Shown here: positions 1 to 64,000 of the stretch, in pieces
Layout of the letters: every line of letters begins with the position of its first letter
Numbering within the stretch: position 1 is the stretch's first letter
IMG/VR virus record: IMGVR_UViG_3300037067_015039
Span: 1 to 64,000 of that record
DNA length: 64,000 nt
Reading direction: 5' to 3' (one strand)
Source of the DNA: a virus
Lineage: Duplodnaviria; Caudoviricetes
Made by a program: the position numbers and the translations under genes
Notes under the pieces: generated by a model
Seen by the model: only the letters and a program-made list of their open reading frames with translations
What the model was told of the DNA's origin: nothing
Database searches by the model: none

Positions 1-859
1 CATTCTCATCCGTAATCTCAGGATGGGTTGCCATGTAGGTTTTGACCTTCTCATCCAATTTATCAATAATCGGCTTGATAGGAGTTCCAAGAATATTCTT
101 CATGCCAGTCATATAAGCAAGTCTGGCTTCTGCAATCTTTTCATCGGATTTACCGGCTGCTTTCAATCCAGGGATGAATTTATCAAATTCATCACCCCTT
201 AACTTCTGCGTTTGTTCATAAACTTGCTTATTTTCCTCCAATTTTTGTCTTGTTTGGATTGGTCCAAGAGCCTCTAATTTTGCCTTCTCACCCGCGAGAT
301 CAATATGCTGTTTTGCTGTAATTGCCGGGTTAATATGCTGACCAGGTAGAAGTCCAGGGATTGTAGCCGCAGGAGTTCCAGTAGGCGTACTAGAGGCTGG
401 CGGGGCTGGCAGTCCAGTGGGATTTTCCGCAGCCATTGTTTCCGGTGGCGGTGGAGGAGTCTCAGAAGCGGCGCCAAGTGCAGGAGGTGGTGCCTCTTGC
501 GCAGGACTTTGAACATTCCCTTCTCCCTCGTTGGGTTGCTGCCCCCCATCGGCTTGAGCTTGCCTATTTTTCATTAACCCTTGGATAAGGCCGCCAAGTT
601 TAGTAAGCCCACCAATCTTCTGATTCATGGCTTTCTCGGCGTCCATAATAGCTTTATGGGCATTTGTTTCAGCTTGGGTAATAACGGTTTGGGAATTTTT
701 ATCCTGGATAGGCTTCGCCCTTTCGCTATCGGCAATTTCACGATACTTTTGAGCAAGTCCCATAAGATTGTTAAATTGCTCTTCGCGTTGACCATGCCGC
801 TGAGCCATGGTTTTATTATAGCCTTCAAAAAATCCACTGAGCGCAGTTCCCCAACCCAT
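1..859 (-). CDS. Probable internal virion/DNA-ejection protein, N-terminal part (runs off the window end)
   Basis: Not in the ORF track (no stop in window). AGGAGG RBS then ATG at 859: MGWGTALSGFFEGYNKTMAQRHGQREEQF...; open to position 2; helical with a Pro/Ala-rich linker; lies after the tail genes. Confidence 0.65.
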   Translation of the reverse strand, partial: MGWGTALSGFFEGYNKTMAQRHGQREEQFNNLMGLAQKYREIADSERAKPIQDKNSQTVITQAETNAHKAIMDAEKAMNQKIGGLTKLGGLIQGLMKNRQAQADGGQQPNEGEGNVQSPAQEAPPPALGAASETPPPPPETMAAENPTGLPAPPASSTPTGTPAATIPGLLPGQHINPAITAKQHIDLAGEKAKLEALGPIQTRQKLEENKQVYEQTQKLRGDEFDKFIPGLKAAGKSDEKIAEARLAYMTGMKNILGTPIKPIIDKLDEKVKTYMATHPEITDEN

Positions 860-861
860 AG

Positions 862-1200
862 CTACCTCCTACTGCTTCTGCGGCCGGCTTTACGAGATCC
901 GGGGCGTTTTCCTTTAACTCGCTTCTCAATTGATCTGACTAAATCGGCGGGAATAACTACCTCTCCACGCTTCATTTTATAGATTCCAGTTTTAGGGACC
1001 CTCCCTCCTTTATGCATAGCTGGAGGACGAACCATATCGGAAGAAGTGTCGGTGTTGGCTTCAGCAGTCATATCTTTAGCTTCTTTGGGTGACTTTCTGC
1101 TAAAAGCTTTTTTGAAACGATCGACAATACTCCCTTCTTTCTCTTTTTCTTTCAATCCACCAGATAACCCGCTTGCGAATCCACTAATGACTGACCCCAT
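862..1200 (-). CDS. Small basic virion-associated protein (xxKGG...GExV motif, C-terminal RRSSRR)
   Basis: MHKGGRVPKTGIYKMKRGEVVIP motif shared with 26562..26930; Arg-rich tail. Confidence 0.65.
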   Translation of the reverse strand: MGSVISGFASGLSGGLKEKEKEGSIVDRFKKAFSRKSPKEAKDMTAEANTDTSSDMVRPPAMHKGGRVPKTGIYKMKRGEVVIPADLVRSIEKRVKGKRPGSRKAGRRSSRR

Positions 1201-1213
1201 ATAACCCTCTCTT

Positions 1214-1228
1214 GTAAACCCGGTTTAC
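1214..1228. promoter_or_regulatory. Palindrome GTAAACCnGGTTTAC (also at 25029, 38009, 46380 and a variant at 50131)
   Basis: Exact 15-bp dyad seen four times, plus one copy with a single mismatch. Confidence 0.75.
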
Positions 1229-1740
1229 TAGATCATGCCAACCAGGGATCCGATTCCCTGGGCCATACCCATGGCGTTTTCCCGTCCCATTTGAGCGAGA
1301 CCCATATAGGTTCCACCGGATTGACCATATGAAGAGCTTCCGCCTTGCATGCCGCTTAGTCCTGATTGCGTACCTAAATTGGCCTGATTCGCCAGTCTAG
1401 CCAAGGCATCGTTAATTCCACCAGAATAGATTGAAGCCTTTTGTCCAGCTTGAGCGATGCCGGCATTCCTCATTGAGATATCCCGCAATCCCCCGGGGGG
1501 CAATTCTCCGATACCCTTTTTTGCCATGCCATATTGCTGAGTCACCGCATTAATCTGCGGAGCGACAGCAGTTTCCAGGGGACGCCCACCCTTCAAAATA
1601 TTTGACCAATATTGAGAAGTCTGTTGCCTATACGGGGCAGCCTCTCGCCATTGCCCTTGGGCGAAATCGACAAGTTTCCCGCCAATTTCACTCTGCGCTT
1701 TAGCTGTTTGCCGGGCTGCTGATTGATCATCCTTGCCCAT
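1228..1740 (-). CDS. Probable DNA-ejection/pilot protein
   Basis: MGK start, rich in Gly/Ala/Gln/Met, hydrophobic Gly-rich C-terminus; position typical of podovirus ejection proteins. Confidence 0.55.
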   Translation of the reverse strand: MGKDDQSAARQTAKAQSEIGGKLVDFAQGQWREAAPYRQQTSQYWSNILKGGRPLETAVAPQINAVTQQYGMAKKGIGELPPGGLRDISMRNAGIAQAGQKASIYSGGINDALARLANQANLGTQSGLSGMQGGSSSYGQSGGTYMGLAQMGRENAMGMAQGIGSLVGMI

Positions 1741-1742
1741 AA

Positions 1743-2354
1743 TTAGCTCCTTTTAAGGGCGCGGTATTCCTCTTTTGAGAGCCAGGAGACAATCCCTTCA
1801 CATTTCTGACCTTCAAAGGTCGTATATTGAGGAATCCGGAATAGCTCCTTCATCCCCTGTCTCTTGATAAAAATAGAGGATTTCCTGTTAGGCGCCGGGG
1901 TGAGTCCTACAAGAGTGTCAATACTCAAAGCTTCAAACCAATATTCGAAAAGTAGTTCACCGAACGCATCGGAATACGCCGGCTTTTGGTAATCATTAAA
2001 AAATAAAAAGCTTCCAGTTGCCTTAGTTAAGATCCCGCTACAGTTGACGATATCAGAAAGCCATGCCATACCGCAGATATCGACCAGATTATTCTTGTCA
2101 TCCATGAGGCCGAAAATTTGCAGGAGGCATTTATTACCGGAGAAGAAATTGAGGAATTCCAGTAATGTAATATCCGGATGTTCGTGGAAGACAATCTTAT
2201 CCAAATCTTCTTTTTTTAATCGGAAAAACAGGTTAATTAGCGCTTCATGCTGTTCAGTCCCGTTCTGAGGCATATAGGGGATTAAAAGATAAGGCCCCCT
2301 ACGAGGATTAAATTCATATTTCGGTTCTTCTTTTTGCATATTTTGCGTTTCCAT
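1743..2354 (-). CDS. GNAT-fold acetyltransferase-like protein of the tail/ejection module
   Basis: C-terminal pattern LVGLTPAPNRKSSIFIKRQGMKE resembles the RimJ/RimL-type GNAT motif; located before the ejection genes. Confidence 0.6.
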   Translation of the reverse strand: METQNMQKEEPKYEFNPRRGPYLLIPYMPQNGTEQHEALINLFFRLKKEDLDKIVFHEHPDITLLEFLNFFSGNKCLLQIFGLMDDKNNLVDICGMAWLSDIVNCSGILTKATGSFLFFNDYQKPAYSDAFGELLFEYWFEALSIDTLVGLTPAPNRKSSIFIKRQGMKELFRIPQYTTFEGQKCEGIVSWLSKEEYRALKRS

Positions 2355-2407
2355 GACGGTTCTCCCTTTTAATATCCATTTTTATTCTATCACTACCCTG
2401 TCAAGTC

Positions 2408-2785
2408 CTAAATATATCCAAACATGTCATAATTCTCGCCCGGAATTACATGAGGCTCCCGTTGGTCTGGAACCAGGAATATGGTACTGGGATGCGCACA
2501 TGCGATGGGGTCCAGAAAAATCGTAGTCTCGGCACCTGCATTTATAAGTCCCAGATAGTCGCAAGCCTTTACAAACGTATTTAAAATCCCGACCCCATCC
2601 TGGCCCACCATTAAGGGGGAACGCTCGATCACGCCTTCGCTAAAAATAGTTCCCGGATATTCAATATACTCCGGGTTAAGGAAAGTAGTAGTTTCAGCTC
2701 CTGCATTTATAAGAGATGGGTCCGATTGGACCTGTGTAGCCGGTTCTTTTAAAATGATATCTGAAAACTCATAAGGAGAACTCAT
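2408..2785 (-). CDS. Hypothetical virion protein with an internal duplication
   Basis: LINAGAETT.FL.P...P.TIF occurs twice. Confidence 0.6.
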   Translation of the reverse strand: MSSPYEFSDIILKEPATQVQSDPSLINAGAETTTFLNPEYIEYPGTIFSEGVIERSPLMVGQDGVGILNTFVKACDYLGLINAGAETTIFLDPIACAHPSTIFLVPDQREPHVIPGENYDMFGYI

Positions 2786-3583
2786 TTACGCAACCCTTAT
2801 TGCTTGTAAGAAACCGCCATACACTGACACGGGTACTCCGCTAACCACAAACGACCCGAGAGTGCTGCCATCAACTGGGATCTTAATAAGTGAACCGGGA
2901 GAGAATATATCAGGAACACAAATATGCTGATAACATCTTCCGCAAAAAGCAAATGATACCGTAGCCGTAGTGCTAAAAACTTCTTTGGGATGGAAAATAA
3001 TTCCGCCCGATTGTTTGTATTTTACTCCGCCACCACCACCAATATTTGTATAGTCTATGCATCGAACAGTTTGTGTTGGGGTAGCATTGTCAATCATACA
3101 CAGTGCGACTATCGTTCTAGGCCCGGCAGACCCACCTGCGTTTGTAAGCCACCCCGCATTATAGACATATTTGGTATGGGCGTTCTGCGCCTCCGGACTG
3201 AGATCCAGGATCCCACTACAGAGGTGCTCTACCACCTGCGTAGGCCAAAGGGCTTCAACGTGAAAATGATACTGACCAGTGAATAAGCTCACCGTGCTGG
3301 TTGTACCAGCCACGGCACTTATTTCCATTCGCCTAGACAACAAGGCGGTGCCATCTTGATCAGTGGTCGCCATCTCTAATGTATCAGCATCTACCCTGGT
3401 AAAAACATCCGTGTGGAAGCGTCCAACTGCATCTACGGGTGAGGTATAGGAACCGCCACCATTATCCGTCCACCCCGAAGCCACAAGTTCAATCGCAATA
3501 TTGTCTAGAATGGTCTGGACGTCGGTGACGCCAGCAAATTTAAGGAATCGATAAGTAGAAGAAAGAAATGCAGGAGCTGTCAT
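2786..3583 (-). CDS. Tail-associated structural protein (paralog of 3585..4373)
   Basis: Beta-rich; N-terminus MTAPAFL...ELV..GWTD.GG similar to the neighbour. Confidence 0.6.
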   Translation of the reverse strand: MTAPAFLSSTYRFLKFAGVTDVQTILDNIAIELVASGWTDNGGGSYTSPVDAVGRFHTDVFTRVDADTLEMATTDQDGTALLSRRMEISAVAGTTSTVSLFTGQYHFHVEALWPTQVVEHLCSGILDLSPEAQNAHTKYVYNAGWLTNAGGSAGPRTIVALCMIDNATPTQTVRCIDYTNIGGGGGVKYKQSGGIIFHPKEVFSTTATVSFAFCGRCYQHICVPDIFSPGSLIKIPVDGSTLGSFVVSGVPVSVYGGFLQAIRVA

Positions 3584-3584
3584 C

Positions 3585-4373
3585 TTATGCCACCCTTATA
3601 GCTAAACGCCGATAACTTGATGTGATCAATCTTAAAATATAGAAATCTCCCGTTACTCCCGTATCGATTGGGACCGTCATCACCGACCCAAATGCCGAGG
3701 GATAGCATATGACGCACTGGGGAAGACGGCCTATAAGCACGTCGCCGGTTTCAAAATCAGCCGGAGCGAAAACAAACGCTCCGGAAGGAGTTATAAAATT
3801 TGAGGTTCCAGAATAAATACCACGAGGGACGATGGGATACCCACTCCCGGCATACGCAGTCCCAGTTAACGTTAGATACCACCAATAATGAAATGCATCC
3901 GAAGTCAAGTTCCCTGCGTTATTACGAGGACCTTGGGTGCAAACCCATGACGGACGCACCATTCCTGGCGTGTCCGGCCACACATTGAGCCTAGCCACCA
4001 AAAATACTTCAGCGGTTGCTCTCTCGGTCTCTACGCAAAAATAATCCGGACCTGAGAAAATATAGAAAGCGCACCCGCCCGCATCAATGTCTTGACGTGT
4101 GTCTGTTGCGTTATTAACCAATAGGCCGTTACTGTCATACACTATATACGATAGTCTGGTTGCGGAAATTCTCGCTAATGTAACGGTTACAAAGCTTCCA
4201 TCCAATGCATTTGGCGGCGATTTAAACGGACCCGTGCCTGCGCCTCCTGTATCCGTCCAGTCTCCATTTGTGACGAGTTCTGTATTTAGAGCCGTTATTA
4301 TGTCGGCCACATCTGCCGTTGCTGCAAAAAGAGTGGCGCGGAACCCATTATTGAGAAAGTCTGGAACTGCCAT
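3585..4373 (-). CDS. Tail-associated structural protein (paralog of 2786..3583)
   Basis: MAVPDFL...ELVTNGDWTDTGG; both genes end xIRVA. Confidence 0.6.
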   Translation of the reverse strand: MAVPDFLNNGFRATLFAATADVADIITALNTELVTNGDWTDTGGAGTGPFKSPPNALDGSFVTVTLARISATRLSYIVYDSNGLLVNNATDTRQDIDAGGCAFYIFSGPDYFCVETERATAEVFLVARLNVWPDTPGMVRPSWVCTQGPRNNAGNLTSDAFHYWWYLTLTGTAYAGSGYPIVPRGIYSGTSNFITPSGAFVFAPADFETGDVLIGRLPQCVICYPSAFGSVMTVPIDTGVTGDFYILRLITSSYRRLAIRVA

Positions 4374-4374
4374 A

Positions 4375-6081
4375 TCAAACTCCGTAAATATTAGTCAGAA
4401 ATCCTGTGATTACATATTTGCTTTCGGAAGAATTATAAACCAATTGAAGCATGTCGGTTGCGGCTATCGTAGAAGTCAAAACAGGATCCGGGACATTGGA
4501 TGGCTTAACAATCTGATTTCCAAATGCTAAAGTCCGGCCGCCAGTGCCATCCTGTTTGATTTCATATCTGAGGATTTGGCCGTCATAGGCGCCGGATGGA
4601 TTGCCTAAAGTTCGGTTTCCACCCAATGTAATCCTGAAATGGTTCCCCAACGAAGCATCCGTAACGATCGTGGCGGCATCGGCCAAGGTTACGACCTTCG
4701 GCCCCAATTGACCATCCATGGCACGGGCGCCACTTATCGGCAGATATTGAGTGTGGTCGTCAGCCGGAGCCACTAACCCAGTCAATCCTGAATGTGCCGA
4801 TACCCCGCCTTCATCCTTCCACGCTGAGCCATCCCAGTATTGAGCTTTGTGGAGGGTCACGTCGTAGACTTTTAGGCCCTCAGCAGGGGAAGCAATCGCT
4901 GCAATTTGAGCCGTGGTCATTCTTGGAGTGAGGAAACCTTTAACCGTTGATGTTAAGTCTAAAATGGCCGATGCATCGGGAGTCAAAATCCCAACGCCAA
5001 CCGAGCCAGACACAAATAATCCCGTGCTAAGAATACGTAAGATTTCAGCAACACTAGTACCGCTTGTGCCGATGCAGAAAGATATAGGAGTTCCGGCGGT
5101 CGCCCCGGCAGTGGCGGCCTTATTTATGGCAAAGAAATATGTCATCAATGTTGATTGCTCTATGTATAACTGATAAGCGCCGGCATCAACTACATTCTTG
5201 TTCGTGGACACCACCAAGTCGGTAGTTTTCTGGACGCCAGGGGATGAAAATAGAGGGAGCACGACAAATGATACTTTCGCATCGCCGGCATCCTGGCCAA
5301 TCGCCATTGTACATAGAGGATAACCATTATATGGATTAGTTGATACAAAGTTTGAAAGAGTTATTTTATCGTAAGGAAATGCTCCAGGTGTGGACTGGCT
5401 ATTTATTTCTCCTTTCACGTCCATGGGGTAGGCGGGATTGTTTATGCCCACTCCCACTTTATCGGTGAGGGTATTGGGATAAAGATAGCCGTTTACGGCA
5501 TCCCTTGCCCAGAAGATTCCCTGATAGAGTCCATCGAAATACGTCTTTAGCGTTGCCTTGACGTTTGCCCATGACAGTTTCGCCAGGATATTACCTGTTG
5601 CACTATCCATTAACCCCAGGTGGTCGGCGTCGACAGGGGTCGCCTTATCATCCGCAGCGGCGATAATATCCCCGATACTCTGCGCTGTTTCATCGCCAGA
5701 ATTGGTTCCTGAAGTATTCCCGATGACTATCTTTTCCGCATTGGTTACATAATTATCGTCTGCTCCTTTTGCAGGCTCAAACCCCGTATGACCACTGGAA
5801 GCGTAATCAAGATTGCTTAAAGTTGAATGGGCGTGGGTGTGCGTAGTCGGGGAAAACCCTGTATGGCCAGAAGCTGCATAAGCTAAATGCGTTAATGCAG
5901 CATGGTCAGTTGTGCCGCCCCCGCCACCAGACGTTTGAATAGTAGATACATCTTTAGCAGTTGCACCTATTCTATTCTGGATCTGGCGCAGGATAAAATT
6001 GAGCTTTTCATGTTTAGCGCGTTCATCCAGCCCGGGATCAACCTGATATATTTTCAGTTCACTTGATTCGGTCATAATCAA
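4375..6081 (-). CDS. Tail fibre protein
   Basis: Repeats HxxLxxLxYAxSGHTGF; VGVGINNP and [23 protein letters not shown] fibre motifs; C-terminal [11 protein letters not shown]...[11 protein letters not shown] domain. Confidence 0.8.
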
Positions 6082-9000
6082 AAGCTCTGGGGTGGAACAA
6101 GTTTAATCCTGGCGTATCCATCTTCCCCATTCATGTTCTTTATTTCGACTTCGCTCTTTTCCCAATAAAGCTGGAAAGCAAAGGATGAAGAAAATATAAG
6201 TCTGAAAAGTCTTCCTCGGATAGCGCTTTCTAAATCTACTCTGATTTTCGAATGTCCAGTTGATCGGCGATCGGCCGTAATGGTTTTTGTCGAAGCCAAA
6301 ACATCATCAGCGTAGAGTTCCATCGTCACGTCGGAATCAGGATTTTTCATTGCAATCCAGAATCTTCGAATGATTTTGGTACGATCATAATTCATCAATT
6401 GTTCATAGGTATCCGAGAATGTGACGTCGGCCGGATCCTTATCTGTCACGTACCGAACGCTATAAACCCTAACGCCCTGGGGTAGGCAGCAGAATGGATC
6501 AAGATAATCTTCGTCGACGGTGATACGCCCGAGCTTTCCGAAAGAATCCTTCTCGAGGGAATGAGTGATTAATTGCCGAGTAGCGCATTGGACATCAAAG
6601 CTTTCCTTAATTGCTCCATCGAGCCAGAAATCAAACCCGATCGGTACATTATTTGTGTCGATATCCAGGATCACTTCTTTCCAAAGTTTTGGATAAGGCC
6701 ATTGCTCCTCAGACCAAGGCATTTGAAAACTGTTTATCAATGCCGGCTCTTCCAGCACATTGAATTTATGGGCATAAACCTTAACCTCATTTTCCCCAGT
6801 AGGAACAATTTTCAACCTGACCAGAGTTCCCCTGATATCGGGAGGAAGGCCATAAAAGAATCTCTGCCGGCCAGTACTGGTGGTGTTTGCCCTGATCGTA
6901 GTTGCTAAAGCCTGGTCGACCTGGACTTGGATTTCTTCGAGCGGGGCGCCGAATGTATCCAATTCAATCATCAATTCTCGGAAATATTTTTGAGTTGGGA
7001 TGCCGCAATCATCCCATTGGGTTACAAAAGTTCGATGCCGGATAGGCTCAACCAAGATCCGGTGTATAATTTTATAAAACCTGGTTAACCCTGTAGCTGT
7101 AGCTAAAGTAGTCGCCAGCATCCGAATACGGGTTCTCCGGCAAAACTTTCCTTCAGATTCTCCTACAAGGATTGGAAGAATCTTTTGCTCTCTCCCGGAA
7201 GTGATAATACTCCCCATTGGATCCGGAGAGGCGCCGTCAAAAGAAAGTTGAACATCAATTGCGTACCCTTGGGTATCCACGTCAAAGACATAATCTATGA
7301 AATGCTTTTCTTGGTCCGGCATGCCAAGATCATAATCCTTGGTATCTACAATCCAAGATATTCCCTGAACTCCATCTGCGCAGTAATCGACAAACCCTTC
7401 CTCAAGTTGTAACGCCCAATTCCCACCATAAATAAATGAAGTAGGGCCATCAAGTATTGATGCCCACATAGCCAAATTGCACCCGACTAAGATATTAGTA
7501 TTAGGCTCATTAAATAGACACTGAGCTCCGTAACCGTAAAAATGCCAGCGTTCATAAAGCATATCCCAAACGTATGTCCCATCATTTTTGACAGTGGCAT
7601 CCGATGACATTGGAAAGCTGAAGTAAAGTTTTGAGTCCCAAAAAGCCATCGCTGATAGGTATTCCCGGTCTTTGATCATTCCAGGCATACTATTCATGGT
7701 TTCATTTTTAAAGACCTGATTTATAGGTTCACTAATTTTCCGGCCGGATGGATATTCGTAGATTCCATCATAAGCTTGCATATAAAGCCCTCGGGTGCCA
7801 CGCGCCAAGCCATGGGGGTTAATTAACCCTTGGTTGACGGCCGTAGACCCGGCCGTATAATCACTGAGGGTTGATCCAGAAATTCTATAAACTCGCGTCA
7901 AAGTAAAAACAAAGAGTTCTCCGTCATGCTCCATAACTCTTTGAATTTGTTCTGATCCGGCGCCAACATAAATGTAATTTTCAGCCGGGAAGAGTTCTAT
8001 CCTAACCCTCTTCGAAAATCTTAGACGATTAGGTGGTTCTGGAATTACATTCCCATCTGAATCGGTATATGAACCTCCCCAGGTCCAAAGTCGATTATCG
8101 GCAACCTCAAGTCCTAAGACATTATTGACTGGCAACTGGTTATCCAGTTCTGCCGGGTCTCCTAATTCTGAATCAGGGACATTATCTAAAAATGCTGGTG
8201 GCGACCCTCCTGCAACATAATCTATTTCAGCAACCAACTGATATTGAGTGACTGTTCCCCCCATGCGATATACTCTGATTTTGTCAGGGTTTGCCAAAGG
8301 CGGGGTAGTGAATGGGCAAGGGGGAAAATATAAATTTACCTGTTGATCAGTTAAAGGACCCAGATCATTAAGAAAAACATCGGATAGATCGCTTTCAGTA
8401 TCTGTTTTGCTGTCATAATAAGTATAGGCCCATTGGAGATCGCTTCCTACCAACTTGCCAGTGGGGGAATAAATTACGCTGTCAAAACTGACGCTATTTG
8501 TCTCACCCCCGGTTGCCGGGTCAATATTGTCAATCTCTAGACCAATCCCGCTAATGGTGTTCCACCCGAGAGTTGACTGAGTTTCACCGCTATTATTCAG
8601 GAATACAAAGTCCGTTTTAGCTATTTGAATTTCAGTCCAAGCTCCTACAACAAATGTGTCGAAATCTGAAAAAGTACCTGTGGCAAAATACTGATAGATT
8701 GCCCCTGTGTCTCCGGGGATGTCACTCACCACTAAGATGATTTTAATAGCCGCGGCGTTGGCAAGCGCTTCTGCATCGTTGAATTTCACCCAAACTTTTA
8801 TGTATTCCCCTGGGTCCGAAGATCCCATGTCAATAACAATAGTATTCCCATAGCTATTGGTAAAAGCTTTTGTCGCTCTACCCATCACGCCATCTCCGGT
8901 GATATCTATTTGGATGGCATTTCCGGTTTTGCCAGCGGCGTCAGCAGAGACTGTACCTTTATTACATAAAGGTACGCCTAAAGGAGAGAGTTCAATCCCA

Positions 9001-10361
9001 CCGGATGGCTCATCATAAACATCAGTCAGAGCCATCGGGGTAGTATTCGCTAACCTTAAATTGTCAGGGTCCGTCCCAATATAAAGATTCCAAGAAACCG
9101 ATCCAACGGGTGCCGTGTCGGATGCATCAAAAGTGTTGATCACATAAGCCAAACCAATTTTATGAACATATGGGTGAGGAATAGCGGGAGACCCAATTGA
9201 TCGTCCGATAAATCCTATAAAAAGATTAGATACCGTAGCGGTTCCAGCAGGGATGGTAATGCTGTAGGCTGTTGTCCCCCCTGTTCCGCCAAAACTTTCG
9301 GTAATTCTTTTATTGGTCGTAACAACCATGGAATCAACATATGTCCCATATTTACCATTAATCCCAGTGACATATTCATCGTCATCTAACGTGATAGTTG
9401 TAAGAGATCCTCCTGGGCCGCCATGTGAGGGTCCATCTGTGAGCGTTCCATCTGGTGATTGGTAAACTAACTGGATCCGATCAATATAAGTGCCATGATT
9501 GATTTTTATTTGATAAACTCTTGCCCCCGCGGGGAAATTTGCCAATCCATCAGTAAAAGCAAACCCGCCACCACCACCATATTGGGCTGAGTAGCCCATT
9601 GTAATGTCAGGCTTTTTCCAATAAATTCTTGCTGCCTTTTCCGGGGGGATCCAAACATAAGGGTTTGATATTCCGCTCGGGCAACTTTCAACCGCGCTAC
9701 CATCAATAAATGTATGCTTGGCGTAATACCACCGCGGCCCCAAAACTCCAGGACTGTTTACCCACCATATGGTGGGGCAGTAGGGAGCTGCGACGGCGGC
9801 GGCATCTCCACCTGTCCACTCAGTGTAATCTTCACAAGCTTCAATTACTGTATCTTCAGTCGGAACAATTACTATCCCCTCTAAAGGTTTTTCCGGTCGC
9901 GGAATTCCAATCCTTCTCAAAGATTCAGCGTCACCAGGATGCTTCAGAAAAACAGTCCCATCTGCCATTATCATATAGGGTTTTGTTTCGATTCCGCTCA
10001 AAGTGTAATTGGCGAAAAAAGCTCTGGGATCTGATCCTGAAGATAAGTTGGATCCTCCTGAGACAGGAACAAAATCAGATGGAGTGGGATAAACCTGTGC
10101 AATATACAATTGCCTGCCTGCAATTACGTATCGCCAAATATTTCCGTCATAATCCTTCATTAAATATGACGAATATGGGACTGAGGGCAGTCCTGCGTTT
10201 AAACGAGCAAAGCCTTTTCTTACAGCGAGAGAATTCTCTTGATCAGTGAAGACATTTACAAGAGCGGTATAGGCATCGATCGGGATTTCGTCCGGTGCGG
10301 ATTTGAGAATAATGCCCTTATTGGCAAAAGTTATAGGGATACTCTTAATTTCTTCAGCCAT
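6078..10361 (-). CDS. Large tail protein (nozzle/tubular-B-like) with an inserted jacalin-like lectin domain
   Basis: 1427 aa; N-terminal PDEIP...LVNV...LAVRKG and propeller-like NRLRFS / FWDSKLYFS segments; follows the adaptor genes; jacalin-like insert at about aa 260-408. Confidence 0.7.
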
Positions 10362-10363
10362 AA

Positions 10364-11023
10364 TTAACCCGCCGCATTCATTTGCAATGCTGTTCCAAAA
10401 ACCAGCCTATTAGCCAAAGCAACCCCGAGCAAATATCTTTGCTGACAATAAGAACTCCTAACAACGTCTTGCATATCCCCATCTTTACCAAGCGCCAATG
10501 AAAGAACATTCCAACGGATATAAGGCTCCCAAGCATCTATAAAGGGAATGTCTTCCAGATACCCTGCTGGATAAGCTGCATGTTCTGTCGGAATAACCGT
10601 ACAAAAGAATCTATAGGTTCCGCCTGCTATCGGGCGGCGATCAACCTCAAGATCATTTACATTCAAATGATCCTCATGCCAATAACGCGGTGACCCCGGT
10701 GGATTATTCCTCCAGTTTTGGTTTTCCCTGGTAAGATCCCACGTTGTCTGCCGGCGAAGCCTTTTTCCATTAAAACTGATTCTTTCAATATCCATTGCTC
10801 CAGTGGGTTTTTGAAATAGTATGGCATTGCCGGCTGGTAATATTACGGGAACATCTGAAATTACAATTGCTGTTCTCCGAAGGAAATCTTTTTCTGTGTA
10901 ATTGACGTATCCGATCATTTCGTCCGGAGTCCAGTATGGCGCCTGAGTCCCAAGAGCAAAGGTATTGTCTTTCTCGTGAAGGTCTTTAGCTATTTTAGCT
11001 AAAACTTGCCCTACTGTTGTCAT
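10364..11023 (-). CDS. Head-tail adaptor / tail tubular protein A-like
   Basis: YWTPDEMIGYVN, G.PRYW and ALGKDGD motifs typical of podovirus adaptor-type proteins. Confidence 0.65.
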   Translation of the reverse strand: MTTVGQVLAKIAKDLHEKDNTFALGTQAPYWTPDEMIGYVNYTEKDFLRRTAIVISDVPVILPAGNAILFQKPTGAMDIERISFNGKRLRRQTTWDLTRENQNWRNNPPGSPRYWHEDHLNVNDLEVDRRPIAGGTYRFFCTVIPTEHAAYPAGYLEDIPFIDAWEPYIRWNVLSLALGKDGDMQDVVRSSYCQQRYLLGVALANRLVFGTALQMNAAG

Positions 11024-11715
11024 TATGACTTACTCCCCGGAGTAACATTCCCGATCATAGTAGCTTCAGACGACTTTGTTTCCGGAGCCACATCCCAAGA
11101 TGGATATCTCCTAATCACATTCCGGCCACTGAGTTCCTGTACTGCCGTAAGGAACCTCCCATAAAATGCCTCAATTTGATTGAGTTCTGGGCCTCCTTCA
11201 CGGAACATCGCCCGATGCACCATATAATCCTCAATCGCCGGTTCGTACTCCGGCCGGATTGAGAGAACCATAGATCCATCGGTAATAGGGGGGTGCTGAA
11301 TTAATTCTTCCACGTACATGGATGTCGGATTTACAAGCGGCCGCGGCGCAATAATAAATTTATTAGCTCCAAGCCCACACCAGGTTAAAATATTCATCCT
11401 GATTGCAGACGAACTCTCCCATTGAATTTCATTATCCAGATCTTCTATAAATTCTTTTTGAAGATATTTTCCATTGACTCTCACAGCCAAAGGAGCGATA
11501 GCAGTGGAAGAAATTGTGTAGAGATTTACATTTACCAGGCTGGAAATGGTTTCGGTTCCCTGGATCTCGGCAGCTATGAGATTCAGTTCATTAACTGCCT
11601 CTATGAGATATTCGAGCATATCCGCTCGAGTCCAATGGACTGGGGCTGTAATACTCAGTTCGGAAAGGCGCCGAATCGCCTGATCTATGATTTGACTTGT
11701 CGTTGCCATTAGCAC
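11023..11715 (-). CDS. Second head-tail adaptor paralog
   Basis: HWTRADMLEYL.EAV, IAPRP and YEPAIEDY motifs parallel 10364..11023. Confidence 0.6.
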   Translation of the reverse strand: MLMATTSQIIDQAIRRLSELSITAPVHWTRADMLEYLIEAVNELNLIAAEIQGTETISSLVNVNLYTISSTAIAPLAVRVNGKYLQKEFIEDLDNEIQWESSSAIRMNILTWCGLGANKFIIAPRPLVNPTSMYVEELIQHPPITDGSMVLSIRPEYEPAIEDYMVHRAMFREGGPELNQIEAFYGRFLTAVQELSGRNVIRRYPSWDVAPETKSSEATMIGNVTPGSKS

Positions 11716-11723
11716 TCACAGTA

Positions 11724-12080
11724 TTAAGTGGTCCTTGTTACTTCCGGCAACACAATCAGTCGACCGGATGCTATCGTATAAATATTCCCCTGGGAATCCC
11801 TGATCTGCGCATCCCAAACTAATATCGTTTTCACATTGGCTACCGTTAAAGTGTCTGCGCTTGCGATTGTCACCTGAGCAATTCCTTGAGTTGGGTTGGT
11901 AATAACAATCCCACCATTTAATGTTGACTTCTGAAAGACGGCAGCCGCATCTAGATCTGAATATTGATTCTTTGCCGTAAACCAGATAGAACTTCCGGTG
12001 AGATTATAAATTGCTCCTCCCGACGTAACCGCCAGGTTTATTTTTACGGTATCGCTGCGGTATATCGTTAGGTCTGACAT
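11724..12080 (-). CDS. BppU-N-like Ig-fold virion protein
   Basis: LTIYRSDT..INL...YNLTG...FTAK...WDAQI...TIASG.L.V.PEVT pattern. Confidence 0.7.
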   Translation of the reverse strand: MSDLTIYRSDTVKINLAVTSGGAIYNLTGSSIWFTAKNQYSDLDAAAVFQKSTLNGGIVITNPTQGIAQVTIASADTLTVANVKTILVWDAQIRDSQGNIYTIASGRLIVLPEVTRTT

Positions 12081-12087
12081 TTCTTCC

Positions 12088-12399
12088 TCACTGAGCGCAT
12101 CTTACGGTCGCTATAGGTGAAGCCACCTTGGTTACAGCGGCCTGTGGTACGCAATAAAGATTTGTGGTCGAACTGCAAGTTACAATTGCTCCCGCACCTC
12201 CTTGGTCGTCAGGAGTCACTTGAATAATATATCGCTGGAGAATAAAACCAACTTCATATGTTGTCTCAATAGTGGATTGCGGCCCTACTCCAATAACAAA
12301 GGGCAGCGGTGCATTCCTATCGGTTTGTCCTGTAGCAATAGGGTCTACTGGAAAGACTCTGTTAGGATTAGGGATTGGGAATATGCGGCCGATTGTCAT
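12088..12399 (-). CDS. Hypothetical virion protein
   Basis: Coupled ORF within the structural operon. Confidence 0.55.
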   Translation of the reverse strand: MTIGRIFPIPNPNRVFPVDPIATGQTDRNAPLPFVIGVGPQSTIETTYEVGFILQRYIIQVTPDDQGGAGAIVTCSSTTNLYCVPQAAVTKVASPIATVRCAQ

Positions 12400-14621
12400 T
12401 AAATTGCATCTCCAATGATTAGCCCTTTATTCACAGAGAAAGTGCTTAAAGTTCCAGTATGCCCGGTCATTCTGTTGTTTTGGCAGAAAACTATGACTGG
12501 TTTCAATCCACTTACTATGCCTCCTGGAACATAAGTATTCATTGTCGTGTAAGCGATCGGCGTCCATGACGCTCCACTATCGACACTATATTCGAAAGTG
12601 TAAAAACCAAAAACCTTTTCAGTTGGTGACTCTTGAATTGTTAATCTTAAATCAAGAGTAAAAGGGGAAGCAGGCATGGCAATGGTTGTTAAAATATTAG
12701 GCTCAAACATAATGGCCCCACCGTTTTGAATCTCAACTTCCCCAATCTCAAGCTTCATTCCACTGTCATATGTAGCTCTTGCCGCAATGCCTCGCATAGT
12801 GTGCTGTGACCCACTAGCCCCATTAATTGAAGATATAGTTTCCATAAACAAACAAAGGCTGGTAGTCGTATTTTCGTGGGTTCCATCATCATCAAGTGTA
12901 AGAGCTGTAAATCCTGCCGTAACTTGGATTAATCCTGCCTCATCTGGAACAATCCTCGATCTATGCGCAACTCCCCAGAATCCATATTTATTGGTCCCGG
13001 TCGCCAATGGGGTTGTAAAGGTCAAAGTGCCGTTCGCATTAAGAGTGAGAGTTCCTTGCGTTCCTCCTATTAACCGGACCCACCATTTCGGATCCGTAAA
13101 AGAGGTATAATCGGTCGGGCCAAGTAAGCCATCGCCTCCAATGTAACCAGTGCTATGAGCATTGCTATTGTCGTTTCGGCTATAAGCGTTCTCAAACCAA
13201 ACCCTGGCCTCAACCTGGGTTACGGCTGCTGGAACGGAGATTGGAGCACTAACAAATTCTCTCGAGGAGACATCATTAAGAAATCCTTCCGGAGAAAAAT
13301 CGAAAAAAGTCGGCGCCCAAAACCCTCCATTAGGCTGAGCCCCGAGAAATCCTTCGGTGATCCATGCCCAAGGCGCTTTAACAATCTTCAACCTTACCTG
13401 ATCGTAAACCCCACCACCCGTGTGGGCATTCAGTAGGGGGCGCCATTTCCCGACTACTGTCATATTCACGCCGGAGATAGATTTAACGACAAGCCATTGG
13501 CATTTAGAAAGGGTCCAAGTTCCATTTCCGAGAACGTCGACGAGAACTAAATCACCTATGGCCGCAGTCCCCCACGCCGCAGGAGTGACGAATTGGAGGG
13601 TTGCAGGATCATATTGATGATTTGCGCCTGACCCATCGTAATGGGTTTCAGCCGCGCCGGCATTAGCATCCAGTTCACGCCAACTCCCAGTTGAAGCGTC
13701 TTTAACCTGGACGCACCAATATTGAATCACATTGCCATTTGTCGCCGGCCGGGTTACGTGAGCAATATAAGTCCCAGATATTGGCCCCTTCTCGAGTGTT
13801 ACAGCCCATCCTGAAGGAGCGCCAGTATCATAAGTCGTATTTGTGACACAGGTCTGTGAGACTGTCTGAGGAGTTAAATTTCCATCTGTCCAACGAGACC
13901 ATCCAGATACATTGTGGAGTTTCCAGACGAAATACCAAGTCCCTTGAGCGGAACTCGTCCATTGATAAAGAGCGCCTTCTTGATTAGCTACTATCCCCGT
14001 AACGATGAGTTTAGTGGTCCCATCATGAGCAAAAGTACCCCCTTCCGCGGCCGTCCGTAAATCCTCAAATTCCGGAAGTGCATCGCCAGGGGCAACCAGC
14101 ATTGCTCGAAATTCAGCTTCATCTATTCCAACTGAATTTTTACCAGCCAATACCGTCGCTGTAATATCAAGACCTCTAGCGATCGATTGAGCCACAAGCA
14201 TATCTGGGGAAGATTGGACGTTAGCTGAAAACGCCGATACTGCATAGGTAATCTCAATTGCATAAGTCTGAGCGGCCACATCATTATTTGTTAATCTACA
14301 AAAAAGGCTGAGTGCGGAAGTGGTGTCATAATAACGGGCAACAAAGCCCTCGTTCCGTTCTGCATATGATCCAGCATTATCTTCTACCGGATCATAAAAG
14401 ACTGCACCAGCGAAAGCTCCTGAATCATAAAGAATCTCCGCAGGGAGCCTGGTGGAATTAGAAAATATTTGTAATTTGCTTGTAGTCCCTCCACCAGAGG
14501 GAGTGATTTTTATCTTAAAAATATCAATAAAATTATTAGTAAGAGTCCGGGCAAAATCGAGCACCCCTCCGCTACCAGCAACGGATGCTGATGTAAAAGA
14601 ATCGACAAGATACCTGCCCAT
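12399..14621 (-). CDS. Large beta-rich virion protein, paralog 3 of 3
   Basis: Shares RTxAEGGT, GWSxWxDGN, GDLVLVDV, KAPWxW and EARVWFxN motifs with the two upstream genes. Confidence 0.7.
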   Translation of the reverse strand: MGRYLVDSFTSASVAGSGGVLDFARTLTNNFIDIFKIKITPSGGGTTSKLQIFSNSTRLPAEILYDSGAFAGAVFYDPVEDNAGSYAERNEGFVARYYDTTSALSLFCRLTNNDVAAQTYAIEITYAVSAFSANVQSSPDMLVAQSIARGLDITATVLAGKNSVGIDEAEFRAMLVAPGDALPEFEDLRTAAEGGTFAHDGTTKLIVTGIVANQEGALYQWTSSAQGTWYFVWKLHNVSGWSRWTDGNLTPQTVSQTCVTNTTYDTGAPSGWAVTLEKGPISGTYIAHVTRPATNGNVIQYWCVQVKDASTGSWRELDANAGAAETHYDGSGANHQYDPATLQFVTPAAWGTAAIGDLVLVDVLGNGTWTLSKCQWLVVKSISGVNMTVVGKWRPLLNAHTGGGVYDQVRLKIVKAPWAWITEGFLGAQPNGGFWAPTFFDFSPEGFLNDVSSREFVSAPISVPAAVTQVEARVWFENAYSRNDNSNAHSTGYIGGDGLLGPTDYTSFTDPKWWVRLIGGTQGTLTLNANGTLTFTTPLATGTNKYGFWGVAHRSRIVPDEAGLIQVTAGFTALTLDDDGTHENTTTSLCLFMETISSINGASGSQHTMRGIAARATYDSGMKLEIGEVEIQNGGAIMFEPNILTTIAMPASPFTLDLRLTIQESPTEKVFGFYTFEYSVDSGASWTPIAYTTMNTYVPGGIVSGLKPVIVFCQNNRMTGHTGTLSTFSVNKGLIIGDAI

Positions 14622-16838
14622 TTAAAATACCTCTCCGAGGCCAGTAATAATTTCAACTTCAGTTAAAGTGGCCGTTGCTCCGTTGAGTCGGCAATTGCCA
14701 ACCCATCCAATAAACATATCTGCCCCTTTATAAGAAGGACTATAAATCCGGCCAATCAAACCATAAGTACTCGACAAATAAACTCCAGCACCACCAACCC
14801 GCCATTCTATTTTCTGTTCGGAAAAAATTCCAGAAGCCGGCCAAGCGCCCCAATTGCCAATAATCTCAATTGTTGATCCAGGAACAGGACGAGCTACGGA
14901 AGTGCTGGTGTAGGCATTGTATCCCTTAGAGTAAGGGTCTGCGAGGTTACCACCTATACCCGCATCGTAAGATTTACCAATAGAAGTCGACCCACCCATT
15001 TTCACATTAGCGTTTGTGCCAATTATAAAAAGCGCTAATGGCCACATGTCTCCGTAACCGCTATATCCATCAGTAAGCCAAATACCTAAACTAAGCTTAT
15101 CAGCGGCTGCCAAACCAACAGGCAAAGTCACATTGGTAAATTTAGCACGGACCCTAATAGTAAAATCTGGGGCGGGATACATCCTAAACCTACCCCTAAC
15201 TCCGGAAATCCCGGCATGACTACTTTCCGAGGCTCCAGCAACAGACATTACGGCGGTGCCATTAGAGAATGTGAGAGTCCCATAATTTGCAGGAGGATAT
15301 ATTGGAACCCAAAGCGAACGGTCGCTAAAGTCTTTCATTATTCCTGGAATTATTATTGCCGGGCCTGCGGTCCCCTGAGTGTAAACGCTATGGTTTAGGG
15401 TATCATCTGATCTACTGTAACAATTCTCAAACCAAACCCTGGCCTCAACCTGGGTAGTTCCAGCAGGGATTGCTATCGGAGCCGAAACAAATTGCTTTGT
15501 CGAATAATCCCCGGCAATCCATCCAATGCTTCCCCCTTCTTGATTTATATCAGATCCGGAATTATCTTCAGGCCAATAACCCGAACCAATCTGCGCTCCA
15601 AAATATCCATCAGTAGCCCAGGCCCAGGGGGCTTTGACAATTTTTATTCTAAGATCTGCTATCACTCCTCCACGAAGATTAGGCCCAATATATAGGCTTG
15701 TGGTCCCAAGATCATTTTCTCCAATAATAAACCACATGCAATAATTGGAATCAAAATTACCGCCTCTGACGTCGACGAGAACCAAATCCCCAATAACCGC
15801 AGTCCCCCAACCAGAAGTTGCTTTAGTAAGATATCCGGCTGCATAGGAATGAGAAACCAACGACCCATCATAGTGCGTTTCGGCCGCTCCGGCATTAGCA
15901 TCCAGAGTTCTCCAACTCCCAGTGGATACATCTTTTACCTGAACACACCAGGATAAAAGATTATTACCGTTAGTTCGTGGTCGACTGGCTCTAACAATGA
16001 CCGTATTTGCAGATGTCCCAGTCTCGAGTGCTATATCCCAATCCGCGGGTGGACCAGTGTCAGAGAAAGTCTGAGTGTCGACATACTGGACAACAAAAGA
16101 TGGCGTTTCGTTGCCATCTGTCCAAAGCGACCAGCCCACGGCATTCTTTAACCTGGCTGTTACATACCAGCGTCCTTGCGCGGCCGAAGCCCATGCCCAT
16201 TGAGCTCCTTCCGCAGTAGCTGTAACTACAAGCTGTAAATCTGTCGTTGCATTAGGAACCCACGTGCCTCCTTCTGCGACAGTCCTTAAATCCACATATC
16301 CAGAATAGTTTTTGTCGGCAACATATTTCGCCCGGAGTTCTGCTTGGATGCATCCGTCCTTAAAAGATTCTGCTGTGAGTCCAGCTAAAAGATTTAATCC
16401 ATTGCCGATTGAAAACAAGTAAAGCCCATCTGGAGATCCGAGAATTCCACTAAGATCAGTATTTAAAGCTTCATATTCAATGGTAATCGTATAGGTTTTC
16501 GCTGAAGTATGGTTATTTGTGATCCGCAAATGAAGTTGTAATGCTTCATCCACGTCATAGTAAGGCAGAAGTGGCCCTTCATTCAGTTCAGCACCGGCGC
16601 TTGTTTCCGGATCCACTGAGAGTACGCCTGTAAACGCAGCAGAAGTGTAGAGAATATCACCAAAGGATCTAGTCGCCTTCTTGAATATTTGTAAAACATT
16701 AGTTCCTGTGCCAACACTTGGGACAATCTTAATTTTTGCGATATCAATGGAATTGACAGGGATTACCCTCTCGATATCTAGATTTGATGTCGCGGGAACA
16801 GACGCTGTTATAAAAGTGTCAGTCGTATATCGAGTCAT
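14622..16838 (-). CDS. Large beta-rich virion protein, paralog 2 of 3
   Basis: Same motif series as its neighbours. Confidence 0.7.
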   Translation of the reverse strand: MTRYTTDTFITASVPATSNLDIERVIPVNSIDIAKIKIVPSVGTGTNVLQIFKKATRSFGDILYTSAAFTGVLSVDPETSAGAELNEGPLLPYYDVDEALQLHLRITNNHTSAKTYTITIEYEALNTDLSGILGSPDGLYLFSIGNGLNLLAGLTAESFKDGCIQAELRAKYVADKNYSGYVDLRTVAEGGTWVPNATTDLQLVVTATAEGAQWAWASAAQGRWYVTARLKNAVGWSLWTDGNETPSFVVQYVDTQTFSDTGPPADWDIALETGTSANTVIVRASRPRTNGNNLLSWCVQVKDVSTGSWRTLDANAGAAETHYDGSLVSHSYAAGYLTKATSGWGTAVIGDLVLVDVRGGNFDSNYCMWFIIGENDLGTTSLYIGPNLRGGVIADLRIKIVKAPWAWATDGYFGAQIGSGYWPEDNSGSDINQEGGSIGWIAGDYSTKQFVSAPIAIPAGTTQVEARVWFENCYSRSDDTLNHSVYTQGTAGPAIIIPGIMKDFSDRSLWVPIYPPANYGTLTFSNGTAVMSVAGASESSHAGISGVRGRFRMYPAPDFTIRVRAKFTNVTLPVGLAAADKLSLGIWLTDGYSGYGDMWPLALFIIGTNANVKMGGSTSIGKSYDAGIGGNLADPYSKGYNAYTSTSVARPVPGSTIEIIGNWGAWPASGIFSEQKIEWRVGGAGVYLSSTYGLIGRIYSPSYKGADMFIGWVGNCRLNGATATLTEVEIITGLGEVF

Positions 16839-19144
16839 TTTGATTTAATCTTAAATAAATAATATGTTCGAGTCGGTTTATTCGATGGAGGTCTGGGAAC
16901 AAATGGAGTGTAACCTGCACTCGTATCCGGGTTCCCACTTCCTTGAATTCTATTCTGAGCGATAGTGCCTTGAATTACTTCAATTTCACTCAGCGTTGCT
17001 CCCCATGGGGGTGGATACGCCCCCACCGTCGCAGCATATGAACCACACGCCAGGCCGATAAAAAATTCTGCGCCAGCCATTGCCTGACTAAGGAATCTCC
17101 CATCGTCTACTGCTGGTGGGCTTATATATGCTCCCCCATTTAGAGAATATTGAGATAAAATATGGCTATAGGCGTATGAGACACTAGCTTTTTCTCCAAA
17201 TCCCATTACAAGATCGACAGTATACCCAGGAGCTGGCCTTGTGATATCGAGGTAATAAGTAGAATCTCCAATACCGAGATACCCATCCATGGCCGTAAAA
17301 CGACCTTGATCAAACCTTATAGGTAAATTAGTCCCACGATTTTTCCATTGGACGCAGGCAGGATCAAATATACGATACCAATCACCTTTTCTAAAAATAC
17401 ACCCAATACAAAGAGCGTAGTCATGAACTGATGTTGCTCCAACAGGGAGAGTGACATTTGTAAATCTTGCTCTGATCTTTATTATCCCAGAAGCGTCAGG
17501 ATAAAGCAGGAACCGTGTTTTTACTCCCCAGATACAGCCTAAATTTTTATAGGCAGGTTGCGGGTCAACTCCTGCAATTACGCATTGTCCGGCCGCATTA
17601 AAGGATACAGTCGCAAAATCTCCCTTCCCATAAACAGGGATAAACCAGTTGGGATCATTAATATTTATCCACTTGCGTACGCTCGGGAGTCCAACTAACC
17701 CAGTGCTATGTGTAAGGTTATTGTCAGATCGACAATATGGGTTCGAAAACCAGACCCTGGCTTCCGGGTTAGTAACGGTATTAGGGATGGTCATTGCGGC
17801 AGAGACAAACTCTTTTGTTGATTTATCTCCGTAGTAATCCAATTGGTTTTGATTTGGGTTTGGCCAAAAGCCCTTCCCGGCCGTACCCCCAAGATATCCC
17901 CCGGCCGTCCAATTCCAAGGAGCTTTTATAATTACGATTCTCAAATCCGAAGTTACTTGAAGATCCAGATAATCACTTAAATAGATTGTATTGCCAGAAA
18001 CCAAAGAGATCCTTGCCCATTGGCAATATTGTTCATCCCAAGTTCCCCCGCGAACGTCGACGAGAACTAAATCACCTATGGCCGCAGTCCCCCATCCAGA
18101 GAGTGATGTGTCAATAAGGGCCTTATTATTCCCAGATAAACTATAGCTTATAGCCCGACCATCTAATTTCATATGGTCTACGTCAGAACCTTCAAATAAT
18201 GTTTTCCATGTACCAGTACCCGCATCAAGAAGCTGAACTGCAAAGAAATCAATTTGGTTCGCATAATAATCAGGTCTAGGCGCCCGGCAAACGACCGTGT
18301 TTGATGCAGGACCATATTCAAGAGTTACCGACCAACTTGAAGGGGGCGCCGCATCAACAGTGGTTCCCGTTCTGAAAAAGCTCCTAACGTCCGATGGCGT
18401 TTCATTCCCATCCGACCAGAGCGACCAGCCATAAGTATTATGCAGTTTCCAGGTAAAGAACCATGTCCCTACGGTGGCGTCAGTCCAGATGTTTTGGGCG
18501 CCGTTCATGTCAGCATAAACGCCTGTGAAAATTAATTGAGTAGTCCCATTGTCAACAAAAGTTCCACCTTCGGCAACCGTTCGCATATCATACGCGCCGG
18601 CAACCGGGGATCCGGCCGCAATAAACTTAGCCCGAAATTCCGCATCGTCGATCGTTGCAATATTATTCAAAGCAAAAACTGAAGATTTCTGGATAGACCC
18701 AAACGAAGCCCCAACTGCCGTTAGCCCGGAAGGAACGCCGGAGACCAGATCTGAACCTTGAACGTGGGTGTCATAGGTGATCGTGACAGTGTAAATCACC
18801 TGGGCGGAATGTCCATTAATAATTTTAAAATATATAGCATTCGTCAATTGCTTATCTTCATAAGCGCAGACAAACCCTTCATTCCGTTCAATCGGAGCAA
18901 CTCCATCGTCTTCCACGGGATCCACTAAGTAGCCAGTGAATTGTTTTGTGGCATAGACAATATCCGCAGCCGCATAAGTGAGATCTTTATAAATAAAGAA
19001 TTCCGTTGGGGCCACAATCAGTGAAGGAGCGACCTTTATTTTAACAATATTACACGCGCTCACACTGATAGCTTGGGCAAAAGTATCGGTTACACCAGCC
19101 GCGATTGTCCTCTGGAATATCAGGGTCGAATATCTGTTTACCAT
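16835..19144 (-). CDS. Large beta-rich virion protein, paralog 1 of 3
   Basis: Same motif series as its neighbours. Confidence 0.7.
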   Translation of the reverse strand: MVNRYSTLIFQRTIAAGVTDTFAQAISVSACNIVKIKVAPSLIVAPTEFFIYKDLTYAAADIVYATKQFTGYLVDPVEDDGVAPIERNEGFVCAYEDKQLTNAIYFKIINGHSAQVIYTVTITYDTHVQGSDLVSGVPSGLTAVGASFGSIQKSSVFALNNIATIDDAEFRAKFIAAGSPVAGAYDMRTVAEGGTFVDNGTTQLIFTGVYADMNGAQNIWTDATVGTWFFTWKLHNTYGWSLWSDGNETPSDVRSFFRTGTTVDAAPPSSWSVTLEYGPASNTVVCRAPRPDYYANQIDFFAVQLLDAGTGTWKTLFEGSDVDHMKLDGRAISYSLSGNNKALIDTSLSGWGTAAIGDLVLVDVRGGTWDEQYCQWARISLVSGNTIYLSDYLDLQVTSDLRIVIIKAPWNWTAGGYLGGTAGKGFWPNPNQNQLDYYGDKSTKEFVSAAMTIPNTVTNPEARVWFSNPYCRSDNNLTHSTGLVGLPSVRKWININDPNWFIPVYGKGDFATVSFNAAGQCVIAGVDPQPAYKNLGCIWGVKTRFLLYPDASGIIKIRARFTNVTLPVGATSVHDYALCIGCIFRKGDWYRIFDPACVQWKNRGTNLPIRFDQGRFTAMDGYLGIGDSTYYLDITRPAPGYTVDLVMGFGEKASVSYAYSHILSQYSLNGGAYISPPAVDDGRFLSQAMAGAEFFIGLACGSYAATVGAYPPPWGATLSEIEVIQGTIAQNRIQGSGNPDTSAGYTPFVPRPPSNKPTRTYYLFKIKSK

Positions 19145-19534
19145 CTACAAACACCGCGCCTCTTGTAATTTGAAAATGAAATTAAGCATTGCGCCGGCAG
19201 ACAAAGTATAAGGGGTTGCCGAATCCTCATGCACAAGCAAATTGCCAGCTACGGGTGCATCAAAGAGTCCCCAATTAGTTATGCTCAAAGCAGCGAGAGC
19301 CGTAAGCGCTCCTGAGAGTTGCCAGGTGTCATTAGCGACACCAACCGTCACAATGGAGCTTACGCCGACCGCACGAGCATATCCGGGAGTCGCATCTTCA
19401 GTGAAAAGAGTTGTGTCACTTACCGCAGCCGTACCAGCGCCCGTTCCCCAACCAATATAGACAGGTTCAGTACCTAGCCCCTTGATTCTATTTGCAAGAA
19501 TCTCTAAACCCTTGTCCGTTATTACAAAGGCCAT
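19145..19534 (-). CDS. Structural protein (tail-fibre N-terminal-like domain)
   Basis: ITDKG...YIGWGTG...SDTTL.TE...ITNWGLFDA...GNLL pattern. Confidence 0.7.
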   Translation of the reverse strand: MAFVITDKGLEILANRIKGLGTEPVYIGWGTGAGTAAVSDTTLFTEDATPGYARAVGVSSIVTVGVANDTWQLSGALTALAALSITNWGLFDAPVAGNLLVHEDSATPYTLSAGAMLNFIFKLQEARCL

Positions 19535-19543
19535 GATTCCCCC

Positions 19544-19846
19544 TTAAAACTCTTCATACGCGCCTTGGATGCCATCGGTAGCGCCGCCAATAATATACAG
19601 AGAGGATAAATCCATGCCATTCCCATAATCACCAGTAAGGTGAAGAGGAATCATGGGGGTTGTGGCAACGGCTGGTGGTATTATCTCAAGTCCATTGTCG
19701 GAACTTACAGTGGCGCCGCCAAGATAAAGAGTCCCCTTGTTTGCTCTTTTAGGGTTAATTAGGATCTGTTTTGCCTTTTGTGAAGTGTTAGATATTGGTT
19801 CGGCGGTTATCCCGGCCAATACCTTACTGAAATTTTTCCAAGCCAT
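19544..19846 (-). CDS. Small structural protein
   Basis: ANKGTLYLGGATVSSDNGLEI beta-rich motif; AGGAG RBS. Confidence 0.6.
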   Translation of the reverse strand: MAWKNFSKVLAGITAEPISNTSQKAKQILINPKRANKGTLYLGGATVSSDNGLEIIPPAVATTPMIPLHLTGDYGNGMDLSSLYIIGGATDGIQGAYEEF

Positions 19847-19856
19847 CTTGATCTCC

Positions 19857-20099
19857 TTAATATCCTTGTCTGGTTTTCATGTCACTGGTAGAAGGAAGAT
19901 CATCGGTATCGAGATCAAATGGAGTAATAAACTGTCCACCGGCCTTCACTCCACAATCAGGAACCCTAAAAGCCATTGCCGGATCATCAACGGATCTCCC
20001 ATCCGGTATCTTGTGACCTGTTGGCGCCTGGTTGAATGTTGGGCATGGGCGCTGTGAATCTTCTGGAATTTCTTTGCGAGTCATAAATCCTCCACACAT
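19857..20099 (-). CDS. Hypothetical protein
   Basis: Likely start at 20084 (MTRKE, GGAGG RBS); preceded by an N9 promoter-like site. Confidence 0.55.
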   Translation of the reverse strand: MCGGFMTRKEIPEDSQRPCPTFNQAPTGHKIPDGRSVDDPAMAFRVPDCGVKAGGQFITPFDLDTDDLPSTSDMKTRQGY

Positions 20100-20768
20100 C
20101 TATCTTACGTTATCGCTGTCAAGCCTGCCGTTAAGACTCAACTTTAAAAAATCTGTTTCCCCGATCGGATGAGCCATACCCATTTGCTTCACGATCAGAC
20201 TGGTGTCACACCAGACCTGGAATCCTTTTTTGATAGCCCTCATGCAAAAGTGAAGATCGGCGCCTCGAGTCGAATTCTCTGGATAGAAGAAATAGGGTGC
20301 TCCAATAGCTTCAATTACTTCACGCTTTATCAGTATGACGCCCGTTCCCACACCACCATCGACCTGGAACAATTCATTATGGGGATAATCAAGAATCGGA
20401 TGAGGTTCTCCATCACCATTGACGTTGAATACTAAGGGATCGAAGTTCCCGGACGATCGAAAGAACAGCGGCGCAATTATGTCCTTATCTCTTGCCAGAA
20501 GCTTCCCAATGATGTCAGGAGGGCAAAGAAGCATATCGTCGTCGGCAAAGAGCAAATGAGTCGCCCCACCCTTCAGGGCAGCCTCACAGGAGATATTTCG
20601 GACCTTCGGCGTCGATACTTTAGGCCCACCAATCAGCCAGCGGACAGAGTATTCTCCACGAGCCTCAGCCCGGCCGGATTCTTGTGAAACAAGGAGAAAA
20701 TTCATTAATGGCTCTGGATCCATTGCATGGTAACAAGGAACTGAAGCCAGTATCTTTACAGTTGACAA
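20100..20768 (-). CDS. GT-A fold glycosyltransferase (GT2-like)
   Basis: THLLFADDDM (DxD motif), GTGVILIKREV and GADLHFC...GFQVWCDT motifs. Confidence 0.85.
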   Translation of the reverse strand: MSTVKILASVPCYHAMDPEPLMNFLLVSQESGRAEARGEYSVRWLIGGPKVSTPKVRNISCEAALKGGATHLLFADDDMLLCPPDIIGKLLARDKDIIAPLFFRSSGNFDPLVFNVNGDGEPHPILDYPHNELFQVDGGVGTGVILIKREVIEAIGAPYFFYPENSTRGADLHFCMRAIKKGFQVWCDTSLIVKQMGMAHPIGETDFLKLSLNGRLDSDNVR

Positions 20769-20861
20769 GTTACGTCTCCGATATTATTATAGAGGCAATT
20801 GAACATCTTAAAATCGTAACATAAGATATTGCATATAAGTCCATGTAAGCTGTTGATTCTA

Positions 20862-22073
20862 TTACACATAACCAAAGACAGAATCCACATCATGTGCTTG
20901 CCAATAATTTGCGCCGTGCTGTGTGAATGGATAACGGCTGTATGCCCATTGTAAATTCTGCATATATATGGAATCATCTGCCAGCATGGCGGCCGCCAAG
21001 TCCTCTTGATATTGATTGAAAAATTCACGGGCTACTGCCGGGTCATAATACGGGCTCTTGGGATTCCATTTGAGAACATCTGCCAAGGCGCCATTCACTA
21101 ATAAATGGCTTGGGATAGCAGGTGGAGGAGTATCCTCTGGTTCCGTCAAATTAGGGGGCGTCCGGTATGCAATGTAAGGGAATCCTTGTTCCATTGAAGG
21201 AGAAGGATAAAGTTCGTATTGAAATCTTCCGATTTCATCTGGAACAAAATCCGCCAGCATATAGACAAACCCGGTTGTTTGCCTCCAGGTGTCATAGGTG
21301 TTGAGGACTTCTTGAGGCATATTCAATCTCAGGCGCCAACCCTGTTTGTTGTTGACGACGCTCCAGACCATCCTCAGATTTTGCTCAAGAGTGACATACG
21401 CTTTCATAATCTGGTAAGCGGATGTCAGAAAATTGGCATGGCCCCAGGCTAAATCCAATTTCAGATAAAGAGAATTGACGAGCGGATCCAGAGAAGAGGG
21501 AGCGGTATAAACTCCGATAATTCCATAAAAACTTGTGGTAGTTCCCACCCGGAACTGCCGGCGCACCAAAGAACTCTTGGTGATAGTCTCGCCTGCGTCA
21601 TGCGTAGCGGTAGGCTTCGCTTTAAAACTGTTTGTTCCCACGGATATGACCAGCATAAATTCCGGGGTGCCAGTCTGGTCAAAGGTCAACCAGTCTCCGG
21701 CTTCAATCCCAACCATGCTTGTGGGATAGACATCCTGATATTCATTTGTGATTGTGATTGCCTGACTCAGTGTCGTATTAACGAGATCGTTAGTCGGCCA
21801 GACGGTTAAAATTCCTTCAACCCCATCGGACCCTTGAACGACATTCACTGATCCTGTGGTATAGACAGCCGGGACAATAATCTGACCACGCACAAGCAGA
21901 CCTGCCCACATGCGCTTATCAAGAACTTCGCGCAAACGAGTATTGATTCGTCTTTTGGCTAATTGAGGAGGGCAATCAGGATTATATGTGAGGACGTGAT
22001 TAACCATGTCCTCAAAGTTCTCCTGTACCGCCCCTGCACCAGCATAGGGCTGGATCGGACCAACAACGGACAT
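20862..22073 (-). CDS. Head-completion/adaptor-type virion protein with an internal beta domain
   Basis: N-terminal helices, YTTGSVNV beta region, C-terminal ELYPSP...PEDTP...LLVNGALAD adaptor motif. Confidence 0.6.
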   Translation of the reverse strand: MSVVGPIQPYAGAGAVQENFEDMVNHVLTYNPDCPPQLAKRRINTRLREVLDKRMWAGLLVRGQIIVPAVYTTGSVNVVQGSDGVEGILTVWPTNDLVNTTLSQAITITNEYQDVYPTSMVGIEAGDWLTFDQTGTPEFMLVISVGTNSFKAKPTATHDAGETITKSSLVRRQFRVGTTTSFYGIIGVYTAPSSLDPLVNSLYLKLDLAWGHANFLTSAYQIMKAYVTLEQNLRMVWSVVNNKQGWRLRLNMPQEVLNTYDTWRQTTGFVYMLADFVPDEIGRFQYELYPSPSMEQGFPYIAYRTPPNLTEPEDTPPPAIPSHLLVNGALADVLKWNPKSPYYDPAVAREFFNQYQEDLAAAMLADDSIYMQNLQWAYSRYPFTQHGANYWQAHDVDSVFGYV

Positions 22074-22092
22074 GGTGAACCCCCGGCGAGAT

Positions 22093-22128
22093 AGGGTCCT
22101 CGTAATTTCCGAGGACCCTTATTCTTTA
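22093..22128. terminator. Hairpin after the capsid-decoration genes
   Basis: AGGGTCCTCG/CGAGGACCCT 10-bp stem; T-rich tail only on the + strand. Confidence 0.55.
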
Positions 22129-22380
22129 AGCTAAACCGATCGCCAAGAGTTTCACATTGGCAGCAGTGCCTTGAGCCGTTATAGCGAAAGTCACTATTCC
22201 GCCGCTATAAGTTGCCCCGATGATGCATGTTGCGTCTCCACCAGTAGCAAATACAGCTTCAACTTTGCCCAAGCCAGTTGCCCACGTGTCACCATCGACA
22301 ATAGCATCGATCTGGGCCAAAACATGCTGGCGATTCCCCATATTAAGGAGAGTCTTAGAGCTCGGAGTTAATGCAGTCAT
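22126..22380 (-). CDS. Small virion protein
   Basis: GGAGG RBS; beta-rich; follows the capsid decoration gene. Confidence 0.6.
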   Translation of the reverse strand: MTALTPSSKTLLNMGNRQHVLAQIDAIVDGDTWATGLGKVEAVFATGGDATCIIGATYSGGIVTFAITAQGTAANVKLLAIGLA

Positions 22381-22395
22381 GCTTTACCTCCTCTT

Positions 22396-22914
22396 TTACC
22401 AGACCAAGTTCTGGAGTAGGACCGAATTGGTTCCCGCCGTTGTATTACGGGCCGTCAATGCAACACCATAGTTTGCATCGATGAAAACGCCGGCCGCTTG
22501 TCGACCGAAAGTGTTATCCGTACCATAGCAACATCCGTCACCGGCCGCAGTCGAAGCCTCGGTAAGAGCAGTGACGACGCCACCAACCTGTATCCAGCTA
22601 TAATACTGATCCGTGATAACACAACCGGCTACGCCGGCTACCAGGTTTACGCCAGCAGCGATCGCTGAACTGATGTCGCTGGTAGCAATAAAAGTGCCTG
22701 ATGCCGGTGCCAGAGATTTCCAATAAAGGACTCCTCCAGCGACCGCGGCAACATTATCGGTCCCGTTGTCAAATTGGACATACCGATAAACATTGCCATT
22801 GTGACGATACAGAACGCCAAGAGGTGATTTGGCGGCTACATGGTTTGCATAACCTGGACCTGCCGCAGGTATCTCGACAGTTTCCAGGGTTCCAAAAGTG
22901 AAAAGACCGTCCAT
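22396..22914 (-). CDS. Capsid decoration/cement protein
   Basis: Directly after the major capsid gene; GNVYRYV...AGV....YSWIQVGG motif. Confidence 0.7.
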   Translation of the reverse strand: MDGLFTFGTLETVEIPAAGPGYANHVAAKSPLGVLYRHNGNVYRYVQFDNGTDNVAAVAGGVLYWKSLAPASGTFIATSDISSAIAAGVNLVAGVAGCVITDQYYSWIQVGGVVTALTEASTAAGDGCCYGTDNTFGRQAAGVFIDANYGVALTARNTTAGTNSVLLQNLVW

Positions 22915-22938
22915 GGAATTACTCCTTTCGAGACCCTA

Positions 22939-23913
22939 TTACAGGGTAGTTACTCCGGTGAGCATGAAGAACAACCTTGGCGCCGGAATCAAAAGATTGC
23001 CGGAGAACAGGTATTGGCCAGCGACGTCATCCGTATTCTGCGCTTCCTTAAAGCCTGTGAATCCGAATTGATACTTCGGCAGGGTGGAAATCCAGAACTG
23101 GATGTATTTGGTATTCAGGCCGAAAATATATCCGGCAGGGGCATATTGATCGACGGTGATCGATGACCCGTTCCATCTCAATGATTGGAATCCGATTTTG
23201 GCAACATCGGTGTTCTCTTCGAGAAACCTTTGCTGTGGCTGGATCTTGTTCCAGATCATGTCCCAAATCAACTGACTGGTGACGATGAGATCGATGTGTT
23301 CATTACCGAACCATGCGGCGCCATAAGCTGCTTGGAGTCCGAGCATTGTGAATGGATTGAGGGTATTGACGTATCCGTTGATGCCTTGGTTGTTGGTTCC
23401 GTTGGCTACCCCAAGGTCTGAACGGGTGATCCCGCCATAAGATGCATAGGTATTGCCATTGTCCAAAGCTTGCTGGAAACCGTCTAAATTGATGGTCGCC
23501 GAATTAACTCCGGTTCCATCCAGGAAAATGTCCGTGCCAAGCAACTTGGCCATTTTGCCGGAAGCGTTTACCATCTTGCTTTCGACATAATTCATTGCGG
23601 CGTCCGGTCCACGGGCCAATACGTTGTCAGTCCCGAACAATGTCACGTTGACATAGTAAAACTTCGGGTTGACCTCGAGGGCCGTGTCGGTTTGCACATA
23701 GGTAATATTGAAAGTGCCACCGCGTTGGAATGCTCCGCCGTTCAATTCAGCGTACGCAATTGGGTGCCGAATAGTCGTACCACCTTCAAAGCGTTCTGCA
23801 TTCCTCGTCCTGAGCCGGGTAAAGACAGGAGATGATTTATACACGTTATCCACGAGCCGTGGAACGATGTGTTTGTTCACCTTACCTGTGATGTCATCCC
23901 AAGTAAGAGCCAT
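22939..23913 (-). CDS. Major capsid protein (HK97 fold)
   Basis: Likely start MALTWDD after GGAG; LVDNVYKSSP, EGG..I..PI, IFLDGTG and YGGITRS motifs; downstream of the scaffold gene. Confidence 0.9.
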   Translation of the reverse strand: MALTWDDITGKVNKHIVPRLVDNVYKSSPVFTRLRTRNAERFEGGTTIRHPIAYAELNGGAFQRGGTFNITYVQTDTALEVNPKFYYVNVTLFGTDNVLARGPDAAMNYVESKMVNASGKMAKLLGTDIFLDGTGVNSATINLDGFQQALDNGNTYASYGGITRSDLGVANGTNNQGINGYVNTLNPFTMLGLQAAYGAAWFGNEHIDLIVTSQLIWDMIWNKIQPQQRFLEENTDVAKIGFQSLRWNGSSITVDQYAPAGYIFGLNTKYIQFWISTLPKYQFGFTGFKEAQNTDDVAGQYLFSGNLLIPAPRLFFMLTGVTTL

Positions 23914-24136
23914 AATAATTAACTCCATCGATAAAAGGTTACAAGTTTCCGCTTATGCGGATCTTCCGGCTAACGCTTGCTAGTCGGCTAATCTACACTC
24001 GCCTCTGTCTTGCTGCCTTCCATCCATGGCTCCCCGGGATGCTCCCCGGTTCCACTTCCGGCTCGGGCGCCGCCATTGGGGCTCGTGCCTTTAGGGGGCC
24101 AGACCGCCCGGCCCCCTACCATTTCAGGGCTGCTTA

Positions 24137-24973
24137 TTAGCCCTTTCCTTCTGCCCGGAGTTCCGCCCCGATTAAATTCGCAAGTCTTGGATCACCAAGA
24201 GGAATGTCATCAGGGATTCCGGTATCCTTCTTTGCGATTCTTGATTGCAGAGGTCCGAGTGACGGTTCCCCCCCGCTACCTTGATCCAAAGGAAGGTTTG
24301 CAGCTTTTATACGATCGTTGTACTTCTTCTCGTAATCTGCCTCGAGTGTTGCCTTGAGCTTCTCAATCGAGAAATCTTTAGTTAGAAACTCGTAGGCTGC
24401 CTCTATGTCCCCGCCTCGCTTTTGCGCTTCCGCAATCAGTTGGTTACGGTCTAAAGGCTTTCCGTAATCCGCCTGGCATTTCTGCTGCAAGTCGATGACT
24501 TGAAAAATGGCCGCGCCGAGATTGTCTCCTCGCTTGGTCACTTCTTCTTCAAACTTTGCGGCTGTAATGAGTTCACCCTTTTCAATTTTTTGAGTGAAAC
24601 CCTGGACCGTTTGTTCAAGGTTCGCTGTTCTTTCTCTAGCCTGAGATAATTCTGCCCGGGCTGCATTGAGAGCTTTTGTTATAGCAGCGTCCTCATCTCC
24701 CGATAGTCCATCATCAATCGAACTCGCCTTAGCTGCTTCAAGAGCCGCAATCGTTTCTTTCAGCGTCTTGGATTCGGCTAAAGCATCTTTGTACTGTTTA
24801 TCCGCGCTCGAGTGCCAATCCTTCCACTCTTTTTCCTTAGCGGTAAGTTCGTTCATCTTGCGCGAATAATCCGCCTGACGAAGTTGCCCTTCCTCAAGCA
24901 TTTTCTTCGTACCTTCTCTTTCAGCTTCAGGAAGTAAATCCACAAGCTTTTGGAGTTCCGGTGTTAACGCCAT
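24137..24973 (-). CDS. Capsid scaffolding protein
   Basis: Acidic coiled coil with an LRQADYSRKMNEL motif; immediately upstream of the capsid gene. Confidence 0.8.
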   Translation of the reverse strand: MALTPELQKLVDLLPEAEREGTKKMLEEGQLRQADYSRKMNELTAKEKEWKDWHSSADKQYKDALAESKTLKETIAALEAAKASSIDDGLSGDEDAAITKALNAARAELSQARERTANLEQTVQGFTQKIEKGELITAAKFEEEVTKRGDNLGAAIFQVIDLQQKCQADYGKPLDRNQLIAEAQKRGGDIEAAYEFLTKDFSIEKLKATLEADYEKKYNDRIKAANLPLDQGSGGEPSLGPLQSRIAKKDTGIPDDIPLGDPRLANLIGAELRAEGKG

Positions 24974-25044
24974 ACATTTGATCCGTTACTATCTACCCTG
25001 ATTCGACATTTCCCGAAGTCCGTCAGGTGTAAACCCGGTTTACA

Positions 25045-25440
25045 TTAGGCTAGTGCCGGCCCTTGGCCTGGTCCTCCACGACCTTGCGGGGGAGGATTGC
25101 CTTGAGCGCCTGCGCCTCCATCGCCCCCACCCACTTCAGGAGTTTGGGGCGCCGATCTGACGGCTGACAATCCAGAATCCAATATCGCTGTAGCTCGAGC
25201 GGCGAAGGGAGCCATTAACGGCTCAGTCTTAGCCATCTCCTCTAAAACCTTTTTTATTGCTTCAACCTGAGTCGTTACCGCTCCATGAGGGTCAGGGGCG
25301 CCCGGGGCTGGCATTCCACCCGGTCTTTTAGCTGCAATAGCTCCAAGCCCACCCCCAGGTTCAGACGGCACAGGTTGCCCTTGCTGGCTGCCTATTGAGG
25401 GATCCGGCAAAGGAGGCATATCCAACCCTGGCGCTGGCAT
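25045..25440 (-). CDS. Pro/Gly-rich hypothetical head-region protein
   Basis: Low-complexity flanks around one helical hairpin. Confidence 0.6.
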   Translation of the reverse strand: MPAPGLDMPPLPDPSIGSQQGQPVPSEPGGGLGAIAAKRPGGMPAPGAPDPHGAVTTQVEAIKKVLEEMAKTEPLMAPFAARATAILDSGLSAVRSAPQTPEVGGGDGGAGAQGNPPPQGRGGPGQGPALA

Positions 25441-25442
25441 AG

Positions 25443-25598
25443 TTATTCAACCTTGCCTTTCTTCCCTGATTCACTCTTTTGGTTTGCAGAATCCGGAGTG
25501 GTGGACAGTGGGACAAACGTAGCCGGAGATTGAATTCCAGCCGGTTGAGTATTGTCTCCATGACCTTCAAAGGATCCTTCTTTTTTTTCTTCTGCCAT
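25443..25598 (-). CDS. Small hypothetical protein (51 aa, below the ORF-track cutoff)
   Basis: GAGGAG RBS; MAEEKKEGSFEGHGDN...GKKGKVE*. Confidence 0.6.
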   Translation of the reverse strand: MAEEKKEGSFEGHGDNTQPAGIQSPATFVPLSTTPDSANQKSESGKKGKVE

Positions 25599-25624
25599 GA
25601 TGTTCTCCTCTCGGTTAATACTTG

Positions 25625-25807
25625 CTACCTGCGGTTCGTACCCCGCATATTCTTTCGGCCTTTGGCTTTCCTATATCCAGAAAGTTCCTTAGCCTGATCT
25701 GCCGCTTCTGATTTAAGCTCCCGCTTGGAACCTTTACGAAGTTTTTTGACAAGGCTTGCGTGTTCATCTACAAGCTCTTTTTTGTCCATGCAGATCTTAG
25801 GACTCAT
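25625..25807 (-). CDS. Small basic protein
   Basis: TAATG-coupled; ends RGTNRR. Confidence 0.65.
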   Translation of the reverse strand: MSPKICMDKKELVDEHASLVKKLRKGSKRELKSEAADQAKELSGYRKAKGRKNMRGTNRR

Positions 25808-25944
25808 TACTTTCTCCCGGAGCCGCGGCCGCCCTTACGGCCTTTACCTCTCTTGGATTTTCTCCACGCGGATTCTTCGATTTTTTCTTTTTCTGCTGAT
25901 TCGCCGGCTTCATGAGCGGCGGCTTTATCACATACCTTTGCCAT
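25807..25944 (-). CDS. Small basic protein (45 aa, not in the ORF track)
   Basis: MAKVCDKAAAHEAGESAEKEKIEESAWRKSKRGKGRKGGRGSGRK*; TAATG overlaps on both sides. Confidence 0.65.
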   Translation of the reverse strand: MAKVCDKAAAHEAGESAEKEKIEESAWRKSKRGKGRKGGRGSGRK

Positions 25945-26168
25945 TATCGTCTCCCCCCTCTAGAAACCTTCCGACTACCTTTACGTTTCTTGCGATCTTT
26001 TGATTGCCCGGAAACGTGTAAGCCAATTGCTACGGCCTGGCTCGGACTCTCAACTACTGGCCCGGTCTTAGATCCAGAATGTAGATTCCCGCGCTTAAAC
26101 TTGCTCATCTCTTCATGCATCCGTTTGCGCTTTTCTTCTTTAGAAGCACTCTTCGGTAATGCTGGCAT
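25944..26168 (-). CDS. DUF6496-like small basic protein
   Basis: MSKFKRGNLHSGSKTGPVVESPSQAVAIGL motif; ends SRGGRR. Confidence 0.7.
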   Translation of the reverse strand: MPALPKSASKEEKRKRMHEEMSKFKRGNLHSGSKTGPVVESPSQAVAIGLHVSGQSKDRKKRKGSRKVSRGGRR

Positions 26169-26170
26169 GA

Positions 26171-26449
26171 TTACCTCCGTGAAGATCTTCGGCCATTCCG
26201 GGCACCGAGCTTCCGGGATTTTCGCGGCATACTTTCTTTCCGCGAAGATAATTCGTTAAGCCCATCTGACTGACTCCGTATGTGGCCGATGGCTTTTTCA
26301 TGTCTTCCAGAATCTGTTCTGAGATCAAGATATTCACGAATTGTTCTGGCATCGCCTTCAACCCGATATTTTTCTTCCTGCACCGGATCTATTTGCGGAA
26401 CTGTGGTATTGAACTTGGGGCCTTTTAACCTTTTCGTTTTCTTCGCCAT
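26171..26449 (-). CDS. Small basic protein
   Basis: GGAG RBS; ends GRRSSRR. Confidence 0.65.
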   Translation of the reverse strand: MAKKTKRLKGPKFNTTVPQIDPVQEEKYRVEGDARTIREYLDLRTDSGRHEKAIGHIRSQSDGLNELSSRKESMPRKSRKLGARNGRRSSRR

Positions 26450-26462
26450 ATTTAATCTCCGG

Positions 26463-26509
26463 GATTGACTGGGACCTGGCGGGTAGATAATGCCAGGTCC
26501 CAGTCAATC
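26463..26509. repeat. Perfect 18-bp inverted repeat
   Basis: GATTGACTGGGACCTGGC-N11-GCCAGGTCCCAGTCAATC. Confidence 0.95.
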
Positions 26510-26561
26510 AACTTCGGGATTGCCGTCAAAACCATCCTACTACACCGCTGTCAAGCCCCCC

Positions 26562-26930
26562 CTACCGGCGGCTTGTTGAACGTCCCTCTTTACGTGGTTT
26601 TCTGGTTTTAGTAATAACCTTCTCGCCCTCATGTAACTTGGCCGGACCAGATTTTTTTATCCGGCCGCCCTTACGATAACCTTCGGAAGACATGGCAGCA
26701 CCCGCGGCTTTATTCTCTTTTCTCAAAAGTTCCATGCCCATCTTACGGGCCTGAAGCGCATTATTAGAAAGCAGCTTTGAATAGTCATCCCCCAACGGCT
26801 GAGGGTTTTTTATTTGTCCAAGAATATTCCTCTCGCTATGATGTTTCTTGAACTGCTCTTCCTTAGTATCTGCGTAGGCAAGCCAGTCTTTTGATTTTCC
26901 TGTTTTAGGAAGGGTTTCATTTTCAGGCAT
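26562..26930 (-). CDS. Small basic protein with an xxKGG...LHEGE motif
   Basis: YRKGGRIKKSGPAKLHEGEKVI; ends RSTSRR. Confidence 0.65.
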   Translation of the reverse strand: MPENETLPKTGKSKDWLAYADTKEEQFKKHHSERNILGQIKNPQPLGDDYSKLLSNNALQARKMGMELLRKENKAAGAAMSSEGYRKGGRIKKSGPAKLHEGEKVITKTRKPRKEGRSTSRR

Positions 26931-26932
26931 AG

Positions 26933-27337
26933 CTATGCTCCAATCGGTCTTCCATTAGGACCAAATAATGTTCCCGGTCTAAAACCTTCCGGAGAAGTTA
27001 CAGGAGTGGGAGATTCAATATGAGCTATTGGACGTTGAACCTCAATTTCTCGATAACACCCAATACACTTAAATGAAAGCCGGCCGTCCTTGGTTTGGGC
27101 TTTTGCTTCATAAACCGATTTCTTATTTCTGCGTTTGCAATCAGGCGCCGGGCAGGTAAAAACAACATAATCCGATCCCTTTGCCTTAACAGTTGATATC
27201 ATTCTTTGCTTTATGAATTTTCTCCTGGATACCAAAGATTGGACTCCGCTGATTTCAGTCCGAACAGTCTTTGTTGGATATCCCCCACCACGGTTTACGA
27301 TCTTTTCTGCATTTGTTTGGAAAACAATCCCGGTCAT
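26933..27337 (-). CDS. Zn-ribbon protein
   Basis: CPAPDC...CIGC; AAGGGA RBS. Confidence 0.6.
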   Translation of the reverse strand: MTGIVFQTNAEKIVNRGGGYPTKTVRTEISGVQSLVSRRKFIKQRMISTVKAKGSDYVVFTCPAPDCKRRNKKSVYEAKAQTKDGRLSFKCIGCYREIEVQRPIAHIESPTPVTSPEGFRPGTLFGPNGRPIGA

Positions 27338-27348
27338 ACTTTTCCCTT

Positions 27349-29241
27349 TTATATAGCGGCTGCGTTGCCTTGAGTGGCATTACTTACTTTTTGCAAAGCT
27401 CCAGGAGTCATACCACCGCCTCCTCCTGTAGCTCCCTGTTTTTGCCTCATAGCTTGAGCCAAAATATTGGCTCCTTCTTCATCAATCCCCTTTCGGACGG
27501 ATTCATACAGTCCTCCAAGGTCAAGAGAATCGAGTAAGTTTTTGAGGTCCATATCGCCCATGCGTCGGAGTTGGATCATGAGAGCCTGTTGTGGCATTCG
27601 AGCGGATTTCAGGAGCGACCCAGGGACCATAAGGAAAGTGAACTTTTTCCAATGTTCTTCTGGCTTATCTCCCTCGGGAACCATAGTTCCGGGGTCATAA
27701 TCGAAGTCTTCCCAGGTGAGGCCATCACTGCCAAGCAATTGCATCCGGCGTTTTAAGGTATAGTACTGGAACGCATTCGGCACCCATTGCTGACCAACCT
27801 GCTTCATAAAGTCTTCAATATAGCGGACCTTTAAACGAACAAGGGTTTGCTGTCCCTCTTTCATGCTCTCAATAGTATCGCTTGCAGGAACAATGCCGCG
27901 GCGAGACATGCTTCCCATATCTAAGAACCCGCTCTGGCTATCCAGTTCCTGTTGGGCATAAAGCATTGTCTGGAAGACAAATCCTGGAAGAACAGGAGAA
28001 GGCGCATAAGTCGGAGCGGCAATAGAACTCGGGCTGTAGAAAATCTTTGCATTCGGCATGTTTGGATCGAGGCTCTTTTTCACCGCGGCTCCGAATGCAT
28101 TATCAGGAGCAAGCAACATTGGGTTGACAGCCTTCTTGACCGCATCCAAAATACCTGCAAGAACATTATTCATCACATCTTGCAATGGCATTTGGTTTCT
28201 AAATTCTGATATGCCTGGCCATTGCCATGGCACACGGTTTAGCCTGAGACAGGCAAAGGGGAACATTCCGTGGTAGAAGGGGTTGGGTCCGTCGAAAAGT
28301 ACAACGGGACCTCCCATAATAATAAGGCGTCCTCGAGGGTACAGTTTCTCGCCAGGACTAACCATATATCCATATTCCCCACTTTGTTGCCCTCCATTGC
28401 CAACCCAAACCTCACGATTGGACGTATTCCGTTGTGAATCCCTGATCCAAAATTCCCTATACAAAGCCATAGGAATAGCCGATTCCCGGATCTGAGTTGA
28501 AGACTGGCCAAAGAGCCGGCGCATCTGCGGAGACATGATCTGCATGCCTCGAGTCCAAAGGTTCTGATTTGGAGTGCTCGTATATTGGGAATATTCTTTG
28601 TCGACAGGGACGCGAAAGCCACGAAGGGGATATTTCTCTTTAAACCAACTTAGTGGTTTCGGACAACGGTAAATGACGCCCATTGCCCTTTGCAGGGTAT
28701 GCGACGGCCGGATCGGGATCAGATCCATAGCGCCAAGGGGAATAAGTTCCATTTCCCCATCGCCATTTCTCAGGTCCGGGTTCCACATCAGCCGGCCGTA
28801 TCCGATCGTCAAAGCGGCATGAATGATAATCATTGCCAGGCTCATATCAATGTCTTCGTTCGTGAACCAGGCACCGATCATCTTATTCAGAACTTTGGCA
28901 TGCTGATCATAAAGTTTATTATTCGATTTGATTTCGAATGACGGCCGGATATCTGTAAGGTAGGAAATCAATTGAACCAGATTGGTCCACAGCCTGTTAG
29001 CGACCGGAGCGGCTTTGTAGCTTGGCCGGCGCTCAACCCATTGTTTGCCCATCAAGTAATTGATTGCGCGATCGATTTGTACGATCTCATCATTACGTTC
29101 AAGATCGTCTTTGGCTTCTTCGAAAACCGCCTCACACCATTTACTGATAATAACATCGTGGGCATTTTCTTGAATCGGCCATGTCTTGCCAGATGGGTCA
29201 AATGAATACCAGCCCGGGAGATCCAAAGCATTATCCTCCAA
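27349..29241 (-). CDS. Portal protein (P22-like)
   Basis: 630 aa; YLMGKQW, NRL, YPRGR, GPNPF and PLQD..N motifs; between the terminase and scaffold genes. Confidence 0.9.
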   Translation of the reverse strand: MEDNALDLPGWYSFDPSGKTWPIQENAHDVIISKWCEAVFEEAKDDLERNDEIVQIDRAINYLMGKQWVERRPSYKAAPVANRLWTNLVQLISYLTDIRPSFEIKSNNKLYDQHAKVLNKMIGAWFTNEDIDMSLAMIIIHAALTIGYGRLMWNPDLRNGDGEMELIPLGAMDLIPIRPSHTLQRAMGVIYRCPKPLSWFKEKYPLRGFRVPVDKEYSQYTSTPNQNLWTRGMQIMSPQMRRLFGQSSTQIRESAIPMALYREFWIRDSQRNTSNREVWVGNGGQQSGEYGYMVSPGEKLYPRGRLIIMGGPVVLFDGPNPFYHGMFPFACLRLNRVPWQWPGISEFRNQMPLQDVMNNVLAGILDAVKKAVNPMLLAPDNAFGAAVKKSLDPNMPNAKIFYSPSSIAAPTYAPSPVLPGFVFQTMLYAQQELDSQSGFLDMGSMSRRGIVPASDTIESMKEGQQTLVRLKVRYIEDFMKQVGQQWVPNAFQYYTLKRRMQLLGSDGLTWEDFDYDPGTMVPEGDKPEEHWKKFTFLMVPGSLLKSARMPQQALMIQLRRMGDMDLKNLLDSLDLGGLYESVRKGIDEEGANILAQAMRQKQGATGGGGGMTPGALQKVSNATQGNAAAI

Positions 29242-29245
29242 CTTC

Positions 29246-29266
29246 AGTGTAACTGATCGCTGTCAA
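29246..29266 (-). promoter_or_regulatory. TTGACA-N9-TAnnnT promoter-like site (also 2384..2404, 20102..20122, 26534..26554)
   Basis: Four sites with the same 9-bp spacing, each at a gene boundary in the late region. Confidence 0.7.
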
Positions 29267-29270
29267 GCCC

Positions 29271-29564
29271 CTACCCAATCTGGTTGAATTTAGTTTGAGG
29301 AGGATTAACATCCGTTGCCGGGACAACCCCGAATTCATGACACGCTCGAGTGAGTTCGGATCTCCGGCCGATATGGATTTCTTTGCCATCCGGATCCAGG
29401 TTTCTGGTATTAAATCCCTGGAAGACGCTCACTGCGGCCAAAGAAAAAAGCCGTTCCATTCTCGTACCGCAGATTGAGCAATCTCGTGTTTCCTCAGTCA
29501 TTCCCCACCGAAGATAGGATTCCTTCGTCCCGCAAGCCGGACATTGTTCTTCATAAATGGGCAT
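29271..29564 (-). CDS. FmdB-type zinc-ribbon protein
   Basis: MPIYEEQCPACG...CSICG..MERLFS. Confidence 0.8.
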   Translation of the reverse strand: MPIYEEQCPACGTKESYLRWGMTEETRDCSICGTRMERLFSLAAVSVFQGFNTRNLDPDGKEIHIGRRSELTRACHEFGVVPATDVNPPQTKFNQIG

Positions 29565-29572
29565 GACTCTCC

Positions 29573-30103
29573 TTACGCAATCCAGGGTTTGTGAAATAAC
29601 ACGCCCTGATTATATAAATATTCGTTCCATCCATGTACACTGAGGTTTTTCATGCCACTATCCATTACAGCGTCGATCATGGCCATAAGGCGTTTCTTAC
29701 CCTTATTGGATTCAATCTCTTTTTCTGTTTCTGAGACAGTTCTCCAATTTATATGGAACTGATCCCCTTTTGGACAAATGTTGAAATTATCTCCTCTGAG
29801 ATAAGCACGATGATCCCCGGGAACACTGGAGACGAGGTATGGATATTTTGAATCCTGGCGAAATGCTATTGGAGCTTTTGGACGAAGACAAGGGTATCCG
29901 ACCCATTGTCCAACAATATTGTCATCGTTCTGGCATTCCTTCCATCCAGTGAAATGCATTCTGTATCCGTGATAATAAATTCCCAGATCTTCTTTTGAGA
30001 ATTGAGGGGTTCTATCCTCATATTCTGCCCGGGCAATCACTACGGGTGCAGAAATAATTGCTCCCAAAAATCCAAACATCGATCTTCGACTAATTTGTTT
30101 CAT
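29573..30103 (-). CDS. Hypothetical protein with a twin-arginine-like signal
   Basis: Likely start MKQISRRSMFGFLGAIISAPVVIARA after AAGGAGG. Confidence 0.6.
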   Translation of the reverse strand: MKQISRRSMFGFLGAIISAPVVIARAEYEDRTPQFSKEDLGIYYHGYRMHFTGWKECQNDDNIVGQWVGYPCLRPKAPIAFRQDSKYPYLVSSVPGDHRAYLRGDNFNICPKGDQFHINWRTVSETEKEIESNKGKKRLMAMIDAVMDSGMKNLSVHGWNEYLYNQGVLFHKPWIA

Positions 30104-30117
30104 GACGGCCTCCTTGG

Positions 30118-30387
30118 TTATTTCTTTTTCTTCGCTTCGAGTTTCACTTGGATTTTTTTTACCGGGAAAGGTTCTCCGGCCTTTTTGCATTTTTTGATGA
30201 ATTCACGTTCGTCATAATTTGGGCGACCAATTGTGACGAGGAAGGTACTATGCCGATCACGCTTATCGCGTTTACCGCGCAATGTGACTTTGGCAACTTC
30301 TTTCTCACTGTGAAAATAGCAGGCTTTTTTTATTCCTGGTGCAAGAACTGCTTCCATCAACTTCTCGTAAATCGATACTGGAATCAT
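30118..30387 (-). CDS. Hypothetical protein
   Basis: AAGGAG RBS; basic. Confidence 0.6.
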   Translation of the reverse strand: MIPVSIYEKLMEAVLAPGIKKACYFHSEKEVAKVTLRGKRDKRDRHSTFLVTIGRPNYDEREFIKKCKKAGEPFPVKKIQVKLEAKKKK

Positions 30388-30402
30388 GATGTTTTTCTCC
30401 TT

Positions 30403-30981
30403 TTATGAGTACCAAAGATTATCCAGACCTTCTTCAATCTTGGCCTGCATGTAGCGTTCGATAGACATCCCTCCTGATTCGGCGATATCTTTGATTGGTT
30501 CAACATGGCGTTCAGGAATATTTACAGTAATTGGCACATCCCCGCCGATTTTGCGCGGCATTGTCTGTACCATAACCCTGGCCTCAGCCCTTTCCACCTT
30601 CTCGCGCAGGTCTTTGATATTCTCGTTTTGCGCGAAGATCAGGCCGAAAAGACTTGATGAGTCGGTGAAATCAGCGCCAAGAAGAGATCTCATTCTCTCC
30701 TTATCGATCGGATCAATTTTTATCCGGTCATCAATAATTTCTTGTGGCGCATCCGATGATGCCGGGGCTGCCGCAGCAATGGCAGCAGTTCTCTTTGCTC
30801 TTATTTGAGAACTCATTTTCATGAGGGCCGCAGAAAGTTGATCCCTGTCAGCCCATTGATGCCCATTAGAGCAAAAATGTGTGAATTGACCTCCCGGCTT
30901 ATATTGCAGATCTATTTCTACCCCCAGGTCATAACAGGCAGGGCAGAGTTCTCGAGGTTTAGGTTTATTTGCGACGGCCAT
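30403..30981 (-). CDS. Zn-finger plus C-terminal ribbon-helix-helix-like protein
   Basis: CPAC...CSNGH; C-terminal ITVNIPERHVEPIKDIAESGGMSIERY. Confidence 0.55.
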   Translation of the reverse strand: MAVANKPKPRELCPACYDLGVEIDLQYKPGGQFTHFCSNGHQWADRDQLSAALMKMSSQIRAKRTAAIAAAAPASSDAPQEIIDDRIKIDPIDKERMRSLLGADFTDSSSLFGLIFAQNENIKDLREKVERAEARVMVQTMPRKIGGDVPITVNIPERHVEPIKDIAESGGMSIERYMQAKIEEGLDNLWYS

Positions 30982-30990
30982 AAGCTCCTC

Positions 30991-32907
30991 CTAGAGCATA
31001 AAAAAATCCGGATTCCCGGAGTCTGTGTTCTGACTATCTTTGTCGTACATCAATGAATAATCGGTATTTTGAAAATCGACATCCTTGGATGGTTTCTTTT
31101 CTTCCAGACTGCTATCCATGCGAGGGCGCAATTGAGTGGCACAGTAATAGCAGATCATGAGCGCCATTGTGGCGTCATCATGAGTTCCATTCTTGGCGGC
31201 GAATGTTTCGCTCCCCTCTTCCACTTCAACGAAATCGAACATTTCCCCCATATCCTCTTCACACCGGATAATGACGGTCCATTCATTGAGGGCCTGGCGG
31301 AATCTGCTGATGAGTTCGTTTTTGTTTCTGAAGGTGGTAAGCCAGCCGATGAAATTGGAGAATGCGTTTTTGGCTTTATCCTCGCGCATCCATCGATACC
31401 ATTTTGGATAAAGTAAAACCTTAACTAAATCACTGGCAACAGTGGTTATATTGTTGCATTCCGGGGCTATCTCAGCAGTATTATACATATAACCCATAGC
31501 AGCCAGAATCCGGGCAAACTTCCCCGGACCTATATAACCATGCCATCGGGCAACTTGTCTCAGGGGTTGGTTTATGTCTTCCGGGACTGCCATAACTTCA
31601 ATGCAGCCCGGGTCTCCATTCTTGACACCCTTTTGGGACCCTCTTTCAATCCCCATCGAAGGATCAGCGGCGATATAATAAGTCATGCTGGCCTTGGGAA
31701 ATTCCCATACCCTCATTCGCCCATCGGAAACCTTTGCTATCCTAAAAGTCTTGTCGTCTTTATTAAGCTCAATTTCCCCGCGCCAGATCTCCGGCTTGCA
31801 AAAGTGAGTGATCATCTCCTGCATACGCTTTTTAGAGAAGGCTGTGATCCCGGACGCGACAAAGGCTTCAACTGGATTTATGGGATATTCCTGGCGGAAC
31901 TTTTCTGAATCTCCAGTTGTGTATTCATATTCACGCATCTTTTTCCGGCGCCATGACAATTGCCCATCCGTCAAAGTCACCTTGGATTTATGTTGGACTT
32001 TTTTTATAAGCGCATCTTCTTCTGTGGTGTGTTTGAAGTTCTCCGGCACGGCAATTGAGTAACCTGGCTCCCGGAACCACTCAATAAAGAGAAATTCCCA
32101 CGGGAGATCTCCGGTTTCTGAATTCTTGCAGATCCGGTTCCAGAGGTTTCCGCGGCCACGTGCGGTAGATTCCATGATACCGATCGTCCCGGGGAGTTCT
32201 GCCAGTGATCCGTAAATACCTTCTGTAATGGCATCGTCATTGCGGAACCTGGCTACTTCTGCCAGGTGGACGCCGAAGAGGGATTTAGAGTATGCGGCGC
32301 CGGAGGGTTGGTTCGCAGATTCAAAGTAAATCTGGCTTTGCATCCCCTGGCTGCCGGCTCTATCGTCTGCCCGGGCGCGGTCAAACCCCAGACGTTTCCC
32401 GAAAGCGTCATATCTCTTTTCAGGACGCATCCACCAGGGGAGATACTCATGGGCGGTTCGGGCCATGACAAAATTGACGTTTGTACGCTCTTCTTCATCG
32501 GCCATTGTCAGGACATGTGCCATTGGGAAGAAAAATACCAGCCAGGCCATTAAAGCAACGCTGAGGGTGGTTAGCCCAAGCTGCCGGGCTTTCAATACAA
32601 CAATGCGGATCGTACCGGATAATCTGTGCTGCCGTTCAAAGATCTCGAGAAACTTCTCCTGAGAATCCCAAAACGGCCAGACTGGTTTAAGTTCGAGTTT
32701 TTTTGTTTTTATGAAGTAATAGTTTTCGAGGAAATAGCGAGGGCTGGCAAGACACTTCTCAACTTCACCGGAGATAAACTCCAGTTCCGTCGACGTAAGC
32801 ATTTCAAAAGCTTTACTTAGATCCCCTTTGGCGTCTTCGACTAATCGAAAATCAAGGGCGTCTATCGCATCGCCAAGGTCAGGATTCTTTCTGAGAGGAC
32901 CTGCCAA
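30991..32907 (-). CDS. terL: Terminase large subunit
   Basis: VLKARQLGLTT (Walker A), HLAEVA (Walker B), MESTARG, IAADPSMG and HDDATMA nuclease motifs. Confidence 0.95.
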   Translation of the reverse strand: MAGPLRKNPDLGDAIDALDFRLVEDAKGDLSKAFEMLTSTELEFISGEVEKCLASPRYFLENYYFIKTKKLELKPVWPFWDSQEKFLEIFERQHRLSGTIRIVVLKARQLGLTTLSVALMAWLVFFFPMAHVLTMADEEERTNVNFVMARTAHEYLPWWMRPEKRYDAFGKRLGFDRARADDRAGSQGMQSQIYFESANQPSGAAYSKSLFGVHLAEVARFRNDDAITEGIYGSLAELPGTIGIMESTARGRGNLWNRICKNSETGDLPWEFLFIEWFREPGYSIAVPENFKHTTEEDALIKKVQHKSKVTLTDGQLSWRRKKMREYEYTTGDSEKFRQEYPINPVEAFVASGITAFSKKRMQEMITHFCKPEIWRGEIELNKDDKTFRIAKVSDGRMRVWEFPKASMTYYIAADPSMGIERGSQKGVKNGDPGCIEVMAVPEDINQPLRQVARWHGYIGPGKFARILAAMGYMYNTAEIAPECNNITTVASDLVKVLLYPKWYRWMREDKAKNAFSNFIGWLTTFRNKNELISRFRQALNEWTVIIRCEEDMGEMFDFVEVEEGSETFAAKNGTHDDATMALMICYYCATQLRPRMDSSLEEKKPSKDVDFQNTDYSLMYDKDSQNTDSGNPDFFML

Positions 32908-32924
32908 TGTAGGTTCGCATTCTT

Positions 32925-33281
32925 CTACCCTTTATAGGTTACTCCGCCTTGGCGGATCTGCGCGGCAAGTTCTTTTTCGTCTTCTGCTGACATTTGTCCC
33001 ATTGCAGCTTTCGCCTTTCGAATCTCTTCGTCGACGGCAAGTTCTTCATCGGTATTAAACACAAAATCTCCATCCGTTGAAGGCTGACGACTTGCCAAAA
33101 CCTCACGCATCAATCCTGGATTGCCTGATTTAAGGTTTGGACGAAGAATGCATTCACGAATGACATTCAAATCAATGTGAATGGCCAATAGAAATTTATA
33201 ACCAACAAATATCAGAAGTGACAAAGCTCCAATAAATAGAGCACAGGCAAATACGAGCAAAGCGATATACAAATAAATCAT
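32925..33281 (-). CDS. Membrane-anchored hypothetical protein
   Basis: Long N-terminal hydrophobic helix. Confidence 0.6.
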   Translation of the reverse strand: MIYLYIALLVFACALFIGALSLLIFVGYKFLLAIHIDLNVIRECILRPNLKSGNPGLMREVLASRQPSTDGDFVFNTDEELAVDEEIRKAKAAMGQMSAEDEKELAAQIRQGGVTYKG

Positions 33282-33339
33282 CGCCGACTCTTTCTTCTAC
33301 CCGTTTCGTTGACGGCAGTTGACGGCTACCCGGGAGGAA

Positions 33340-33624
33340 TTATAGAACCGAATTATCGGAGTTTACAACTGGAATTTCATATTCACTATCATCCCGCCCC
33401 AATTCCGGGACAATTCTAAACCCTAAAATCTGAGAAGCTTGCATATTCATGTAAGATTGGATGATACATTGCGGACCTAAATATCCATTCTTGTTATCTT
33501 GGGATCCAACACGACAATTAAAGGGGATTCTTGGATCAAGATCAATTATGATCTCGCCGGCCGATTCGATTACCGTATCTACGATTTTACCATCAGGCGC
33601 AAACGACTTAATGAAAATTTTCAT
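33340..33624 (-). CDS. Hypothetical protein
   Basis: ATGA-coupled to the upstream gene. Confidence 0.55.
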   Translation of the reverse strand: MKIFIKSFAPDGKIVDTVIESAGEIIIDLDPRIPFNCRVGSQDNKNGYLGPQCIIQSYMNMQASQILGFRIVPELGRDDSEYEIPVVNSDNSVL

Positions 33625-34433
33625 ATCACTTCCTCATTTTCCTTTGGATGCCTCAATTCGATATGTTCCTGAAGTCCTTTATCAGTATGGAACTTTTTAG
33701 AACAAACCGAGCATTTATGTTTTCCTCTGAAACTGGGAGCTGGTTCACCTGCGACTGGATGTAATAAAGCATTATGTGAATCAAGCGCAAGATAGGTTTT
33801 AAAGGTACAATGGCAGATTTCGCAAACATAATTTCTCTGGGAATATTTTTCAATTACATTCGGGGAAACTGGGCAAACCGGATCATCTGGTACGGGATTA
33901 GGGAATACGATCTTAACCTTATTGGGTGGATCTACGATGGGCGAAGGGGTATGGGATTGGGCAAATTTCTCGTTCAGTGAACCAGAATGCGCCTCTTTTG
34001 CTTTCTGTTTTCGCTTAATATCCTCTTCCCGTTTGCATACTTTACAGGTATTGGCGCGACCGCCGATGCACTGGGTGTGAAGTGGGAATTGATCAATCGG
34101 CCTTAAAGTCTTGCATCTATTGCAATATTTGACATCTGGCGATGGGTTGGCCGCGACATTCGGTATCGGTGCGGGACTCATTTCATTGTTCAATCTCTGA
34201 AGCACTGGGATGGCATCTTCAATATCTTTGAGTTTCTGCTTGATCAACTCTCGTCTCGTCATGAGTTCATCGATCGCCGGCTGCAAATTCATCATAGTTT
34301 TACCTGATATTTCCTCTTCCGTTGCTTGCCGGCGAATTCTACGTCCAGCTTCGTAATAAGTCACCCACCAAGTTCCAGTCTTGCGAATTTCTCCTGTGCC
34401 ACGATGCTTATATCTTGGGTGGTAGAGTCTCAA
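33621..34433 (-). CDS. Multi-zinc-finger protein (C4 plus two C2H2)
   Basis: CNRC...CKVC; CEICHCTFKTYLALDSHNALLH; CSVCSKKFHTDKGLQEHIELRH. Confidence 0.7.
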   Translation of the reverse strand: MRLYHPRYKHRGTGEIRKTGTWWVTYYEAGRRIRRQATEEEISGKTMMNLQPAIDELMTRRELIKQKLKDIEDAIPVLQRLNNEMSPAPIPNVAANPSPDVKYCNRCKTLRPIDQFPLHTQCIGGRANTCKVCKREEDIKRKQKAKEAHSGSLNEKFAQSHTPSPIVDPPNKVKIVFPNPVPDDPVCPVSPNVIEKYSQRNYVCEICHCTFKTYLALDSHNALLHPVAGEPAPSFRGKHKCSVCSKKFHTDKGLQEHIELRHPKENEEVI

Positions 34434-34843
34434 TGATTAAACTTTTCAAATTGGATAAGATTGTCTAATTTTTCCATCACCATTTGGTGGCTCGCTTGGA
34501 TCAATGTCATTGGATTGAACTTTCTAAAGATAGCGATACGCTCATCTTCGTCCGTCATTTCACCTGACAGAAATGCCTTTGCGGCTTTCATGCGATCGCC
34601 ATATTTATCTGCTATTTGTTGGGCTGTGTAATTAATTACTTTATCCCATGGGAATACGGCGTCAAACCAATTTTTGACCTGCTCTCCTTCAAAAATATTC
34701 GTCTCGCAACATCTGAGATCCCCTTCACAGATGAAGCGCGCTTCCGCCATGTCTTTGGCCAGAACGAAATGAGTTGGCTGATGCACTAATTCCATAACGC
34801 TCACTTTATCTGGATTATTTTTGTATGCGATTAAAACCGACAT
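34430..34843 (-). CDS. Hypothetical protein
   Basis: AAGGAG RBS. Confidence 0.6.
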   Translation of the reverse strand: MSVLIAYKNNPDKVSVMELVHQPTHFVLAKDMAEARFICEGDLRCCETNIFEGEQVKNWFDAVFPWDKVINYTAQQIADKYGDRMKAAKAFLSGEMTDEDERIAIFRKFNPMTLIQASHQMVMEKLDNLIQFEKFNH

Positions 34844-34862
34844 TCTAAGTACTCCTTTGACT

Positions 34863-34938
34863 TGGTAGACCCAGGCAGATTCGAACTGCCGTCCGCGGAG
34901 CGAAAGTCCGCTATCCTAGACCGCTAGACGATGGGTCC
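34863..34938 (-). tRNA. tRNA-Glu (UUC)
   Basis: Full cloverleaf; GCGGA-CTTTCGC-TCCGC anticodon arm; GTTCGAAT T-loop; encoded CCA. Confidence 0.95.
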
Positions 34939-35031
34939 CCGCCGGCAAATCCCACTAACAGGCGCGTACCAGATTCGCAATGTTCCGGTTTGCCACGCCT
35001 GCCGGAGGATCCGCCGGCCCATAAAACATTT

Positions 35032-35469
35032 TTAATAAACAGGCATTATTGGGACATTCAATCCTCCAGCCTGACATATCTGAACAAATTCATTCCACTT
35101 CTGTTTTACTTCCTCTGGATGAGCTATCATCCAGGCGATAAGAACTAAGCTAGATAATCCCAAGCTTCCTTTAATGAAATTCTTAAAACTAGATAATAGA
35201 CCTTCACCTCCTCCTGGAAGTTCGCTGCCGGCAGGCCATGTGAACGGAGCCATAATGCCTGGGATTATAGGATCAAATGCTCCGGCTAGATAAGCGGCAT
35301 GAGGTTCCTGTTGTTCAGGAATTTCGCAAGTACCATCATGGAGGCATTGGCCTACTGTGAATGGTATCTCTCCAGCCGAATACATATCGTCAATCCAATC
35401 GGCTTTCGCTGTCGTGGGAACAATAACCAACAAAATGATGCTCACAATCAGACACAAAAGATTTTTCAT
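35032..35469 (-). CDS. Secreted/membrane hypothetical protein
   Basis: Signal peptide ending AKA; second hydrophobic segment. Confidence 0.6.
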   Translation of the reverse strand: MKNLLCLIVSIILLVIVPTTAKADWIDDMYSAGEIPFTVGQCLHDGTCEIPEQQEPHAAYLAGAFDPIIPGIMAPFTWPAGSELPGGGEGLLSSFKNFIKGSLGLSSLVLIAWMIAHPEEVKQKWNEFVQICQAGGLNVPIMPVY

Positions 35470-35512
35470 AAAAACTCTCCAGGAAAATTGTTTACTTCTA
35501 CGGACCCACTCT

Positions 35513-35600
35513 TGGCGGAGGGTGAGAGACTCGAACTCCCATGCCGTTTACGGCGTCGGGTTTCAGGCCCGAGGCGATACCAGTTCCGCTACAACCCTCC
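35513..35600 (-). tRNA. tRNA-Ser (UGA), atypical
   Basis: GGAGGGT/ACCCTCC-G-CCA acceptor; TCGGG-CCTGAAA-CCCGA; long variable arm GCCGTAAACGGC; C33 instead of U33. Confidence 0.85.
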
Positions 35601-35601
35601 G

Positions 35602-35802
35602 TTATTTTTCACTATCAATATCAGTCTTTTTGACAACTTCAGTTAAGCATACAATTGGGAATTCGTCATTCTGAGGCAGCATTCCCGAATTACACCAGAC
35701 GCATTTGGCGCGATCACCATTAACGATCCCTTCTATGGTCATAACGGGGCCGCCGCTGTTAAGTTGAACTGTTTTACCTACTTGTGCCACATTAGCTTCC
35801 AT
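35602..35802 (-). CDS. YodC/DUF2158 family protein
   Basis: VG.TVQLNSGGPVMTI...KCVW...F...L. Confidence 0.85.
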   Translation of the reverse strand: MEANVAQVGKTVQLNSGGPVMTIEGIVNGDRAKCVWCNSGMLPQNDEFPIVCLTEVVKKTDIDSEK

Positions 35803-35814
35803 TTAATTCCTCCT

Positions 35815-36210
35815 TTAAAGACCTTTTGTTAACCCGGGCTGCTTCATTTGGTCGGGATGTTCTTCGGTGAATTTATTAAATCGTTGGATAGCTTCGTCCA
35901 CCATCCTCATTTGATGATCGTTGCATCCATCTGCGATACAGATATCACGATAGGCTTGGATCCCTTTCACTGCATTCCAGTCTCGACCCCGGTAAATAAA
36001 AATAGGTTCTTCATCGAGAATAGGGATTCTGGTTGGAATTTTCACAATAGCAATACGAGTATTGATCGGAAGAGGTATTTCCGCTCCAGTGATTGTATCG
36101 ATTAATGCGACTTCATATTTCCCATCATTCATAATTATTCCCTTCGTTGAACTACAGCCGTCTTCCTGGCCAGCGAAAATTTTATTCAATAACCAATTCC
36201 CTGAAATCAT
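35815..36210 (-). CDS. Hypothetical protein
   Basis: DEEPIFIYRGRD..A motif; start possibly MNDGKY. Confidence 0.6.
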   Translation of the reverse strand: MISGNWLLNKIFAGQEDGCSSTKGIIMNDGKYEVALIDTITGAEIPLPINTRIAIVKIPTRIPILDEEPIFIYRGRDWNAVKGIQAYRDICIADGCNDHQMRMVDEAIQRFNKFTEEHPDQMKQPGLTKGL

Positions 36211-36676
36211 GCAGGGAAGATTGGTCTACAAACCAACATGGCGGCCGTCCATTCGGAGCCTCGTTTGATCCAGACTTCTTGCCTTCTTTCCCTAATATCC
36301 ATCCGATTATTTCGTAATTTCCGCATGATCCGATTACCAGAACGTACTTGTAGTCATCCCTGTCATTGGATCTTATAATAAGCCTCTTCCTCTTATTTCC
36401 CTTGTCGCTTACCCATCGGACCTCAATATCAGGGGGAACGTCAGCGCCACCCTTAAATTTGTCTACGCTAAAATCCCAATATCGATGAGATACCTTCGCT
36501 ACGGCTAGTTCGCAAATGGCACCCTCGATGTCAGTTGCCCATGTATCCATATCAACATCGTAGCCTCCAAACGGAGATACTCCCCTGGCAATTTGGTTTA
36601 ATTTTCTTCTGATGCCAATAATAGCCGCAGGCATCATCTCTCCGGGAGGTATTTTAATAGGAATTGATTTTGACAT
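36182..36676 (-). CDS. Restriction-endonuclease-fold-like phage protein
   Basis: GAICELAVAK...DV...IEVR...YVLV...IIGWI pattern. Confidence 0.55.
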   Translation of the reverse strand: MSKSIPIKIPPGEMMPAAIIGIRRKLNQIARGVSPFGGYDVDMDTWATDIEGAICELAVAKVSHRYWDFSVDKFKGGADVPPDIEVRWVSDKGNKRKRLIIRSNDRDDYKYVLVIGSCGNYEIIGWILGKEGKKSGSNEAPNGRPPCWFVDQSSLHDFRELVIE

Positions 36677-36687
36677 TTTCCCTCATC

Positions 36688-36761
36688 TGGTTAGGGCGGC
36701 TGGATTCGAACCAGCGTACCCGGATCCAAAGTCCGGTGCCAGGCCGCTTGGCTACGCCCCA
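36688..36761 (-). tRNA. tRNA-Gln (UUG)
   Basis: CCGGA-CTTTGGA-TCCGG; GGTTCGAATCC; CCA. Confidence 0.95.
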
Positions 36762-36764
36762 ATA

Positions 36765-36983
36765 TTATTCATCTTCCCCTGAAGAAGCGACGTAAAAATT
36801 AGCTTCTCCTTTGGGACAGTTTTCTCTCATAAGAACGAGACAGCGCCTAACACTAGCTCCAGAGGTCCCAAAACTTTCCGTCTCATTCCCGCACCTAGAA
36901 CATGTAGCCGTGATACCATCAACTTCTATCCCCTCTTCATTTTCTAGGGTTGTCTCCTGGATGTCACATTCTACTTGAGCCAT
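36765..36983 (-). CDS. Small acidic Zn-binding protein
   Basis: MAQVECD...CSRC...C......CP; GAGG RBS. Confidence 0.65.
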   Translation of the reverse strand: MAQVECDIQETTLENEEGIEVDGITATCSRCGNETESFGTSGASVRRCLVLMRENCPKGEANFYVASSGEDE

Positions 36984-37000
36984 AATTATCCTCGTCAATT

Positions 37001-37077
37001 TGGTAGGGGAGGCGAGATTTGAACTCGCGCATTTCATGATCCCAAATCATGAGCCTTCCCAACTTGGCCACTCCCCT
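37001..37077 (-). tRNA. tRNA-Pro (UGG)
   Basis: AGGGGAG/CTCCCCT-A-CCA; CATGA-TTTGGGA-TCATG. Confidence 0.95.
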
Positions 37078-37435
37078 ATGTTTCAATTTTTATTCTTCCT
37101 GAATGTATTTTCCTGTGACAATTTGAGCAAACAGGTATGCATTTATCTATTTCAGCTAAGATTCTCTCGATTCCCCACCCTTTAATAAAAACAATAGTTG
37201 ATATTTCCGCATCTTTTTTTGTTGGATCTTTGTGGTGAAATTCTATGCATTCAGGAGCAGACTCAGGACACAACTTGCAAATAAGACCGGATTTGTAATT
37301 CTTTATCCATTCCTTAAGTGCCCTTTTTCTTTTCATAGACTTAGCTATAGATACCTTTTGATTCCGATGATACCAATCCCTTCTATGCTTTCTAACTTTT
37401 TCCTGATTATTTTTTCTCCATAATTCAGTAGGCAT
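37076..37435 (-). CDS. HNH endonuclease
   Basis: CKLC...IEFHHKDP...KCIPVCSNCHRKIH. Confidence 0.9.
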   Translation of the reverse strand: MPTELWRKNNQEKVRKHRRDWYHRNQKVSIAKSMKRKRALKEWIKNYKSGLICKLCPESAPECIEFHHKDPTKKDAEISTIVFIKGWGIERILAEIDKCIPVCSNCHRKIHSGRIKIET

Positions 37436-37441
37436 ATTTTA

Positions 37442-37474
37442 TCACCGGCGTTCTTCCAATTAAGCTACCTCCAC
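37442..37474 (-). pseudogene. tRNA 5' half remnant
   Basis: GTGGAGG-TA-GCTTAATTGGAAGAAC-G-CCGGT resembles acceptor strand, D arm and anticodon 5' strand; cut off by the HNH gene. Confidence 0.55.
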
Positions 37475-37478
37475 AGCA

Positions 37479-37712
37479 CTAATCCTTTGGCGCGGCTGGC
37501 AGAATATAGAAATTGCGCCATTCCCCGCAATTTACACCAAACAAAATATCTTGGTTTTTCCAGACTTCCAGCCGGCCATTAATTTCACTAACTGTAATCT
37601 GGTTTGCATGCGCAATTTCCTGCGAACTACCGTCTCGGAAAAAAATCCGAACTGCCTTATTCCCTTTAATCTGATATTCCCTTAAAAGCTTCGATTCTGA
37701 GATTTCGCTCAT
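37479..37712 (-). CDS. Hypothetical protein
   Basis: MSEISES start; overlaps the end of the upstream gene. Confidence 0.5.
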   Translation of the reverse strand: MSEISESKLLREYQIKGNKAVRIFFRDGSSQEIAHANQITVSEINGRLEVWKNQDILFGVNCGEWRNFYILPAAPKD

Positions 37713-38004
37713 CCATTGCCGCCTCCACGGCTTTCTCGACGTCCGCAAGTTGTCCAAGACGACGAGACACTTCCACCTTATGCCAATGTTTAAAAGTAAC
37801 AGAATTGACCATACGTTCTAATGCTGCTTTTTTGTTTTGAGCTTGAGATCTGAATTCGCGTCCTTCGCCAAAAGCGCCAGACGCTATATGCGTGATGCGG
37901 ACTCCGTTTTGATTGGAGTTTTGATGCTGGCCGCCAGGGCCACCTGTGCAGAAGGTGGCAATTTTGAAATCCTTTTTTGTCAGACTAAATAAAAGTTTTC
38001 TCAT
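37666..38004 (-). CDS. Stand-alone GGQ peptidyl-tRNA hydrolase domain (RF-1 family, PrfH/ArfB-like)
   Basis: TFCTGGPGGQHQN...GVRITHIASG......RSQAQNKKAAL. Confidence 0.92.
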   Translation of the reverse strand: MRKLLFSLTKKDFKIATFCTGGPGGQHQNSNQNGVRITHIASGAFGEGREFRSQAQNKKAALERMVNSVTFKHWHKVEVSRRLGQLADVEKAVEAAMDERNLRIEAFKGISD

Positions 38005-38069
38005 AGGAGTAAACCCGGTTTACTATAGGCGGAGCCAACTGCAATTCATTGGCTCCGCCGCGGTGAGGG

Positions 38070-38423
38070 TTACTGACCCTTGAGTTGCTCTTCAAGACGA
38101 GCGATTTCGTCCTTGAGAGCTTGACGCTTCTCTTCGGCAGGCAGAAGAGCTTCCAACCGGGATTTCTTTTCACGAAGCATCTTTTGCAACCGATCAGCCT
38201 GGCTCAGGGAGATTTCCTTACGGATATCACGCATCTTAGCATCGAGCCATTCAGGCTGCTCGACATTGAGGGTTTTGAACTCTTCCTGAATCATACGTCC
38301 GACTGCGGACAGAGTTACAAGATCCTCCAGGGCAAGACCCTCGGTTTCGAACTTCCGAATCTCGTCTATCAAATACATCGACATAATCTGACCTCCTTTC
38401 TTAGTCTTCTTGATTGCCATCAC
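38070..38423 (-). CDS. Coiled-coil protein directly downstream of Ro60
   Basis: Likely start MSMYL after AAAGGAGG; all-helical. Confidence 0.7.
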   Translation of the reverse strand: MMAIKKTKKGGQIMSMYLIDEIRKFETEGLALEDLVTLSAVGRMIQEEFKTLNVEQPEWLDAKMRDIRKEISLSQADRLQKMLREKKSRLEALLPAEEKRQALKDEIARLEEQLKGQ

Positions 38424-39927
38424 TGAACGCCTCCGACAATTTCAAAAGTGGAGTTGCCATAATCTCATCCACCAAAGAGTAGGGATTGGTCCGCATGCTT
38501 TGGACCAGGTTTGGTATACTGTAATAATCGATATCAATACCGAGTTCAAAAACTTGCAAATCAAACCCGTTCTTCTTCATGCTCTCGGCAAATTCCTGAT
38601 CTCCCCATCCCCTGTTTTCAGCCCCACAACGATAGAAATAAACGGGGATATCCTTATCTGCAACCTGCAAAAGGCGCCGGTATTCATCGGAAAAAAATGG
38701 AGGAGAATTCTCCAGACCATCTGAGACGATCGCAATTCCGTCAATCTCAATATGACTCAACATAGCCGATCTCAATCCGCAACCAATGGAAGTCCCTCCA
38801 TTAGCATTGACATTCCGGGTCTTCTTCAAAATTTCTTCATAGCCAAACCCGGTGACATCAATCATTAACGGAGTCTGATCGAAGAAAGTAAGGGTAACGC
38901 TTCCCTTAACCATCTTCGCCAAAGTTCCCGCCACATGTCTGGAAGCCTCGATGCATTGAGACATTGATCCCGACTTATCACCGAGAATCAGCCAATTGCC
39001 CTCAATGCTCATATTCTGAATCTGCTTCTCCTGGACTGCATGGAGCTTGGCTTTCAGTTTTTCATCCCCAATCGCTTCCGCGGCGCGGGTAGTCTTCAAG
39101 ACGTTTTTCTTAGAAACAGCCGCCCGTTTAAGAGCATCCTCAAAAGCAGCACGAAGCGCCGGAACTTCTTTGACGCCCAATTTCTCCAGCATTTTAGTGC
39201 TGGTGACGACTTCTGTCGGGCTCATACGCTCAATAAGCGCAAGAACTAAATCAGGATCCTTTATTTTATTTCCGAGCGCCCCATGTGCTATCAAGAACGG
39301 GATCTTCCGTTCAAGAATGGTTCCCGCGGCTTCTTTTGAACTCATATTCCGCAGGTTTGCGACTGCCTCAAAAATGCTTCCTTTAGGAAGAGGAGATCTG
39401 ACCGGCTGCCGGCCTTCCGCTTTTGCTTTCAATCTTTCTTCCAGGGTGTGTCCAAAGAGAACGATATTCACCCGATCAGAGCCAGGTTTGACATCAGCTA
39501 GGGAATAGAGTTCCTTGAGAACCGCACGGTGCTGGATCGCGGTGAAATCCCATTTCTTACCTTCCTTCATGTGGAGGTAATCCGCAATCACCCTTTTGAG
39601 TTGGCGAATATGGCCAAGCGGCCGGACATCCAGAGCGAATCGATACGCCTTCAACAACTCCCGTGGATTCAGGAAAGTCAAATGAGCAAGACTGTTCTCG
39701 ACAAGTTCTTGCGGAAATCCAGGAACCGTTAAACTGACGATAGGCAATGCCGCCTTCGCATCCCTAATCTGGCCATGGGTACGATCCCAAGCAATAAGAT
39801 GAGCCAGAAAATCAGGTTCATTCTGAGCCGCAAGCTGTCCTATTGCGAGGTATTCACGGAGTTTCCCATGAGGAGATTTCGTGAGTTCTGAGATAATTTG
39901 GTTCTTGGTTACTTTGACCTTTTCCAT
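38401..39927 (-). CDS. Ro60/Rsr-like TROVE + vWA RNA-binding protein
   Basis: 508 aa; helical N-terminus (EPDFLAHL..W....GQIRD); C-terminal vWA with MIDAS DKSGS, GGTS and IVSDG.EN; adjacent to the Y-RNA-like array. Confidence 0.85.
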   Translation of the reverse strand: MEKVKVTKNQIISELTKSPHGKLREYLAIGQLAAQNEPDFLAHLIAWDRTHGQIRDAKAALPIVSLTVPGFPQELVENSLAHLTFLNPRELLKAYRFALDVRPLGHIRQLKRVIADYLHMKEGKKWDFTAIQHRAVLKELYSLADVKPGSDRVNIVLFGHTLEERLKAKAEGRQPVRSPLPKGSIFEAVANLRNMSSKEAAGTILERKIPFLIAHGALGNKIKDPDLVLALIERMSPTEVVTSTKMLEKLGVKEVPALRAAFEDALKRAAVSKKNVLKTTRAAEAIGDEKLKAKLHAVQEKQIQNMSIEGNWLILGDKSGSMSQCIEASRHVAGTLAKMVKGSVTLTFFDQTPLMIDVTGFGYEEILKKTRNVNANGGTSIGCGLRSAMLSHIEIDGIAIVSDGLENSPPFFSDEYRRLLQVADKDIPVYFYRCGAENRGWGDQEFAESMKKNGFDLQVFELGIDIDYYSIPNLVQSMRTNPYSLVDEIMATPLLKLSEAFSDGNQED

Positions 39928-39950
39928 GACGGTTCTCCCTTTTAGTTAAA

Positions 39951-40030
39951 TCACTGGAAGTCGATTGGCTTGTTATGCCGAAAAGCAGGCATCATGTGTT
40001 CAAGACATGTAAGCTAATCAGTACCAGTGA
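39951..40030 (-). ncRNA. Y-RNA-like unit Y1 (minimal, two hairpins)
   Basis: UCACUGG/CCAGUGA stem; UACUG..UACAUG..UCGACUU scaffold. Confidence 0.75.
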
Positions 40031-40037
40031 AACTTTA

Positions 40038-40129
40038 TTGCGGAAAGTCGGTCGGCTCTTGGTTGACTAAGGACTTTACATCCTCCGCCTATGTTTTTAA
40101 GGAACATGTAAGCCAATCAGTATCCGCAA
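40038..40129 (-). ncRNA. Y-RNA-like unit Y2 (two hairpins)
   Basis: UUGCGGA/UCCGCAA stem; same scaffold. Confidence 0.75.
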
Positions 40130-40298
40130 AACTTTTCGTCCCATGTGCTATAGGCGCTGCGTCGTTTTAGCCCTGTTATGCCTAATTTGGGCCACTCAGA
40201 CAGCACATGGGACTTCCGATGGTCCCCACTACGGCTCTTATAGCCCCAATCCTCGAACCTTGGGTGGGTGTTGCCGGGCTATCCGACCATCTAAAATC

Positions 40299-40433
40299 TG
40301 GCTGCAAAGTCGATTCCGGAGTTGTCATGTTGCCCTACCATTGGGCGAATCCGGCATAAGGTGGAGCCGGATTCTGGATTCGAACCAGAACACTCATTGC
40401 TGAGTTCATGTAACCGTTTTCAGTGTGCAGCCA
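40299..40433 (-). ncRNA. Y-RNA-like unit Y3 (YrlA-like permuted tRNA mimic keeping CCA)
   Basis: UGGCUGCA/UGCAGCCA stem; order is T arm, acceptor 3' strand + U-CCA, loop, acceptor 5' strand, D arm. Confidence 0.85.
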
Positions 40434-40510
40434 TATAATTTGGGCGGGTGTCATTCATCCCCCCGGGGAGATTCCCACATGGCCAATGCAGTAGACACCC
40501 ATAATTTTTC

Positions 40511-40666
40511 TGGCCTTTAAGTCGATCAGCCTATTTTTCTGCGCGTTTACCATTTACGCCATTGCCCCATAATAAAGTTAAGGCGGGGCAAGAAGGATTC
40601 GAACCTCCAATTTCGGTTTCCCGAAAACAGGACCCTAAGTCATGTAAGCTATTCAGTAAAAGGCCA
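40511..40666 (-). ncRNA. Y-RNA-like unit Y4 (YrlA-like permuted tRNA mimic, long variable arm)
   Basis: UGGCCUUU/AAAGGCCA stem; GGAGGUUCGAAUCCUUC T arm; UUGCCCC/GGGGCAA acceptor; GCGUAAAUGGUAAACGC D arm. Confidence 0.85.
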
Positions 40667-40900
40667 TAATCTTTTCAAAGATCTGGAAGAGTCTGCAACG
40701 CCTTGGAGCCTGTAATATAATTCCGCAACTAATTCAGGATCCACGTTAGTCCGAATCGCTTGCTCTGGTAGCCAAGAGGCAGTGTGTTTTTACCTGGACT
40801 CAGACTCTATAATCCGGGGGGCTCTTGGGACGCTATCCACTTTGAGCCCCTATTCAAAATGCCCTCAATATGGGCGTTTAGTATTTTATGGCTGTAAGCC

Positions 40901-40931
40901 GTTTCAATCCACGCCTCACAACGGAAGCGAC
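40901..40931 (-). CRISPR. Solitary type I-C-like CRISPR repeat (no array)
   Basis: GTCGCTTCCGTTGTGAGGCGTGGATTGAAAC fits GTCGC...GCGTGGATTGAAAC, with a CGCUUC/GAGGCG hairpin; no cas genes in the window. Confidence 0.85.
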
Positions 40932-41052
40932 TTGGCTGTAAGTCGAATGAGGATCATTTGTGTTCGATACCCATCGACCCCCCCATACTATTTTTGTGGA
41001 GGGGGGCGCCTGCGAGGCGCTACGCATGTAGCCTCAAAACAGTAACAGCCAA
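40932..41052 (-). ncRNA. Y-RNA-like unit Y5 (degenerate three-hairpin cargo)
   Basis: UUGGCUGU/ACAGCCAA stem; scaffold motifs present. Confidence 0.75.
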
Positions 41053-41246
41053 ACTCTAATCCCTGTGGTCCGGACAACTCACTCCCAAGTACCCCGGATT
41101 CCCGGATTGCAAGATCATAGTCAGAAAACAAAATCGGCTTGCCCCTTGGAGTCGGTCTCTTGCCAATTTCTGCTATGTGTATCCACGGGCGCTAATCCCT
41201 TGCTGTGTTGGGGCGATGGCTCTCACGCCAATGCCACAGGGAAAAT

Positions 41247-41819
41247 CTACTTGATTACCCGCTTTGCGAGATAATCAACAAACTTATTAGGATCCATCCC
41301 GCGCTCTGCGCACCAGATAAACGGATCCTGCGAACCTTTATCCTTGTTGCATGATTTGCAGGACGTCAGATAGTTCGAAGTATTATTCTTCTTTTCGTCC
41401 ATTTCGAGAGGGATGAAGTGATCAATCGTCATAAGAGCTTCACCCATCTTTTTCCCGCAATACATGCATTTGAAACCATCGGCCGCCCAAACCTTTTGTT
41501 GGATCGAGCCTGATATTTCATATCTCACCTTTCGTTGGAAGATCTTGGGGTTTCCAACAAGTATTTCCGGATCATCAGAGCGGTGAATGAAATCAGACCA
41601 TTCTTCTACTGTAAGTTCTCTCCATTCGCTATAAGCACATATATCCATGCCATTATTATTGGCTCGGTTAAGAACTCCAGGAAGGGCCAGAATCATGCTC
41701 GAACCACCCCCTGTAAGAAGAATGCCACTAATCTTAACCAGTGACCCGATATCCCCATACATAACCGGGCGATTTCGCATTTCCATCAAATAAAACCGAT
41801 CACCGCTACTCTTGGCCAT
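41247..41819 (-). CDS. HNH endonuclease within the RNA array
   Basis: DGFKCMYCG...TIDHFIP...NYLTSCKSCNKDKG. Confidence 0.9.
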   Translation of the reverse strand: MAKSSGDRFYLMEMRNRPVMYGDIGSLVKISGILLTGGGSSMILALPGVLNRANNNGMDICAYSEWRELTVEEWSDFIHRSDDPEILVGNPKIFQRKVRYEISGSIQQKVWAADGFKCMYCGKKMGEALMTIDHFIPLEMDEKKNNTSNYLTSCKSCNKDKGSQDPFIWCAERGMDPNKFVDYLAKRVIK

Positions 41820-41836
41820 CTCTACCTCTTAAAAAC

Positions 41837-41968
41837 TGGCGTCAAGTCGATATGCTTTATTTCGCGCTCTAACCAGACTGAGCTACCCGGACGCATACGC
41901 GCCCGGGGTTGGATTCGAACCAACGACCTCGGCATTGGAATTGCATGTAAGCCTACCAGTGAACGCCA
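41837..41968 (-). ncRNA. Y-RNA-like unit Y6 (YrlA-like permuted tRNA mimic)
   Basis: UGGCGU/ACGCCA stem; GUUGGUUCGAAUCCAAC T arm; closed acceptor; UAGCUCAGUCUGGUUAGAGC D arm. Confidence 0.88.
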
Positions 41969-41982
41969 TTACTATAATTGCT

Positions 41983-42109
41983 GTTCCCTGAAAGTCGCTC
42001 AGCTTTTTAAGGATTGAATAATCGGATTTGAACCGATCACACACTGATTTAAATTCAGTTGCTCTACCAAATGAGCTATATTCATGTACGCTGAACAGTG
42101 TCAGGGAAC
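41983..42109 (-). ncRNA. Y-RNA-like unit Y7 enclosing a non-permuted tRNA cloverleaf (anticodon UUA)
   Basis: GUUCCCUGA/UCAGGGAAC stem; D arm, ACUGA-AUUUAAA-UCAGU, T arm in normal order. Confidence 0.82.
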
Positions 42110-42117
42110 GTATTTTA

Positions 42118-42525
42118 TTAATTTTGCTGGATCAAACACCATAACCCTTTTTTTCGCTCGACTCTCGGGGTTTTCCTTTTCGACTCTTTATGAAGTGTAC
42201 TATAAAGAGTTTGAATTGGGTTTTTCCCCTGGACCTGATGACCTGATTCAGTCAATCGGTCCAAAAGAGCCGGCGTCCTAATAGGGCCGCCTGTGCTTAT
42301 AATTTCGATGGCCGCGCCTATGATGGATATTGGTCCCTCAACTTTCGAATCAGGTCCCGGCTGCGGTACTGGCGTTTCCTGTGGAGATCGTTCCACGTCT
42401 GAAAGGAAATAATCGATCTCGGAGAGTAAAGCGCCAATGCGATTCTTCTCTTTAATCAGTTCTTCCTTTAGGGAGACTGCCTTCTCTTTTATTGCTGCCA
42501 TTCCTGAATTCGTAAGTGTCATCAT
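42118..42525 (-). CDS. Coiled-coil + winged-helix (HARE-HTH-like) DNA-binding protein
   Basis: AIEII..GGP......L...L......GKNPIQTLYSTL......VERKKGLW.L. Confidence 0.65.
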   Translation of the reverse strand: MMTLTNSGMAAIKEKAVSLKEELIKEKNRIGALLSEIDYFLSDVERSPQETPVPQPGPDSKVEGPISIIGAAIEIISTGGPIRTPALLDRLTESGHQVQGKNPIQTLYSTLHKESKRKTPRVERKKGLWCLIQQN

Positions 42526-42549
42526 AACCGCTACCTTTTGAGCTTGACC

Positions 42550-42578
42550 AATTTACTTCTGGTTATATTCTATGTCAA
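42550..42578 (-). promoter_or_regulatory. Sigma70-like promoter upstream of the wHTH gene and Y-RNA array
   Basis: TTGACA-N17-TAAATT on the minus strand. Confidence 0.6.
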
Positions 42579-43021
42579 GCTTTTTTATCGAAGTTTCGGA
42601 AATATTTCGCTTTCGACATGGTTTCTTCGCGCTCATTGATTTTTTTTATGAGCTGGTATGCTTTCTCCCGGGAAAAGTTATACAAGGCATCCTTATCATC
42701 CCCTACTCCAGGAAAGGATTCAGCCCCCTGTTCATACCATTCCATATCTTCAAAATCTTTGGTGAAAGCCTGCTTAGCCCGGCCGATCGCAACTGATCGG
42801 GCGAGTTTTTTGTTAAACTGGTATCCCCATTCACAACGGCCGATCCCCCACGAGAGTTGGCCCATATAGACCATAACAACTACAGTGATCCCTCTGAGTC
42901 CGTTATGTAAACTGATTAAATTCGATAAATCGCCTTTTTTAGGTGGGACGTCATTCCGCAGATGGAACACAAAGGAACTCTGAGGAACGATGGCATGGAA
43001 CACTCTTTTTTTACTTAACAT
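42575..43021 (-). CDS. Hypothetical protein
   Basis: GIGRC...QFNKKLARSVAIGRA motif. Confidence 0.6.
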   Translation of the reverse strand: MLSKKRVFHAIVPQSSFVFHLRNDVPPKKGDLSNLISLHNGLRGITVVVMVYMGQLSWGIGRCEWGYQFNKKLARSVAIGRAKQAFTKDFEDMEWYEQGAESFPGVGDDKDALYNFSREKAYQLIKKINEREETMSKAKYFRNFDKKA

Positions 43022-43245
43022 ACATCTCCTTGTTGTTGCTTATCCCACGGCCTGCCAGGCCGACGAGGATGAAGCTGTTTTACTTTGTCCCTATAATACT
43101 GCGTTGCTCGAGCCACGGAGCACTTTCGGCACACGCGGCGTTTCCTACCCTTTCTATCAATCACGATGATAAGATTAGGCTTTTGATAGGCATGCCCGTT
43201 CGGGCAATGAGTCTTCGCTCGGTTAGCCGATTTCACCTTGCTCAT
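43015..43245 (-). CDS. Small Zn-binding protein (HNH-associated C-terminal-type domain)
   Basis: KTHCPNGH.Y...NL.......R.CRKC. Confidence 0.7.
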   Translation of the reverse strand: MSKVKSANRAKTHCPNGHAYQKPNLIIVIDRKGRKRRVCRKCSVARATQYYRDKVKQLHPRRPGRPWDKQQQGDVC

Positions 43246-43460
43246 ACTGAGGACACTGGTAAAAGCTCTTCTGTATTTCGAGTAGCTTCGATAATGAGAG
43301 CTTTATTTGCACCAGGAGCCATTTTTATGTTGATTCCCTTATTAAATACCATGATGTTTGCAAGGTTTGACTGATCAACACCACTGGAAGGCTCAAGTAT
43401 AATCTGAGCTTTAGTCTCTTCGAATCGGAATACTACTTTCATCGGTTTCCCTCCAAGCAT
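43242..43460 (-). CDS. Hypothetical protein
   Basis: ATGA-coupled; upstream sigma70-like promoter. Confidence 0.55.
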   Translation of the reverse strand: MLGGKPMKVVFRFEETKAQIILEPSSGVDQSNLANIMVFNKGINIKMAPGANKALIIEATRNTEELLPVSSV

Positions 43461-43462
43461 GC

Positions 43463-43491
43463 TATATACTATTTGCTTTGGGATTTGTCAA
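43463..43491 (-). promoter_or_regulatory. Sigma70-like promoter
   Basis: TTGACA-N17-TATATA on the minus strand. Confidence 0.55.
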
Positions 43492-44249
43492 AGGGTTAGA
43501 TCAACTTTCTTTAATCCTATAGCACATCCATCAACATTAGTATCCCTATTGTCCACTTGTTGAGTGGATCCAAAACCACGGAACTCATAATGTTTTCCTG
43601 TAGTTCCTCCAACTATAGCCATATCTCCCTGGCCTTCCCATCTGAATACGGTAAAGCTTGGAACATACACCCCAATCGTTCTCCTCCGATCGCCACAGCA
43701 GCCCATTTATGTTTCCTCAATAACAGGAGACTGATTTGCCTCTGGATCTCCCACTTTTGGAGTCTCCACTTCTGGTGCCGGATCCTTACTGACAGCCGCT
43801 ATTGGAGGAGTATCAGGTTTCTCGTATTTCTGCCCGGCAATACGTCTGGCCATACTTTTAGACGGAACCGGAGTTTCAGTCTTCCCTAAATCGATTATTT
43901 GGCCTGCGTCATATTGTCCGGCCGGGATTGGGGCTGAGGTTATTTTTGATTCAGCAACCTCCAAACCATCATCATCAATAAAAAATACATGAGGTTGCTG
44001 CCGGCCCATGTATTTATTGAGCGCCGGGATCATAGCAATAATCCCTTCCTGCATTTGCCAGTCAGGTCCCATATTTGTCATCGGCGGGGATACTTCCGGT
44101 TTAAAGGTAGGGGTCTGGATCTCAACCTTATGGAATCCCATCGTTACTGTGATCCGGACAAATAATCTTAATTGATCCACCCACTTCCATCCTCTTCGCG
44201 CCGCCATTGCTATTTGTCCAAAATTAGGTACTGTTTTTGCCATGGTCAT
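43488..44249 (-). CDS. Two adjacent hypothetical proteins (43488..43706; 43707..44249)
   Basis: Abutting ORFs with RBS; the first begins MGCCG. Confidence 0.55.
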
Positions 44250-44523
44250 TCCTTCCTGTAAGTTTTTCGATTACGACTACGGCGCCGGAAAGCGCCAACC
44301 AATTCACCAAGAATTGATTTATTGTTTTGCTGAACAATATTGCTGTGGGAAATGATACCCATATACTGAGGCAGTAAGGACAATCCATCAATTTCCCTCG
44401 CCAGCCATTGCCGGCTCTTTTTCTGATCCTTAAAATCAGATCACCAGGACCATCCTCAAAGGCTATCAAGTGTGAGACTCTATAAACCGCTAGACTGGCT
44501 ATTACCAACTGGGTCAGATCCAT
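44224..44523 (-). CDS. DUF1360-like membrane protein
   Basis: LAVYRVSHLIA.EDGP...GKLMDCPYCLSIWV. Confidence 0.85.
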   Translation of the reverse strand: MDLTQLVIASLAVYRVSHLIAFEDGPGDLILRIRKRAGNGWRGKLMDCPYCLSIWVSFPTAILFSKTINQFLVNWLALSGAVVVIEKLTGRNDHGKNST

Positions 44524-45126
44524 TCATTTCCTCTGCGGATTTATAAATCAGTTCTTGAATGTCCTCTAGGGCTTTCTTGGCTATCGCGCCTATTTCCTTG
44601 ATCCTTTGCGTTTCTTCGTTGCGGCGCCAAACTAATGTCATGTTACGTATTTTACCGATGGTACTGATAGCAATCAAAAACGCCGCCCGAGTCTGAGCAA
44701 CTTCTATTTCCATGCTTTCACGGCACAAATGGCCTGGTTCTAACTGACCTCCACAATACGAGCATTGAGGATACGGCGGGTTGCCCTCATGGAGAGGAGG
44801 ATTTATTGAACCTGGAAGTGTTCCATCCATAAACCAGTCTCCTTAACGATGTTCGTGAACCCTTCGTAACTTACATTAGGCCCAAGCACAGTAAGAACCC
44901 CATAAACTCCTTTTTCGTTTGGAACCCCGACAAGCAATCCCAGGATCCTGAATTCAGGACAATTCGCTTCAACATCAGCTCTAAACTGCTTCATGCATTC
45001 ATTGAACGCATCCATTTGCTCAGGGCTTACTCCAAGCTTGGCGGCCGCCTGTTCAGATTTTGGAGTCAGATTGTTTCCCATCCGCTTCTCCCTTTTCGGC
45101 ATCAGCCGGCGCAGTAACCCTTTCAT
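44480..45126 (-). CDS. Two hypothetical proteins (44480..44830; 44803..45126)
   Basis: Overlapping coupled ORFs. Confidence 0.5.
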
Positions 45127-45331
45127 ATTTATATCCCCGCCGCAATTGAAGGTTTACAAACTTCCCTTTTGATGAAGCATGGAGTAATTCCTCCCAAACT
45201 TCCGGGGGAACGTCATGATAAACATAAACCTCATTGTTTTTCGTGAATTTTACAAAACAATCCCTACTCCCTTCATGATAGGCGATTGCAGACACAATGG
45301 ACGATCCGTATACTGGCTGATAATCAGGCAT
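45053..45331 (-). CDS. KTSC domain protein
   Basis: SSIVSAIAY...VKF....YVYHDVPPEVWEELLHASSKGKFVN. Confidence 0.9.
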   Translation of the reverse strand: MPDYQPVYGSSIVSAIAYHEGSRDCFVKFTKNNEVYVYHDVPPEVWEELLHASSKGKFVNLQLRRGYKYERVTAPADAEKGEADGKQSDSKI

Positions 45332-45340
45332 AAAGACTCC

Positions 45341-45511
45341 TTAATTAACTCGATTATGGATCCATATTTCCATACAGGTTTCATCGTTTTCCACTCGTTC
45401 ATCTAACTGAGGGCTACACCAGCATTTTGGATTTTGAGTATGTTCGGGTTCTCGCTCGGATTCAGGGAAAACATGGTATCGAATCAGTTTCTTATCAATC
45501 GGTTCGCTCAT
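45341..45511 (-). CDS. Small His/Cys protein (56 aa, not in the ORF track)
   Basis: HVFP.....EH.....CWCSP......IHN; AAGGGG RBS. Confidence 0.65.
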   Translation of the reverse strand: MSEPIDKKLIRYHVFPESEREPEHTQNPKCWCSPQLDERVENDETCMEIWIHNRVN

Positions 45512-45522
45512 GGTTCCCCTTC

Positions 45523-46091
45523 TTATTGCATTCGACCTCTATTCCAGAGGCTCTTATAAGGACTCGTGGCTTCTGATTCCAGTTCCTCTTTGAATACAAT
45601 ATCCTTCGTCTTTTGTTTGATCATTGTAATAAAAACACTCATTAAGAGAAGAATAAAAAGAGTCCCGATCGCTCCGATCGCCCATGCCGGACAGTGATAT
45701 TTATCCATGTAAAGCCACGTCACAGCAACAAATAATATAAAACGACCCGGGCTATTAGGGATTCTTTTCCACGGCAATACCCAATGATCATCATTTTCTT
45801 TTTTTGGCGACATCCCAAACCTGCCTTTCTCGGTTAAGAGGCGAGAATAATCTCCTTTTTTCTGTTCATATGTTCCAAGGTGATTGAAGAACCATAATGA
45901 GCCATTTGTTTAAGTTCTTCTTCCGGGAAGAGCTTCCATTGTCCGTTATTCTGGAAAACCAGAAAACGCTGACAATCCTTGCAAAAAGCAATATCATTTT
46001 CGTTCGGTATGCCCTTCCCGGTTATACGATGAGCGCCCGGAATATCATTTTTGCAATTTGGACATACTCCAAGTGACTTCTGTTCCATCAC
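45523..46091 (-). CDS. Two hypothetical proteins (membrane protein 45523..45813; Zn-ribbon 45834..46091)
   Basis: Two TM segments; CPNC...CKDC. Confidence 0.55.
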
Positions 46092-46097
46092 CGCTCC

Positions 46098-46580
46098 TTA
46101 CTGCACAGCCGCTGGTTGCGGTGCTGATTTCAGATCTTCAAAATCGAACTTCTCCTGCATAGCCCGGCGAAGTTCTGGAAGAGGATTATGCCAACAACCA
46201 TGACGCTCGATAATGGAAATAAACTCCTCAAAATCATGGTCCTTGAGATAGAACCCTTTTTCATCAACAGCCAGATGGCAGAGTTCGTGATCAACAAGAG
46301 CTACCTGCTGCTCAAGGGTGAGAACGTCCCAATATACCTCGTCGACCTCGATTATGAAGTCGAAACCTGTGAGAGCGTGGTAAACCGGGTTTACTAATTT
46401 TGCCTTTGCCATTGCCGGATGTTTGCCCATTCGCGCCGGTGGTGGTGGGCCGTCGCTGTCCTCCGGAGCCAGTTTCATCATGTACGCAATCTTTGCGTGA
46501 GCTATATCCTGATGGTGCAGTAGGATTAGAGGCTCCGCCACTTCTTCTACCCTTTCTGAAGTTTCGTATTCTGCTGCCAT
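46098..46580 (-). CDS. Putative phage metallopeptidase
   Basis: DFIIE...W..L...Q..ALVDHELCH...HDFEEF..IIERHG; start MAAEYE after AGGAG. Confidence 0.85.
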   Translation of the reverse strand: MAAEYETSERVEEVAEPLILLHHQDIAHAKIAYMMKLAPEDSDGPPPPARMGKHPAMAKAKLVNPVYHALTGFDFIIEVDEVYWDVLTLEQQVALVDHELCHLAVDEKGFYLKDHDFEEFISIIERHGCWHNPLPELRRAMQEKFDFEDLKSAPQPAAVQ

Positions 46581-46780
46581 TATTGCTCTCCTTTGATTTT
46601 TGTTCGAATTTTTCCGGCCGGCAATTACGATTCTTGCACATGCTGGAATGAAGCAACATTGAAGCCGGTCCCACTTCAAATGTAGCCGCTTTGCTCATAA
46701 AAACCAGACCACCACATTTAAAGTGAACTAGCCATGGTCCAACATAATCCTTTTTTGTGGGTTTGTCTCTCCCTTTTCTA

Positions 46781-47005
46781 TTATGATCCTTGTTCAGGTG
46801 GTTTTTTGGTTTTGGTCTGATCTTCATTATTAAACCCCCTTAATATTGCCGCTCGACCGATTAAAGATACCCCAACCCTATCAGCTTCATCAGGAGTCAT
46901 TATTAAAGAATCTCCTATCTGATGATCAAAAACCATCTTTATGCAGCCTGCCTTTCGATCAATCCCAATTACTGATTCCAGTTTGACGTATTCTGATTCC
47001 GCCAT
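46781..47005 (-). CDS. Hypothetical protein
   Basis: AAGGA RBS. Confidence 0.55.
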   Translation of the reverse strand: MAESEYVKLESVIGIDRKAGCIKMVFDHQIGDSLIMTPDEADRVGVSLIGRAAILRGFNNEDQTKTKKPPEQGS

Positions 47006-47007
47006 AA

Positions 47008-48276
47008 TTATTCCTTATTGATGACTTTATTAAGATGCGTATTCCCAAACGAAAGATACCTCACCGGAATCCCGGGCGCAATTTCCGACAAACCATTTAC
47101 CACAGAATTTGCCTGACGAAGCCCATAGGAATAATCCTTATGGTTTACCATAATTTCTTTGCTGATTTCGCGCAATTGTTCGAATGGCCGGCTTCGATAA
47201 CAATCAGCATAAATCCAGCGTTTTTGTTCTTTGAGAATATCCATATGGGTTATGGCCAATTCGTCCACTTTGCCAACAACACTGAGAGCGTATTTGAACG
47301 CTGGCACATCGAAATACCCTCTTCTCAAATCCCCCTGCCACTGATTATTTATGTTATGTTCCGGCTGCACATCAAATCCGTGGACATTCAGATCTTCGCT
47401 TTCTGTGACAAATGGGCCTGCGCCATGCCTGGTGAAATAGGTTCGAACCACCCCAATGGTTGTTATGTCTAATTTATCGGTCGCCCCATAGTGATTGATA
47501 ATCTCAAAGGCGTTATTGAACGTACAATCCGTCCAGGTGACGTGATTCCCAAACCCGTGGGTCTCGTCCAGCAGGACTCCCTGAGCGCCTTCAAAGACAA
47601 TTGCATTCGGCAAACTATTCCTGATGTCATAAAACGTGCCAACTTTAATTTGTTGGAGCCAATCTTTGTAGAAATTTCTAACGTCTACCGGAGTTTCATT
47701 CTGCATTAGATCGTAAAGATTTTGGGTTTCTTTGCTATTGATAAATTTCTTGCATTGCCGAAGTTTTGTTTCTTTTATCCATTCCAGTCTTTCAATCGAA
47801 TGAGGACATGGAATATCCGAGACCTCGAGAGATAGCCCATCTAACTGATCTGCCCGGGTTTCCCCAACTCCCATTCCGCAGGATCCGTGTCTATCTTTTC
47901 CTCGAGACATTTCTTTGAGTCTGTTTGCTCTCCAATGCCAGGGAGTGACAATAACACTCTTGGGGTTTATTAGTAGGCGCTCAAGCCCATCATAAACTCC
48001 ACTATGTTTCAGTACCACATTCTCAATGAGCATTGAGTAGGGTTCAATAAGCATATATTCCGATAAATAGGTCCGGCACCCGGGGATGAAGGTGCCGGAC
48101 CCAAATTGAGCAAAGGTGTGATGGAGTCCGTCAGGCAACACGACGTTATGCCCTGCCTGCGGACCTCCATTATATCGGACTACCCAATTGGCCTTGTGTT
48201 CCCGGCAAAGAAAATCAACCATCGTTCCTTTGCCCTCATCCCCGAAGGCCAAACCTGCGATAATGAATATTTGCAT
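47008..48276 (-). CDS. purA: Adenylosuccinate synthetase family protein
   Basis: FGDEGKG, VRYNGGPQAGH, HGSCGMGVGE, FEGAQGVLLD and TRHGAGP motifs. Confidence 0.85.
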   Translation of the reverse strand: MQIFIIAGLAFGDEGKGTMVDFLCREHKANWVVRYNGGPQAGHNVVLPDGLHHTFAQFGSGTFIPGCRTYLSEYMLIEPYSMLIENVVLKHSGVYDGLERLLINPKSVIVTPWHWRANRLKEMSRGKDRHGSCGMGVGETRADQLDGLSLEVSDIPCPHSIERLEWIKETKLRQCKKFINSKETQNLYDLMQNETPVDVRNFYKDWLQQIKVGTFYDIRNSLPNAIVFEGAQGVLLDETHGFGNHVTWTDCTFNNAFEIINHYGATDKLDITTIGVVRTYFTRHGAGPFVTESEDLNVHGFDVQPEHNINNQWQGDLRRGYFDVPAFKYALSVVGKVDELAITHMDILKEQKRWIYADCYRSRPFEQLREISKEIMVNHKDYSYGLRQANSVVNGLSEIAPGIPVRYLSFGNTHLNKVINKE

Positions 48277-48292
48277 GGTTTCTCTCTAAGAT

Positions 48293-49330
48293 TTACAGTC
48301 TATCCACGCCACCGGCAGAGCCGGCGACAGATGGAAGATTTTCGGCTGAGTACCGGCTGATCTCTCCGGTAGCCTTCGATAAAGGAACAAGCGCCGAAGA
48401 AATACCGGCGTCGGCAACCCCATCGGCAACCAGATCATCAATCCCCACGTATTCCTCACAGATCGCTACCGCGGATACGATCGTTTCACAAATCTTGTTC
48501 GGATCTTGCAGTTTGATGACGTTCTGCTGGCCAAGGAGATTTACCCAGTACTTTTCCAGGCTCTTGTCGGCATAATGGGAAGTCATATTGGGAATGATGA
48601 AGAACACGTGATATTTCTCTTCGAGTTCCTTCAGGATATCTGAGAATTTCAGATCATCTTGAACAGTATCGCCGATAATATCACTTATTTTCTTTTTGGA
48701 GAGGACGTCATAGGCATGCTCGTCACCTATGAAAAATATATAACCCTTTCGGCCCCTCTTTTCGAAATGATCATGAGCGGTGTGCCGGGCCATGAAGTAG
48801 GCCGCCAATTCATATTCCTCTTCATAAGTTCCACCACCAAGGCCTGTAAGCCAGAGGTTTGTAAGGTTATCGTCTATTTCGATACCGGATTCAAACTGGC
48901 CAATCTGGAAGGTTCCAGCATGCCCGTTGGAACGCATAGCATCGTAATCATCAACGGCGCCGATCATGATAGCCGGATATCCATCTCCCAGGTATTTCTT
49001 CCCTGACGCCTTATCGTCCAGGAAATGCCCCATTAATTTACTGAGGGCCTTCTGGATCATCTTTGGAACTTCCTGCATTGACCCAGTGGTATCGGTGATG
49101 ACAGCGATCGGGACCGAAATCGGGTGCGCATCAGAGTCTCTTGCCTCTCTGATCTTAACGCCTTTGGGTTCAAGTGAAGGATGAACGGCTGCCGCGACGG
49201 TGCCGGTATCAATATCGTGACTATATTTAAATGTGGCCTTTTCTTCAGTGATTCCCATGGAATGCGCCAGGTTAATTCTTGCCGTAGTCCGTGACTTATA
49301 ATCCTCTGATGAATAACTACTTCCACCCAT
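48293..49330 (-). CDS. vWA domain protein
   Basis: IAVITDTTGSM MIDAS; QIGQFES; GGG...EEYELA.YF; FFIGDE. Confidence 0.85.
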   Translation of the reverse strand: MGGSSYSSEDYKSRTTARINLAHSMGITEEKATFKYSHDIDTGTVAAAVHPSLEPKGVKIREARDSDAHPISVPIAVITDTTGSMQEVPKMIQKALSKLMGHFLDDKASGKKYLGDGYPAIMIGAVDDYDAMRSNGHAGTFQIGQFESGIEIDDNLTNLWLTGLGGGTYEEEYELAAYFMARHTAHDHFEKRGRKGYIFFIGDEHAYDVLSKKKISDIIGDTVQDDLKFSDILKELEEKYHVFFIIPNMTSHYADKSLEKYWVNLLGQQNVIKLQDPNKICETIVSAVAICEEYVGIDDLVADGVADAGISSALVPLSKATGEISRYSAENLPSVAGSAGGVDRL

Positions 49331-49343
49331 AAATGAACTCCTT

Positions 49344-50348
49344 TCAGTTCTTAGGCAAATTTAAAGCGAGAAATTTCGGGGAGCCATATTCCTCTTTAGC
49401 GAGATTGACCCACCGTTCTTGAATGCTCCAGGCATCGTCCGGCCGCGAAGCCGGAGATTCTGTCACACACCATTGAATAAGATCTCGGAAACGCTTTGGC
49501 ACGTTCCCTGCGATAATATTTATGGATTTCATCAACATATAAATATCCGTCCAGGGGCCGGCAGGTCTCTTTTTCATAACCTCTGGAGGGTAGTGCATTG
49601 AATAATCCCGCACAATCGCGGGGATCGATTGACCGGCAGTACAGGAATAACACCAGTCAACAAGCTTTAATCCGTGATCTTTCGGATCATAAAGAAGATG
49701 GCAGGGAAGAACGGCGCCATGAACAACGCCGGAATGATGCGCAAACCCTAAAACGCTGAGCGCCCGGTTCACCATCCAGACTATATGCCGGAAATCCAGG
49801 TTTTCCGCATGCAGGTCGACAATATCCTTGAGAGCGATAAAGGGCTGCTCATGGTGGAGAATATTCACGCGGCGCCCGGAAGCCTTTACTCCCTGAATAA
49901 ATACAGGAAGATACTTTCTGAAATTCTCAGGTTTAGCTTTCCACAGATGATCCAGGGCGATTTTCTCCCGATCCATCAAATCGTTGTCTTTGGGACCGCG
50001 AACGATCTTTAAAATAACATTCGGATCCTTCTCCGATTCAGCACAGTAAAGGTCGCAGATATCTCCCTTTGTAAGCGATTCCGTAACTACGCAGCCGGCT
50101 ATGACAACTTGTGGAGCTTTCGGTTTAGATGTAAACCCGGTGTACAACTCGTTGAGCTTTTTAAAAGCTTCTTCGGATCGTTTCCTATAATCCGGTGGAG
50201 CAACATCAGGGTGGCAGATTCGGGCATACCGGCGAAACCACTTGTCAGGATCCGCACCAGGGTCCAGGAGATCTTTATAGGTTTTGGCGGCTTCAATCGC
50301 TGTTAAATAAGTTTCTAAAGGTTCATGCTTGGCTTTGACGGCAGTCAT
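49344..50348 (-). CDS. J-domain-like + protein-kinase-like protein
   Basis: ARICHPD...EEAFKKLNELY (HPD J-like); VILKI, VVHGAVLP, KLVDWCYS and YPPEV kinase-fold motifs. Confidence 0.8.
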   Translation of the reverse strand: MTAVKAKHEPLETYLTAIEAAKTYKDLLDPGADPDKWFRRYARICHPDVAPPDYRKRSEEAFKKLNELYTGFTSKPKAPQVVIAGCVVTESLTKGDICDLYCAESEKDPNVILKIVRGPKDNDLMDREKIALDHLWKAKPENFRKYLPVFIQGVKASGRRVNILHHEQPFIALKDIVDLHAENLDFRHIVWMVNRALSVLGFAHHSGVVHGAVLPCHLLYDPKDHGLKLVDWCYSCTAGQSIPAIVRDYSMHYPPEVMKKRPAGPWTDIYMLMKSINIIAGNVPKRFRDLIQWCVTESPASRPDDAWSIQERWVNLAKEEYGSPKFLALNLPKN

Positions 50349-50805
50349 TAGTCCCCTTTCTTTGTTGTTTTTTCTCAAGATCGGCCTTCCTATCGAGTTC
50401 AATTTGATCCACTGTTGTTAATTCTATTTTTTGAATAAAGCTCAAATCGTGGGAAATGAACCAAGAATACATCGGAGCCATTAGCTTATAAACGTCTTTT
50501 TCCCAGATGGACATGGCTTCCACTTTTTTTCCAAGATCTACAACTTTATTCCGAAGGTTATTTATTGCGTCTTCATTTCTCAGGCACAGGGCTTTTAAAT
50601 TAATATTTTCAATCATAAGTTCTTCCATTAAAGGGTTGGGAGAACTACGTGAAGGAAGTCTGTCAATATACCAAGGCCGATTGCATTCTTGTTCCCATCG
50701 CATACGGTCATATCTCAATTTTTGCAATTCTTGATCATATCTCAATTTTTGCAATTCTTGATCATTCCTCTCCAATATCCCTAATGGACCCAATGGACCT
50801 GTCAT
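50323..50805 (-). CDS. Coiled-coil hypothetical protein
   Basis: AAGGAG RBS; contains a tandem duplication. Confidence 0.55.
   Translation of the reverse strand: MTGPLGPLGILERNDQELQKLRYDQELQKLRYDRMRWEQECNRPWYIDRLPSRSSPNPLMEELMIENINLKALCLRNEDAINNLRNKVVDLGKKVEAMSIWEKDVYKLMAPMYSWFISHDLSFIQKIELTTVDQIELDRKADLEKKQQRKGTNDCRQSQA
50708..50765. repeat. 27-bp tandem duplication
   Basis: TCATATCTCAATTTTTGCAATTCTTGA twice; encodes DQELQKLRY twice. Confidence 0.95.
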
Positions 50806-50817
50806 AATGCATTCTCC

Positions 50818-51105
50818 TTATTGGCCTGAAGTAGCCGCATCAATTTTCCTCAACCTTCTCGCAATTTTCTCTGTCATTGGAACAGTCTTGCGCGGTTTAC
50901 GATTTTTCTTTATAGCGGATACTTTCGAAATATCCCTCGAAAGCCCTATCATAGCCTCAGACCAACCAAATGGCACTTCCCATTGACCTCCATCTTTTGT
51001 TTCCCAATGGACAACAGTCTCCCTGGTTACTCTAAGAGCGTCGGCAACTTCTGATTGTCTAAGCCCGGACCTTTTCCTCAAATCCCGAAATTCACAGCCC
51101 TTCAT
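50818..51105 (-). CDS. XRE-family HTH protein
   Basis: FRDLRKRSGLRQSEVADALRVTRETVVHWE. Confidence 0.85.
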   Translation of the reverse strand: MKGCEFRDLRKRSGLRQSEVADALRVTRETVVHWETKDGGQWEVPFGWSEAMIGLSRDISKVSAIKKNRKPRKTVPMTEKIARRLRKIDAATSGQ

Positions 51106-51184
51106 ACAACATCCTTCCCGATCGGGGCTTATTTCCTTTTTTTGGAAAACGGAGTTCTCTTTTGCTTGGTCTGTTAAAGATAAT

Positions 51185-51711
51185 TTATCCTTTCGAAACT
51201 ATGGCTTTATCCAGAACAGCCTCAGCCTGGGTGCCAAGAATTTTAAGAAGTTCGGCCGCCGCTTCCTTCTTCATATTCCTACCAAAACTAAGAATTATCT
51301 GATGAGCTCCAATATTAGAGTATTCACCCTGGATCTCTGCCATATCCACTAAAATGATACAGGCCATCTTGAAACCCATTTTGGATATAAATTTGTCAAA
51401 ATCCTCACACATGTCTCCACCAAGTTTTTGACGTTCTCCAGGCGGTACAGAATGAAGATGCCCACCAATTGTGTCATTAAGTTCTTCCCCGCAAATGGGA
51501 CAGTTCATTGGATTCTCCTCTTAAAAAATGAAGAATGGGGGCAGCAGCTTCGAAATCGAAGACAATGATCAAATTCGATCATATAACCTTCTTCGATACT
51601 GAATGACGCAGCAGTTATAGACATTCCGACAAGGGAATTTATAAACTCCTGTTCCTGTTCTTCTGTCCGGGTTTCCTCTGTTTCTTGGTTATTCTCTTCT
51701 GAATTTATCAT
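51185..51711 (-). CDS. Two hypothetical proteins (51185..51508; 51505..51711)
   Basis: ATGA-coupled ORFs. Confidence 0.55.
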
Positions 51712-52021
51712 TTCTTAACTCCATCCCGGGCGATAATTCGCGTTTTCTCCAACATCCTGATACTGGATCCCGCTCCATAAGGGCGAGTTCCTTACGTGTA
51801 ATCGGTACAGCTCCCCACCTGATAGCCAGGGCTCGTTTAGAAGCACAGATATCAAAATGCTCTTTTTTAGATTGCCCTGGATATTGCAGCCATTTCACGC
51901 GAACACCTATCTTCCTGGCCATCATGAGAAGTTCATCCGTTGTGTCGGCAATCATGTGGGACATACACATATTGCGATATTTTCCCATTGGGTATTTATA
52001 CATGTCGTCGACATAAACCAT
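51689..52021 (-). CDS. DUF4031-like protein
   Basis: MVYVDD...MSHMIADT.DEL...A.KIG....WLQ....HFDI..SKR.LA...GAV. Confidence 0.85.
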   Translation of the reverse strand: MVYVDDMYKYPMGKYRNMCMSHMIADTTDELLMMARKIGVRVKWLQYPGQSKKEHFDICASKRALAIRWGAVPITRKELALMERDPVSGCWRKRELSPGMELRNDKFRRE

Positions 52022-52022
52022 T

Positions 52023-52421
52023 TCAGTTGCACCCTTCGAGATAATTGGCCAATTTCCTAAGGATTGAAGAATTATCTTTGCAATGTCCAAGAATGAGGTT
52101 ACATCTATTGCAAATCCATCCTCTGAATTTCCCGGATGCATGGCAATGATCAAAGCATATCTTCCCTCCATTACCACAGACGGAGCACTCCAACGGTTTT
52201 TTGCTGCCAGTAATTGCCAGATGTTTTCGCACCATCCTTGTCTGATAACATCTACGAGCGGAAGAGTTTGCTTTATTTTTAAACTCTTCGGTATGCATAA
52301 CCTTTCGAAACCATCGGTTGCGGCTTTCCCTTCTTTTTAGTGGATCTGCTTTCAATCGGCTTTCCCTAACGCGATCCGGATATCGTTGTCTGTATCTGCG
52401 AACCGCTTCAAGATTGCTCAT
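52023..52421 (-). CDS. Endonuclease VII-family nuclease
   Basis: CSVCG...FDHCH.SGKFRGWIC..CNLILG. Confidence 0.9.
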   Translation of the reverse strand: MSNLEAVRRYRQRYPDRVRESRLKADPLKRRESRNRWFRKVMHTEEFKNKANSSARRCYQTRMVRKHLAITGSKKPLECSVCGNGGKICFDHCHASGKFRGWICNRCNLILGHCKDNSSILRKLANYLEGCN

Positions 52422-52636
52422 CTCTGAACTCCATCGCAGTGAGTGTGGTTCTTGCAATAATCCTTGTCTGGGCCATCCTTAATACTACACCGCGGACAGA
52501 TCGGAAGATCGCATGTCTTCCCGTTCGGAAGAAGCCAGTCACAAAGCAGGTTCGCCGGCTGTCCGCAGTGTGCGCAGTATTTCTGATTGCCTCTCCTAAC
52601 ACAAACTATCGCATTGCCCTTACGGAAGCATGGCAT
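52418..52636 (-). CDS. Cys-rich Zn-finger protein
   Basis: CAHCG...LLCDW...KTCDLPICPRC...DYCKNH. Confidence 0.7.
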   Translation of the reverse strand: MPCFRKGNAIVCVRRGNQKYCAHCGQPANLLCDWLLPNGKTCDLPICPRCSIKDGPDKDYCKNHTHCDGVQR

Positions 52637-53585
52637 TTTGCGCCTCCGGAAATTGAAGCCATTCCCGTCCATCCAGGAGGCGGCCGGCGGCTTTTTTGCC
52701 ACAACGGTACATCCACACATCTCCACCATCTGAAGAGTTAGCAAGATCGCTGCCATTATTACCTTTAATTGTTAGGCGATAAGTTTGCTGTTTTTCTTTT
52801 ACAGTTTCTTCACTTGCCCACCAGGCCCACTCCCCCCATTGTTTGAAATGGAACTTCACCCCCGCCGCCACGCACTGATCCCGCAGCGACCGTACCCAAT
52901 CCGGATGCATGGGCCGTGCACCAGGTCCGGATTCGCCGCCGACGATGAGCCAATCGATGCCGCGCTTAACTCCCACGAGGGGATGATTCCCTTTTATCCC
53001 GCCATCTTGATACCAAGCCGATAATCTAGGGCGCAAATATAATGCGTCAAATCGGATTGGCCCCAGCAACGGCTCCGCACTCACGAACCGCACCGCCGCC
53101 GGGATTCTAAGTAATATCGGTATCCGCTCGTTCGCAGCGGCCTGATTTTCGGCCGTCACTCCAACCCATACATTACGTGGCCATGAATTTTCCCACCTGG
53201 AAGGAATACTATTAACAGCATCCCAGGGTCTCTTTGTAAGCAACATCCAGATCAAATTAGGTGTCTGTTCGATCGTCCTCCAGAGACGTTCTTTCTCAAA
53301 ATATGAATCATTACGATCCTGGAAGATGTCACACATGGATCCACAAAAAACTCTGTACCGGGTATTGTGCTCTTCCGCCATACGGTCCCATTTAATCGGC
53401 TCAGCCCAATGTTTTTGGCCAAATAATCGCGCCGGCTTGCCGGGTCCGAAACAATCAAAGCCGGTCCTTTTTGCCAACGCTTTCGCATAGCAATTATCAC
53501 AGCCCGGAGAGATATGGTCACAACCCCAGTAGGGATTGAATGTCATATCAGCCCAACTAATTCCGTTTTCGTGCTGTTTTGCCAC
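52620..53585 (-). CDS. Phage Gp37/Gp68 (DUF5131) family protein
   Basis: ISWAD.TFNP..GC..ISPGCDNCYA; LLTKRP; RFVSAEPLLG; WLIVGGESG..ARPM; FKQWG. Confidence 0.92.
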   Translation of the reverse strand: MAKQHENGISWADMTFNPYWGCDHISPGCDNCYAKALAKRTGFDCFGPGKPARLFGQKHWAEPIKWDRMAEEHNTRYRVFCGSMCDIFQDRNDSYFEKERLWRTIEQTPNLIWMLLTKRPWDAVNSIPSRWENSWPRNVWVGVTAENQAAANERIPILLRIPAAVRFVSAEPLLGPIRFDALYLRPRLSAWYQDGGIKGNHPLVGVKRGIDWLIVGGESGPGARPMHPDWVRSLRDQCVAAGVKFHFKQWGEWAWWASEETVKEKQQTYRLTIKGNNGSDLANSSDGGDVWMYRCGKKAAGRLLDGREWLQFPEAQNAMLP

Positions 53586-53805
53586 GTTTCCCCCACCGCT
53601 GCGCGACGTTTTCTTGTCCCATGGCCCGAAGTCTATTTGCGCTCTTCGAGAGACCAAGCAGGTGTGCCTTGAATATGATTGATGATTCTTTGCGGCCGAT
53701 TAATTTTGAGATCTCGGCGTTGCTGTGATTACGATATAAGTTTTTAAGACCAACTACTTCTTCCTTCGTCCAACGAGGACGAACCAGCTTTTTGATCTTT
53801 TTCAT
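53557..53805 (-). CDS. Small HTH protein
   Basis: WTKEEV..L...Y....NAEISKLIGR...SI..KA..LGL. Confidence 0.75.
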   Translation of the reverse strand: MKKIKKLVRPRWTKEEVVGLKNLYRNHSNAEISKLIGRKESSIIFKAHLLGLSKSANRLRAMGQENVAQRWGKRGKTARKRN

Positions 53806-54512
53806 AGTTTCTCTCCTTTTATTTGTTTAAATTCTACTACCCACACCCATGGGTTAGATTCCCAAGACCCACGTTTCCCATTTATTTTGTCCCATCCGGC
53901 TTTAAAACACATAATAGGAGTTGCCTGACCATATGGAGATTCATCCCCATATACGCCCTCCGCCAGGGCATCTTCTTCGCTGATTTCCTGCAACCTCTGG
54001 ACTCGGATCCCGAGAACTTCAAGTTGAATTCTGGAAGCCCACCGGGGCATGAAGATGGAGGGTCTCCATTTTCCCCCATATTTCTGGATTCCAAAGGTAG
54101 GAGCATATTTAAGATTTTTGACTACTTCTTGATAAGAAGGGGCTTGGAGAAGATATCCATGAGCCAACCATATCTTACCTCCTTCACCATCGCTTATCCA
54201 TGCTCCGCATTGTGAATCGGCAGCATAACCAACGATAGGTCTCTCCGGGCTGCACCAGGTTTCTCTCACCCAAAGCTGATCTCCGATAATTCCATAAGGG
54301 CATGAAAAATACTTTGTAGCTTGCTCATAATTGGCCCATCGGCATTTTCTTATATTCCGGCGATCCTTAGAACATGTCGTGTCAGCTAGAAGCGCGAGAG
54401 TATAACTAACGTCTGGAGGCTGGACCTGCATAATTCTTCGGGTTTGGCTCTTGCGACCTTCCTGAATTGCTCGGACCATTGGCCCACTGAACAGGATCGG
54501 GTGTTCTTTCAT
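53802..54512 (-). CDS. ASCH/PUA-like conserved phage protein
   Basis: PILFSGPMVRAI.EGRKSQTRR; GDQLWVRET; WRPSIFMPRWASRI.LE; W..NPWVWVVEF. Confidence 0.85.
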   Translation of the reverse strand: MKEHPILFSGPMVRAIQEGRKSQTRRIMQVQPPDVSYTLALLADTTCSKDRRNIRKCRWANYEQATKYFSCPYGIIGDQLWVRETWCSPERPIVGYAADSQCGAWISDGEGGKIWLAHGYLLQAPSYQEVVKNLKYAPTFGIQKYGGKWRPSIFMPRWASRIQLEVLGIRVQRLQEISEEDALAEGVYGDESPYGQATPIMCFKAGWDKINGKRGSWESNPWVWVVEFKQIKGEKL

Positions 54513-54513
54513 T

Positions 54514-54957
54514 TTAACTCTCCAGTGGTTTTATAGTAATATCGCATCCACAGTTGGCATTCTCAACGGCGTCATAATATTTGTAAAGATGCTCTATCAC
54601 AATCTGAGCATCATCATTCCAACAAAATCCTGTGAGCGCATCTTCAGCCGCCCTGGACAACTTCAATACATCCGGCTTTACTATTGGATATTTCGGAGAC
54701 GATTTTTTTATTACACCATGTTTACCGAAATGGCCTTTTGGACGTGGAAGATAAAACATAAAGGTGACTTCCAATGGACCTTCCAGAAGTGGTAAACCAG
54801 TCATTGCAATTTTAGCTTGCCATTGAACAGTTTTCCTCCAGCCGGGGCCTTTCTCGTTGTCGTCTTTGACAATGATTTTTTTGGTGTATCTATGCCTAAA
54901 CGCCTTTTTAGAACCGGCAGTCTGCGGAATTCCAGCAACAAAGAACTTAATCTGCAT
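54514..54957 (-). CDS. rusA: RusA-family Holliday junction resolvase
   Basis: KPDVLKL.RA.EDALTG..W.DDAQIV. Confidence 0.9.
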   Translation of the reverse strand: MQIKFFVAGIPQTAGSKKAFRHRYTKKIIVKDDNEKGPGWRKTVQWQAKIAMTGLPLLEGPLEVTFMFYLPRPKGHFGKHGVIKKSSPKYPIVKPDVLKLSRAAEDALTGFCWNDDAQIVIEHLYKYYDAVENANCGCDITIKPLES

Positions 54958-57079
54958 CGTCTTCCTCCTTCAAATCAGGAATTTCATTTTTCTTTTTCCT
55001 GGACTTTTTCAGGATGACTTTTTTGAGTTCATAAATACCGCATTCAGTTCCTTCAATAACATCCTCCGTATTATCTACAACAAGTAGGATTTCCGGTTCG
55101 TCCTCATCTTGAACGACAGTCACTTGTTTTGGAAAAGGCATTCATCCTCCATATCTGCCGCAGGCGGCCACACTAAAAAGGGGTTAGCGTGACCGTTCCC
55201 TGTCCCGCGGCATTGTCAAAGTCTTTTACGAGAATTCGAGTCACCAACATTAACTCGGAAAAAGGCGGCATCTTCTCCGAGTTTCTGAGCTTCTTGTTTC
55301 ATTTCCTGAATCACATGTTCGGCTTCCCTGCATCGTGAGCACCTTTCGGCGCCAAAACGAGGGTTCACCTTTAGATTTTCTAAGAAGACTCCGCACATGT
55401 TCTGCATCTGCCCATAATGGTCGCAGTTGCGGCAGTATTGGTTGCCGGTCCCGATCATAACAATTATTTTGTGTCTAGGGTTTCGGGCATACTTCTTTGC
55501 TGCTGACTCGGTTTTTGGCATTAGTCTCTCTCCATCCATTAATTATGTTCGCATAATGATCGGGTATGCGCTTTTTTCCCATGATCCATTTATAGACTGT
55601 CTCGGGCCGAACATTGAGCTTTTCAGCGGCGGCGATATAATATATATCCAGATCGGATAAAAGTGTTCTTAATCCGTGAGCTTCCATATTATCCTTTATT
55701 TCAATGCCGCATAGTCACCACAAACAACCCATGTGATCTTTTCTCCGGTCAGATAGGCATGGTCGCTTCCGTCATCTGACGTGCATTGTTCGAGCCTGCT
55801 ATTACAACGACCCTTTGCCACAAAGAATATTCGCCAGATTCCCTCAAGATATTGGACCTTAAAAAGGGTTCCATCCGAAAAGGCCAAATAGCAAGGCTTG
55901 TCGTCTGTAGAATAATGGTTGAATTCTTCTCCGATATCTCCTTCGACCTCGATCAGATCGTCACTTGCTCCGTATACTTCAATCATAAGCTCTCCTTAAC
56001 ATCATTGCATCCATTTCTTTGGCGTTTTAAGCCGACGAAGAAGAAACCGTTTCCACCAGTTCGGGCGCCGGCAAGGGTATTTCACCATCGGGATATTGAT
56101 ATCAGTGCAATCGCCCGGGTAAGTGTTTGAAGTCCATAGAACATAATCTCCCCCGGGGTAGCACATTTGGTCTCCGCGCTGGATCTCATCGGTTATTTCC
56201 ACTCTTTCGAGCATAATACCCCAGTTGTGATAAACAGGAGACCTGCACAATAACCATACCCTTGTTTTATAGAACTCTATTTCATCAACAGTTCCGTATA
56301 TCTTACCCAATATATAACCCCCTTTTCATAAAAGCAAATATCTTATTGCTATTTATAACCATTTATAAGCTTTTGTTCATCAATAACATTGTAATCTTCC
56401 GGTTTGATATCTATGATCGGCCCGGAGCCTGTATCGACATTTGGAGTTTTGGGCTGATTCCCAGGGATAAAGTTACTAATTGCACAAGATTCTAAAATTT
56501 CCTCGCCTATCTTGGCAACTATACTTAATAATGTTTCATCCAATTTGATTGCCGGATCAACGCGAACCTCCCATTTAGGACATTGTATATCCGTAAAGAC
56601 AATCGGTCCTGTAAATCTGCGCCCCATGTCAAAATAGGTTTTCGTCATTTTATATATCCCAGGATTTTTTCCACTCATAACCACATAGATCACAGCGAAA
56701 ATAAACATTATCGTCTCTAACCCTAGAGTCGATGAGGATGCAACCGGAACGATGGCATAACGGACAAGGGTTTATACTCGTATTATGAATGTCCATACAA
56801 GCATCCACCCCACTCTGTCCATATATTCTCCTGACTAATTCAATTTCCGCTTTTGAGATTATTCGAGGATTTATCCGCCGCCATTGCCTATTCGTACCAC
56901 TTTTCCCCACAAACCTTACAATGGCATTCCGCAATCCACGAACAACACGCCCGGCGCCCAACCAACCTGATTTCAACATCGCCATTCTCCCCGCAAATAG
57001 GACATACACGAATTTCGAGCTCTAGCCTCCATGGCCGGCGATTGGATGTTATTTCTTTTTTGACTGTTTGAGTTTGCAC
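54947..57079 (-). CDS. Run of small hypothetical genes (54947..55141, 55216..55539, HTH-like 55475..55687, 55696..55986, 56002..56310, 56349..56708, 56888..57079)
   Basis: Tightly packed minus-strand ORFs; 55696..55986 begins with a YGASDDLIEVEGDI motif; exact starts uncertain. Confidence 0.5.
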
Positions 57080-57603
57080 GATGCCTCCTTTTTAACGGCA
57101 TCCTCGGCTTGTTGAACAACTTCTTTCGCTCTTTCCCGAAGCTTCGAATATCCATATTTCATAACGCTCAGGAGATCCTTCACTTCAGCAAGATATATTT
57201 TGGCGAATTCCGGATCCCGCTCAGCGATCGACGAAGTGTTGGAAATAATATCTGCATACTTTATCGTCTGAGCTTCTCCTGATACCAATGCAAGCCGGTC
57301 TCTCTCAATCCTTTTACGAATATTGCGCTTAGCGTCCTCTGGTTTGGTTATATGAGTCACTTCCGCTACCAGGCTGGCTACGTGAGTATCCAATTGCCTC
57401 AAATCATCTAAAAGCAATGCAGTATCTTCAATTGTGTCGTGCAACCATCCAGCCGCAATCTGTTCCTTGCTGGCGTGATATTCTTTGAGAATTTCGGCGA
57501 CTTCCTTACAATGATTGATGTAAGGCTCTCCGGTATATTTCCGTACTTGTCCCATGTGCCAAATCGATGCCAGCAATTTAGCTTTTTCGATGATTGAGTT
57601 CAT
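57049..57603 (-). CDS. HD-domain protein, small alarmone hydrolase (SpoT/Mesh1-like)
   Basis: H.GQVRKYTGEPYINH..EVA; AAGWLHDTIEDT; LVAEVT; IKYADIISN. Confidence 0.88.
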   Translation of the reverse strand: MNSIIEKAKLLASIWHMGQVRKYTGEPYINHCKEVAEILKEYHASKEQIAAGWLHDTIEDTALLLDDLRQLDTHVASLVAEVTHITKPEDAKRNIRKRIERDRLALVSGEAQTIKYADIISNTSSIAERDPEFAKIYLAEVKDLLSVMKYGYSKLRERAKEVVQQAEDAVKKEASCKLKQSKKK

Positions 57604-60426
57604 TTTTCCTTTAACCATAGCTTTCGGCTTAGGTCCGTCATTTTGTCACATGCATCAATATATTTCTTTGAAACCGCTATAATTTCAGCATTGCACGTCT
57701 GGAGATTTTCCATAACTGCGTTTGCTCTTTTGGATAAAGCCCCTGACTTTTCGATTTCCACTAATATAAACTTTTCAAAATCAACAATAGATTTAGCCAA
57801 TTCATAAATCGAAAGAGATGACTTTACAAACATTTCCGCCCATTCCAATTCTAATGTTTCGTTATTCATAGCCATTCCTCCAATTTACTGCTTTCCGACC
57901 CAGGACGCCGTTGGCCCCCCGCGCTCGTGATTTATGCGTATTTTCTTTCTTTTTCTCATTTTTGCCAGATTTTGCCTTAATTTTCTGACTTTTCGATGAA
58001 AATTCCGCATTTTTGAAGCGGTCCCGTGAGCGCACGAAATATGGATCCCAACTACCCTGTTTTGAAAAGTCGAAATCAAGAAGCTCTGCAACTGCATGAT
58101 GCAAATTTTGCGCTTTTTGCTGAATTTCCAGCCATTTTTTCTCTTTATAGGGGTCCGTGATCCCATAATAGAGCTTTAGGCGATATTTCACGACATCATC
58201 GCGCTTCAAACTGCATACTACTTCCGCAGAGGCTTTGGTAATAAACGCATTCCCGGTCGGACGCCAGGCGCCGCGGCTGAATTTCTCAATTACCCACACT
58301 CTTGGAGTCTTCATCGTTTTCCTTTTTCGGTGGAGCAACCTCTCTCACGCCGACTAATTTGCAAATTCCCCACATCCGTAGGTCCAAGCCGGCCTTTTTA
58401 TAGCACTGATGCCAGATTGCCTCTTTTAGGATGCTTCCTGGAGACGGTACATTCAAAAGAGTTGGAGGTTCAGGGATTTCAATTGGCCCAACATCTTCAT
58501 TCTCTCCGCACAATGGACACGAATAAATCAGGAATGCTTGCATTATTCCCCATCAAAAGCGAAAAAGCGTTTAATCGATAGCCATATGCGCCAATACATT
58601 GGAGTCCTGGAAACCTGATAATTTAAAACAACGCCGAAAAGTTCATTTTCGTCGGCCATGACGGTGATTTTTACTTTATAAAAATTATCATCCACTTTTA
58701 CGGGATCACATCTTTTGTTCCAAATTATCTTACCGGCAGCGGATTCTCTCTCAACCAAACTTATTAATGCTGGTGGAAGCTTAATAAAGGCCGATTCGCC
58801 TGGATTGAGAATTGTATTGCGCCCTTGATCGATAATTTTCAATTGCCACTCCTACTGGATTGTAGTTTTTCCCATCCCATGTTGCTTCTTGCCCAACTCA
58901 GCTTGCTTAGCCATTTGGGACCAGAAATCGGCCAGAATATGATAAGTGGACGCCTGGGCTTCCAGGGACATGATCTGAAGAAATAAAGGATCAATAAGAG
59001 TCATAAAACTTACCTCTCCCGATTTCTTCAATTCCTTTATAGTGGTCATGGCAAAGTAATCACCCAGTTTTGGAGACATATGTTCATGCCATTTCTGTTT
59101 GAACTCATTCATGAATTGGTTTCTTCCCGGGTCTTTGTCTTTGCCGGGTTGCATTCCAGCGCATTCTTCCCAAAACCGCTTATTATTCTCGATCTGCGGC
59201 ATTTTGAGACTCTCTTTCTTTCTGGTATGAAACTTATCCTTCATGAATTTGACCAATTTAAACATTCAGTTTCTCCCTTTGCCCTTCGGCAATCAATTTG
59301 GCAATGAACTTGCCGGCGTCTTCATAACTCCAGGCGTGAATGAAATTTTTTCCAACCGTGCTCGTTGCATCCGGGAAGATCGTTTTCCCTTCGCCTTTTA
59401 CGATTGTTTCCGACCAGTCGATATTGATCACGTGGCTTCGCCACCCGATGATGAATCGGCCAATAGAAGTCGTCACTTTGAACCATGGCTTGTCCTGGCA
59501 ACACCAATCGGAACAATAACCATTCGGAATCTCCTCAACGTAGATTGGTTTCGGAAAGAGATTGATAATTTCCGATCGTTCAATTTTTCTAGTTTCTGCA
59601 CGTTGCGGATCCCGGCTGACAGTCTCCTTGGCGATAATTTTCTTGAGTTCATCACACTTATTGCTAATTTCCCTGGTCTCATAGGGAGTGAGTTCTCGTC
59701 CGGTTCTAACAAATACCTTGAAGCCTATAACACCAAAAGATGAAACAGACTCCTGATAATGAACCAGTTTATAATCTACTAGAGAATTTCTATCATCCAT
59801 GCTTAGTTCTCCCTAATATTTGGGGCGTCGGTGATTTTCTGTTCAACCCGATCAATTTTCTCTGCCGCAGCCCCGCCGATCTCTGTTCTGATTGTGTAAA
59901 GCTCCTGGAAGAGGTAGATTGCCATTTCAACAACAGTGACCGGCTTCTTCCCGGCCTGATTCACATGTTGATCTAATTCGCCGAAATGGTTCCCATGCTC
60001 GAAAGTATAACCGTTCGGGGTTTCAACAAACTCCGTTTTTTCTACCTCGAAGACGTCCGGGAAGAGTTCACGAATAGAGTTTTCAATCTCTAAAAATTGG
60101 TTATACATGACATAGTTAGCGTCTTCTAAATTGCTCAATTCCTGCTGCAATTCAGAATTTCTGTTCTCAACCTTCATTTTTTCGACAGTTAATTTACTGA
60201 TTTCAGCGTCTTTTTGAGCGGCTAATTCCCGCCATTTGCCGAAATATCGCATAGCGCCATCCATTTTGATGACTATAGCTCTAAACTTTTCCGGATCTGA
60301 TTTCTCAAAAGCCTTTCCAACTTCTTCTGAAATTTTGTATCTCAAATTAACCTCCAGAACTTCCGAACCCATCAGCCCCGCGGTTAGTGGGTTCGAGTTT
60401 ATTGACTTCTTCCAGGACTGCTTCAT
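57600..60426 (-). CDS. Run of hypothetical genes (57600..57875, 57862..58338, 58286..58543, 58543..58842, 58852..59265, 59258..59800, 59803..60426)
   Basis: Coupled minus-strand ORFs; 59258..59800 has an IPNGYC...PWFKVTT..G.F.IGWR..VI.IDW motif. Confidence 0.55.
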
Positions 60427-60790
60427 AAATCGGTTGAATCAGCATTTGTGCAATGCGATCGCCTTTATGGATTATGAGCGGGACGGCAGTATCGTTATTT
60501 TGAAGGGTGACAAAGACCTCTCCGATGTAGTTGGAGTCGACGACGCCGCCCAACACATCAATCCCTTTACTTGTCGCCAGTCCGGAACGGCTCCAAATGA
60601 GTCCGACATATCCGGCAGGAATCTTCAAGGCGATTCCAGTTCTGACTTTCAGGCGCAGGCCGGCCGGGACGATTCCTTCCTCGAGAGCATACAGGTCCAT
60701 TCCGGCGTCACCGTGTCTCCCGTAAGTCGGGAGAATGGCTTCGTTCATAAGCTTCATAATCTGAACAAGAAGTCTGTAAGGTTTATCCAT
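60347..60790 (-). CDS. dut: Trimeric dUTPase
   Basis: AGMDL, RSGLA, GVVDSNY.GE, GDRIAQ and RG..GFGSSG: all five motifs. Confidence 0.95.
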   Translation of the reverse strand: MDKPYRLLVQIMKLMNEAILPTYGRHGDAGMDLYALEEGIVPAGLRLKVRTGIALKIPAGYVGLIWSRSGLATSKGIDVLGGVVDSNYIGEVFVTLQNNDTAVPLIIHKGDRIAQMLIQPIYEAVLEEVNKLEPTNRGADGFGSSGG

Positions 60791-63700
60791 GGAAGACCTC
60801 CTTTTGTTTGTATTCGTCAATAAGCCGATGTTGATTTTCGATCACCATTGCCACAAAAGCCACATCCTGTCCGAGTTCCGGGTCCGGGAAGATCTGGAGG
60901 CCCATTCCCAATTTATTGATGATCTTCCGTAATCCGACATGATTTCTGTCGTAACATTCTGTCCGTGTTTTTTTAATCAGAACGCACATCCCCAAGCCAC
61001 AGAGATAACAAAATAAGCCCCAAAGTCCGAATAAAACCTCGCCTGTGATCTCACCCATTTTTATTCTCCAATTATCATTTTGACAATCACCCAGAAAAAG
61101 ATGATCCCAATTGCCATACAGGCCAGCATTTCAATGGCGCCGAAAGCCAGAATCAGAAACCACGTGATTCCCCATCCGTTATCGTCCGAATTTGATTTTT
61201 TCGTCGATTTGCATGGTTTCGTACCGGGTTCGGTATTTGTACCTTGGCTTATATCCAACTTGCCGCGCTTTCTGAAATTCCGTCTCATATTTGCTCAACC
61301 TTTCCTGATCAGCGCAAAGAGGACACTTTCCGGAGTCGAAATGCACTTTGAGTTCAGAACCATGTTTTTCACAGATCGTCATTTGCTCGATCTCCAGCCT
61401 TCGAGCAAAATATCGAGTAAGATCATGGCAATTACCGCAACCAGGATCACAGCGCCAAGATGATTCTCGATTGAAGTTAAGAATTGTTCCATTGCACATC
61501 CTCAAAAGGAGTTATGGCAATTTGCCGGTAAGAAAACCATCTCTTTTTCTCATGGAAGGCCCGAAGTTCGAATATATCTCCATCAACAGTCAAGAATTGA
61601 GGAAGCATATTTGTGGAAGATGGAATATATAGGCTTCTCAAAAGACATCCATCAAACCTGAAAAATTTAACTAACCGATCGCCCTCGGGTGCCAATCCCA
61701 CGCTTTTATGCCAATCCGGATCCTCTTCATCATCCCATAGTATTGGCGTCCAGTTCATCGTTCCCACTGTTATGTCAGGGCCAAGTCGGGTTCCAACCCT
61801 GCCGGATCTATCCCACCCTTCCTTAATCATCATCTTCATCATGGATTCCTCACACTTTCATCGGCCATATAGCCCCTCGCATATTTTCGACTTCCCGTTG
61901 CACCGGAGGTTCCTTATAAAACCCATTCCGCGGATCGTCCAACCGTTGCACCCGGTTGTTGTGCTGAGGGGCTATAAAGCCGATCAAGTTCACTTTTTGA
62001 CCACAAGAGCGTTCACTTTTTGAAGTCTCCAGCCGGGGATTTGAGGCATTTCTTTCACTTTTTGCCCTGACCCCCACTACATATTGTGGTCATGAATCCT
62101 TTTTAATGTCCTTCTGATCCTTCAACCGTTCTTTCATGAGCAGTGAGATCACTTCCGTATGCCCTTTTATCTCCAATTCCATTCCTCTGATATATGAACC
62201 AAGGCGTTCAATATCCTCCTGCTTTAATGTCCGCTCGGCTTTCACCTTCTTTATTTCGGCTTCAAGTTCTCTAACCCTGCTGTAAAGTGTGTTTCCCGCC
62301 TGGGTTGCCGTCACAGAATCCATATCACTCCTTTGTGCCACGTGAAACTACGTTGTCCATGGACATCTATCCTTATTAAGGCTTTTTGAAATATTCATGC
62401 GCTTTACAATAAAGGCACCATTCTTCAGGATCATCGATCCCCAGAGTGCAGGACTCATTCACGGAAGAATTCATGCAATGAGAGTGGGTAACAATAAACT
62501 TCAGCACTTTTTCAGCATCCTGGAGGCGATTAGTTTTCTCGGCCGCCGACATTGCGATGTTGTAACCTATTTCGTTTCCAAGGCCATATTGATAATTCAA
62601 GCCGGCGATTACGTAGGGTGAGTCTACCTTCACATCGACCAATTTTCTCTCATGATACCCTTTTCTCCATCCGGCATTGTATGCTTCCATGGATTCAATT
62701 TTCATTTTAAGCAGATTGATTTTGGCCTGTTGCCACACGGACCACTTGCAATCGCAAAATAAGCAGATTCGGTATTGCGGGTCCACATGGAAAGCCGCAT
62801 TCTCACCAGGCTCGGGATTAATGGCACCGCACTTCGGACAGTTCATTTATTCCTCCACATCAAGCCGTATCCCCAACCTTTTACAAATATAATTACAATT
62901 GTTCCTGGAATACCGAGGACTGCAAATAGAGCGGAAAATCTACGATCTATTGATCTATTTTCATCGGCTATTGTCGGAAAGCTTTTTTGGAAAAAGGCGT
63001 ATGTCCACCCATAATTCAAAACACCGCAGATTATCCAAACCGCCAAAATAATATAAATGAACATCTTACCCTCACTTATGGAAGAGTCGCTCCCACTACT
63101 TCCAGCATTGCGCGGACAGCCCGGACAGTATCAGGATTGGTGATGGAAAGACCCCGGAAACGCTCAGCAAAGTTATTTATTTCACTGATTTCCCATTTTT
63201 TCAGGTTCGCCGAACAGTCGTTCTCTATGATCGGCGCCACTGGAAGTCTTCCTTGATTCCATTGTTTGTAAGTTTGCAGCCAGGCATTCGCCTGCGCAGT
63301 GTCACAGTCTTCGATCTTTCTTTTGCAATGCTCGGCGCACGATTTTGGAAAACCAGGACAGTTTAAAATCGTCATTTGCATTATTCGTTCGGCTTCCTGA
63401 ACCATCATGATCAGGGCCGCCTCCGTCGTCTTATCAGATTGTGCAGCCTTTCGATTCACCTCAAATTCCAACTCCGCAACACGTTTCTCACATTCGAGGA
63501 TCTGCGCATCCGCGGCAGCTATATTATCCTGACTGTGTTTACGCGCAACCTGGGTCTCCTCGAGTACACGCTTCAACCGCTCGATTTCCGTCAACAGAAC
63601 TCCTTGAGCTAATGACATAATCCCCCCCCCGTAATAATTTAAGAAAGCGGCGCCGTCACTTGTCCAGGACTTCCACTTCTCCGTGATGAAGCAGTTGCGG

Positions 63701-63919
63701 CTGGATCGGGCTTCCGAACGTCATCAAATCCAAATACACCCTTCCCGTGAACAACACCCGAAGCCGGTCGCGCAACCCAAACGCCCAACAACTCCGCACC
63801 GTCCCGGACTCATCACCCATCCTTAGCGCCGGCAGCGGCAAGTATTCCGGCTGCTGAGATCCATATATGATCAGATTAGCCCCTTTTGGCCATGGCTTCG
63901 GTGGCTGAATTATCTTCAT
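60783..63919 (-). CDS. Run of small hypothetical genes (60783..61058, 61061..61288, 61179..61505, 61477..61842, 61850..62077, 62090..62341, 62376..62846, 62843..63064, 63076..63618, 63656..63919)
   Basis: Tightly packed minus-strand ORFs, several with TM helices or Zn ribbons; no function recognised. Confidence 0.5.
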
Positions 63920-64000
63920 ATCTCGGCTCCTTTTATGAAATCCTCAAAGAAACTCATATTGTCTTCAATTCCTTGCCGTCTGGTTTGCCCAACAGTCCAT

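Follow-up and report, generated by a model that had tools for sequence, protein, structure and literature searches.

A compressed TTGACA-N9-TAnnnT element as a candidate late-promoter class in a family of uncultured phages

Related promoter systems

Phage late switches have provided most paradigms for the reprogramming of RNA polymerase (RNAP), among them MotA/AsiA and gp55 of T4, Lpa/SspA of P1, Q of lambda and gp36/gp79 of phiEco32. Canonical sigma-70/sigma-A promoters carry a spacer of 16-19 bp between their two elements, whereas the element described here, which shares the TAnnnT hexamer, has a spacer of 9 bp in the window (the whole 64,000-nt stretch of DNA that was analysed) and of 8-9 bp in related phages. 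The Lpa-dependent late promoters of P1 likewise combine a TAnnnT -10 and no -35 with a conserved box just upstream in the spacer, and they too occur in a handful of copies heading late operons. In the P1 sites used for comparison (LPmat, LPpro, LPlyz, LPdar, LPs, LPsit and LPpac, extracted from NC_005856), this box is the 9-bp AAGTGACTT, positioned 4 bp from the -10 and centred at -22, while the box here is TTGACA, 9 bp from the -10 and with its centre near -24.5; both boxes contain TGAC, this core being 4 bp farther away in the present sites, and the G-run found upstream in most clades here is another difference. P1 late promoters are served by host RNAP together with a small phage DNA-binding activator, an arrangement that by analogy may apply here as well; Lpa works via host SspA (PMC1891329), and the late promoters of P1, which have a 9-bp Lpa site, number 11 (PMC10695390). 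Homology to Lpa itself was rejected, as tblastn against six genomes returned only a gapped match (E 0.011) in the polyvalent protein of relative G001, which was judged spurious.

The MotA box of T4, with a TGCTT core, has its centre at -30, at a distance of some 12 bp from the -10. As in the present sites, T4 middle promoters join a host sigma-70 -10 to a phage-specific box that replaces and resembles the -35, but the spacing of 8-9 bp and the unaltered -35 consensus word are unlike the MotA box. In T4, a remodelled sigma region 4 and an added activator together bring about the middle switch (PMC6024815, PMC7403470). The lytic phages phiEco32 and 7-11 have a private class of late promoters for which they use the host core enzyme, as proposed here; in them a small RNAP-binding co-factor (gp79) switches promoter classes and the phage sigmas are gp36 and gp47 (PMC8948821, PMC12276001). 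Their promoters read tAATGTAtA (a single element) or GTAAtg-16-aCTA; neither motif nor such a sigma was found here, and the only link is a likeness of one small protein to gp79, described below. Extended -10 promoters (TGnTATAAT) need no -35, and a second invariant block at 8-9 bp lies outside that design. The -24 element of sigma-54 promoters, at about -27 to -22, illustrates that polymerase can accommodate a DNA-reading domain at this position; the sigma-54 words (TGGCAC-N5-TTGC), however, are unrelated to the sites, GG-N10-GC is not kept, and the downstream block here is of the sigma-70 type. To our knowledge, none of the sigma-54, sigma-32, ECF and Caulobacter sigma-73 consensus sequences fits the words or the spacing. 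The literature searched, which lay mostly outside subscription journals, contained no account of a TTGACA-N9 class of late promoters.

Four sites in the virion module

Four sites of the form TTGACA-N9-TAnnnT were located by pattern search in the window, all of them on the minus strand, which is the gene strand, and at gene boundaries of the virion module; the coordinates, strand and placement given in the original prediction were thereby all confirmed. This number compares with 0.56 matches expected by chance, and at least four were obtained in 0 of 100 shuffles of the window. A further CTTGACAG-like site with TAnnnT at 9 bp does not occur in the whole 109-kb genome. The TTGACA box of three window sites begins 3-7 nt past the TAG stop of the upstream gene. 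Site A (29246-29266; TTGACA-N9-TACACT, TTGACAGCGATCAGTTACACT) lies 4 nt past the TAG stop of ORF 29271-29564 and upstream of the portal gene, whose likely start is the TTG at 29226, preceded by GGAGG at 29238-29234. Site B (26534-26554; GGGGGGGC-TTGACA-N9-TAGGAT, TTGACAGCGGTGTAGTAGGAT) heads the head-protein block, consisting of small basic proteins, a scaffold-like protein and the major capsid protein. Site C (20102-20122; TTGACA-N9-TAAGAT, TTGACAGCGATAACGTAAGAT) overlaps the last codons and stop of ORF 20100-20768, is followed by GGAGG at 20093-20089 and ATG at 20084, and heads a block of three proteins of about 740 aa and a 1427-aa internal virion protein. Finally, site D (2384-2404; TTGACA-N9-TAGAAT, TTGACAGGGTAGTGATAGAAT) lies 3 nt past the stop of ORF 2408-2785 and heads ORF 1743-2354; by synteny with G001, it probably also heads the block running into a 4191-aa polyvalent protein.

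A TGn (TGa) precedes the -10 hexamer at only one of the four sites, site D (2404); the other three are devoid of it, and their hexamers match TATAAT at only 3-4 of six positions. At none of the present sites was a -10-like hexamer found 16-18 bp from the TTGACA box. As a contrast, the original prediction had pointed to two accessory-region promoters with the normal 17-bp spacer. This is true of the sigma-70-type promoter at 42550-42578 (minus strand, TTGACA-17-TAAATT), which drives the winged-helix gene 42118-42525, while the promoter at 43491 has the spacing with an imperfect -10 (TTGACA-17-TATATA). The phage's early promoters carry the same TTGACA word within an A/T-rich flank. In the virion module, matches to canonical promoters are not above chance (25 vs 26.9 expected).

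Conservation in related phages

The relatives that keep the element are IMG/VR phages with a portal identity of 66-98% (among them G001-G005, L010, L014 and L015). In six genomes and in further loci, the element is present at the same four orthologous gene boundaries, and the compressed spacing, on whose conservation the original prediction was to stand or fall, is kept: it equals 9 bp, or 8 bp in the clade of G005, L014 and L015. TTGACA and TA...T are 90-100% conserved across orthologous sites, while the spacer columns are only 30-60% identical. Two fixed blocks joined by a varying spacer of fixed length, and with no complementarity between the blocks, form a DNA-protein pattern. In the six related genomes, TTGACA and TAnnnT are found 9 bp apart 23 times vs 2.6 expected and 8 bp apart 8 times, and spacings of 16-18 bp occur 26 times vs 7.9 expected. 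The gene strand is favoured by 3:1, 6:0, 3:1, 5:0 and 7:0 in five relatives, where reversed-pattern controls gave 0-2 matches. A weight-matrix scan returned 3-4 sites per genome with scores of 23-35, the next best reaching at most 14 and shuffled maxima 11-20, and it recovered an untrained G001 site with GAAGAT as -10. This is the sole exception to TAnnnT (T-12, A-11, T-7), which every window site and about 95% of the orthologous sites carry; TAnnnT was part of the search pattern for most sites, and the positions located by synteny agree.

Individually, the site A orthologue before the portal gene persists, its spacer diverged, in relatives with as little as 66% portal identity, and relatives at 63-65% portal identity have a perfect TGCTATAAT before the portal gene, without a box 8-9 bp upstream. 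Site B orthologues were identified in G001, G003, G004, G005 and L010, and those of site C in all five related genomes; variant site D orthologues are TTGACT-N9-TACGGT (G003) and TTGACC-N9-TATTAT (G005). The word TTGACA is constant in about 35 distinct sites across clades. Around it, most clades have a G-run upstream of the box, and TGn precedes the hexamer at most sites of G002, G004 and G005. The flanking consensus C..G[CG]G of the original prediction holds in this genome only; in relatives, TTGACA alone is kept.

Beyond the family, an IMG/VR scan for GGGGCTTGACA-N9-TAnnnT gave more than 120 matches, mostly chance or ordinary promoters, and revealed no other family with the same promoter design. 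In the unrelated phages among them, a second -10 lies at 16-17 bp; these matches are ordinary promoters. The cultured-phage collection held no close DNA relatives, and a protein search of it gave remote portal matches only. As to the host, a search with the capsid protein produced its sole match on a 6.4-kb contig binned in an Alphaproteobacteria MAG, and the lone I-C CRISPR repeat of the phage could not be matched exactly to any of 185,579 species genomes.

The predicted 5' leader of the site B transcript (26450-26527, minus strand) is conserved as well. An invariant block, GACGGCAA(AC)TCCCGA, begins 6 nt past the -10 hexamer, which is the predicted +1; an 18-bp hairpin (26463-26509) comes next, ahead of ATG 26449. 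Folding of the leader gave an MFE of -42.4 kcal/mol (z -6.3), and compensatory changes were observed in 10 of the 18 hairpin pairs; an RNA-family search returned sub-threshold, microRNA-like hairpin matches only.

Search for the reader

Six-frame searches for a sigma factor (PF04542, PF04545, PF08281, TIGR02937) returned no more than two weak XRE-type HTH matches, and Pfam scans of about 137 of 141 ORFs contained no sigma, MotA or AsiA family, although very diverged analogues could escape such scans; nor was a gp39-like or other remodeller-like family found in them. A T7-type RNA polymerase (PF00940) was not matched, and the multisubunit RNAP motifs DFDxD/DxDGD were absent except for one chance match in the portal protein. 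The 4191-aa ORF, considered as an N4-like virion RNA polymerase, was rejected as such: it is a polyvalent protein with Sbno helicase (intein-split), methyltransferase, GGDEF-like and LPD38 domains. With neither sigma factor, T7-type polymerase nor multisubunit-polymerase motif at hand, host polymerase with a small phage activator or remodeller is the most likely reader. A distinct late-region-specific promoter-like class with conserved compressed spacing survives from the original prediction, while of the three readers offered there the phage sigma factor is now the least favoured, no sigma or phage RNA polymerase being detectable; an activator or a remodeller is plausible.

Two weak candidates for such a reader emerged. 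The first is a 135-aa protein (42118-42525, minus strand) with a coiled coil and a C-terminal winged helix (HARE-HTH-like; PF05066, E 0.046), whose recognition helix and wing hardly vary between relatives; its winged-helix matches include ZBP1 Zbeta (prob 0.99), NFRKB and an 84-aa chain of an S. aureus RNAP complex. The second, of 192 aa (30403-30981, minus strand), has an N-terminal zinc ribbon, a long helix and a C-terminal ribbon-helix-helix that matches RHH_1 as well as Arc, ORF56, CopG, PutA and AmrZ (prob up to 0.98). Every relative has kept its gene, which sits between the large terminase gene and site A, but the protein's predicted base-contacting strand residues vary between clades, which argues against a reader role. 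In addition, ORF 29271-29564 (minus strand) encodes a 97-aa zinc-ribbon protein (Zn_ribbon_8, E 7e-6, below cut-off) with a weak local likeness to the RNAP-clamp-binding helix of phiEco32 gp79 (27 residues, E 0.33), and its stop codon adjoins site A in all relatives. When seven conserved small-protein families (A1-A7) were compared as profiles with solved structures, no significant match emerged, and none to sigma, MotA, AsiA, Mor/C or similar proteins. ORF 74543-75223 was discarded as a regulator in favour of a T5-type small terminase.

Proposed mechanism and alternatives

The sites are best read as a private late-promoter class with a sigma-70-type, often extended, -10 and an upstream box at about -27 to -22 replacing the -35. 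With the -35 word lying 9 (or 8) bases from the -10 instead of 17, the late genes are probably switched on by a phage factor that acts on host RNA polymerase. We lean towards regarding the four sites as the late promoters of the family, used by host RNA polymerase with a small phage DNA-binding activator on TTGACA. In this model, TAnnnT, preceded by TGn in most relatives, would serve as sigma-70/sigma-A-type (extended) -10, with transcription starting about 7 nt downstream of it. There would be no ordinary contact at -35, and the TTGACA box at about -27 to -22 would instead be bound by a small phage-encoded DNA-binding activator, possibly with a sigma-remodelling partner. Located on the spacer DNA beside sigma region 3/4, this activator would recruit or stabilise polymerase, modelled on Lpa at the P1 -22 box and MotA/AsiA at the T4 -30 box. 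The factor would be made from early ordinary TTGACA-N17 promoters, the late sites being nearly silent before. What the sequences show is the element itself, its strand, its position and its conservation; start point, timing and the use of host sigma with an activator are what we infer. Near silence of the window sites without the factor would follow from their poor -10 hexamers and the missing TGn at three of them, while in clades with good TGn-TAnnnT the sites might need no factor at all. The reader may also be a host factor.

It appears unlikely that host sigma is replaced by a phage sigma of the phiEco32 gp36 or T4 gp55 kind, diverged so far as to be invisible to Pfam, which reads a short-spaced bipartite promoter. 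Such sigmas can indeed be barely recognisable, 7-11 gp47 being only 15% identical to phiEco32 gp36 (PMC8948821), which carries sigma-2-like and sigma-4-like domains (PMC12276001), and many ORFs of the present phage are unannotated. Nevertheless, the six-frame and Pfam searches above were devoid of sigma families, a sigma with its region 4 seated on the beta-flap would be expected to require a spacing of about 16-17 bp, like that of the gp47 promoters of 7-11, and TAnnnT with TGn resembles recognition by a primary sigma.

Alternatively, a phage protein could detach or move host sigma region 4 from the beta-flap, so that TTGACA is bound about 8 bp closer to the -10 and one factor shuts 17-bp early promoters while turning on 9-bp late ones. 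The TTGACA box is the exact host -35 consensus, invariant across its sites and shared with the early promoters; an unrelated activator need not require that, and the word fits such a repositioning at least as well. A spacer of 8 or 9 bp is tolerated, as by a two-domain reader, and the -10 is of the sigma-70 type. We nonetheless hold this explanation to be improbable, as the scans gave no family resembling AsiA, gp39 or another remodeller, and the early promoters are flanked by A/T-rich rather than G-rich sequence, which points to another reader at the late sites. Moreover, DNA near -25 in the holoenzyme adjoins sigma region 3 and the beta' zipper, and we know of no remodeller that puts sigma region 4 there.

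Similarly improbable are plain extended -10 promoters used by host holoenzyme alone, with the box as a phage repressor operator or a mis-spaced -35 on which sigma region 4 is caught so that firing is delayed, in which case control would be negative. Relatives with TGCTATAAT but no box and the good TGn-TAnnnT at G002 and G005 sites speak for it. However, window sites without TGn and with such hexamers should be very weak alone, box and spacing are conserved together with these weak hexamers, and a fixed box distance is expected of an element co-operating with polymerase. That the sites are not promoters, but an RNA processing or translational operator signal directly upstream of the ribosome site in a read-through polycistronic message or a packaging or replication DNA site, is very improbable. 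A near-fixed distance to the Shine-Dalgarno sequence at sites A and C (GGAGG beginning 6-8 nt past TAnnnT) speaks for it. Against it stand the DNA-protein pattern of blocks and spacer described above, the identity of the two blocks as sigma-70 consensus words, and the position of sites B and D, 84 and 29 nt from the start codon.

Implications

If the sites are late promoters, a family of roughly 100-kb uncultured phages with no detected polymerase or sigma of its own would keep a four-promoter late regulon, in which the upstream block is an unaltered -35 consensus at a place normally out of range of sigma region 4. The -35 word would then have been taken up at its new position by a new small activator, or else sigma itself would be moved; the latter, if true, would amount to a spacer-length switch by which 17-bp early and host promoters are turned off and 9-bp late promoters turned on in one step. 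The element would also provide a clean, portable promoter design for late-only expression, and late operons of this phage group could be annotated by means of it.

Compressed promoter-like elements in the virion module

A pattern search of the window confirmed four predicted TTGACA-N9-TAnnnT elements, all on the minus strand like the virion-module genes themselves (shuffles gave 0.56 matches, and 0/100 shuffles reached four). Site A (29266-29246) lies ahead of the portal gene and begins 4 nt past the TAG stop of ORF 29271-29564, sites B (26554-26534) and D (2404-2384) begin 7 and 3 nt past the stops of ORFs 26562-26930 and 2408-2785, respectively, and site C (20122-20102) overlaps the stop of ORF 20100-20768. 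PHROG matches in this region were to portal, large terminase, major head protein and an internal virion protein. At sites A and C, GGAGG begins 6-8 nt past the hexamer (the TAnnnT word), so that message leaders of only 11-13 nt are predicted. The predicted transcription starts of sites A to D lie near 29239, 26527, 20095 and 2377 on the minus strand. No further CTTGACAG-like word with TAnnnT at 9 bp was found anywhere in the 109,212-bp IMG/VR virus record (G000), whose first 64 kb form the window.

Ordinary TTGACA-N16-18-TAnnnT promoters occur in three blocks of G000, leftward from ~65 kb, rightward from ~67 kb and in the replication block from 92.5 kb, and the virion module has no more canonical promoter matches than expected by chance. 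The late block extends from ~29.3 kb through position 1 and, judged by synteny with the related genome G001, would continue into a 4191-aa ORF and the lysis region. This ORF (G000 95945-108520, minus strand; IMG/VR locus L046:945-13520) is part of the late block, downstream of site D, and encodes a polyvalent protein with GGDEF-like, N6-methyltransferase and LPD38 parts and a Strawberry-notch (Sbno) helicase split by an intein. An identical 31-nt stretch occurs at both contig ends (window 59-89 and G000 109182-109212), and ORF 2-859, the first one, is cut off by the start of the contig. Probably, the record is either circularly permuted or interrupted within a gene segment that is repeated.

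Several other features were observed. Five or six short, strongly basic ORFs (45-122 aa; 25443-26930, minus strand), several of which end in ..RR, lie between portal and a scaffold-like gene in a region of strong AT skew and may encode internal head or DNA-condensing proteins. A 270-aa ORF (33621-34433, minus strand) immediately preceding the packaging genes has two C2H2 zinc-finger matches, both weak, and shows no conservation in relatives. Additionally, a perfect 10-bp palindromic hairpin (22093-22119) between a 403-aa gene and its upstream neighbour may act as bidirectional terminator or attenuator inside the site-B operon.

Conservation in related phages

None of the cultured phages is close to G000; portals 63-98% identical are encoded by 16 IMG/VR loci, and five related records were taken whole, G001-G003 being complete (~103-110 kb) and G004 and G005 being ~64-kb fragments. 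TTGACA and TAnnnT persist before the portal in relatives with portal identities as low as 66%, separated by a spacer whose sequence is unrelated and whose length is 9 bp, or 8 bp in loci L012-L015. Orthologous positions lie before the portal (A), before a conserved leader (B), before a small gene opening the tail or large-protein block (C) and before the homologue of ORF 1743-2354 (D). Genome-wide, TTGACA-N8-9-TAnnnT displays a strong gene-strand bias in 5/5 relatives, with 0-2 matches for reversed-pattern controls. Across the six genomes, the distance between both words is distributed in two peaks, with 23 occurrences of spacing 9 (2.6 expected), eight of spacing 8, five of them in G005, and 26 of spacings 16-18. 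Hence, the compressed spacing, on whose conservation the original prediction depended, is kept in related phages.

A weight-matrix scan gave 3-4 sites per genome scoring 23-35, with everything else at 14.7 or below and shuffled maxima of 11-20, and picked up a site-B orthologue outside the training set, in G001, whose -10 is GAAGAT. Two D sites were missed by the matrix, each deviating by a single mismatch (G003, TTGACT-N9-TACGGT; G005, TTGACC-N9-TATTAT). Among ~35 distinct sites, column identity is 90-100% for the six box columns as well as for T-12, A-11 and T-7, and 30-60% for the spacer. Loci L016 and L017 (portals 63-65% identical) carry two copies of the perfect extended -10 TGCTATAAT before the portal (L017:2700-2970); no TTGACA box is found 8-9 bp upstream of these copies, and a TTGACAG word closely follows the second copy, adjoining the ribosome site.

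How the elements may be read

In the simplest reading, the elements would be under positive control through the TTGACA box, because the -10 hexamers in the window (TACACT, TAGGAT, TAAGAT and TAGAAT) are weak and three of them lack TGn. In G002, G004 and G005, TGn precedes most hexamers. At a distance of 16-18 bp from the box, the sites of this phage family contain a Shine-Dalgarno sequence and in no case a -10-like hexamer. Unrelated IMG/VR phages matching GGGGCTTGACA-N9-TAnnnT nearly all have a second TAnnAT at 16-17 bp; these matches are ordinary promoters and afford a useful negative control.

A minority reading is that a phage protein repositions host sigma region 4 onto the TTGACA box, nearer to the -10. 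Although the box is exactly identical to the -35 consensus, in keeping with such repositioning, its flank is G-rich in most clades, unlike the A/T-rich flank of the phage's ordinary promoters, and this difference points to a factor distinct from sigma region 4 plus alpha as the putative reader (the factor recognising the element).

A phage sigma factor, as also proposed in the original prediction, is unlikely as reader, since Sigma70_r2, r4, r4_2 and the broad TIGR02937 model, searched in six frames, retrieved no sigma factor and gave only two weak matches, in paralogous XRE-type HTH proteins (G000 64907-65167 and window 50818-51105). What stands of that prediction is a conserved, late-region-specific promoter-like class with compressed spacing. 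Phages phiEco32 and 7-11 do encode their own sigma, with promoters tAATGTAtA or GTAAtg-16-aCTA (PMC8948821, PMC12276001). Neither a T7-like polymerase nor a double-psi-barrel catalytic motif was found in the genome, and Pfam and PHROG scans of ~137/141 ORFs gave replication, nucleotide-metabolism and anti-defence functions and no transcription factor families beyond HTH_3/HTH_31. The phage therefore appears to depend on host polymerase.

An RNA-level signal is unlikely because the two blocks are not complementary, are separated by a free-sequence spacer of fixed length and represent the two sigma-70 consensus words.

At site B, the leader of the head-protein operon (26450-26527, minus strand) consists of an invariant 5' block, a hairpin and a conserved loop. 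The 14-16-nt block GACGGCAA(AC)TCCCGA starts 6 nt past the hexamer in 5/5 genomes with site B, which is the position expected for a sigma-70-type start. Downstream of it, an 18-bp hairpin (-42.4 kcal/mol, z -6.3) has a stem that varies among genomes with compensatory changes around the conserved loop AUCUACCC. This leader may serve as 5' stabiliser, RNase III site or protein-binding site.

Among other genes of the window (all minus strand), a PurZ-like adenylosuccinate synthetase (47008-48276; PHROG E 6e-68) suggests, by homology, 2-aminoadenine DNA; PurZ is absent from G003, whose late promoters are the same. An HD_4 phosphohydrolase (57049-57618) and a protein whose matches to Ser/Thr kinase and DnaJ are both weak (49344-50402) were also found. 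The 86-aa XRE-type HTH gene 64907-65167 is adjoined by two copies of TTGACA(A/T)(T/A)ATGTTGTCT (G000 65382 and 65238, minus strand) in the divergent early control region (locus L047); these copies probably represent an operator overlapping early promoters.

Candidate readers

Genes conserved in all complete relatives (tblastn matrix) were considered as candidates, of which ORFs 42118-42525, 30403-30981 and 29271-29564 are weak ones. Further conserved small ORFs lie at 43707-44249, 44480-44830 and 45834-46091, in addition to the two XRE-type HTH genes. ORF 42118-42525 has its own TTGACA-17-TAAATT promoter; its predicted fold joins a coiled coil to a winged helix that has HARE-HTH-like matches, and both recognition helix and wing are nearly invariant. 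ORF 30403-30981, which in all relatives is flanked by large terminase and site A, combines a zinc ribbon with a C-terminal ribbon-helix-helix domain; its predicted base-contacting strand residues differ among clades, which would suit the invariant box badly. ORF 29271-29564, a zinc-ribbon protein adjoining site A in all relatives, has a 27-residue resemblance (E 0.33) to the polymerase-clamp-binding helix of phiEco32 gp79. Profile searches of the candidate families against solved structures gave nothing significant.

The highly conserved 226-aa protein with acidic tail encoded by ORF 74543-75223 (G000, minus strand; locus L044:10543-11223) was rejected as reader, as it looks like a T5-type small terminase (a high-scoring protein-atlas lead). 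The distance to the large terminase is 40 kb, and the ORF adjacent to the latter (32925-33281) looks like a membrane protein.

Relation to known late promoters

The nearest design is that of the P1 late promoters, annotated as AAGTGACTT-N4-TAnnnT in NC_005856, which Lpa, a DNA-binding protein, activates via host SspA (PMC1891329, PMC10695390). Both designs have a -10, lack a -35 and carry in the spacer a box for an activator, a putative one in the present sites. However, the box word differs, the TGAC core lies 4 bp farther from the -10 in the present sites, and no Lpa homologue was found in this phage group. In T4, the MotA box is a -35-like word ~12 bp from the -10. The T4 middle promoters bearing this MotA box require AsiA (PMC6024815, PMC7403470), but their words and spacing are unlike those of the present sites, and no homologues of the T4 factors were found. 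No description of a TTGACA-N9 promoter class was found in the literature searched. The sites are probably a form of activator- or appropriation-dependent phage late promoter, which is a known kind, while repositioning of sigma region 4, if true, would constitute a new mechanism.

What the first reader, a model, noticed from the sequence alone, without database searches (positions are those of the whole stretch)
40299..40433. Circularly permuted tRNA mimic that keeps discriminator + CCA in its acceptor loop
Seen: Y3 reads variable-arm hairpin (ACUCA-GCAA-UGAGU), T arm (UCUGG-UUCGAAU-CCAGA), AUCCGGC-U-CCA, a 6-nt linker, GCCGGAU, then D arm (GCCC-AAUGGUA-GGGC). Known: YrlA RNAs have a tRNA-like domain with a loop-closed acceptor stem; permuted tmRNA genes are matured by removing such a linker to give a two-piece chargeable RNA. 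Inference: Y3 could be opened by RNase P and 3' trimming into a two-piece, CCA-ended, anticodon-less RNA tethered to Ro60.
Basis: partly seen in the sequence, partly recalled or inferred. Interest (0 to 1): 0.72.

Follow-up and report, generated by a model that had tools for sequence, protein, structure and literature searches.

The report
Phage Y RNA with built-in CCA
A small phage RNA that docks on a Ro60-like protein carries an inside-out tRNA body whose closed acceptor end still spells the tRNA tail (U-CCA), a layout that recurs far above chance in related phages and suggests, without proving, that the loop is cut open as already shown for one mycobacterial Y RNA.

Summary
On the minus strand, 40433..40299 folds (z = -4.0) into an 8-bp closing stem, a 5-bp/GCAA hairpin, a canonical T arm, a 7-bp acceptor hairpin whose 10-nt loop reads U73-CCA-CCUUAU, and a D arm.

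It is unit 3 of a seven-unit Y-RNA array. It ends 372 nt upstream of a 508-aa protein that Pfam TROVE misses but whose model matches whole Ro60 structures.

The proposed opening by RNase P is not new. M. smegmatis YrlA is cut there in vivo and ends in CCA (PMC4201824).

What I add:
- Among 41 non-redundant related phage units with a 7-bp acceptor hairpin and a loop of 7 nt or more, 17 have CCA exactly at positions 74-76. About one is expected, and no CCA starts beyond loop position 3.
- The same layout occurs in cultured phages Bxz1, G and CcrColossus.
- The other units are sealed by UUCG/GNRA-type loops.

Against the reading, the two nearest Y3 orthologues read UCCU and UCUU, and no cleavage data exist.

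Verdict: a real YrlA-type tRNA mimic. Two-piece maturation is plausible (about 0.45) but unproven.

The scan had already noted CCA in closed acceptor loops on other phage DNA.

The parts
40299..40433 (-). Y3, the whole Y-like RNA unit (135 nt)
   Evidence: Fold z = -4.0. Partial YrlA RF02553 match at 40332-40390: 20.4 bits, E = 0.8 for the 4.5-kb region searched and E = 0.0046 for the genome.
40426..40433 (-). 5' strand of the 8-bp closing stem (UGGCUGCA)
40299..40306 (-). 3' strand of the closing stem (UGCAGCCA)
40407..40425 (-). 5' half of the shared handle: CACUG ... UACAUG
   Evidence: The same motifs appear in all seven units of the array (read).
40307..40312 (-). 3' handle motif CGACUU
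   Evidence: Shared by all units and by related loci.
40392..40405 (-). Hairpin ACUCA-GCAA-UGAGU in the variable-arm position
40373..40389 (-). T arm UCUGG-UUCGAAU-CCAGA
40366..40372 (-). Acceptor 3' strand AUCCGGC (positions 66-72)
   Evidence: It changes together with its partner strand in relatives: ATCCCCC/GGGGGAT and ATCTGGC/GCCAGAT.
40362..40365 (-). Discriminator U73 followed by C74-C75-A76
   Evidence: Family-wide enrichment.
40356..40361 (-). 6-nt linker CCUUAU. The predicted RNase P cut lies between U40356 and G40355.
   Evidence: Sequence. The cut site is an inference from the M. smegmatis precedent.
40349..40355 (-). Acceptor 5' strand GCCGGAU (positions 1-7)
40332..40346 (-). D arm GCCC-AAUGGUA-GGGC
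40326..40329 (-). CAUG that pairs with the CAUG of UACAUG. This stem takes the place of the anticodon stem and joins the tRNA body to the handle.
38401..39927 (-). 508-aa Ro60-like protein (HEAT-repeat ring plus vWA domain), the presumed partner
   Evidence: No Pfam TROVE hit. AF2 model pLDDT 83. Foldseek hits to human, Xenopus, D. radiodurans and Thermus-phage Ro60: E from 2e-10 to 5.5e-7, TM 0.5-0.6 over about 500 columns.

Best explanation
Y3 is a YrlA-type Y RNA of a 109-kb phage. It has two modules: a helical handle that docks on the phage's divergent Ro60 protein, and a circularly permuted tRNA body. In that body the anticodon stem is replaced by the connection to the handle, and the acceptor helix is closed by a 10-nt loop.

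The acceptor helix has the tRNA length (7 bp stacked on a 5-bp T stem). The loop reads U73-C74-C75-A76 plus a 6-nt A/U-rich linker that ends in U(-1) before G(+1):C72. I therefore infer the following steps:
1. Host RNase P cuts 5' of G40355.
2. Host 3' exonucleases trim the linker back to A40362.
3. The result is a 72-nt and a 57-nt piece that stay base-paired on Ro60 and expose a free, tRNA-like CCA end.

Shown: the structure, the Ro60-fold neighbour, and the family-wide placement of CCA. Inferred: cleavage, trimming, and whatever the free end then does.
For: Structure and context:
- Helices and tRNA signature nucleotides are all present.
- There is a partial YrlA covariance-model match.
- The neighbour has a Ro60 fold.

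Precedent:
- M. smegmatis YrlA is cut at the RNase P site in its acceptor loop in vivo and by M1 RNA in vitro.
- Its 5' half ends in CCA, and both halves co-precipitate with Rsr.
- The authors name the 7-bp acceptor stem as the determinant (PMC4201824; 10.1101/312249).

Family data from 71 related phage loci:
- There are 61 non-redundant permuted units with 7/7 acceptor pairing, against 3 hits (counted at the looser 6-of-7 threshold) in shuffled DNA.
- Loops fall into two classes: 20 short seals of the UUCG/GNRA type and 41 long loops.
- In the long loops, CCA starts at loop position 2 in 17, at position 1 in 2, at position 3 in 2, and nowhere else.
- Base counts are C74 32/41, C75 25/41, A76 23/41.
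- Position +1 is G in 36 of 41, and position -1 is a pyrimidine in 34 of 41.
- Loop G content is 9% overall and 9% in the linker part.

Further points:
- The leader preferences resemble those of the 322 canonical tRNAs in the same loci.
- NCCA units occur in 11 of 18 module clusters.
- They are no closer to canonical tRNAs than the other units (Mann-Whitney p = 1.0), so they are not simply young copies.
- In one lineage of six phages with Ro60 52-77% identical, NCCA is kept while the acceptor pairs covary and the linker changes in length and sequence.
- The two halves of Y3 are predicted to stay together: -50.9 kcal/mol for the dimer against -29.7 for the separate pieces.
- The same layout is present in cultured phages: Bxz1 has loop GCCACAAACC, Bacillus phage G has ACCA+21 nt, and CcrColossus has ACCA+30 nt.
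Against: - There are no RNA-end, expression or binding data of any kind.
- The Y3 orthologues in the two nearest phages lack the full CCA: UCUUUUCUUUUUAUUAU at 88% Ro60 identity and UCCUUUUUAUUAU at 79%. More distant Y3-type units are sealed by CACG or AUCA.
- All four canonical tRNAs of this phage, and 280 of 322 in the relatives, encode CCA. A permuted copy would therefore inherit NCCA by descent.
- A third of the units are sealed, so a free end is not needed for every unit.
- In Y3 only 6 nt join A76 to G1. Whether RNase P can bind such a tight loop is untested.
- The enrichment statistic treats related sequences as independent.
Confidence: 0.45

Rival explanations
1. Y3 stays a closed, one-piece YrlA-type tRNA mimic. 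The U-CCA is only a leftover of the tRNA gene or genes from which the module arose, for example the junction of a tandem tRNA duplication (3' half + NCCA + spacer + 5' half). It is drifting away.
For: - Phage tRNAs here encode CCA.
- The three closest Y3 versions read UCCA, UCCU and UCUU, which looks like decay.
- Loops in the family form a series: NCCA+spacer, then degenerate loops, then tetraloop seals.
- Most characterised YrlA RNAs are thought to stay closed (10.1101/312249).
Against: - NCCA persists across Ro60 divergence down to 39% identity and in 11 of 18 module clusters.
- NCCA units are not more similar to canonical tRNAs than the others, and no near-identical donor tRNA was found.
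- Conservation is graded C74 > C75 > A76, and -1/+1 preferences accompany it. These are features of RNase P substrates, not of neutral decay.
Confidence: 0.3
2. Y3 stays closed, but the looped-out NCCA is itself read. The unit would act as a decoy or tether for a protein or RNA that recognises the tRNA 3' end, such as RNase P, the CCA-adding enzyme, 3' exonucleases or a host tRNA-targeting defence nuclease. Ro60 would hold it in place.
For: - The positional conservation of N73-CCA is the same evidence as above.
- Y RNAs are known tethers between Ro60 and effector nucleases such as PNPase (PMC4201824; PMC12135203).
- The array offers several different tRNA-like heads.
Against: - Known readers of the CCA end need a free 3' OH or an extended single strand. 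A 7-10-nt closed loop constrains this (established knowledge, not tested here).
- Linker length varies from 3 to 21 nt in this family and reaches 30 nt in cultured phage CcrColossus, which is unlike a fixed binding loop.
Confidence: 0.15
3. Y3 is a permuted tRNA gene matured into a working tRNA by circularisation and re-opening, as in Cyanidioschyzon. Alternatively it is a two-piece tmRNA.
For: - The order of the halves is that of permuted tRNA and tmRNA genes.
- Rfam gave a weak cyano_tmRNA hit on the neighbouring unit Y4 (14.9 bits).
Against: - Y3 has no anticodon loop.
- It has no tag reading frame, and ARAGORN finds no tmRNA.
- Position 3:70 is C:G, not the G:U of tmRNA.
- The ends are locked in the shared Ro60 handle.
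Confidence: 0.02

Closest known systems
M. smegmatis YrlA (Chen et al. 2014, PMC4201824; Wang et al. 2018, 10.1101/312249)
   Same: - A Y RNA encoded upstream of Ro60 on the same strand.
- A permuted tRNA-like module with a 7-bp acceptor stem closed by a loop.
- That RNA is shown to be cut at the RNase P site, nibbled, and to end in CCA, with both halves remaining Ro60-bound. This is exactly the fate proposed for Y3.
   Different: - There the CA is added after transcription. Y3 encodes the full CCA.
- The handle motif differs: GNCGAA there, CACUG/UACAUG/CGACUU here.
- The Ro60 partner here is too divergent for Pfam TROVE to detect.
- Y3 is one of seven units in a phage array.
- I could not fetch the M. 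smegmatis sequence.
YrlA-like RNAs of cultured phages (Mycobacterium phage Bxz1, Bacillus phage G, Caulobacter phage CcrColossus; phages listed as Y-RNA carriers in PMC4201824 and PMC12135203)
   Same: - They have the same T arm, 7-bp acceptor hairpin and D arm order.
- The acceptor loop starts with N73-CCA. Bxz1 95733-95858 has GCCA+6 nt, the same 10-nt layout as Y3. Phage G 405233-405319 has ACCA+21 nt. CcrColossus 109153-109249 has ACCA+30 nt.
   Different: - They score 20-36 bits on RF02553, also below the cut-off.
- Their handles and Ro60 proteins belong to the classical TROVE type.
- I found no text that remarks on the encoded CCA. That is only an absence in the papers held here.
S. Typhimurium YrlA (Rfam RF02553; structure in 10.1101/312249)
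   Same: A Ro60-bound, L-shaped tRNA mimic with T, D and acceptor-like arms and a closed acceptor loop.
   Different: It has a 6-bp acceptor stem and a short loop, carries no CCA, and is not cut by RNase P.
Two-piece (permuted) tmRNA of alpha-proteobacteria and cyanobacteria
   Same: The gene order is T arm, acceptor 3' strand, CCA, intervening segment, acceptor 5' strand. The intervening segment is removed to give a two-piece RNA with a chargeable end (established knowledge).
   Different: Y3 has no mRNA-like tag, no G3:U70, and no ARAGORN or Rfam tmRNA match. Its partner is Ro60, not SmpB.

Membership tests
YrlA (Rfam RF02553) | Covariance-model score at or above the gathering score of 69 bits | tested here: not met
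   Y3 scores 20.4 bits over model positions 30-81 only. The best unit in the array, at 41833-41969, reaches 42.7 bits. Known phage YrlA-like units also fall below 69 bits.
YrlA (Rfam RF02553) | Encoded within 4 kb of a Ro60 gene and on the same strand (criterion of Chen et al. 2014) | tested here: met
   Y3 ends at 40299. The Ro60-fold ORF starts at 39927 on the same strand.
YrlA (Rfam RF02553) | tRNA-like module in the order variable region, T arm, loop-closed acceptor stem, D arm, with tRNA tertiary nucleotides | tested here: met
YrlA (Rfam RF02553) | GNCGAAN0-1G motif in the 5' strand of the Ro60-binding stem | tested here: not met
   No such motif is in the Y3 handle, read by eye. The family uses CACUG...UACAUG and CGACUU instead.
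YrlA (Rfam RF02553) | Bound by Ro60 and modified by TruB/DusA | not testable with these tools
   Needs immunoprecipitation and modification mapping.
RNase P-opened two-piece YrlA (M. smegmatis type) | 7-bp acceptor stem stacked on a 5-bp T stem | tested here: met
   AUCCGGC/GCCGGAU, 7/7 Watson-Crick pairs
RNase P-opened two-piece YrlA (M. smegmatis type) | Single-stranded leader before G+1 and a 3' N73-CC(A) | tested here: met
   U(-1)/G(+1):C72 and U73-CCA. Only 6 nt link the two, so fitness as a substrate is not established.
RNase P-opened two-piece YrlA (M. smegmatis type) | Two halves with the predicted ends detected in vivo | not testable with these tools
   No transcript data are available here.
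   CCA is not kept in the two nearest Y3 orthologues, which read UCUU and UCCU. It is strongly enriched across the family, in 17 of 41 long loops.
Two-piece tmRNA | Tag reading frame, G3:U70, detection by ARAGORN or Rfam tmRNA models | tested here: not met
Permuted tRNA gene (Cyanidioschyzon type) | Complete anticodon arm | tested here: not met
   No 7-nt anticodon loop is present in window Y3.
Ro60/TROVE protein (for the 508-aa neighbour) | Pfam TROVE domain | tested here: not met
   No TROVE hit even at E <= 10. The only signal is VWA_CoxE at E = 0.0086.
Ro60/TROVE protein (for the 508-aa neighbour) | HEAT-repeat ring plus C-terminal vWA fold | tested here: met
   Foldseek matches whole-length Ro60 structures 9nen, 9l5y, 2nvo and 1yvr with E from 2e-10 to 5.5e-7.

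The most novel reading that the evidence does not exclude
The opened units are not merely tRNA-shaped. After RNase P cleavage their free CCA ends would be aminoacylated without any anticodon, so the phage Ro60 particle would carry charged acceptor helices.

Several relatives, including cultured phage CcrColossus, have the full alanine/tmRNA acceptor code: G1:C72, G2:C71, G3:U70, A73, CCA. Y3 has a glycine-like set: G1:C72, C2:G71, U73. That identity assignment is from memory of E. coli identity rules and was not tested.

Such particles could feed into ribosome rescue, or could bait host enzymes that attack charged tRNA.
Probability: 0.1. Interest if true: 0.85.

Novelty: new variant of a known kind. 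Interest (0 to 1): 0.5.

Why it matters
What the tRNA-like module of bacterial and phage Y RNAs does is still open. Only one case, M. smegmatis YrlA, is known to be opened into a CCA-ended two-piece RNA, and it has been treated as an exception.

Here a large clade of phage Ro60/Y-RNA loci shows two distinct designs: sealed units (stable tetraloops) and openable units (7-bp stem, encoded N73-CCA, disposable linker). This suggests that opening is a regular, selected option.

The same layout occurs in cultured phages (Bxz1 on M. smegmatis, CcrColossus on Caulobacter, G on B. megaterium), so the question can be tested at the bench directly.

For Y3 alone the gain is modest. It is one more member, and its CCA is not kept in its closest relatives.

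Tried and rejected
- Rfam at gathering thresholds finds nothing at Y3.
- PHROGs and NCBIfam give nothing for the Ro60-like protein.
- A sequence search of solved structures gives nothing for it.
- Recent capture from a phage tRNA: no canonical tRNA in 72 loci matches either half of Y3 or of any other unit closely. The best joint score is 35 of 49, and Y3 scores 26 of 49.
- 'NCCA units are young copies': rejected by the rank test.
- 'NCCA hits are junctions of adjacent tRNA genes': units inside ARAGORN tRNAs were excluded, and none of the 17 has an upstream partner for its 3' strand. One CcrColossus Rfam hit (59385-59440) was such a junction and was dropped.
- A search for more Y3 orthologues by D-arm pattern returned mostly canonical tRNAs and only the two relatives already known.
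- The metagenome scan returned the 88% relative again.
- Fetching M. smegmatis YrlA by a published primer found nothing.
- No CCA-adding enzyme is encoded in the phage.
- The conserved 117-aa neighbour is helical with no fold or family match.
- The reviews PMC10870794 and PMC6047535 are not held.
- The pair counts are circular for pairing, because the units were selected by pairing. Only the variety of pair types is informative.

Full report
**What is there**

The finding lies on the minus strand. Reading 40433 to 40299 gives, in order:
- an 8-bp closing stem (UGGCUGCA / UGCAGCCA);
- CACUG, a short imperfect helix, then UACAUG;
- a 5-bp hairpin with a GCAA loop;
- a T arm UCUGG-UUCGAAU-CCAGA;
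- a 7-nt strand AUCCGGC;
- the loop U-CCA-CCUUAU;
- the complementary strand GCCGGAU;
- UC, then a D arm GCCC-AAUGGUA-GGGC;
- CAUG, which pairs back to the CAUG of UACAUG;
- CGACUU and the closing strand.

The unconstrained MFE fold finds these helices. The energy is -50.2 kcal/mol against -34.4 +/- 3.9 for shuffles, z = -4.0, and 0 of 200 shuffles fold as well. Rfam's YrlA model matches the T/acceptor/D core at 20.4 bits, far below its cut-off of 69.

**Context**

Y3 is one of seven co-oriented units between 42109 and 39951 that share the same handle motifs. One of the units scores 42.7 bits on YrlA.

The array ends at a 508-aa ORF (39927..38401) that has no Pfam TROVE hit. More than 870 metagenomic homologues exist. 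An AlphaFold model built on 47 of them (pLDDT 83) matches full-length Ro60 structures from human, Xenopus, D. radiodurans and Thermus phage phiLo. Foldseek E-values run from 2e-10 to 5.5e-7, with TM 0.5-0.6 over about 500 columns.

The record is a complete 109-kb phage. No cultured phage carries a close relative of this Ro60. The nearest genome bins are Acidobacteria and a WWE3 MAG, on short contigs.

**Is the CCA more than chance?**

For one loop the chance is about 1 in 40. I therefore fetched 71 related phage loci. I scanned them for a T arm followed directly by a 7-bp hairpin and a D arm, and excluded anything inside an ARAGORN tRNA.
- This gave 82 non-redundant units, 61 with 7/7 pairing. 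Shuffled DNA gave 3 hits.
- Nearly all lie upstream of the Ro60 gene and on its strand.
- Loops are of two kinds: 20 short seals (UUCG, GNRA, CUUG and similar) and 41 loops of 7-20 nt.
- In the long loops, CCA starts at position 2 (that is, positions 74-76) in 17 cases, at position 1 in 2, at position 3 in 2, and at no later offset.
- The expected rate is 0.025 per offset.
- Base counts are C74 32/41, C75 25/41, A76 23/41, and N73 a purine in 29/41.
- Position -1 is a pyrimidine in 34/41. The first base of the 5' strand is G in 36 of 41. The linker part of the loops is 9% G.
- NCCA units occur in 11 of 18 module clusters.
- None has an upstream partner that would make it an ordinary cloverleaf. 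Fifteen of the 17 are bracketed by a perfect outer stem of 7 nt or more.

The binomial P of about 4e-17 ignores relatedness, but the spread over clusters makes the conclusion safe.

**Relic or selected?**

The phage's own four tRNAs, and 280 of 322 in the relatives, encode CCA. A permuted copy would therefore inherit NCCA, which makes 'relic' a serious rival.

Against a pure relic:
- No unit closely matches any canonical tRNA in the loci.
- NCCA units are no more tRNA-like than the others (rank test p = 1.0).
- The feature is found in loci whose Ro60 is only 39-60% identical to the window's.
- In six phages with Ro60 52-77% identical, NCCA is kept while acceptor pairs covary and the linker changes. 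The linkers there still share some similarity, so this point is moderate.
- Conservation is graded C74 > C75 > A76.
- The -3/-2/-1 preferences resemble the leaders of the canonical tRNAs.

For the relic reading in Y3 itself:
- The orthologous unit reads UCUUUUCUUUUUAUUAU in the 88% relative and UCCUUUUUAUUAU in the 79% relative.
- More distant Y3-type units carry ACCAUAU, CACG or AUCA.
- Only U73, C74 and the UUAU before G1 are shared by the three close phages.
- Partial CCA would be tolerated if the host CCA-adding enzyme completes the end, as happens in M. smegmatis. That is an assumption.

**Mechanism and precedent**

Chen et al. 2014 showed the following for M. smegmatis YrlA:
- It exists in cells as two Rsr-bound halves.
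- The 3' half starts exactly at the RNase P site.
- The 5' half carries an added CA, so that it ends in CCA.
- M1 RNA cuts the transcript at that site.
- They attributed this to its 7-bp acceptor stem.
- The Salmonella and Deinococcus RNAs are not cut.

Wang et al. 2018 restate this and consider most YrlAs closed.

Y3 meets the sequence requirements: a 12-bp acceptor/T stack, G+1:C72, U-1 and U73-CCA. Predicted products are 72 nt (40433-40362) and 57 nt (40355-40299). Their predicted dimer is about 21 kcal/mol more stable than the separate pieces. Whether RNase P accepts a loop in which only 6 nt join A76 to G1 is untested. The phage encodes no CCA-adding enzyme.

**Cultured phages**

Searching the YrlA model in four cultured phage genomes and reading the hits shows the same layout outside this clade.
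- Bxz1 95733-95858, between tRNA-Met and tRNA-Cys, has CGCUCCG-GCCACAAACC-CGGAGCG. That is N73-CCA plus 6 nt, the same as Y3.
- Bacillus phage G 405233-405319 has ACCA plus 21 nt.
- CcrColossus 109153-109249 has ACCA plus 30 nt.
- Myrna has ACCCAU.
- Other units in these phages are sealed.
- Cyanobacterial chromosomal relatives of the Ro60-like protein have sealed loops without CCA.

I found no paper text that remarks on the encoded CCA. The two main reviews were not available.

**Side lead**

G3:U70 is the commonest wobble pair in the acceptor helices, found in 9 of 61 units; no other position and orientation exceeds 3.
- Five of the six long-loop units with G3:U70 carry NCCA. Four of these have G1:C72, G2:C71 and A73, which is the alanine/tmRNA acceptor code. 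Fisher p = 0.066, not significant.
- The CcrColossus unit has the same set.
- Y3 does not: it has C3:G70 and U73.

**Verdict**

Y3 works like, and by architecture belongs with, YrlA-type Y RNAs, although it fails Rfam's score and lacks the GNCGAA motif. Opening into a two-piece CCA-ended RNA is plausible and has precedent, and I put it at about 0.45 for Y3. A sealed RNA with a relic CCA is about 0.30, and a sealed RNA whose CCA is read in place is about 0.15.

Other notes of this scan had already recorded CCA in closed acceptor loops on other phage DNA. I treated them as leads only.

Noticed in passing
L017:4157-4211, L026:3883-3947, L030:3228-3292, L072:3868-3926; JX100810 109153-109249 (-): These permuted Y-RNA units combine G1:C72, G2:C71, G3:U70, A73 and an encoded CCA, which is the alanine/tmRNA acceptor identity set. 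G3:U70 is the most frequent wobble pair in the family's acceptor stems, found in 9 of 61 units.
   Followed up: partly
AY129337 95733-95858; JN638751 405233-405319; EU826466 92715-92778: YrlA-like units of cultured phages Bxz1 and G also start their acceptor loops with N73-CCA. Myrna reads ACCCAU. All lie outside ARAGORN tRNAs.
   Followed up: partly
window 38070-38423 (-): A 117-aa ORF overlaps the stop of the Ro60-like gene. It is found directly downstream of that gene in 49 of 71 related loci. It is all-helical and has no family or fold match.
   Followed up: partly
window 41247-41819 (-): A 190-aa HNH protein sits inside the Y-RNA array. It is present upstream of Ro60 in 33 of 71 loci, and its identity tracks that of Ro60 (80 vs 88%, 72 vs 79%, 60 vs 60%). 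It behaves like a component of the module rather than a roving homing endonuclease.
   Followed up: partly
window 37666-38004 (-): A 112-aa RF-1-domain protein (ArfB/PrfH-like peptidyl-tRNA hydrolase domain) lies just downstream of the Ro60 module. It is present in only 6 of 71 related loci.
   Followed up: partly
window 40134-40296 (-): The spacer between units Y2 and Y3 folds into two long hairpins, one with a 12-bp stem GUCCCAUGUGCU/AGCACAUGGGAC (z = -2.6). It has no Rfam match. Its start is conserved in the 88% relative.
   Followed up: partly
L001:5378-5504, L003:4655-4776: The nearest orthologues of Y3 have no hairpin before the T arm. Instead they carry a 5-bp/7-nt anticodon-arm-like hairpin after the D arm, with loops CUCAUAA and AUUCAGA. 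The window's 'anticodon-less' form is therefore a recent rearrangement within the lineage.
   Followed up: no
window 41983-42109 (-): ARAGORN's 'tRNA-Stop (tta)' at 42011-42085 is a non-permuted cloverleaf held inside the same Y handle. Its 3' end reads U-CCU, not CCA. Other notes of this scan already cover it.
   Followed up: no
L136:2339-3400: A Moorena (cyanobacterial) chromosome carries three near-identical tandem permuted units upstream of a 29%-identical Ro60-like gene. Their sealed loops read GCUAUUU.
   Followed up: no

Follow-up and report, generated by a model that had tools for sequence, protein, structure and literature searches.

Background

Solitary CRISPR repeats (SRUs) are a known class of viral element: 2,103 have been counted in viruses, and several of them act as RNA anti-CRISPRs, or Racrs (PMC10651486). 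The type I-C member RacrIC1 has been shown to work and is co-transcribed with the neighbouring gene acrIC5 (Camara-Wilpert et al. 2023, PMC10651486), and type I-C is frequent in the accessible part of the SRU list of that study (PMC10651486). The repeat described here, which we identified in a window consisting of the first 64 kb of a complete virus record of 109,212 bp, resembles these elements, and RacrIC1 in particular, in being a single phage-borne repeat in which the hairpin and handle of one defined subtype (I-C) are preserved. Like RacrIC1 with acrIC5, it is co-oriented with its neighbours and could be co-transcribed with them. Unlike RacrIC1, it sits in a cluster of Y-like RNAs next to a Ro60 gene, neither beside an acr gene nor directly behind a recognisable promoter, and it differs from the known SRUs in its shortened hairpin (6-bp stem, 6-nt loop) and in a PAM-anchored duplication of 12-13 nt.

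Two other kinds of system invite comparison. Viral Cracrs carry short pseudo-spacers, with a median of 19 nt for type I-F, and together with the host CreA/CreR mini-arrays (bioRxiv 10.1101/2024.10.29.618823) they share with our locus a repeat-derived RNA, here of a phage, followed by a short PAM-proximal match to a PAM-flanked DNA site. Our locus departs from them in having no second repeat or pseudorepeat, in that the match is to neighbouring sequence of the phage itself, derived from the duplication, and in that a sister phage (L002) conserves neither match nor PAM. The pairing of a Ro60-fold protein with adjacent tRNA-like Y RNAs is likewise familiar from bacteria and phages (YrlA, PMC4201824; phiLo Ro60, PMC12135203). 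In contrast to those systems, the present locus has a CRISPR repeat, which lies outside the closing stem of the Y-like unit Y5 and which most homologues of Y5 lack. To our knowledge there is no known case of a CRISPR repeat in a Y RNA.

Identity and setting of the repeat

The repeat, GTCGCTTCCGTTGTGAGGCGTGGATTGAAAC, occupies 31 nt of the minus strand (40901..40931), reading from 40931 to 40901 exactly as first reported, and begins one base (A, 40932) after the closing strand of Y5. Its sequence matches only once in the 109,212-bp genome, and the 109 kb contain neither a further repeat nor the repeat-spacer periodicity of a CRISPR array or mini-array. By our own arithmetic, the pattern GTCGC-N12-17-GCGTGGATTGAAAC would be expected by chance about 3e-6 times in 64 kb. 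The element is composed of a 5' GUCGC, a 6-bp stem (CGCUUC/GAGGCG, with one G.U) closed by a 6-nt loop, and an 11-nt 3' handle, UGGAUUGAAAC (40911-40901). No credible open reading frame runs over the site, which is intergenic.

A scan for GTCGCYTC-N4-10-GAGGCGTGGATTGAAAC in one genome per prokaryotic species returned at least 120 stretches, most of them arrays. Among the matches listed, arrays of this family (GTCGCYTC-loop-GAGGCGTGGATTGAAAC) reach 118 repeats and are spread over many phyla, with Anaerolineae, Acidobacteriota, Desulfovibrio, Shinella, Hahella, Treponema and others as array-bearing taxa. The phage repeat has the same 5' GTCGC, stem and 3' GAGGCGTGGATTGAAAC as these array repeats, and the Shinella array follows Csd1(Cas8c)-Cas7-Cas4-Cas1-Cas2. 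Judged by this sequence comparison, the phage element is a genuine type I-C repeat, as proposed. Array repeats are mostly 32-33 nt long, with a stem of 7-8 bp and a 4-nt loop, against the 6-bp stem and 6-nt loop of the phage copy. The 3' 17 nt of the phage repeat are identical to those of array repeats, and an indel and loop changes separate it from every array variant among the matches listed, leaving less than 20 nt of uninterrupted identity. The predicted stability of the hairpin is -7.0 kcal/mol in the window, -9.7 in L002 and -13.3 for an array repeat. In the unconstrained minimum-energy fold of the window, a competing helix, GUUGUGAG/CUUACAGC (40889-40920, minus strand), formed by the loop and 3' stem of the repeat (GUUGUGAG) with the downstream duplicate (CUUACAGC), displaces the repeat hairpin; it does not do so in L002. 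Cas5d, the sole cas family searched for, was not found in the phage. With its I-C sequence and hairpin, its solitary state and its intergenic position on a mobile element without Cas5d, the repeat has the properties by which an SRU is recognised.

The surrounding Y-like RNA cluster (42110-39930, minus strand) is a run of units, each of which comprises a closing stem, YACUG, UACAUG, cargo and CGACUU; one of the units gives a sub-threshold match to Rfam YrlA (42.7 bits). Unit Y5 itself (40932..41052, minus strand), whose 3' end is the site of the insertion, has homologues in 8 lineages, among which its closing stem covaries (GGCUGU/ACAGCC, GGCCUGU/ACAGGCC, GGCCGA/UCGGCC). Downstream of the cluster lies the gene for a 508-aa protein, P0001 (38401..39927, minus strand). 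Pfam, NCBIfam and PDB profile searches assigned this protein to no family by sequence, and the fold search alone succeeded: its AlphaFold2 model (pLDDT 81) has a Ro60/TROVE plus vWA fold, and its best 12 Foldseek matches in the PDB are all Ro60/TROVE proteins (E 1e-10 to 5e-8), the Ro60 of Thermus phage phiLo among them. A Ro60 gene beside Y-like RNAs, which the original prediction had asserted, is thus corroborated by structure prediction. A Ro60 relative, P0004, shows 74% identity; a close relative of the locus was sought in a phage collection and none was found there.

Other features of the neighbourhood include a tRNA called by ARAGORN, with the anticodon UUA (ochre-reading), nested in a Y-like scaffold (42011-42085, minus strand), and a 112-aa open reading frame with an RF-1 domain of the peptidyl-tRNA hydrolase type (37666-38004, minus strand), located just downstream of the Ro60 gene and kept in relatives. 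Between an HNH gene and Y5 there is an element of about 183 nt (41068-41250, minus strand), closed by CCCUGUGG...CCACAGGG, of which L138 has a diverged form and which is precisely missing from L002, where 8 different letters occupy its position.

A recent insertion flanked by a duplication

We gathered Y5 homologues from viral and metagenome contigs by their cargo motif, and via homologues of Ro60. Six lineages more distant than L002 carry Y5 with neither the repeat nor a second closing strand (L138/L145, L140, L142, L143/L146, L149 and L154); the Ro60 of L138/L145 is 79% identical to that of the window phage, and that of L140 66%. In these repeat-less homologues an A-rich linker comes immediately after the 3' end, CGAC(U/C)U and the closing strand. 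Metagenomic DNA contigs of this repeat-less kind from groundwater and landfill stop aligning exactly at 40931, and across the region 40650-41300 the window, sister and repeat-less types are found side by side in groundwater and landfill metagenomes of several studies. Because of these homologues and of the contig break at 40931, we regard the repeat and one copy of the duplicated 12-13 nt as an insertion of 44-45 bp that postdates the divergence from the relatives with 79% Ro60 identity. On the evidence of these alignments, the repeat is a recent insertion in the phage lineage. The sister phage L002, whose Ro60 is 88% identical, has it at the same place, and the six more distant Y5-bearing lineages do not. 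L002 comes from sample 3300037067, which does not appear in the accessible part of the SRU list of PMC10651486. Nor does it belong to the Y RNA scaffold, being located 3' of the covarying closing stem and missing from those six lineages.

The 10-bp direct repeat that had been noticed around the element is real and extends to 12/13 positions, GACTTACAGCCA at 40944-40933 and GGCTTACAGCCA at 40900-40889. The upstream copy, GACTTACAGCCA (40933..40944, minus strand), is the true Y5 3' end, comprising part of the CGACUU motif and the closing strand; the window, L002 and L138/L145 share it unchanged, and the other Y5-bearing relatives have a covarying closing strand in its place. The downstream copy, GGCTTACAGCCA (40889..40900, minus strand), abuts the 3' end of the repeat in the manner of a target-site-duplication scar and differs from the upstream copy by one transition in the window and two in L002. 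Directly 5' of the upstream copy is a TTC (40945..40947, minus strand) with the position and sequence of the type I-C PAM (PMC7049708); L002 has GCC where the window has TTC. Because abutting, PAM-flanked duplications also occur at other lone I-C repeats, as detailed below, we regard the window's duplication as most likely a scar of the insertion and not as a feature special to the Y RNA.

Some 25 nt past the repeat is a conserved hairpin (GCCC-loop-GGGC; 40861..40875, minus strand, with stem 40875-40872 / 40864-40861) that had been likened to a decayed second repeat. Hairpins with covarying stems stand at the same place in two relatives without the repeat, GCCA/UGGC (UGCCA...UGGCA) in L138 and CGUGCA/UGCACG in L142, so the hairpin predates the insertion and there is no second repeat. 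It receives a terminator-like score on the plus strand only.

Between the window and L002 the repeat is identical at 27 of 31 positions, including every one of the last 17 nt (17/17). One of the differences is a C/U exchange that keeps its pair as G.U, and the other three are in the loop. Over the same divergence, identity at the 4-fold degenerate sites of the Ro60 gene is 62%, and the downstream duplicate has accumulated 3 changes in 12 nt over both lineages (1 in the window, 2 in L002), with none in the upstream copy. At the rate of the duplicate we estimate that about 6 changes would be expected in the 25 non-loop positions of the repeat, where 1 is observed. Because the 4-fold sites and the downstream duplicate, the nearest neutral yardsticks, are more changed than the hairpin and handle, the latter appear to have evolved under constraint. 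This is modest evidence for selection, given that it comes from two repeat-bearing lineages and that the surrounding non-coding RNA region is itself conserved at 85-98%.

PAM-anchored duplications at other lone type I-C repeats

Our discovery set comprised 87 non-redundant solitary I-C repeats in fetched viral and bacterial loci, in which we looked for abutting duplications of at least 10 nt. Such duplications, 10-16 nt long and abutting the repeat on either side, were present at 6 of the 87 lone repeats and at 2 of 3,480 control offsets; an independent validation set from a further scan gave 2/27 against 0/1,080. Over both sets, abutting duplications of 9-16 nt accompany 8 of 114 lone I-C repeats (~7%), compared with 2 of 4,560 control offsets. 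A ninth case, L214, was kept outside the tally as too near the end of its contig. In all nine (the 8 tallied and L214) the upstream copy is preceded by TTC, TTT or CTC, trinucleotides with a background frequency of 5.7%, and every duplication starts with a purine. Orientation does not vary either, the PAM-proximal end of the downstream copy being joined to the 3' end of the repeat like a spacer in an array, and the duplicated sequences themselves are mutually unrelated. From these counts and alignments, PAM-anchored duplication is shown to recur at lone I-C repeats. We found no description of such a duplication at SRUs in PMC10651486, in reviews or in keyword searches of the literature.

Besides the window, the loci with PAM-preceded abutting duplications are L010, L125, L171, L194, L198, L214, L337 and L344. 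In L125 and L171 the duplicated piece includes the ribosome-binding site of the next gene, and in L125 its start codon too, and in L194, L198, L337 and L344 the duplications are in AT-rich spacers. The genome of L125, a 2.5-Mb MAG (G001), has no array with this repeat and no second copy of the duplicated site. Mimicry of a leader-repeat junction was considered as the source of the TTY trinucleotide and rejected, as real array leaders end in GCG or GCA.

For type I-F, none of 7 usable lone repeats has an abutting duplication, a sample too small for a conclusion. One lone I-F repeat (L322:233-260, plus strand) is associated with a 27-nt direct duplication containing a hairpin, whose downstream copy is offset by 4 nt, unlike the I-C geometry. 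In another I-C locus (L004:892-922, plus strand), about 35 nt following the lone repeat resemble a TTC-preceded stretch some 40 nt upstream at about 24 of 35 positions by our own count; the stretch is in the end of the preceding gene, and either an earlier signature of this kind that has since diverged or a duplicated gene may account for the resemblance.

Possible functions of the repeat

The reading we favour, at a probability of about 0.55, is a joint one: the element is a candidate Racr, a type I-C SRU at the Y5 3' end, and the duplication is the scar of its insertion. An SRU would have entered the phage lineage after the split from the relatives with 79% Ro60 identity, at a TTC-flanked site that happened to be the Y5 3' end, with 12-13 nt of the target being duplicated. 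The repeat would thus lie beside Y5 because that is where a TTC-purine site lay, the CGACUU motif of the Y scaffold supplying C-G. Placed in sense orientation within a co-oriented and probably highly expressed non-coding RNA cluster, it would be co-transcribed with that cluster, and host Cas5c/Cas5d would bind and cleave the RNA at its hairpin and 11-nt handle. The spacer-less product would thereby sequester Cas5 and Cas7 in unproductive complexes, in competition with genuine crRNAs.

Action as an RNA anti-CRISPR is probably the function of the repeat, a view we take because of its sense orientation in an RNA cluster, the constraint on hairpin and handle, the lack of Cas5d, and the presence of other solitary I-C repeats in two related phages. 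One of these is a different lone I-C repeat between two genes (L163:1037-1067, minus strand) on the same contig as L140; the other, also a different repeat, comes just after a TTGACA promoter-like box (L143:7415-7447, plus strand) in a phage with a Y5 homologue. Both are at genome positions other than that of the window repeat, positions that are classic for Racrs, and neither has a duplication. Racrs are usually transcribed at a high level from a promoter within ~250 bp; consensus promoter matches near the window repeat are at chance level, and no anti-CRISPR protein gene was recognised near it. The part of the original prediction that survives is a real solitary I-C repeat on a phage, in a class that yields Racrs. 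A functional link of the repeat to the Y RNA or to Ro60 is unsupported, as is its chaperoning by Ro60. A host with type I-C CRISPR-Cas is likely, with the other lone I-C repeats of two related phages as indirect support. When 1,737 spacers extracted from the family's arrays in the fetched loci were compared with the phage and its relatives, no match exceeded 17 contiguous nt.

The alternative that survives best, though we consider it unlikely, is that the repeat was implanted at a protospacer targeted by the host and is today an inert scar or escape mutation with no RNA-level function. On this view the insertion moved the full protospacer away from the TTC PAM, leaving it preceded by the end of the repeat (..AAC, a 'self' context), and the PAM-anchored duplication is consistent with an event next to a PAM. 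The weakened hairpin of the window with its competing helix, and the drifting downstream duplicate, also speak for this alternative, and the change from TTC to GCC in L002 would fit either escape from recognition or its decay. However, hairpin and handle are far better conserved than the 4-fold sites or the downstream duplicate, and point mutations would be a much cheaper means of escape. The lone I-C repeats of related phages, promoter-proximal or intergenic and without duplications, further suggest that such repeats are kept for a function.

An improbable alternative, and the one closest to the original prediction, makes the fusion to Y5 a design: with a second closing strand, the Y RNA could either exclude or enclose the repeat, and in this way Ro60 would stabilise or deliver a Racr, or host Cas5d would mature the Y5 3' end. 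The downstream copy can indeed pair with the Y5 5' strand UGGCUGU, and in constrained folds the two closings are 2-4 kcal/mol apart in both the window and L002. The two downstream-copy substitutions of L002 still pair as G.U, its repeat's last C together with the duplicate restores the full CGACUU motif, and the neighbouring protein has the Ro60 fold. The alternative closing strand is thus sound as a pairing of near-equal folding energy; an adaptive role for it is not supported, as the same kind of duplication flanks lone I-C repeats in unrelated contexts without an RNA stem (L125, L171, L194, L198, L337, L344). Against the proposed design stand the six more distant Y5-bearing relatives, which do without the repeat and the duplicated strand. 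In addition, the downstream copy in the window has changed from CGACUU to CGGCUU, the repeat is outside the cargo position of the Y scaffold, and two wobble-preserving transitions are statistically meaningless.

We find it about as improbable that the repeat yields a crRNA-like regulatory RNA of the Cracr/CreA type. Its handle and the next ~23 nt would in that case direct the Cascade of the host, with no cleavage, either to a promoter of host cas or toxin genes or to the adjacent TTC-GACTTACAGCCA site on the phage itself. Viral Cracr pseudo-spacers are short, and a TTC-flanked site lying 44 nt upstream agrees with the 12 nt after the window repeat at 11 of 12 positions. That adjacent site in the phage itself is the only match found for the pseudo-spacer, and it is not conserved in L002. 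Self-recognition is not conserved, with a mismatch at seed position 2 in the window and loss of the PAM and mismatches at positions 6 and 10 in L002, so that a conserved self-targeting guide is unsupported. The second repeat that Cracr, CreA and CreR elements possess is missing, the downstream hairpin being older than the insertion, and in every case of the census the match abuts the repeat as a duplication does, whereas a regulatory target would vary in distance.

The weakest proposal is that the lone repeat serves as a handle by which the phage would recombine homologously with the CRISPR arrays of its host, so as to integrate there or to disrupt the array, an idea first put forward for SRUs in the literature (review PMC8616872) and compatible with the 3' 17 nt shared with array repeats, but opposed by the less than 20 nt of uninterrupted identity to array variants among the matches listed, by a ~109-kb virus with no integrase noted near the locus, and by the lack of any chimeric phage-array contig among the metagenome contigs aligned to the locus. 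Even in combination, the Y RNA/Ro60 design, the regulatory guide and the recombination handle have a small chance of containing the true explanation.

Possible origin of the insertion

The geometry of the duplications, a spacer-sized insert with a short duplication and a single PAM-defined border, fits a staggered attack of the integrase type. Precedents are the off-target ('neo-CRISPR') integration by Cas1-Cas2 and the 14-15-bp target-site duplications of casposons (PMC5137440, PMC6977970). The lone repeats share with these a spacer-sized insert (31-33 bp) and a short direct duplication of the target, and their 9-16-bp duplications bracket the casposase range. They differ in that the insert is a CRISPR repeat, neither a spacer nor a transposon, in that the duplication is much shorter than the repeat-length one made by Cas1-Cas2 at arrays, and in that one border carries the PAM of both interference and adaptation. 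We know of no enzyme that has been shown to make such PAM-bordered repeat insertions. A Cas3 nick as the ruler for 9-16 nt was rejected, as the I-C nick is reported to fall ~30-35 nt from the PAM (PMC7049708). Plain homologous recombination with an array spacer would give a duplication of ~34 nt.

We tentatively raise the possibility, to which we give somewhat less than an even chance, that at least some lone phage repeats, instead of being captured by chance recombination, were implanted at PAM-flanked sites by the type I-C machinery of the host, whether Cas1-Cas2-Cas4 or a Cascade-linked activity, in a kind of 'reverse adaptation'. Such an event would leave a 9-16-bp target duplication, with its PAM-proximal end joined to the 3' end of the repeat as in an array, and would put that 3' end where a full-length downstream copy of a targeted protospacer would need its PAM.

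Implications

The repeat adds one type I-C Racr candidate to the SRU/Racr class, which was already known. It is also a pointer to type I-C CRISPR-Cas in the host of a clade of phages of ~100 kb, from landfill and groundwater, that encode Ro60 and arrays of Y-like RNAs. In our view the PAM-anchored duplication at lone I-C repeats is the most interesting result. Should the scar hold up across the whole SRU catalogue and, with the PAM proper to each, in further subtypes, it would reveal the route by which phages come by anti-CRISPR repeats. It would also mean that CRISPR adaptation or interference has a side reaction on phage DNA that has so far gone undescribed. Reverse adaptation, if true, would mean that the phage was given a ready-made decoy RNA, which would explain the origin of Racrs.

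What the first reader, a model, noticed from the sequence alone, without database searches (positions are those of the whole stretch)
41983..42109. Complete tRNA cloverleaf with a UUA (ochre-reading) anticodon nested inside a Y-RNA scaffold
Seen: unlike the permuted units, Y7 holds a normally ordered cloverleaf: UGAAUA/UAUUCA acceptor (1:72 mismatch, no CCA), GCUC-AUUUGGUA-GAGC D arm, ACUGA-AUUUAAA-UCAGU anticodon arm (34-36 = UUA, non-canonical A32), and AUCGG-UUCAAAU-CCGAU T arm. The acceptor end is sealed by the scaffold, and scaffold UACAUG overlaps its first bases. Inference: a non-chargeable tRNA that exposes an anticodon loop could decoy anticodon nucleases. If excised, it could act on UAA codons, which is notable beside a GGQ release-factor-like gene. 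Genes here use TAA as a normal stop, so this is not recoding.
Basis: partly seen in the sequence, partly recalled or inferred. Interest (0 to 1): 0.8.

Follow-up and report, generated by a model that had tools for sequence, protein, structure and literature searches.

The report
tRNA-shaped Y RNA beside phage Ro60
A phage small RNA that looks like a stop-codon-reading tRNA is really one member of a conserved family of Ro60-partner RNAs that carry a tRNA-shaped module, and its "stop" anticodon looks like drift rather than a decoding function.

Summary
Window 41983-42109 (-) contains a full-scoring cloverleaf (ARAGORN anticodon UUA; Rfam tRNA 57.1 bits). Its ends are closed by the same scaffold (outer stem, ACUG, inner stem, UACAUG ... 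CGACUU, outer stem) that six other units upstream of a 508-aa gene share. That gene's predicted fold matches Ro60.

The weight placed on UUA does not hold. A covariance model built from the unit finds one or two full-length copies upstream of the Ro60 gene in 55 of 67 related phage loci (50 distinct sequences). In these copies 98% of cells are paired and 28 of 30 pairs show compensatory changes. The D arm, the T arm and loop positions U33, A37 and A38 are conserved. The triplet 34-36 takes 21 values, UUA only once, and differs between phages about as often as four-fold sites in the Ro60 gene. Nine of 44 regular loops have A34, which free tRNAs of the clade almost never have.

The acceptor helix is optional and is missing in the closest relative. 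The window has CCU where its four real tRNAs have CCA. TAA is the main stop codon.

Best reading: a non-decoding tRNA-mimic Y RNA oriented like Deinococcus Yrn1. A decoy or suppressor role is not excluded but has no support. It is a new variant of a known kind.

The parts
41983..42109 (-). Whole Y7 unit: Y-type scaffold enclosing a tRNA-like cloverleaf
   Evidence: Fold -43.2 kcal/mol, z -5.2. Covariance model R1 scores it 145.4 bits and finds only one such unit in the 109-kb genome.
42101..42109 (-). Outer stem, 5' strand (GUUCCCUGA)
   Evidence: Pairs with 41983-41991. Compensatory changes in L002 and in L004/L005. Helix 1 is 99.7% paired with all 6 model pairs covarying.
41983..41991 (-). 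Outer stem, 3' strand (UCAGGGAAC)
   Evidence: As above.
42083..42100 (-). 5' scaffold core: C-ACUG-UU-CAGC-G-UACAUG (ACUG motif, inner stem 5' strand, UACAUG motif whose AUG doubles as tRNA positions 1-3)
   Evidence: The same motifs occur in the other units upstream of the Ro60-like gene here and in L001-L005. The inner helix is 98% paired and covaries.
41992..42003 (-). 3' scaffold core: GCUG (inner stem 3' strand)-AG-CGACUU
42013..42085 (-). tRNA-like cloverleaf in normal order: acceptor 42085-42079 with 42020-42014, D arm 42076-42061, anticodon arm 42059-42043, T arm 42037-42021, base 73 = U at 42013
   Evidence: ARAGORN. Rfam tRNA 57.1 bits, model positions 1-71.
42050..42052 (-). Anticodon-position triplet UUA
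   Evidence: ARAGORN anticodon at tRNA position 34. It is the only UUA among 44 regular loops of the family.
42004..42012 (-). 3' linker CCUUAAAAA; CCU occupies tRNA positions 74-76
   Evidence: Sequence. Nine relatives have CCA at this position.
38401..39927 (-). Ro60-like protein (508 aa), presumed partner of the Y units
   Evidence: AlphaFold2 model, pLDDT 82. The top Foldseek hits are all Ro60/TROVE structures, E 2e-10 to 1e-7. No Pfam TROVE hit.
41833..41969 (-). Neighbouring unit Y6, a YrlA-type (permuted) tRNA-like Y RNA
   Evidence: Rfam YrlA RF02553, 42.7 bits, E 7.5e-7, full model length, below the gathering score of 69.

Best explanation
Y7 is a Ro60-associated Y RNA. Its paired ends and the conserved ACUG / UACAUG / CGACUU core form the handle for the phage's Ro60-like protein. 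Its variable 'cargo' is an L-shaped tRNA mimic in normal tRNA order (D arm, anticodon arm, variable loop, T arm). The scaffold is attached at the acceptor end, so the anticodon arm points away from Ro60.

The module is kept for its tRNA shape: the elbow, a 5-bp anticodon stem, and a 7-nt loop with U33, A37 and A38. It is not kept for decoding, and the triplet UUA is one outcome of near-neutral drift.

By analogy with Yrn1, which tethers PNPase to Ro60, and with YrlA, the module most likely tethers or sequesters a protein that recognises tRNA shape.

Shown here: the conserved structure, covariation, position next to a Ro60 homologue, and lack of constraint on the triplet. Inferred: Ro60 binding, the existence of a partner protein, and absence of charging.
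For: 1. The neighbouring 508-aa protein has a Ro60 fold. The adjacent unit matches Rfam YrlA. The window's units share one scaffold.
2. Model R1 finds full-length units at 57-148 bits in the window and 55 of 67 related loci, all on the Ro60 strand and upstream of the gene. Free tRNAs match only the inner part of the model, at 55 bits or less.
3. 98.2% of cells are paired and 28 of 30 pairs show compensatory changes. The covariation score is 0.694, against 0.158 for shuffles and at most 0.11 for slid controls. RNAalifold on an independent MAFFT alignment recovers the outer stem, inner stem, D arm, anticodon arm and T arm.
4. The triplet takes 21 values in 44 loops, at 1.7-2.0 bits per position, while U33 is kept in 41 of 44, A37 in 38 of 44 and A38 in 40 of 44. 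Six of the 50 loops have irregular lengths.
5. The triplet differs between phages about as often as four-fold sites of the Ro60 gene (0.47 vs 0.43, 0.68 vs 0.59, 0.70 vs 0.74). The frame positions 33, 37 and 38 differ at 0.15-0.33.
6. A34 occurs in 9 of 44 embedded loops, 8 of them not ACG. Among 282 free tRNAs of the clade, A34 outside ACG occurs once.
7. The acceptor helix is optional. All four model pairs are present in 18 of 50 units, and the 5' strand is missing in L001, the closest relative.
8. The phage's four real tRNAs have GC-rich 7-bp acceptor stems and an encoded CCA. Y7 has 6 AU-rich pairs, an A.A mismatch at 1:72, U73 and CCU.
9. By BLAST, the nearest relatives of the Y7 cloverleaf among all 437 tRNA calls are Y7-type units only; the one hit flagged 'free', L051 5459-5533, lies inside a full-length R1 hit. 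They carry assorted anticodons.
10. Precedent: YrlA is a structurally proven tRNA mimic. Yrn1 has its tRNA-like elements in this same orientation, with an anticodon-like arm (PMC4201824; bioRxiv 10.1101/312249).
Against: Nine family members carry CCA exactly at positions 74-76 behind a good acceptor stem, several with A73 and anticodons such as CAU or GAA. Some members therefore look like ordinary pre-tRNAs that could be excised and charged. The window's CCU is one base from that state.

The conserved loop frame shows that something constrains the anticodon loop. A loop-reading partner, including a nuclease, fits that as well as a plain shape-reading one.

The partner protein is unknown.
Confidence: 0.7

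Rival explanations
1. Decoy or sponge for host enzymes that target tRNA anticodon loops. The exposed loop soaks up or misdirects an anticodon nuclease, and the triplet differs between phages because their hosts carry different nucleases.
For: The loop is exposed and keeps the canonical frame (U33, A37, A38) and a 5-bp stem. The triplet is highly variable, as an arms race could produce. Phage tRNAs are known to evolve anticodon-loop changes against tRNA-targeting defences; this paper (eLife 2023, e85183) was seen only as a reference listed in PMC11482910 and was not read.
Against: The triplet changes no faster than four-fold synonymous sites, so nothing beyond neutral drift is needed. None of the 44 triplets is UUU, the anticodon I recall as the PrrC and PARIS target (from memory, not checked here). 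Six loops have irregular lengths. A stoichiometric decoy needs very high expression, which is unknown. No column covaries with the triplet.
Confidence: 0.13
2. A working ochre suppressor tRNA. RNase P and 3' processing excise the cloverleaf, the host CCA enzyme repairs the end, a synthetase charges it, and it reads UAA at low level.
For: It has full tRNA tertiary-interaction nucleotides and a score of 57.1 bits. M. smegmatis YrlA is cut by RNase P and receives CCA in vivo (PMC4201824). Nine relatives keep NCCA in place. The window has CC at positions 74-75.
Against: UUA occurs once in 44 loops, and the closest relatives read UGA, GAA and UUC on the same body. The acceptor has an A.A mismatch at 1:72, is AU-rich, and is followed by U73. 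From known identity rules, this lacks what GlnRS, LysRS, TyrRS, LeuRS or GluRS need (inference). TAA ends 52% of long ORFs, and coding density does not rise when TAA is read through (0.863 vs 0.874). The phage encodes no CCA-adding enzyme. Its real tRNAs all encode CCA.
Confidence: 0.05
3. A processing signal. The tRNA shape recruits RNase P or RNase Z to cut the Y array free from the upstream mRNA, as in tRNA punctuation.
For: Y7 starts 8 nt after the stop codon of ORF 42118-42525. It is the first scaffold unit in the window and in L001-L005. No terminator-like site lies between them.
Against: In only 18 of 50 units are all four model acceptor pairs present, and the 5' strand is absent altogether in several, including L001. 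A 7-bp acceptor stem is a major RNase P determinant (PMC4201824). Conservation of the anticodon arm and loop frame would be unnecessary for this role.
Confidence: 0.07
4. A decaying tRNA gene that happens to lie in the array and has no function of its own.
For: AU-rich (33% GC against 53-65% for the real tRNAs), a mismatched acceptor stem and a decayed CCA.
Against: The unit is kept in 55 of 67 related loci despite saturated synonymous divergence, with compensatory changes in every helix and a nearly invariant D arm.
Confidence: 0.03

Closest known systems
YrlA (Rfam RF02553), the tRNA-like Y RNA of Salmonella, Mycobacterium and some phages
   Same: Encoded next to Ro60. Its ends pair into a Ro-binding stem and its cargo is an L-shaped tRNA mimic with conserved D and T arms. 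The neighbouring unit Y6 matches this model.
   Different: YrlA is permuted (T arm, loop-closed acceptor hairpin, D arm). The Ro stem takes the place of the anticodon stem and there is no anticodon loop (bioRxiv 10.1101/312249). Y7 has normal order and a full anticodon arm, is attached at the acceptor end, and gets no YrlA hit. The 5' scaffold motif here is YACUG, not GNCGAA.
Deinococcus radiodurans Yrn1
   Same: The tRNA-like elements lie in the same orientation relative to the RNA ends, with an 'anticodon arm' of 5 bp. It tethers Ro60 to PNPase (PMC4201824).
   Different: Yrn1 has no full D arm, a 6-nt loop and no variable region, and tRNA finders do not call it a tRNA. Y7 is a complete cloverleaf scoring as well as real tRNAs. 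No sequence homology was tested because no model was available.
M. smegmatis YrlA after processing
   Same: [quoted passage not shown] This is a precedent for partial tRNA-like maturation of a Y RNA.
   Different: It still lacks an anticodon loop. Cleavage there opens the acceptor loop. In Y7, cleavage would detach the module from the scaffold.
Phage-encoded suppressor tRNAs
   Same: A stop-reading anticodon on a phage tRNA-like gene.
   Different: Here there is no recoding, the triplet is not conserved, and the gene is embedded in a Y scaffold.
Bas63 gp130 (Ro60-like) and adjacent 'tRNA' genes
   Same: A phage Ro60-like protein next to annotated tRNAs. The authors suggest some of these tRNAs may be Y RNAs (PMC11482910).
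   Different: That is a suggestion without RNA analysis. This protein family has no close relative in cultured phages; the only hit is a metagenomic record at 26% identity.

Membership tests
Functional decoding tRNA (ochre suppressor) | Cloverleaf with conserved tertiary-interaction nucleotides | tested here: met
   Rfam RF00005 57.1 bits, full length; ARAGORN call.
Functional decoding tRNA (ochre suppressor) | 7-bp acceptor stem with NCCA, as in the genome's other tRNAs | tested here: not met
   6 bp plus an A.A mismatch at 1:72, then U73 and CCU. The four real tRNAs have 7 GC-rich pairs and an encoded CCA. 265 of 282 free tRNAs of the clade encode CCA.
Functional decoding tRNA (ochre suppressor) | Anticodon held by purifying selection among orthologues | tested here: not met
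   21 triplets in 44 loops, changing at the four-fold-site rate, with A34 common.
Functional decoding tRNA (ochre suppressor) | Excision to free ends and aminoacylation | not testable with these tools
Functional decoding tRNA (ochre suppressor) | Genome shows a need for it (TAA reassigned or in-frame TAA) | tested here: not met
   TAA ends 66 of 128 long ORFs. Coding density is 0.863 under the standard code and 0.874 with TAA read through.
Y RNA (Ro60-associated ncRNA) | Encoded next to a Ro60 orthologue on the same strand | tested here: met
   The 508-aa ORF has a Ro60 fold. Units lie upstream on the same strand in the window and 55 of 67 loci.
Y RNA (Ro60-associated ncRNA) | 5' and 3' ends pair into a stem that holds a conserved internal-loop motif | tested here: met
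   The outer and inner helices covary, and the ACUG, UACAUG and CGACUU motifs are conserved.
Y RNA (Ro60-associated ncRNA) | Physically bound by Ro60 | not testable with these tools
   Needs co-immunoprecipitation or a gel-shift assay.
YrlA (RF02553) | Order T arm, closed acceptor hairpin, D arm; no anticodon loop; match to the Rfam model | tested here: not met
   No YrlA hit on Y7 even at E up to 5. Its order is D arm, anticodon arm, T arm. Neighbour Y6 hits at 42.7 bits, below the gathering score of 69.
Yrn1-type Y RNA | tRNA-like elements in normal order with an anticodon-like arm between D-like and T-like elements | tested here: inconclusive
   The architecture agrees with the description in PMC4201824. 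No Yrn1 model or sequence was compared.
Anticodon-nuclease decoy | Loop mimics the target of a defined nuclease and protects against it | not testable with these tools
   The host and its defences are unknown. The triplet is not conserved.

The most novel reading that the evidence does not exclude
The Y7-type units form a continuum at one orthologous position upstream of the Ro60 gene. At one end are pre-tRNA-like genes with a 7-bp acceptor stem, A73 and CCA at positions 74-76. At the other are mimics with no acceptor stem. This would show tRNA genes turning into Y RNA cargo, or the reverse. It also raises the possibility that phage Ro60 holds tRNA-shaped RNAs with freely evolving anticodon loops as bait for host tRNA-targeting defences, or as a Ro60-gated reserve of tRNAs.
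Probability: 0.15. Interest if true: 0.8.

Novelty: new variant of a known kind. Interest (0 to 1): 0.5.

Why it matters
Y RNAs with tRNA-like domains are known, but the function of the tRNA mimicry is not.

This family adds a third architecture: normal order, with an exposed anticodon arm, attached by its acceptor end. It is present in most members of a large clade of uncultivated phages of roughly 100 kb, and it has many natural variants. Those variants already show which parts matter (the elbow, the anticodon stem, the loop frame) and which do not (the triplet, the acceptor stem, CCA). That narrows the search for the partner protein.

It also warns annotators that lone 'suppressor' or odd-anticodon tRNA calls next to Ro60-like genes may be Y RNAs rather than decoders.

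Tried and rejected
- DNA search of GenBank phages with the array: only chance tRNA matches.
- Protein search of GenBank phages with the Ro60-like protein: one metagenomic record at 26% identity, so no cultured model was found.
- Pfam and PDB sequence searches of the 508-aa protein gave nothing. PHROGs gave only a weak hit to an 'RNA-binding protein' family (E 0.0026). The fold comparison was needed to identify it.
- Search for a column covarying with the triplet, as a test for an internal pairing partner: mutual information at most 0.35 bits, so none.
- Origin of the module from one tRNA isotype: the best free-tRNA matches are of mixed isotypes (Gln, Thr, Met, His, Asp), so it is unresolved.
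- Recoding of TAA: rejected.
- Functional link to the GGQ gene: rejected as a general feature, because the gene is in only 6 of the 68 sequences compared.
- Phage-encoded CCA-adding enzyme or RtcB: none found.
- Protein atlas search for the conserved 117-aa ORF: no usable hit.

Full report
**Source.** The window is part of a 109,212-bp IMG/VR virus record that CheckV rates as complete. It carries a large terminase, HNH genes and a PurZ-like gene. It has four ordinary tRNAs.

**Observation.** On the minus strand, 42109-41983 reads as follows. An outer stem GUUCCCUGA is followed by C-ACUG-UU, an inner stem CAGC and G-UACAUG. The last three bases of UACAUG begin a 73-nt cloverleaf at 42085-42013. 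After the cloverleaf come CCUUAAAAA, GCUG, AG-CGACUU and the closing strand UCAGGGAAC.
- ARAGORN calls the cloverleaf tRNA-Stop(tta).
- Rfam's tRNA model gives 57.1 bits over its full length, as good as the phage's real tRNAs.
- The unit folds far better than shuffled sequences (z = -5.2).
The only refinement is that positions 74-76 read CCU.

**Context.** The next unit, 41969-41833, matches Rfam YrlA over the whole model (42.7 bits, E 7.5e-7, below the gathering score). Its order is the permuted one: T arm, closed acceptor hairpin, D arm. Seven units upstream of a 508-aa ORF (38401-39927, minus strand) share the scaffold of outer stem, (Y)ACUG, inner stem, UACAUG ... CGACUU, outer stem.

The ORF has no Pfam hit. 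An AlphaFold2 model (pLDDT 82) matches only Ro60/TROVE structures at the top of the Foldseek list. These include the Thermus phage phiLo protein, D. radiodurans Rsr, and human and frog Ro60, at E 2e-10 to 1e-7. Lower hits are vWA domains. 'Y-RNA scaffold' is therefore a fair description.

**Relatives.** The Ro60-like protein has at least 874 homologues in metagenomes. Sixty-seven related viral loci were fetched.

The orthologue of Y7 is recognisable in the closest loci by the same outer stem, with compensatory changes. In these loci the D arm and T arm are conserved and the anticodon stem covaries. The loop reads A-U-UUA-A-A here, C-U-UGA-G-A in L001, C-U-GAA-A-A in L002/L003, U-U-UGA-A-C in L004 and U-U-UUC-A-A in L005/L018. 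L001, the closest relative (88% Ro60 identity), lacks the 5' acceptor strand altogether.

A covariance model built from these five sequences finds 59 full-length matches, 50 of them distinct, at 57-148 bits. They lie in the window and 55 of the 67 loci. All are on the Ro60 strand and upstream of the gene. Free tRNAs match only the inner part of the model, at 55 bits or less. The window's genome has exactly one such unit.

**Structure support.** On the 50 distinct sequences, 98.2% of cells form standard pairs and 28 of 30 pairs show changes on both sides. The covariation score is 0.694, against 0.158 for shuffles and at most 0.11 for slid controls. That alignment was fitted to the model. RNAalifold on the independent MAFFT alignment also recovers the outer stem, inner stem, D arm, anticodon arm and T arm. 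The acceptor helix has letters in only about half of the rows, and where present it is 97% paired.

**The anticodon.** Of the 50 loops, 44 have seven bases. U33 (41 of 44), A37 (38 of 44) and A38 (40 of 44) are kept. Positions 34-36 have entropy 1.7-2.0 bits and take 21 different triplets: UGA seven times, AAU and CUU four times each, and UUA once. Six loops have 5, 6, 8 or 13 bases.

Between phages the triplet differs about as often as four-fold degenerate third positions of the adjacent Ro60 gene (0.47 vs 0.43, 0.68 vs 0.59, 0.70 vs 0.74 in three divergence bins). The frame positions 33, 37 and 38 differ at 0.15-0.33 (the pairs are not independent, so this is descriptive). No other column covaries with the triplet.

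A34 is present in 9 of the 44 embedded loops, and 8 of those 9 are not ACG. In 282 distinct free tRNAs of these loci, A34 outside ACG occurs once. The triplet is therefore not under the selection that acts on decoders, and UUA is one draw among many.

**Acceptor end.** The phage's real tRNAs (Pro, Gln, Ser, Glu) all have GC-rich 7-bp acceptor stems followed by an encoded CCA. Y7 has six AU-rich pairs, an A.A mismatch at 1:72, U73 and CCU. In the clade, 265 of 282 free tRNAs encode CCA.

Among the 50 embedded units, nine have CCA at or within one base of positions 74-76 (eight exactly, L002 one base 3' of it), mostly preceded by A73. They include units with CAU and GAA triplets. This is far more than the roughly one expected by chance. 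Part of the family therefore looks like ordinary pre-tRNA held between a paired leader and trailer. The rest has lost the acceptor stem and carries a small GNRA-type hairpin instead. The window's unit is intermediate.

**Decoding need.** TAA ends 66 of 128 long ORFs. Coding density barely changes when TAA is read through (0.863 vs 0.874). The phage encodes no CCA-adding enzyme and no RtcB. The GGQ gene at 37666-38004 is a 112-aa protein whose only Pfam match is the RF-1 domain. It is found in only 6 of the 68 sequences compared, the window and 5 related loci.

**Interpretation.** The best-supported reading is a Y RNA whose cargo is a tRNA mimic kept for shape. The literature gives close precedents.
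- YrlA is a crystallographically proven tRNA mimic, but it is permuted, has a closed acceptor loop and lacks the anticodon loop (bioRxiv 10.1101/312249).
- D. radiodurans Yrn1 has the opposite orientation, with a 5-bp 'anticodon arm' and a 6-nt loop (PMC4201824).
- M. smegmatis YrlA is cleaved by RNase P and receives CCA (same paper).
- The phiLo phage Ro60 binds phage Y-like RNAs and host PNPase (PMC12135203).
- For phage Bas63 it has been suggested that some annotated tRNAs next to a Ro60-like gene are Y RNAs (PMC11482910).

Y7 is thus a Yrn1-orientation Y RNA with a complete cloverleaf, which makes it a new variant of a known kind. The conserved loop frame leaves room for a loop-reading partner, including a nuclease (the decoy reading). 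The members that retain CCA leave room for excision and use as tRNA. For the window's UUA unit, nothing supports either idea.

**Limits.** There are no RNA data, no cultured relative and no known host. Ro60 binding is inferred from gene adjacency and the shared scaffold motifs.

Noticed in passing
window 41247-41819 (-): The HNH endonuclease gene inside the Y array is not sporadic. Full-length homologues (about 50-80% identity, 212 proteins) exist, and the gene sits upstream of Ro60 in 31 of the 67 related loci as well as in the window. It may be part of the Ro60/Y module rather than a homing endonuclease.
   Followed up: partly
window 38070-38423 (-): A 117-aa ORF directly downstream of the Ro60-like gene is conserved in 46 of the 67 related loci as well as in the window. 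It has no family assignment and no atlas hit. It is a candidate partner of Ro60.
   Followed up: partly
window 37666-38004 (-): A 112-aa protein with an RF-1/GGQ domain as its only Pfam match (57 bits), two genes downstream of Ro60. It is present only in the closest relatives and in L062.
   Followed up: partly
L002 4125-4254; L015 4901-5032; L026 4061-4189; L034 5423-5551; L055 4959-5091; L050 1626-1765; L054 5827-5965; L014 4389-4517; L061 170-293: These Y-scaffolded units carry CCA at or within one base of tRNA positions 74-76 behind a paired acceptor stem, mostly with A73. Several have CAU or GAA triplets. They may be real tRNAs matured out of a Y-type leader and trailer.
   Followed up: partly
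L013 2346-2420; L022/L059 11002-11077; L014 9452-9537: Free (not scaffolded) tRNA calls with stop-reading anticodons (CUA, CUA, UUA) lie inside the tRNA arrays of related phages. The L014 call is 86 nt long and sits where other phages have tRNA-Lys(UUU), so it may be a miscall.
   Followed up: no
window 47008-48276 (-): Strong match to PHROG 1211 (labelled '2-aminooxy adenylosuccinate synthetase'), E 6e-68. I take this family to be PurZ (from memory, not checked); if so, it hints that the phage may replace adenine with 2-aminoadenine in its DNA.
   Followed up: no
window 41060-41240 (-): A stretch in the array without the scaffold motifs but with a long-range pairing, UCCCUGUGG ... CCACAGGGA. 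It looks like a different structured RNA.
   Followed up: no
L033 2037-2449: ARAGORN predicts a permuted tmRNA with tag AEDNALPMAA in a related phage, inside its tRNA array.
   Followed up: no
window 39900-42200: One HNH homologue is deposited under a Sphagnum moss assembly. This hints that the phage clade lives in peat or bog habitats.
   Followed up: no
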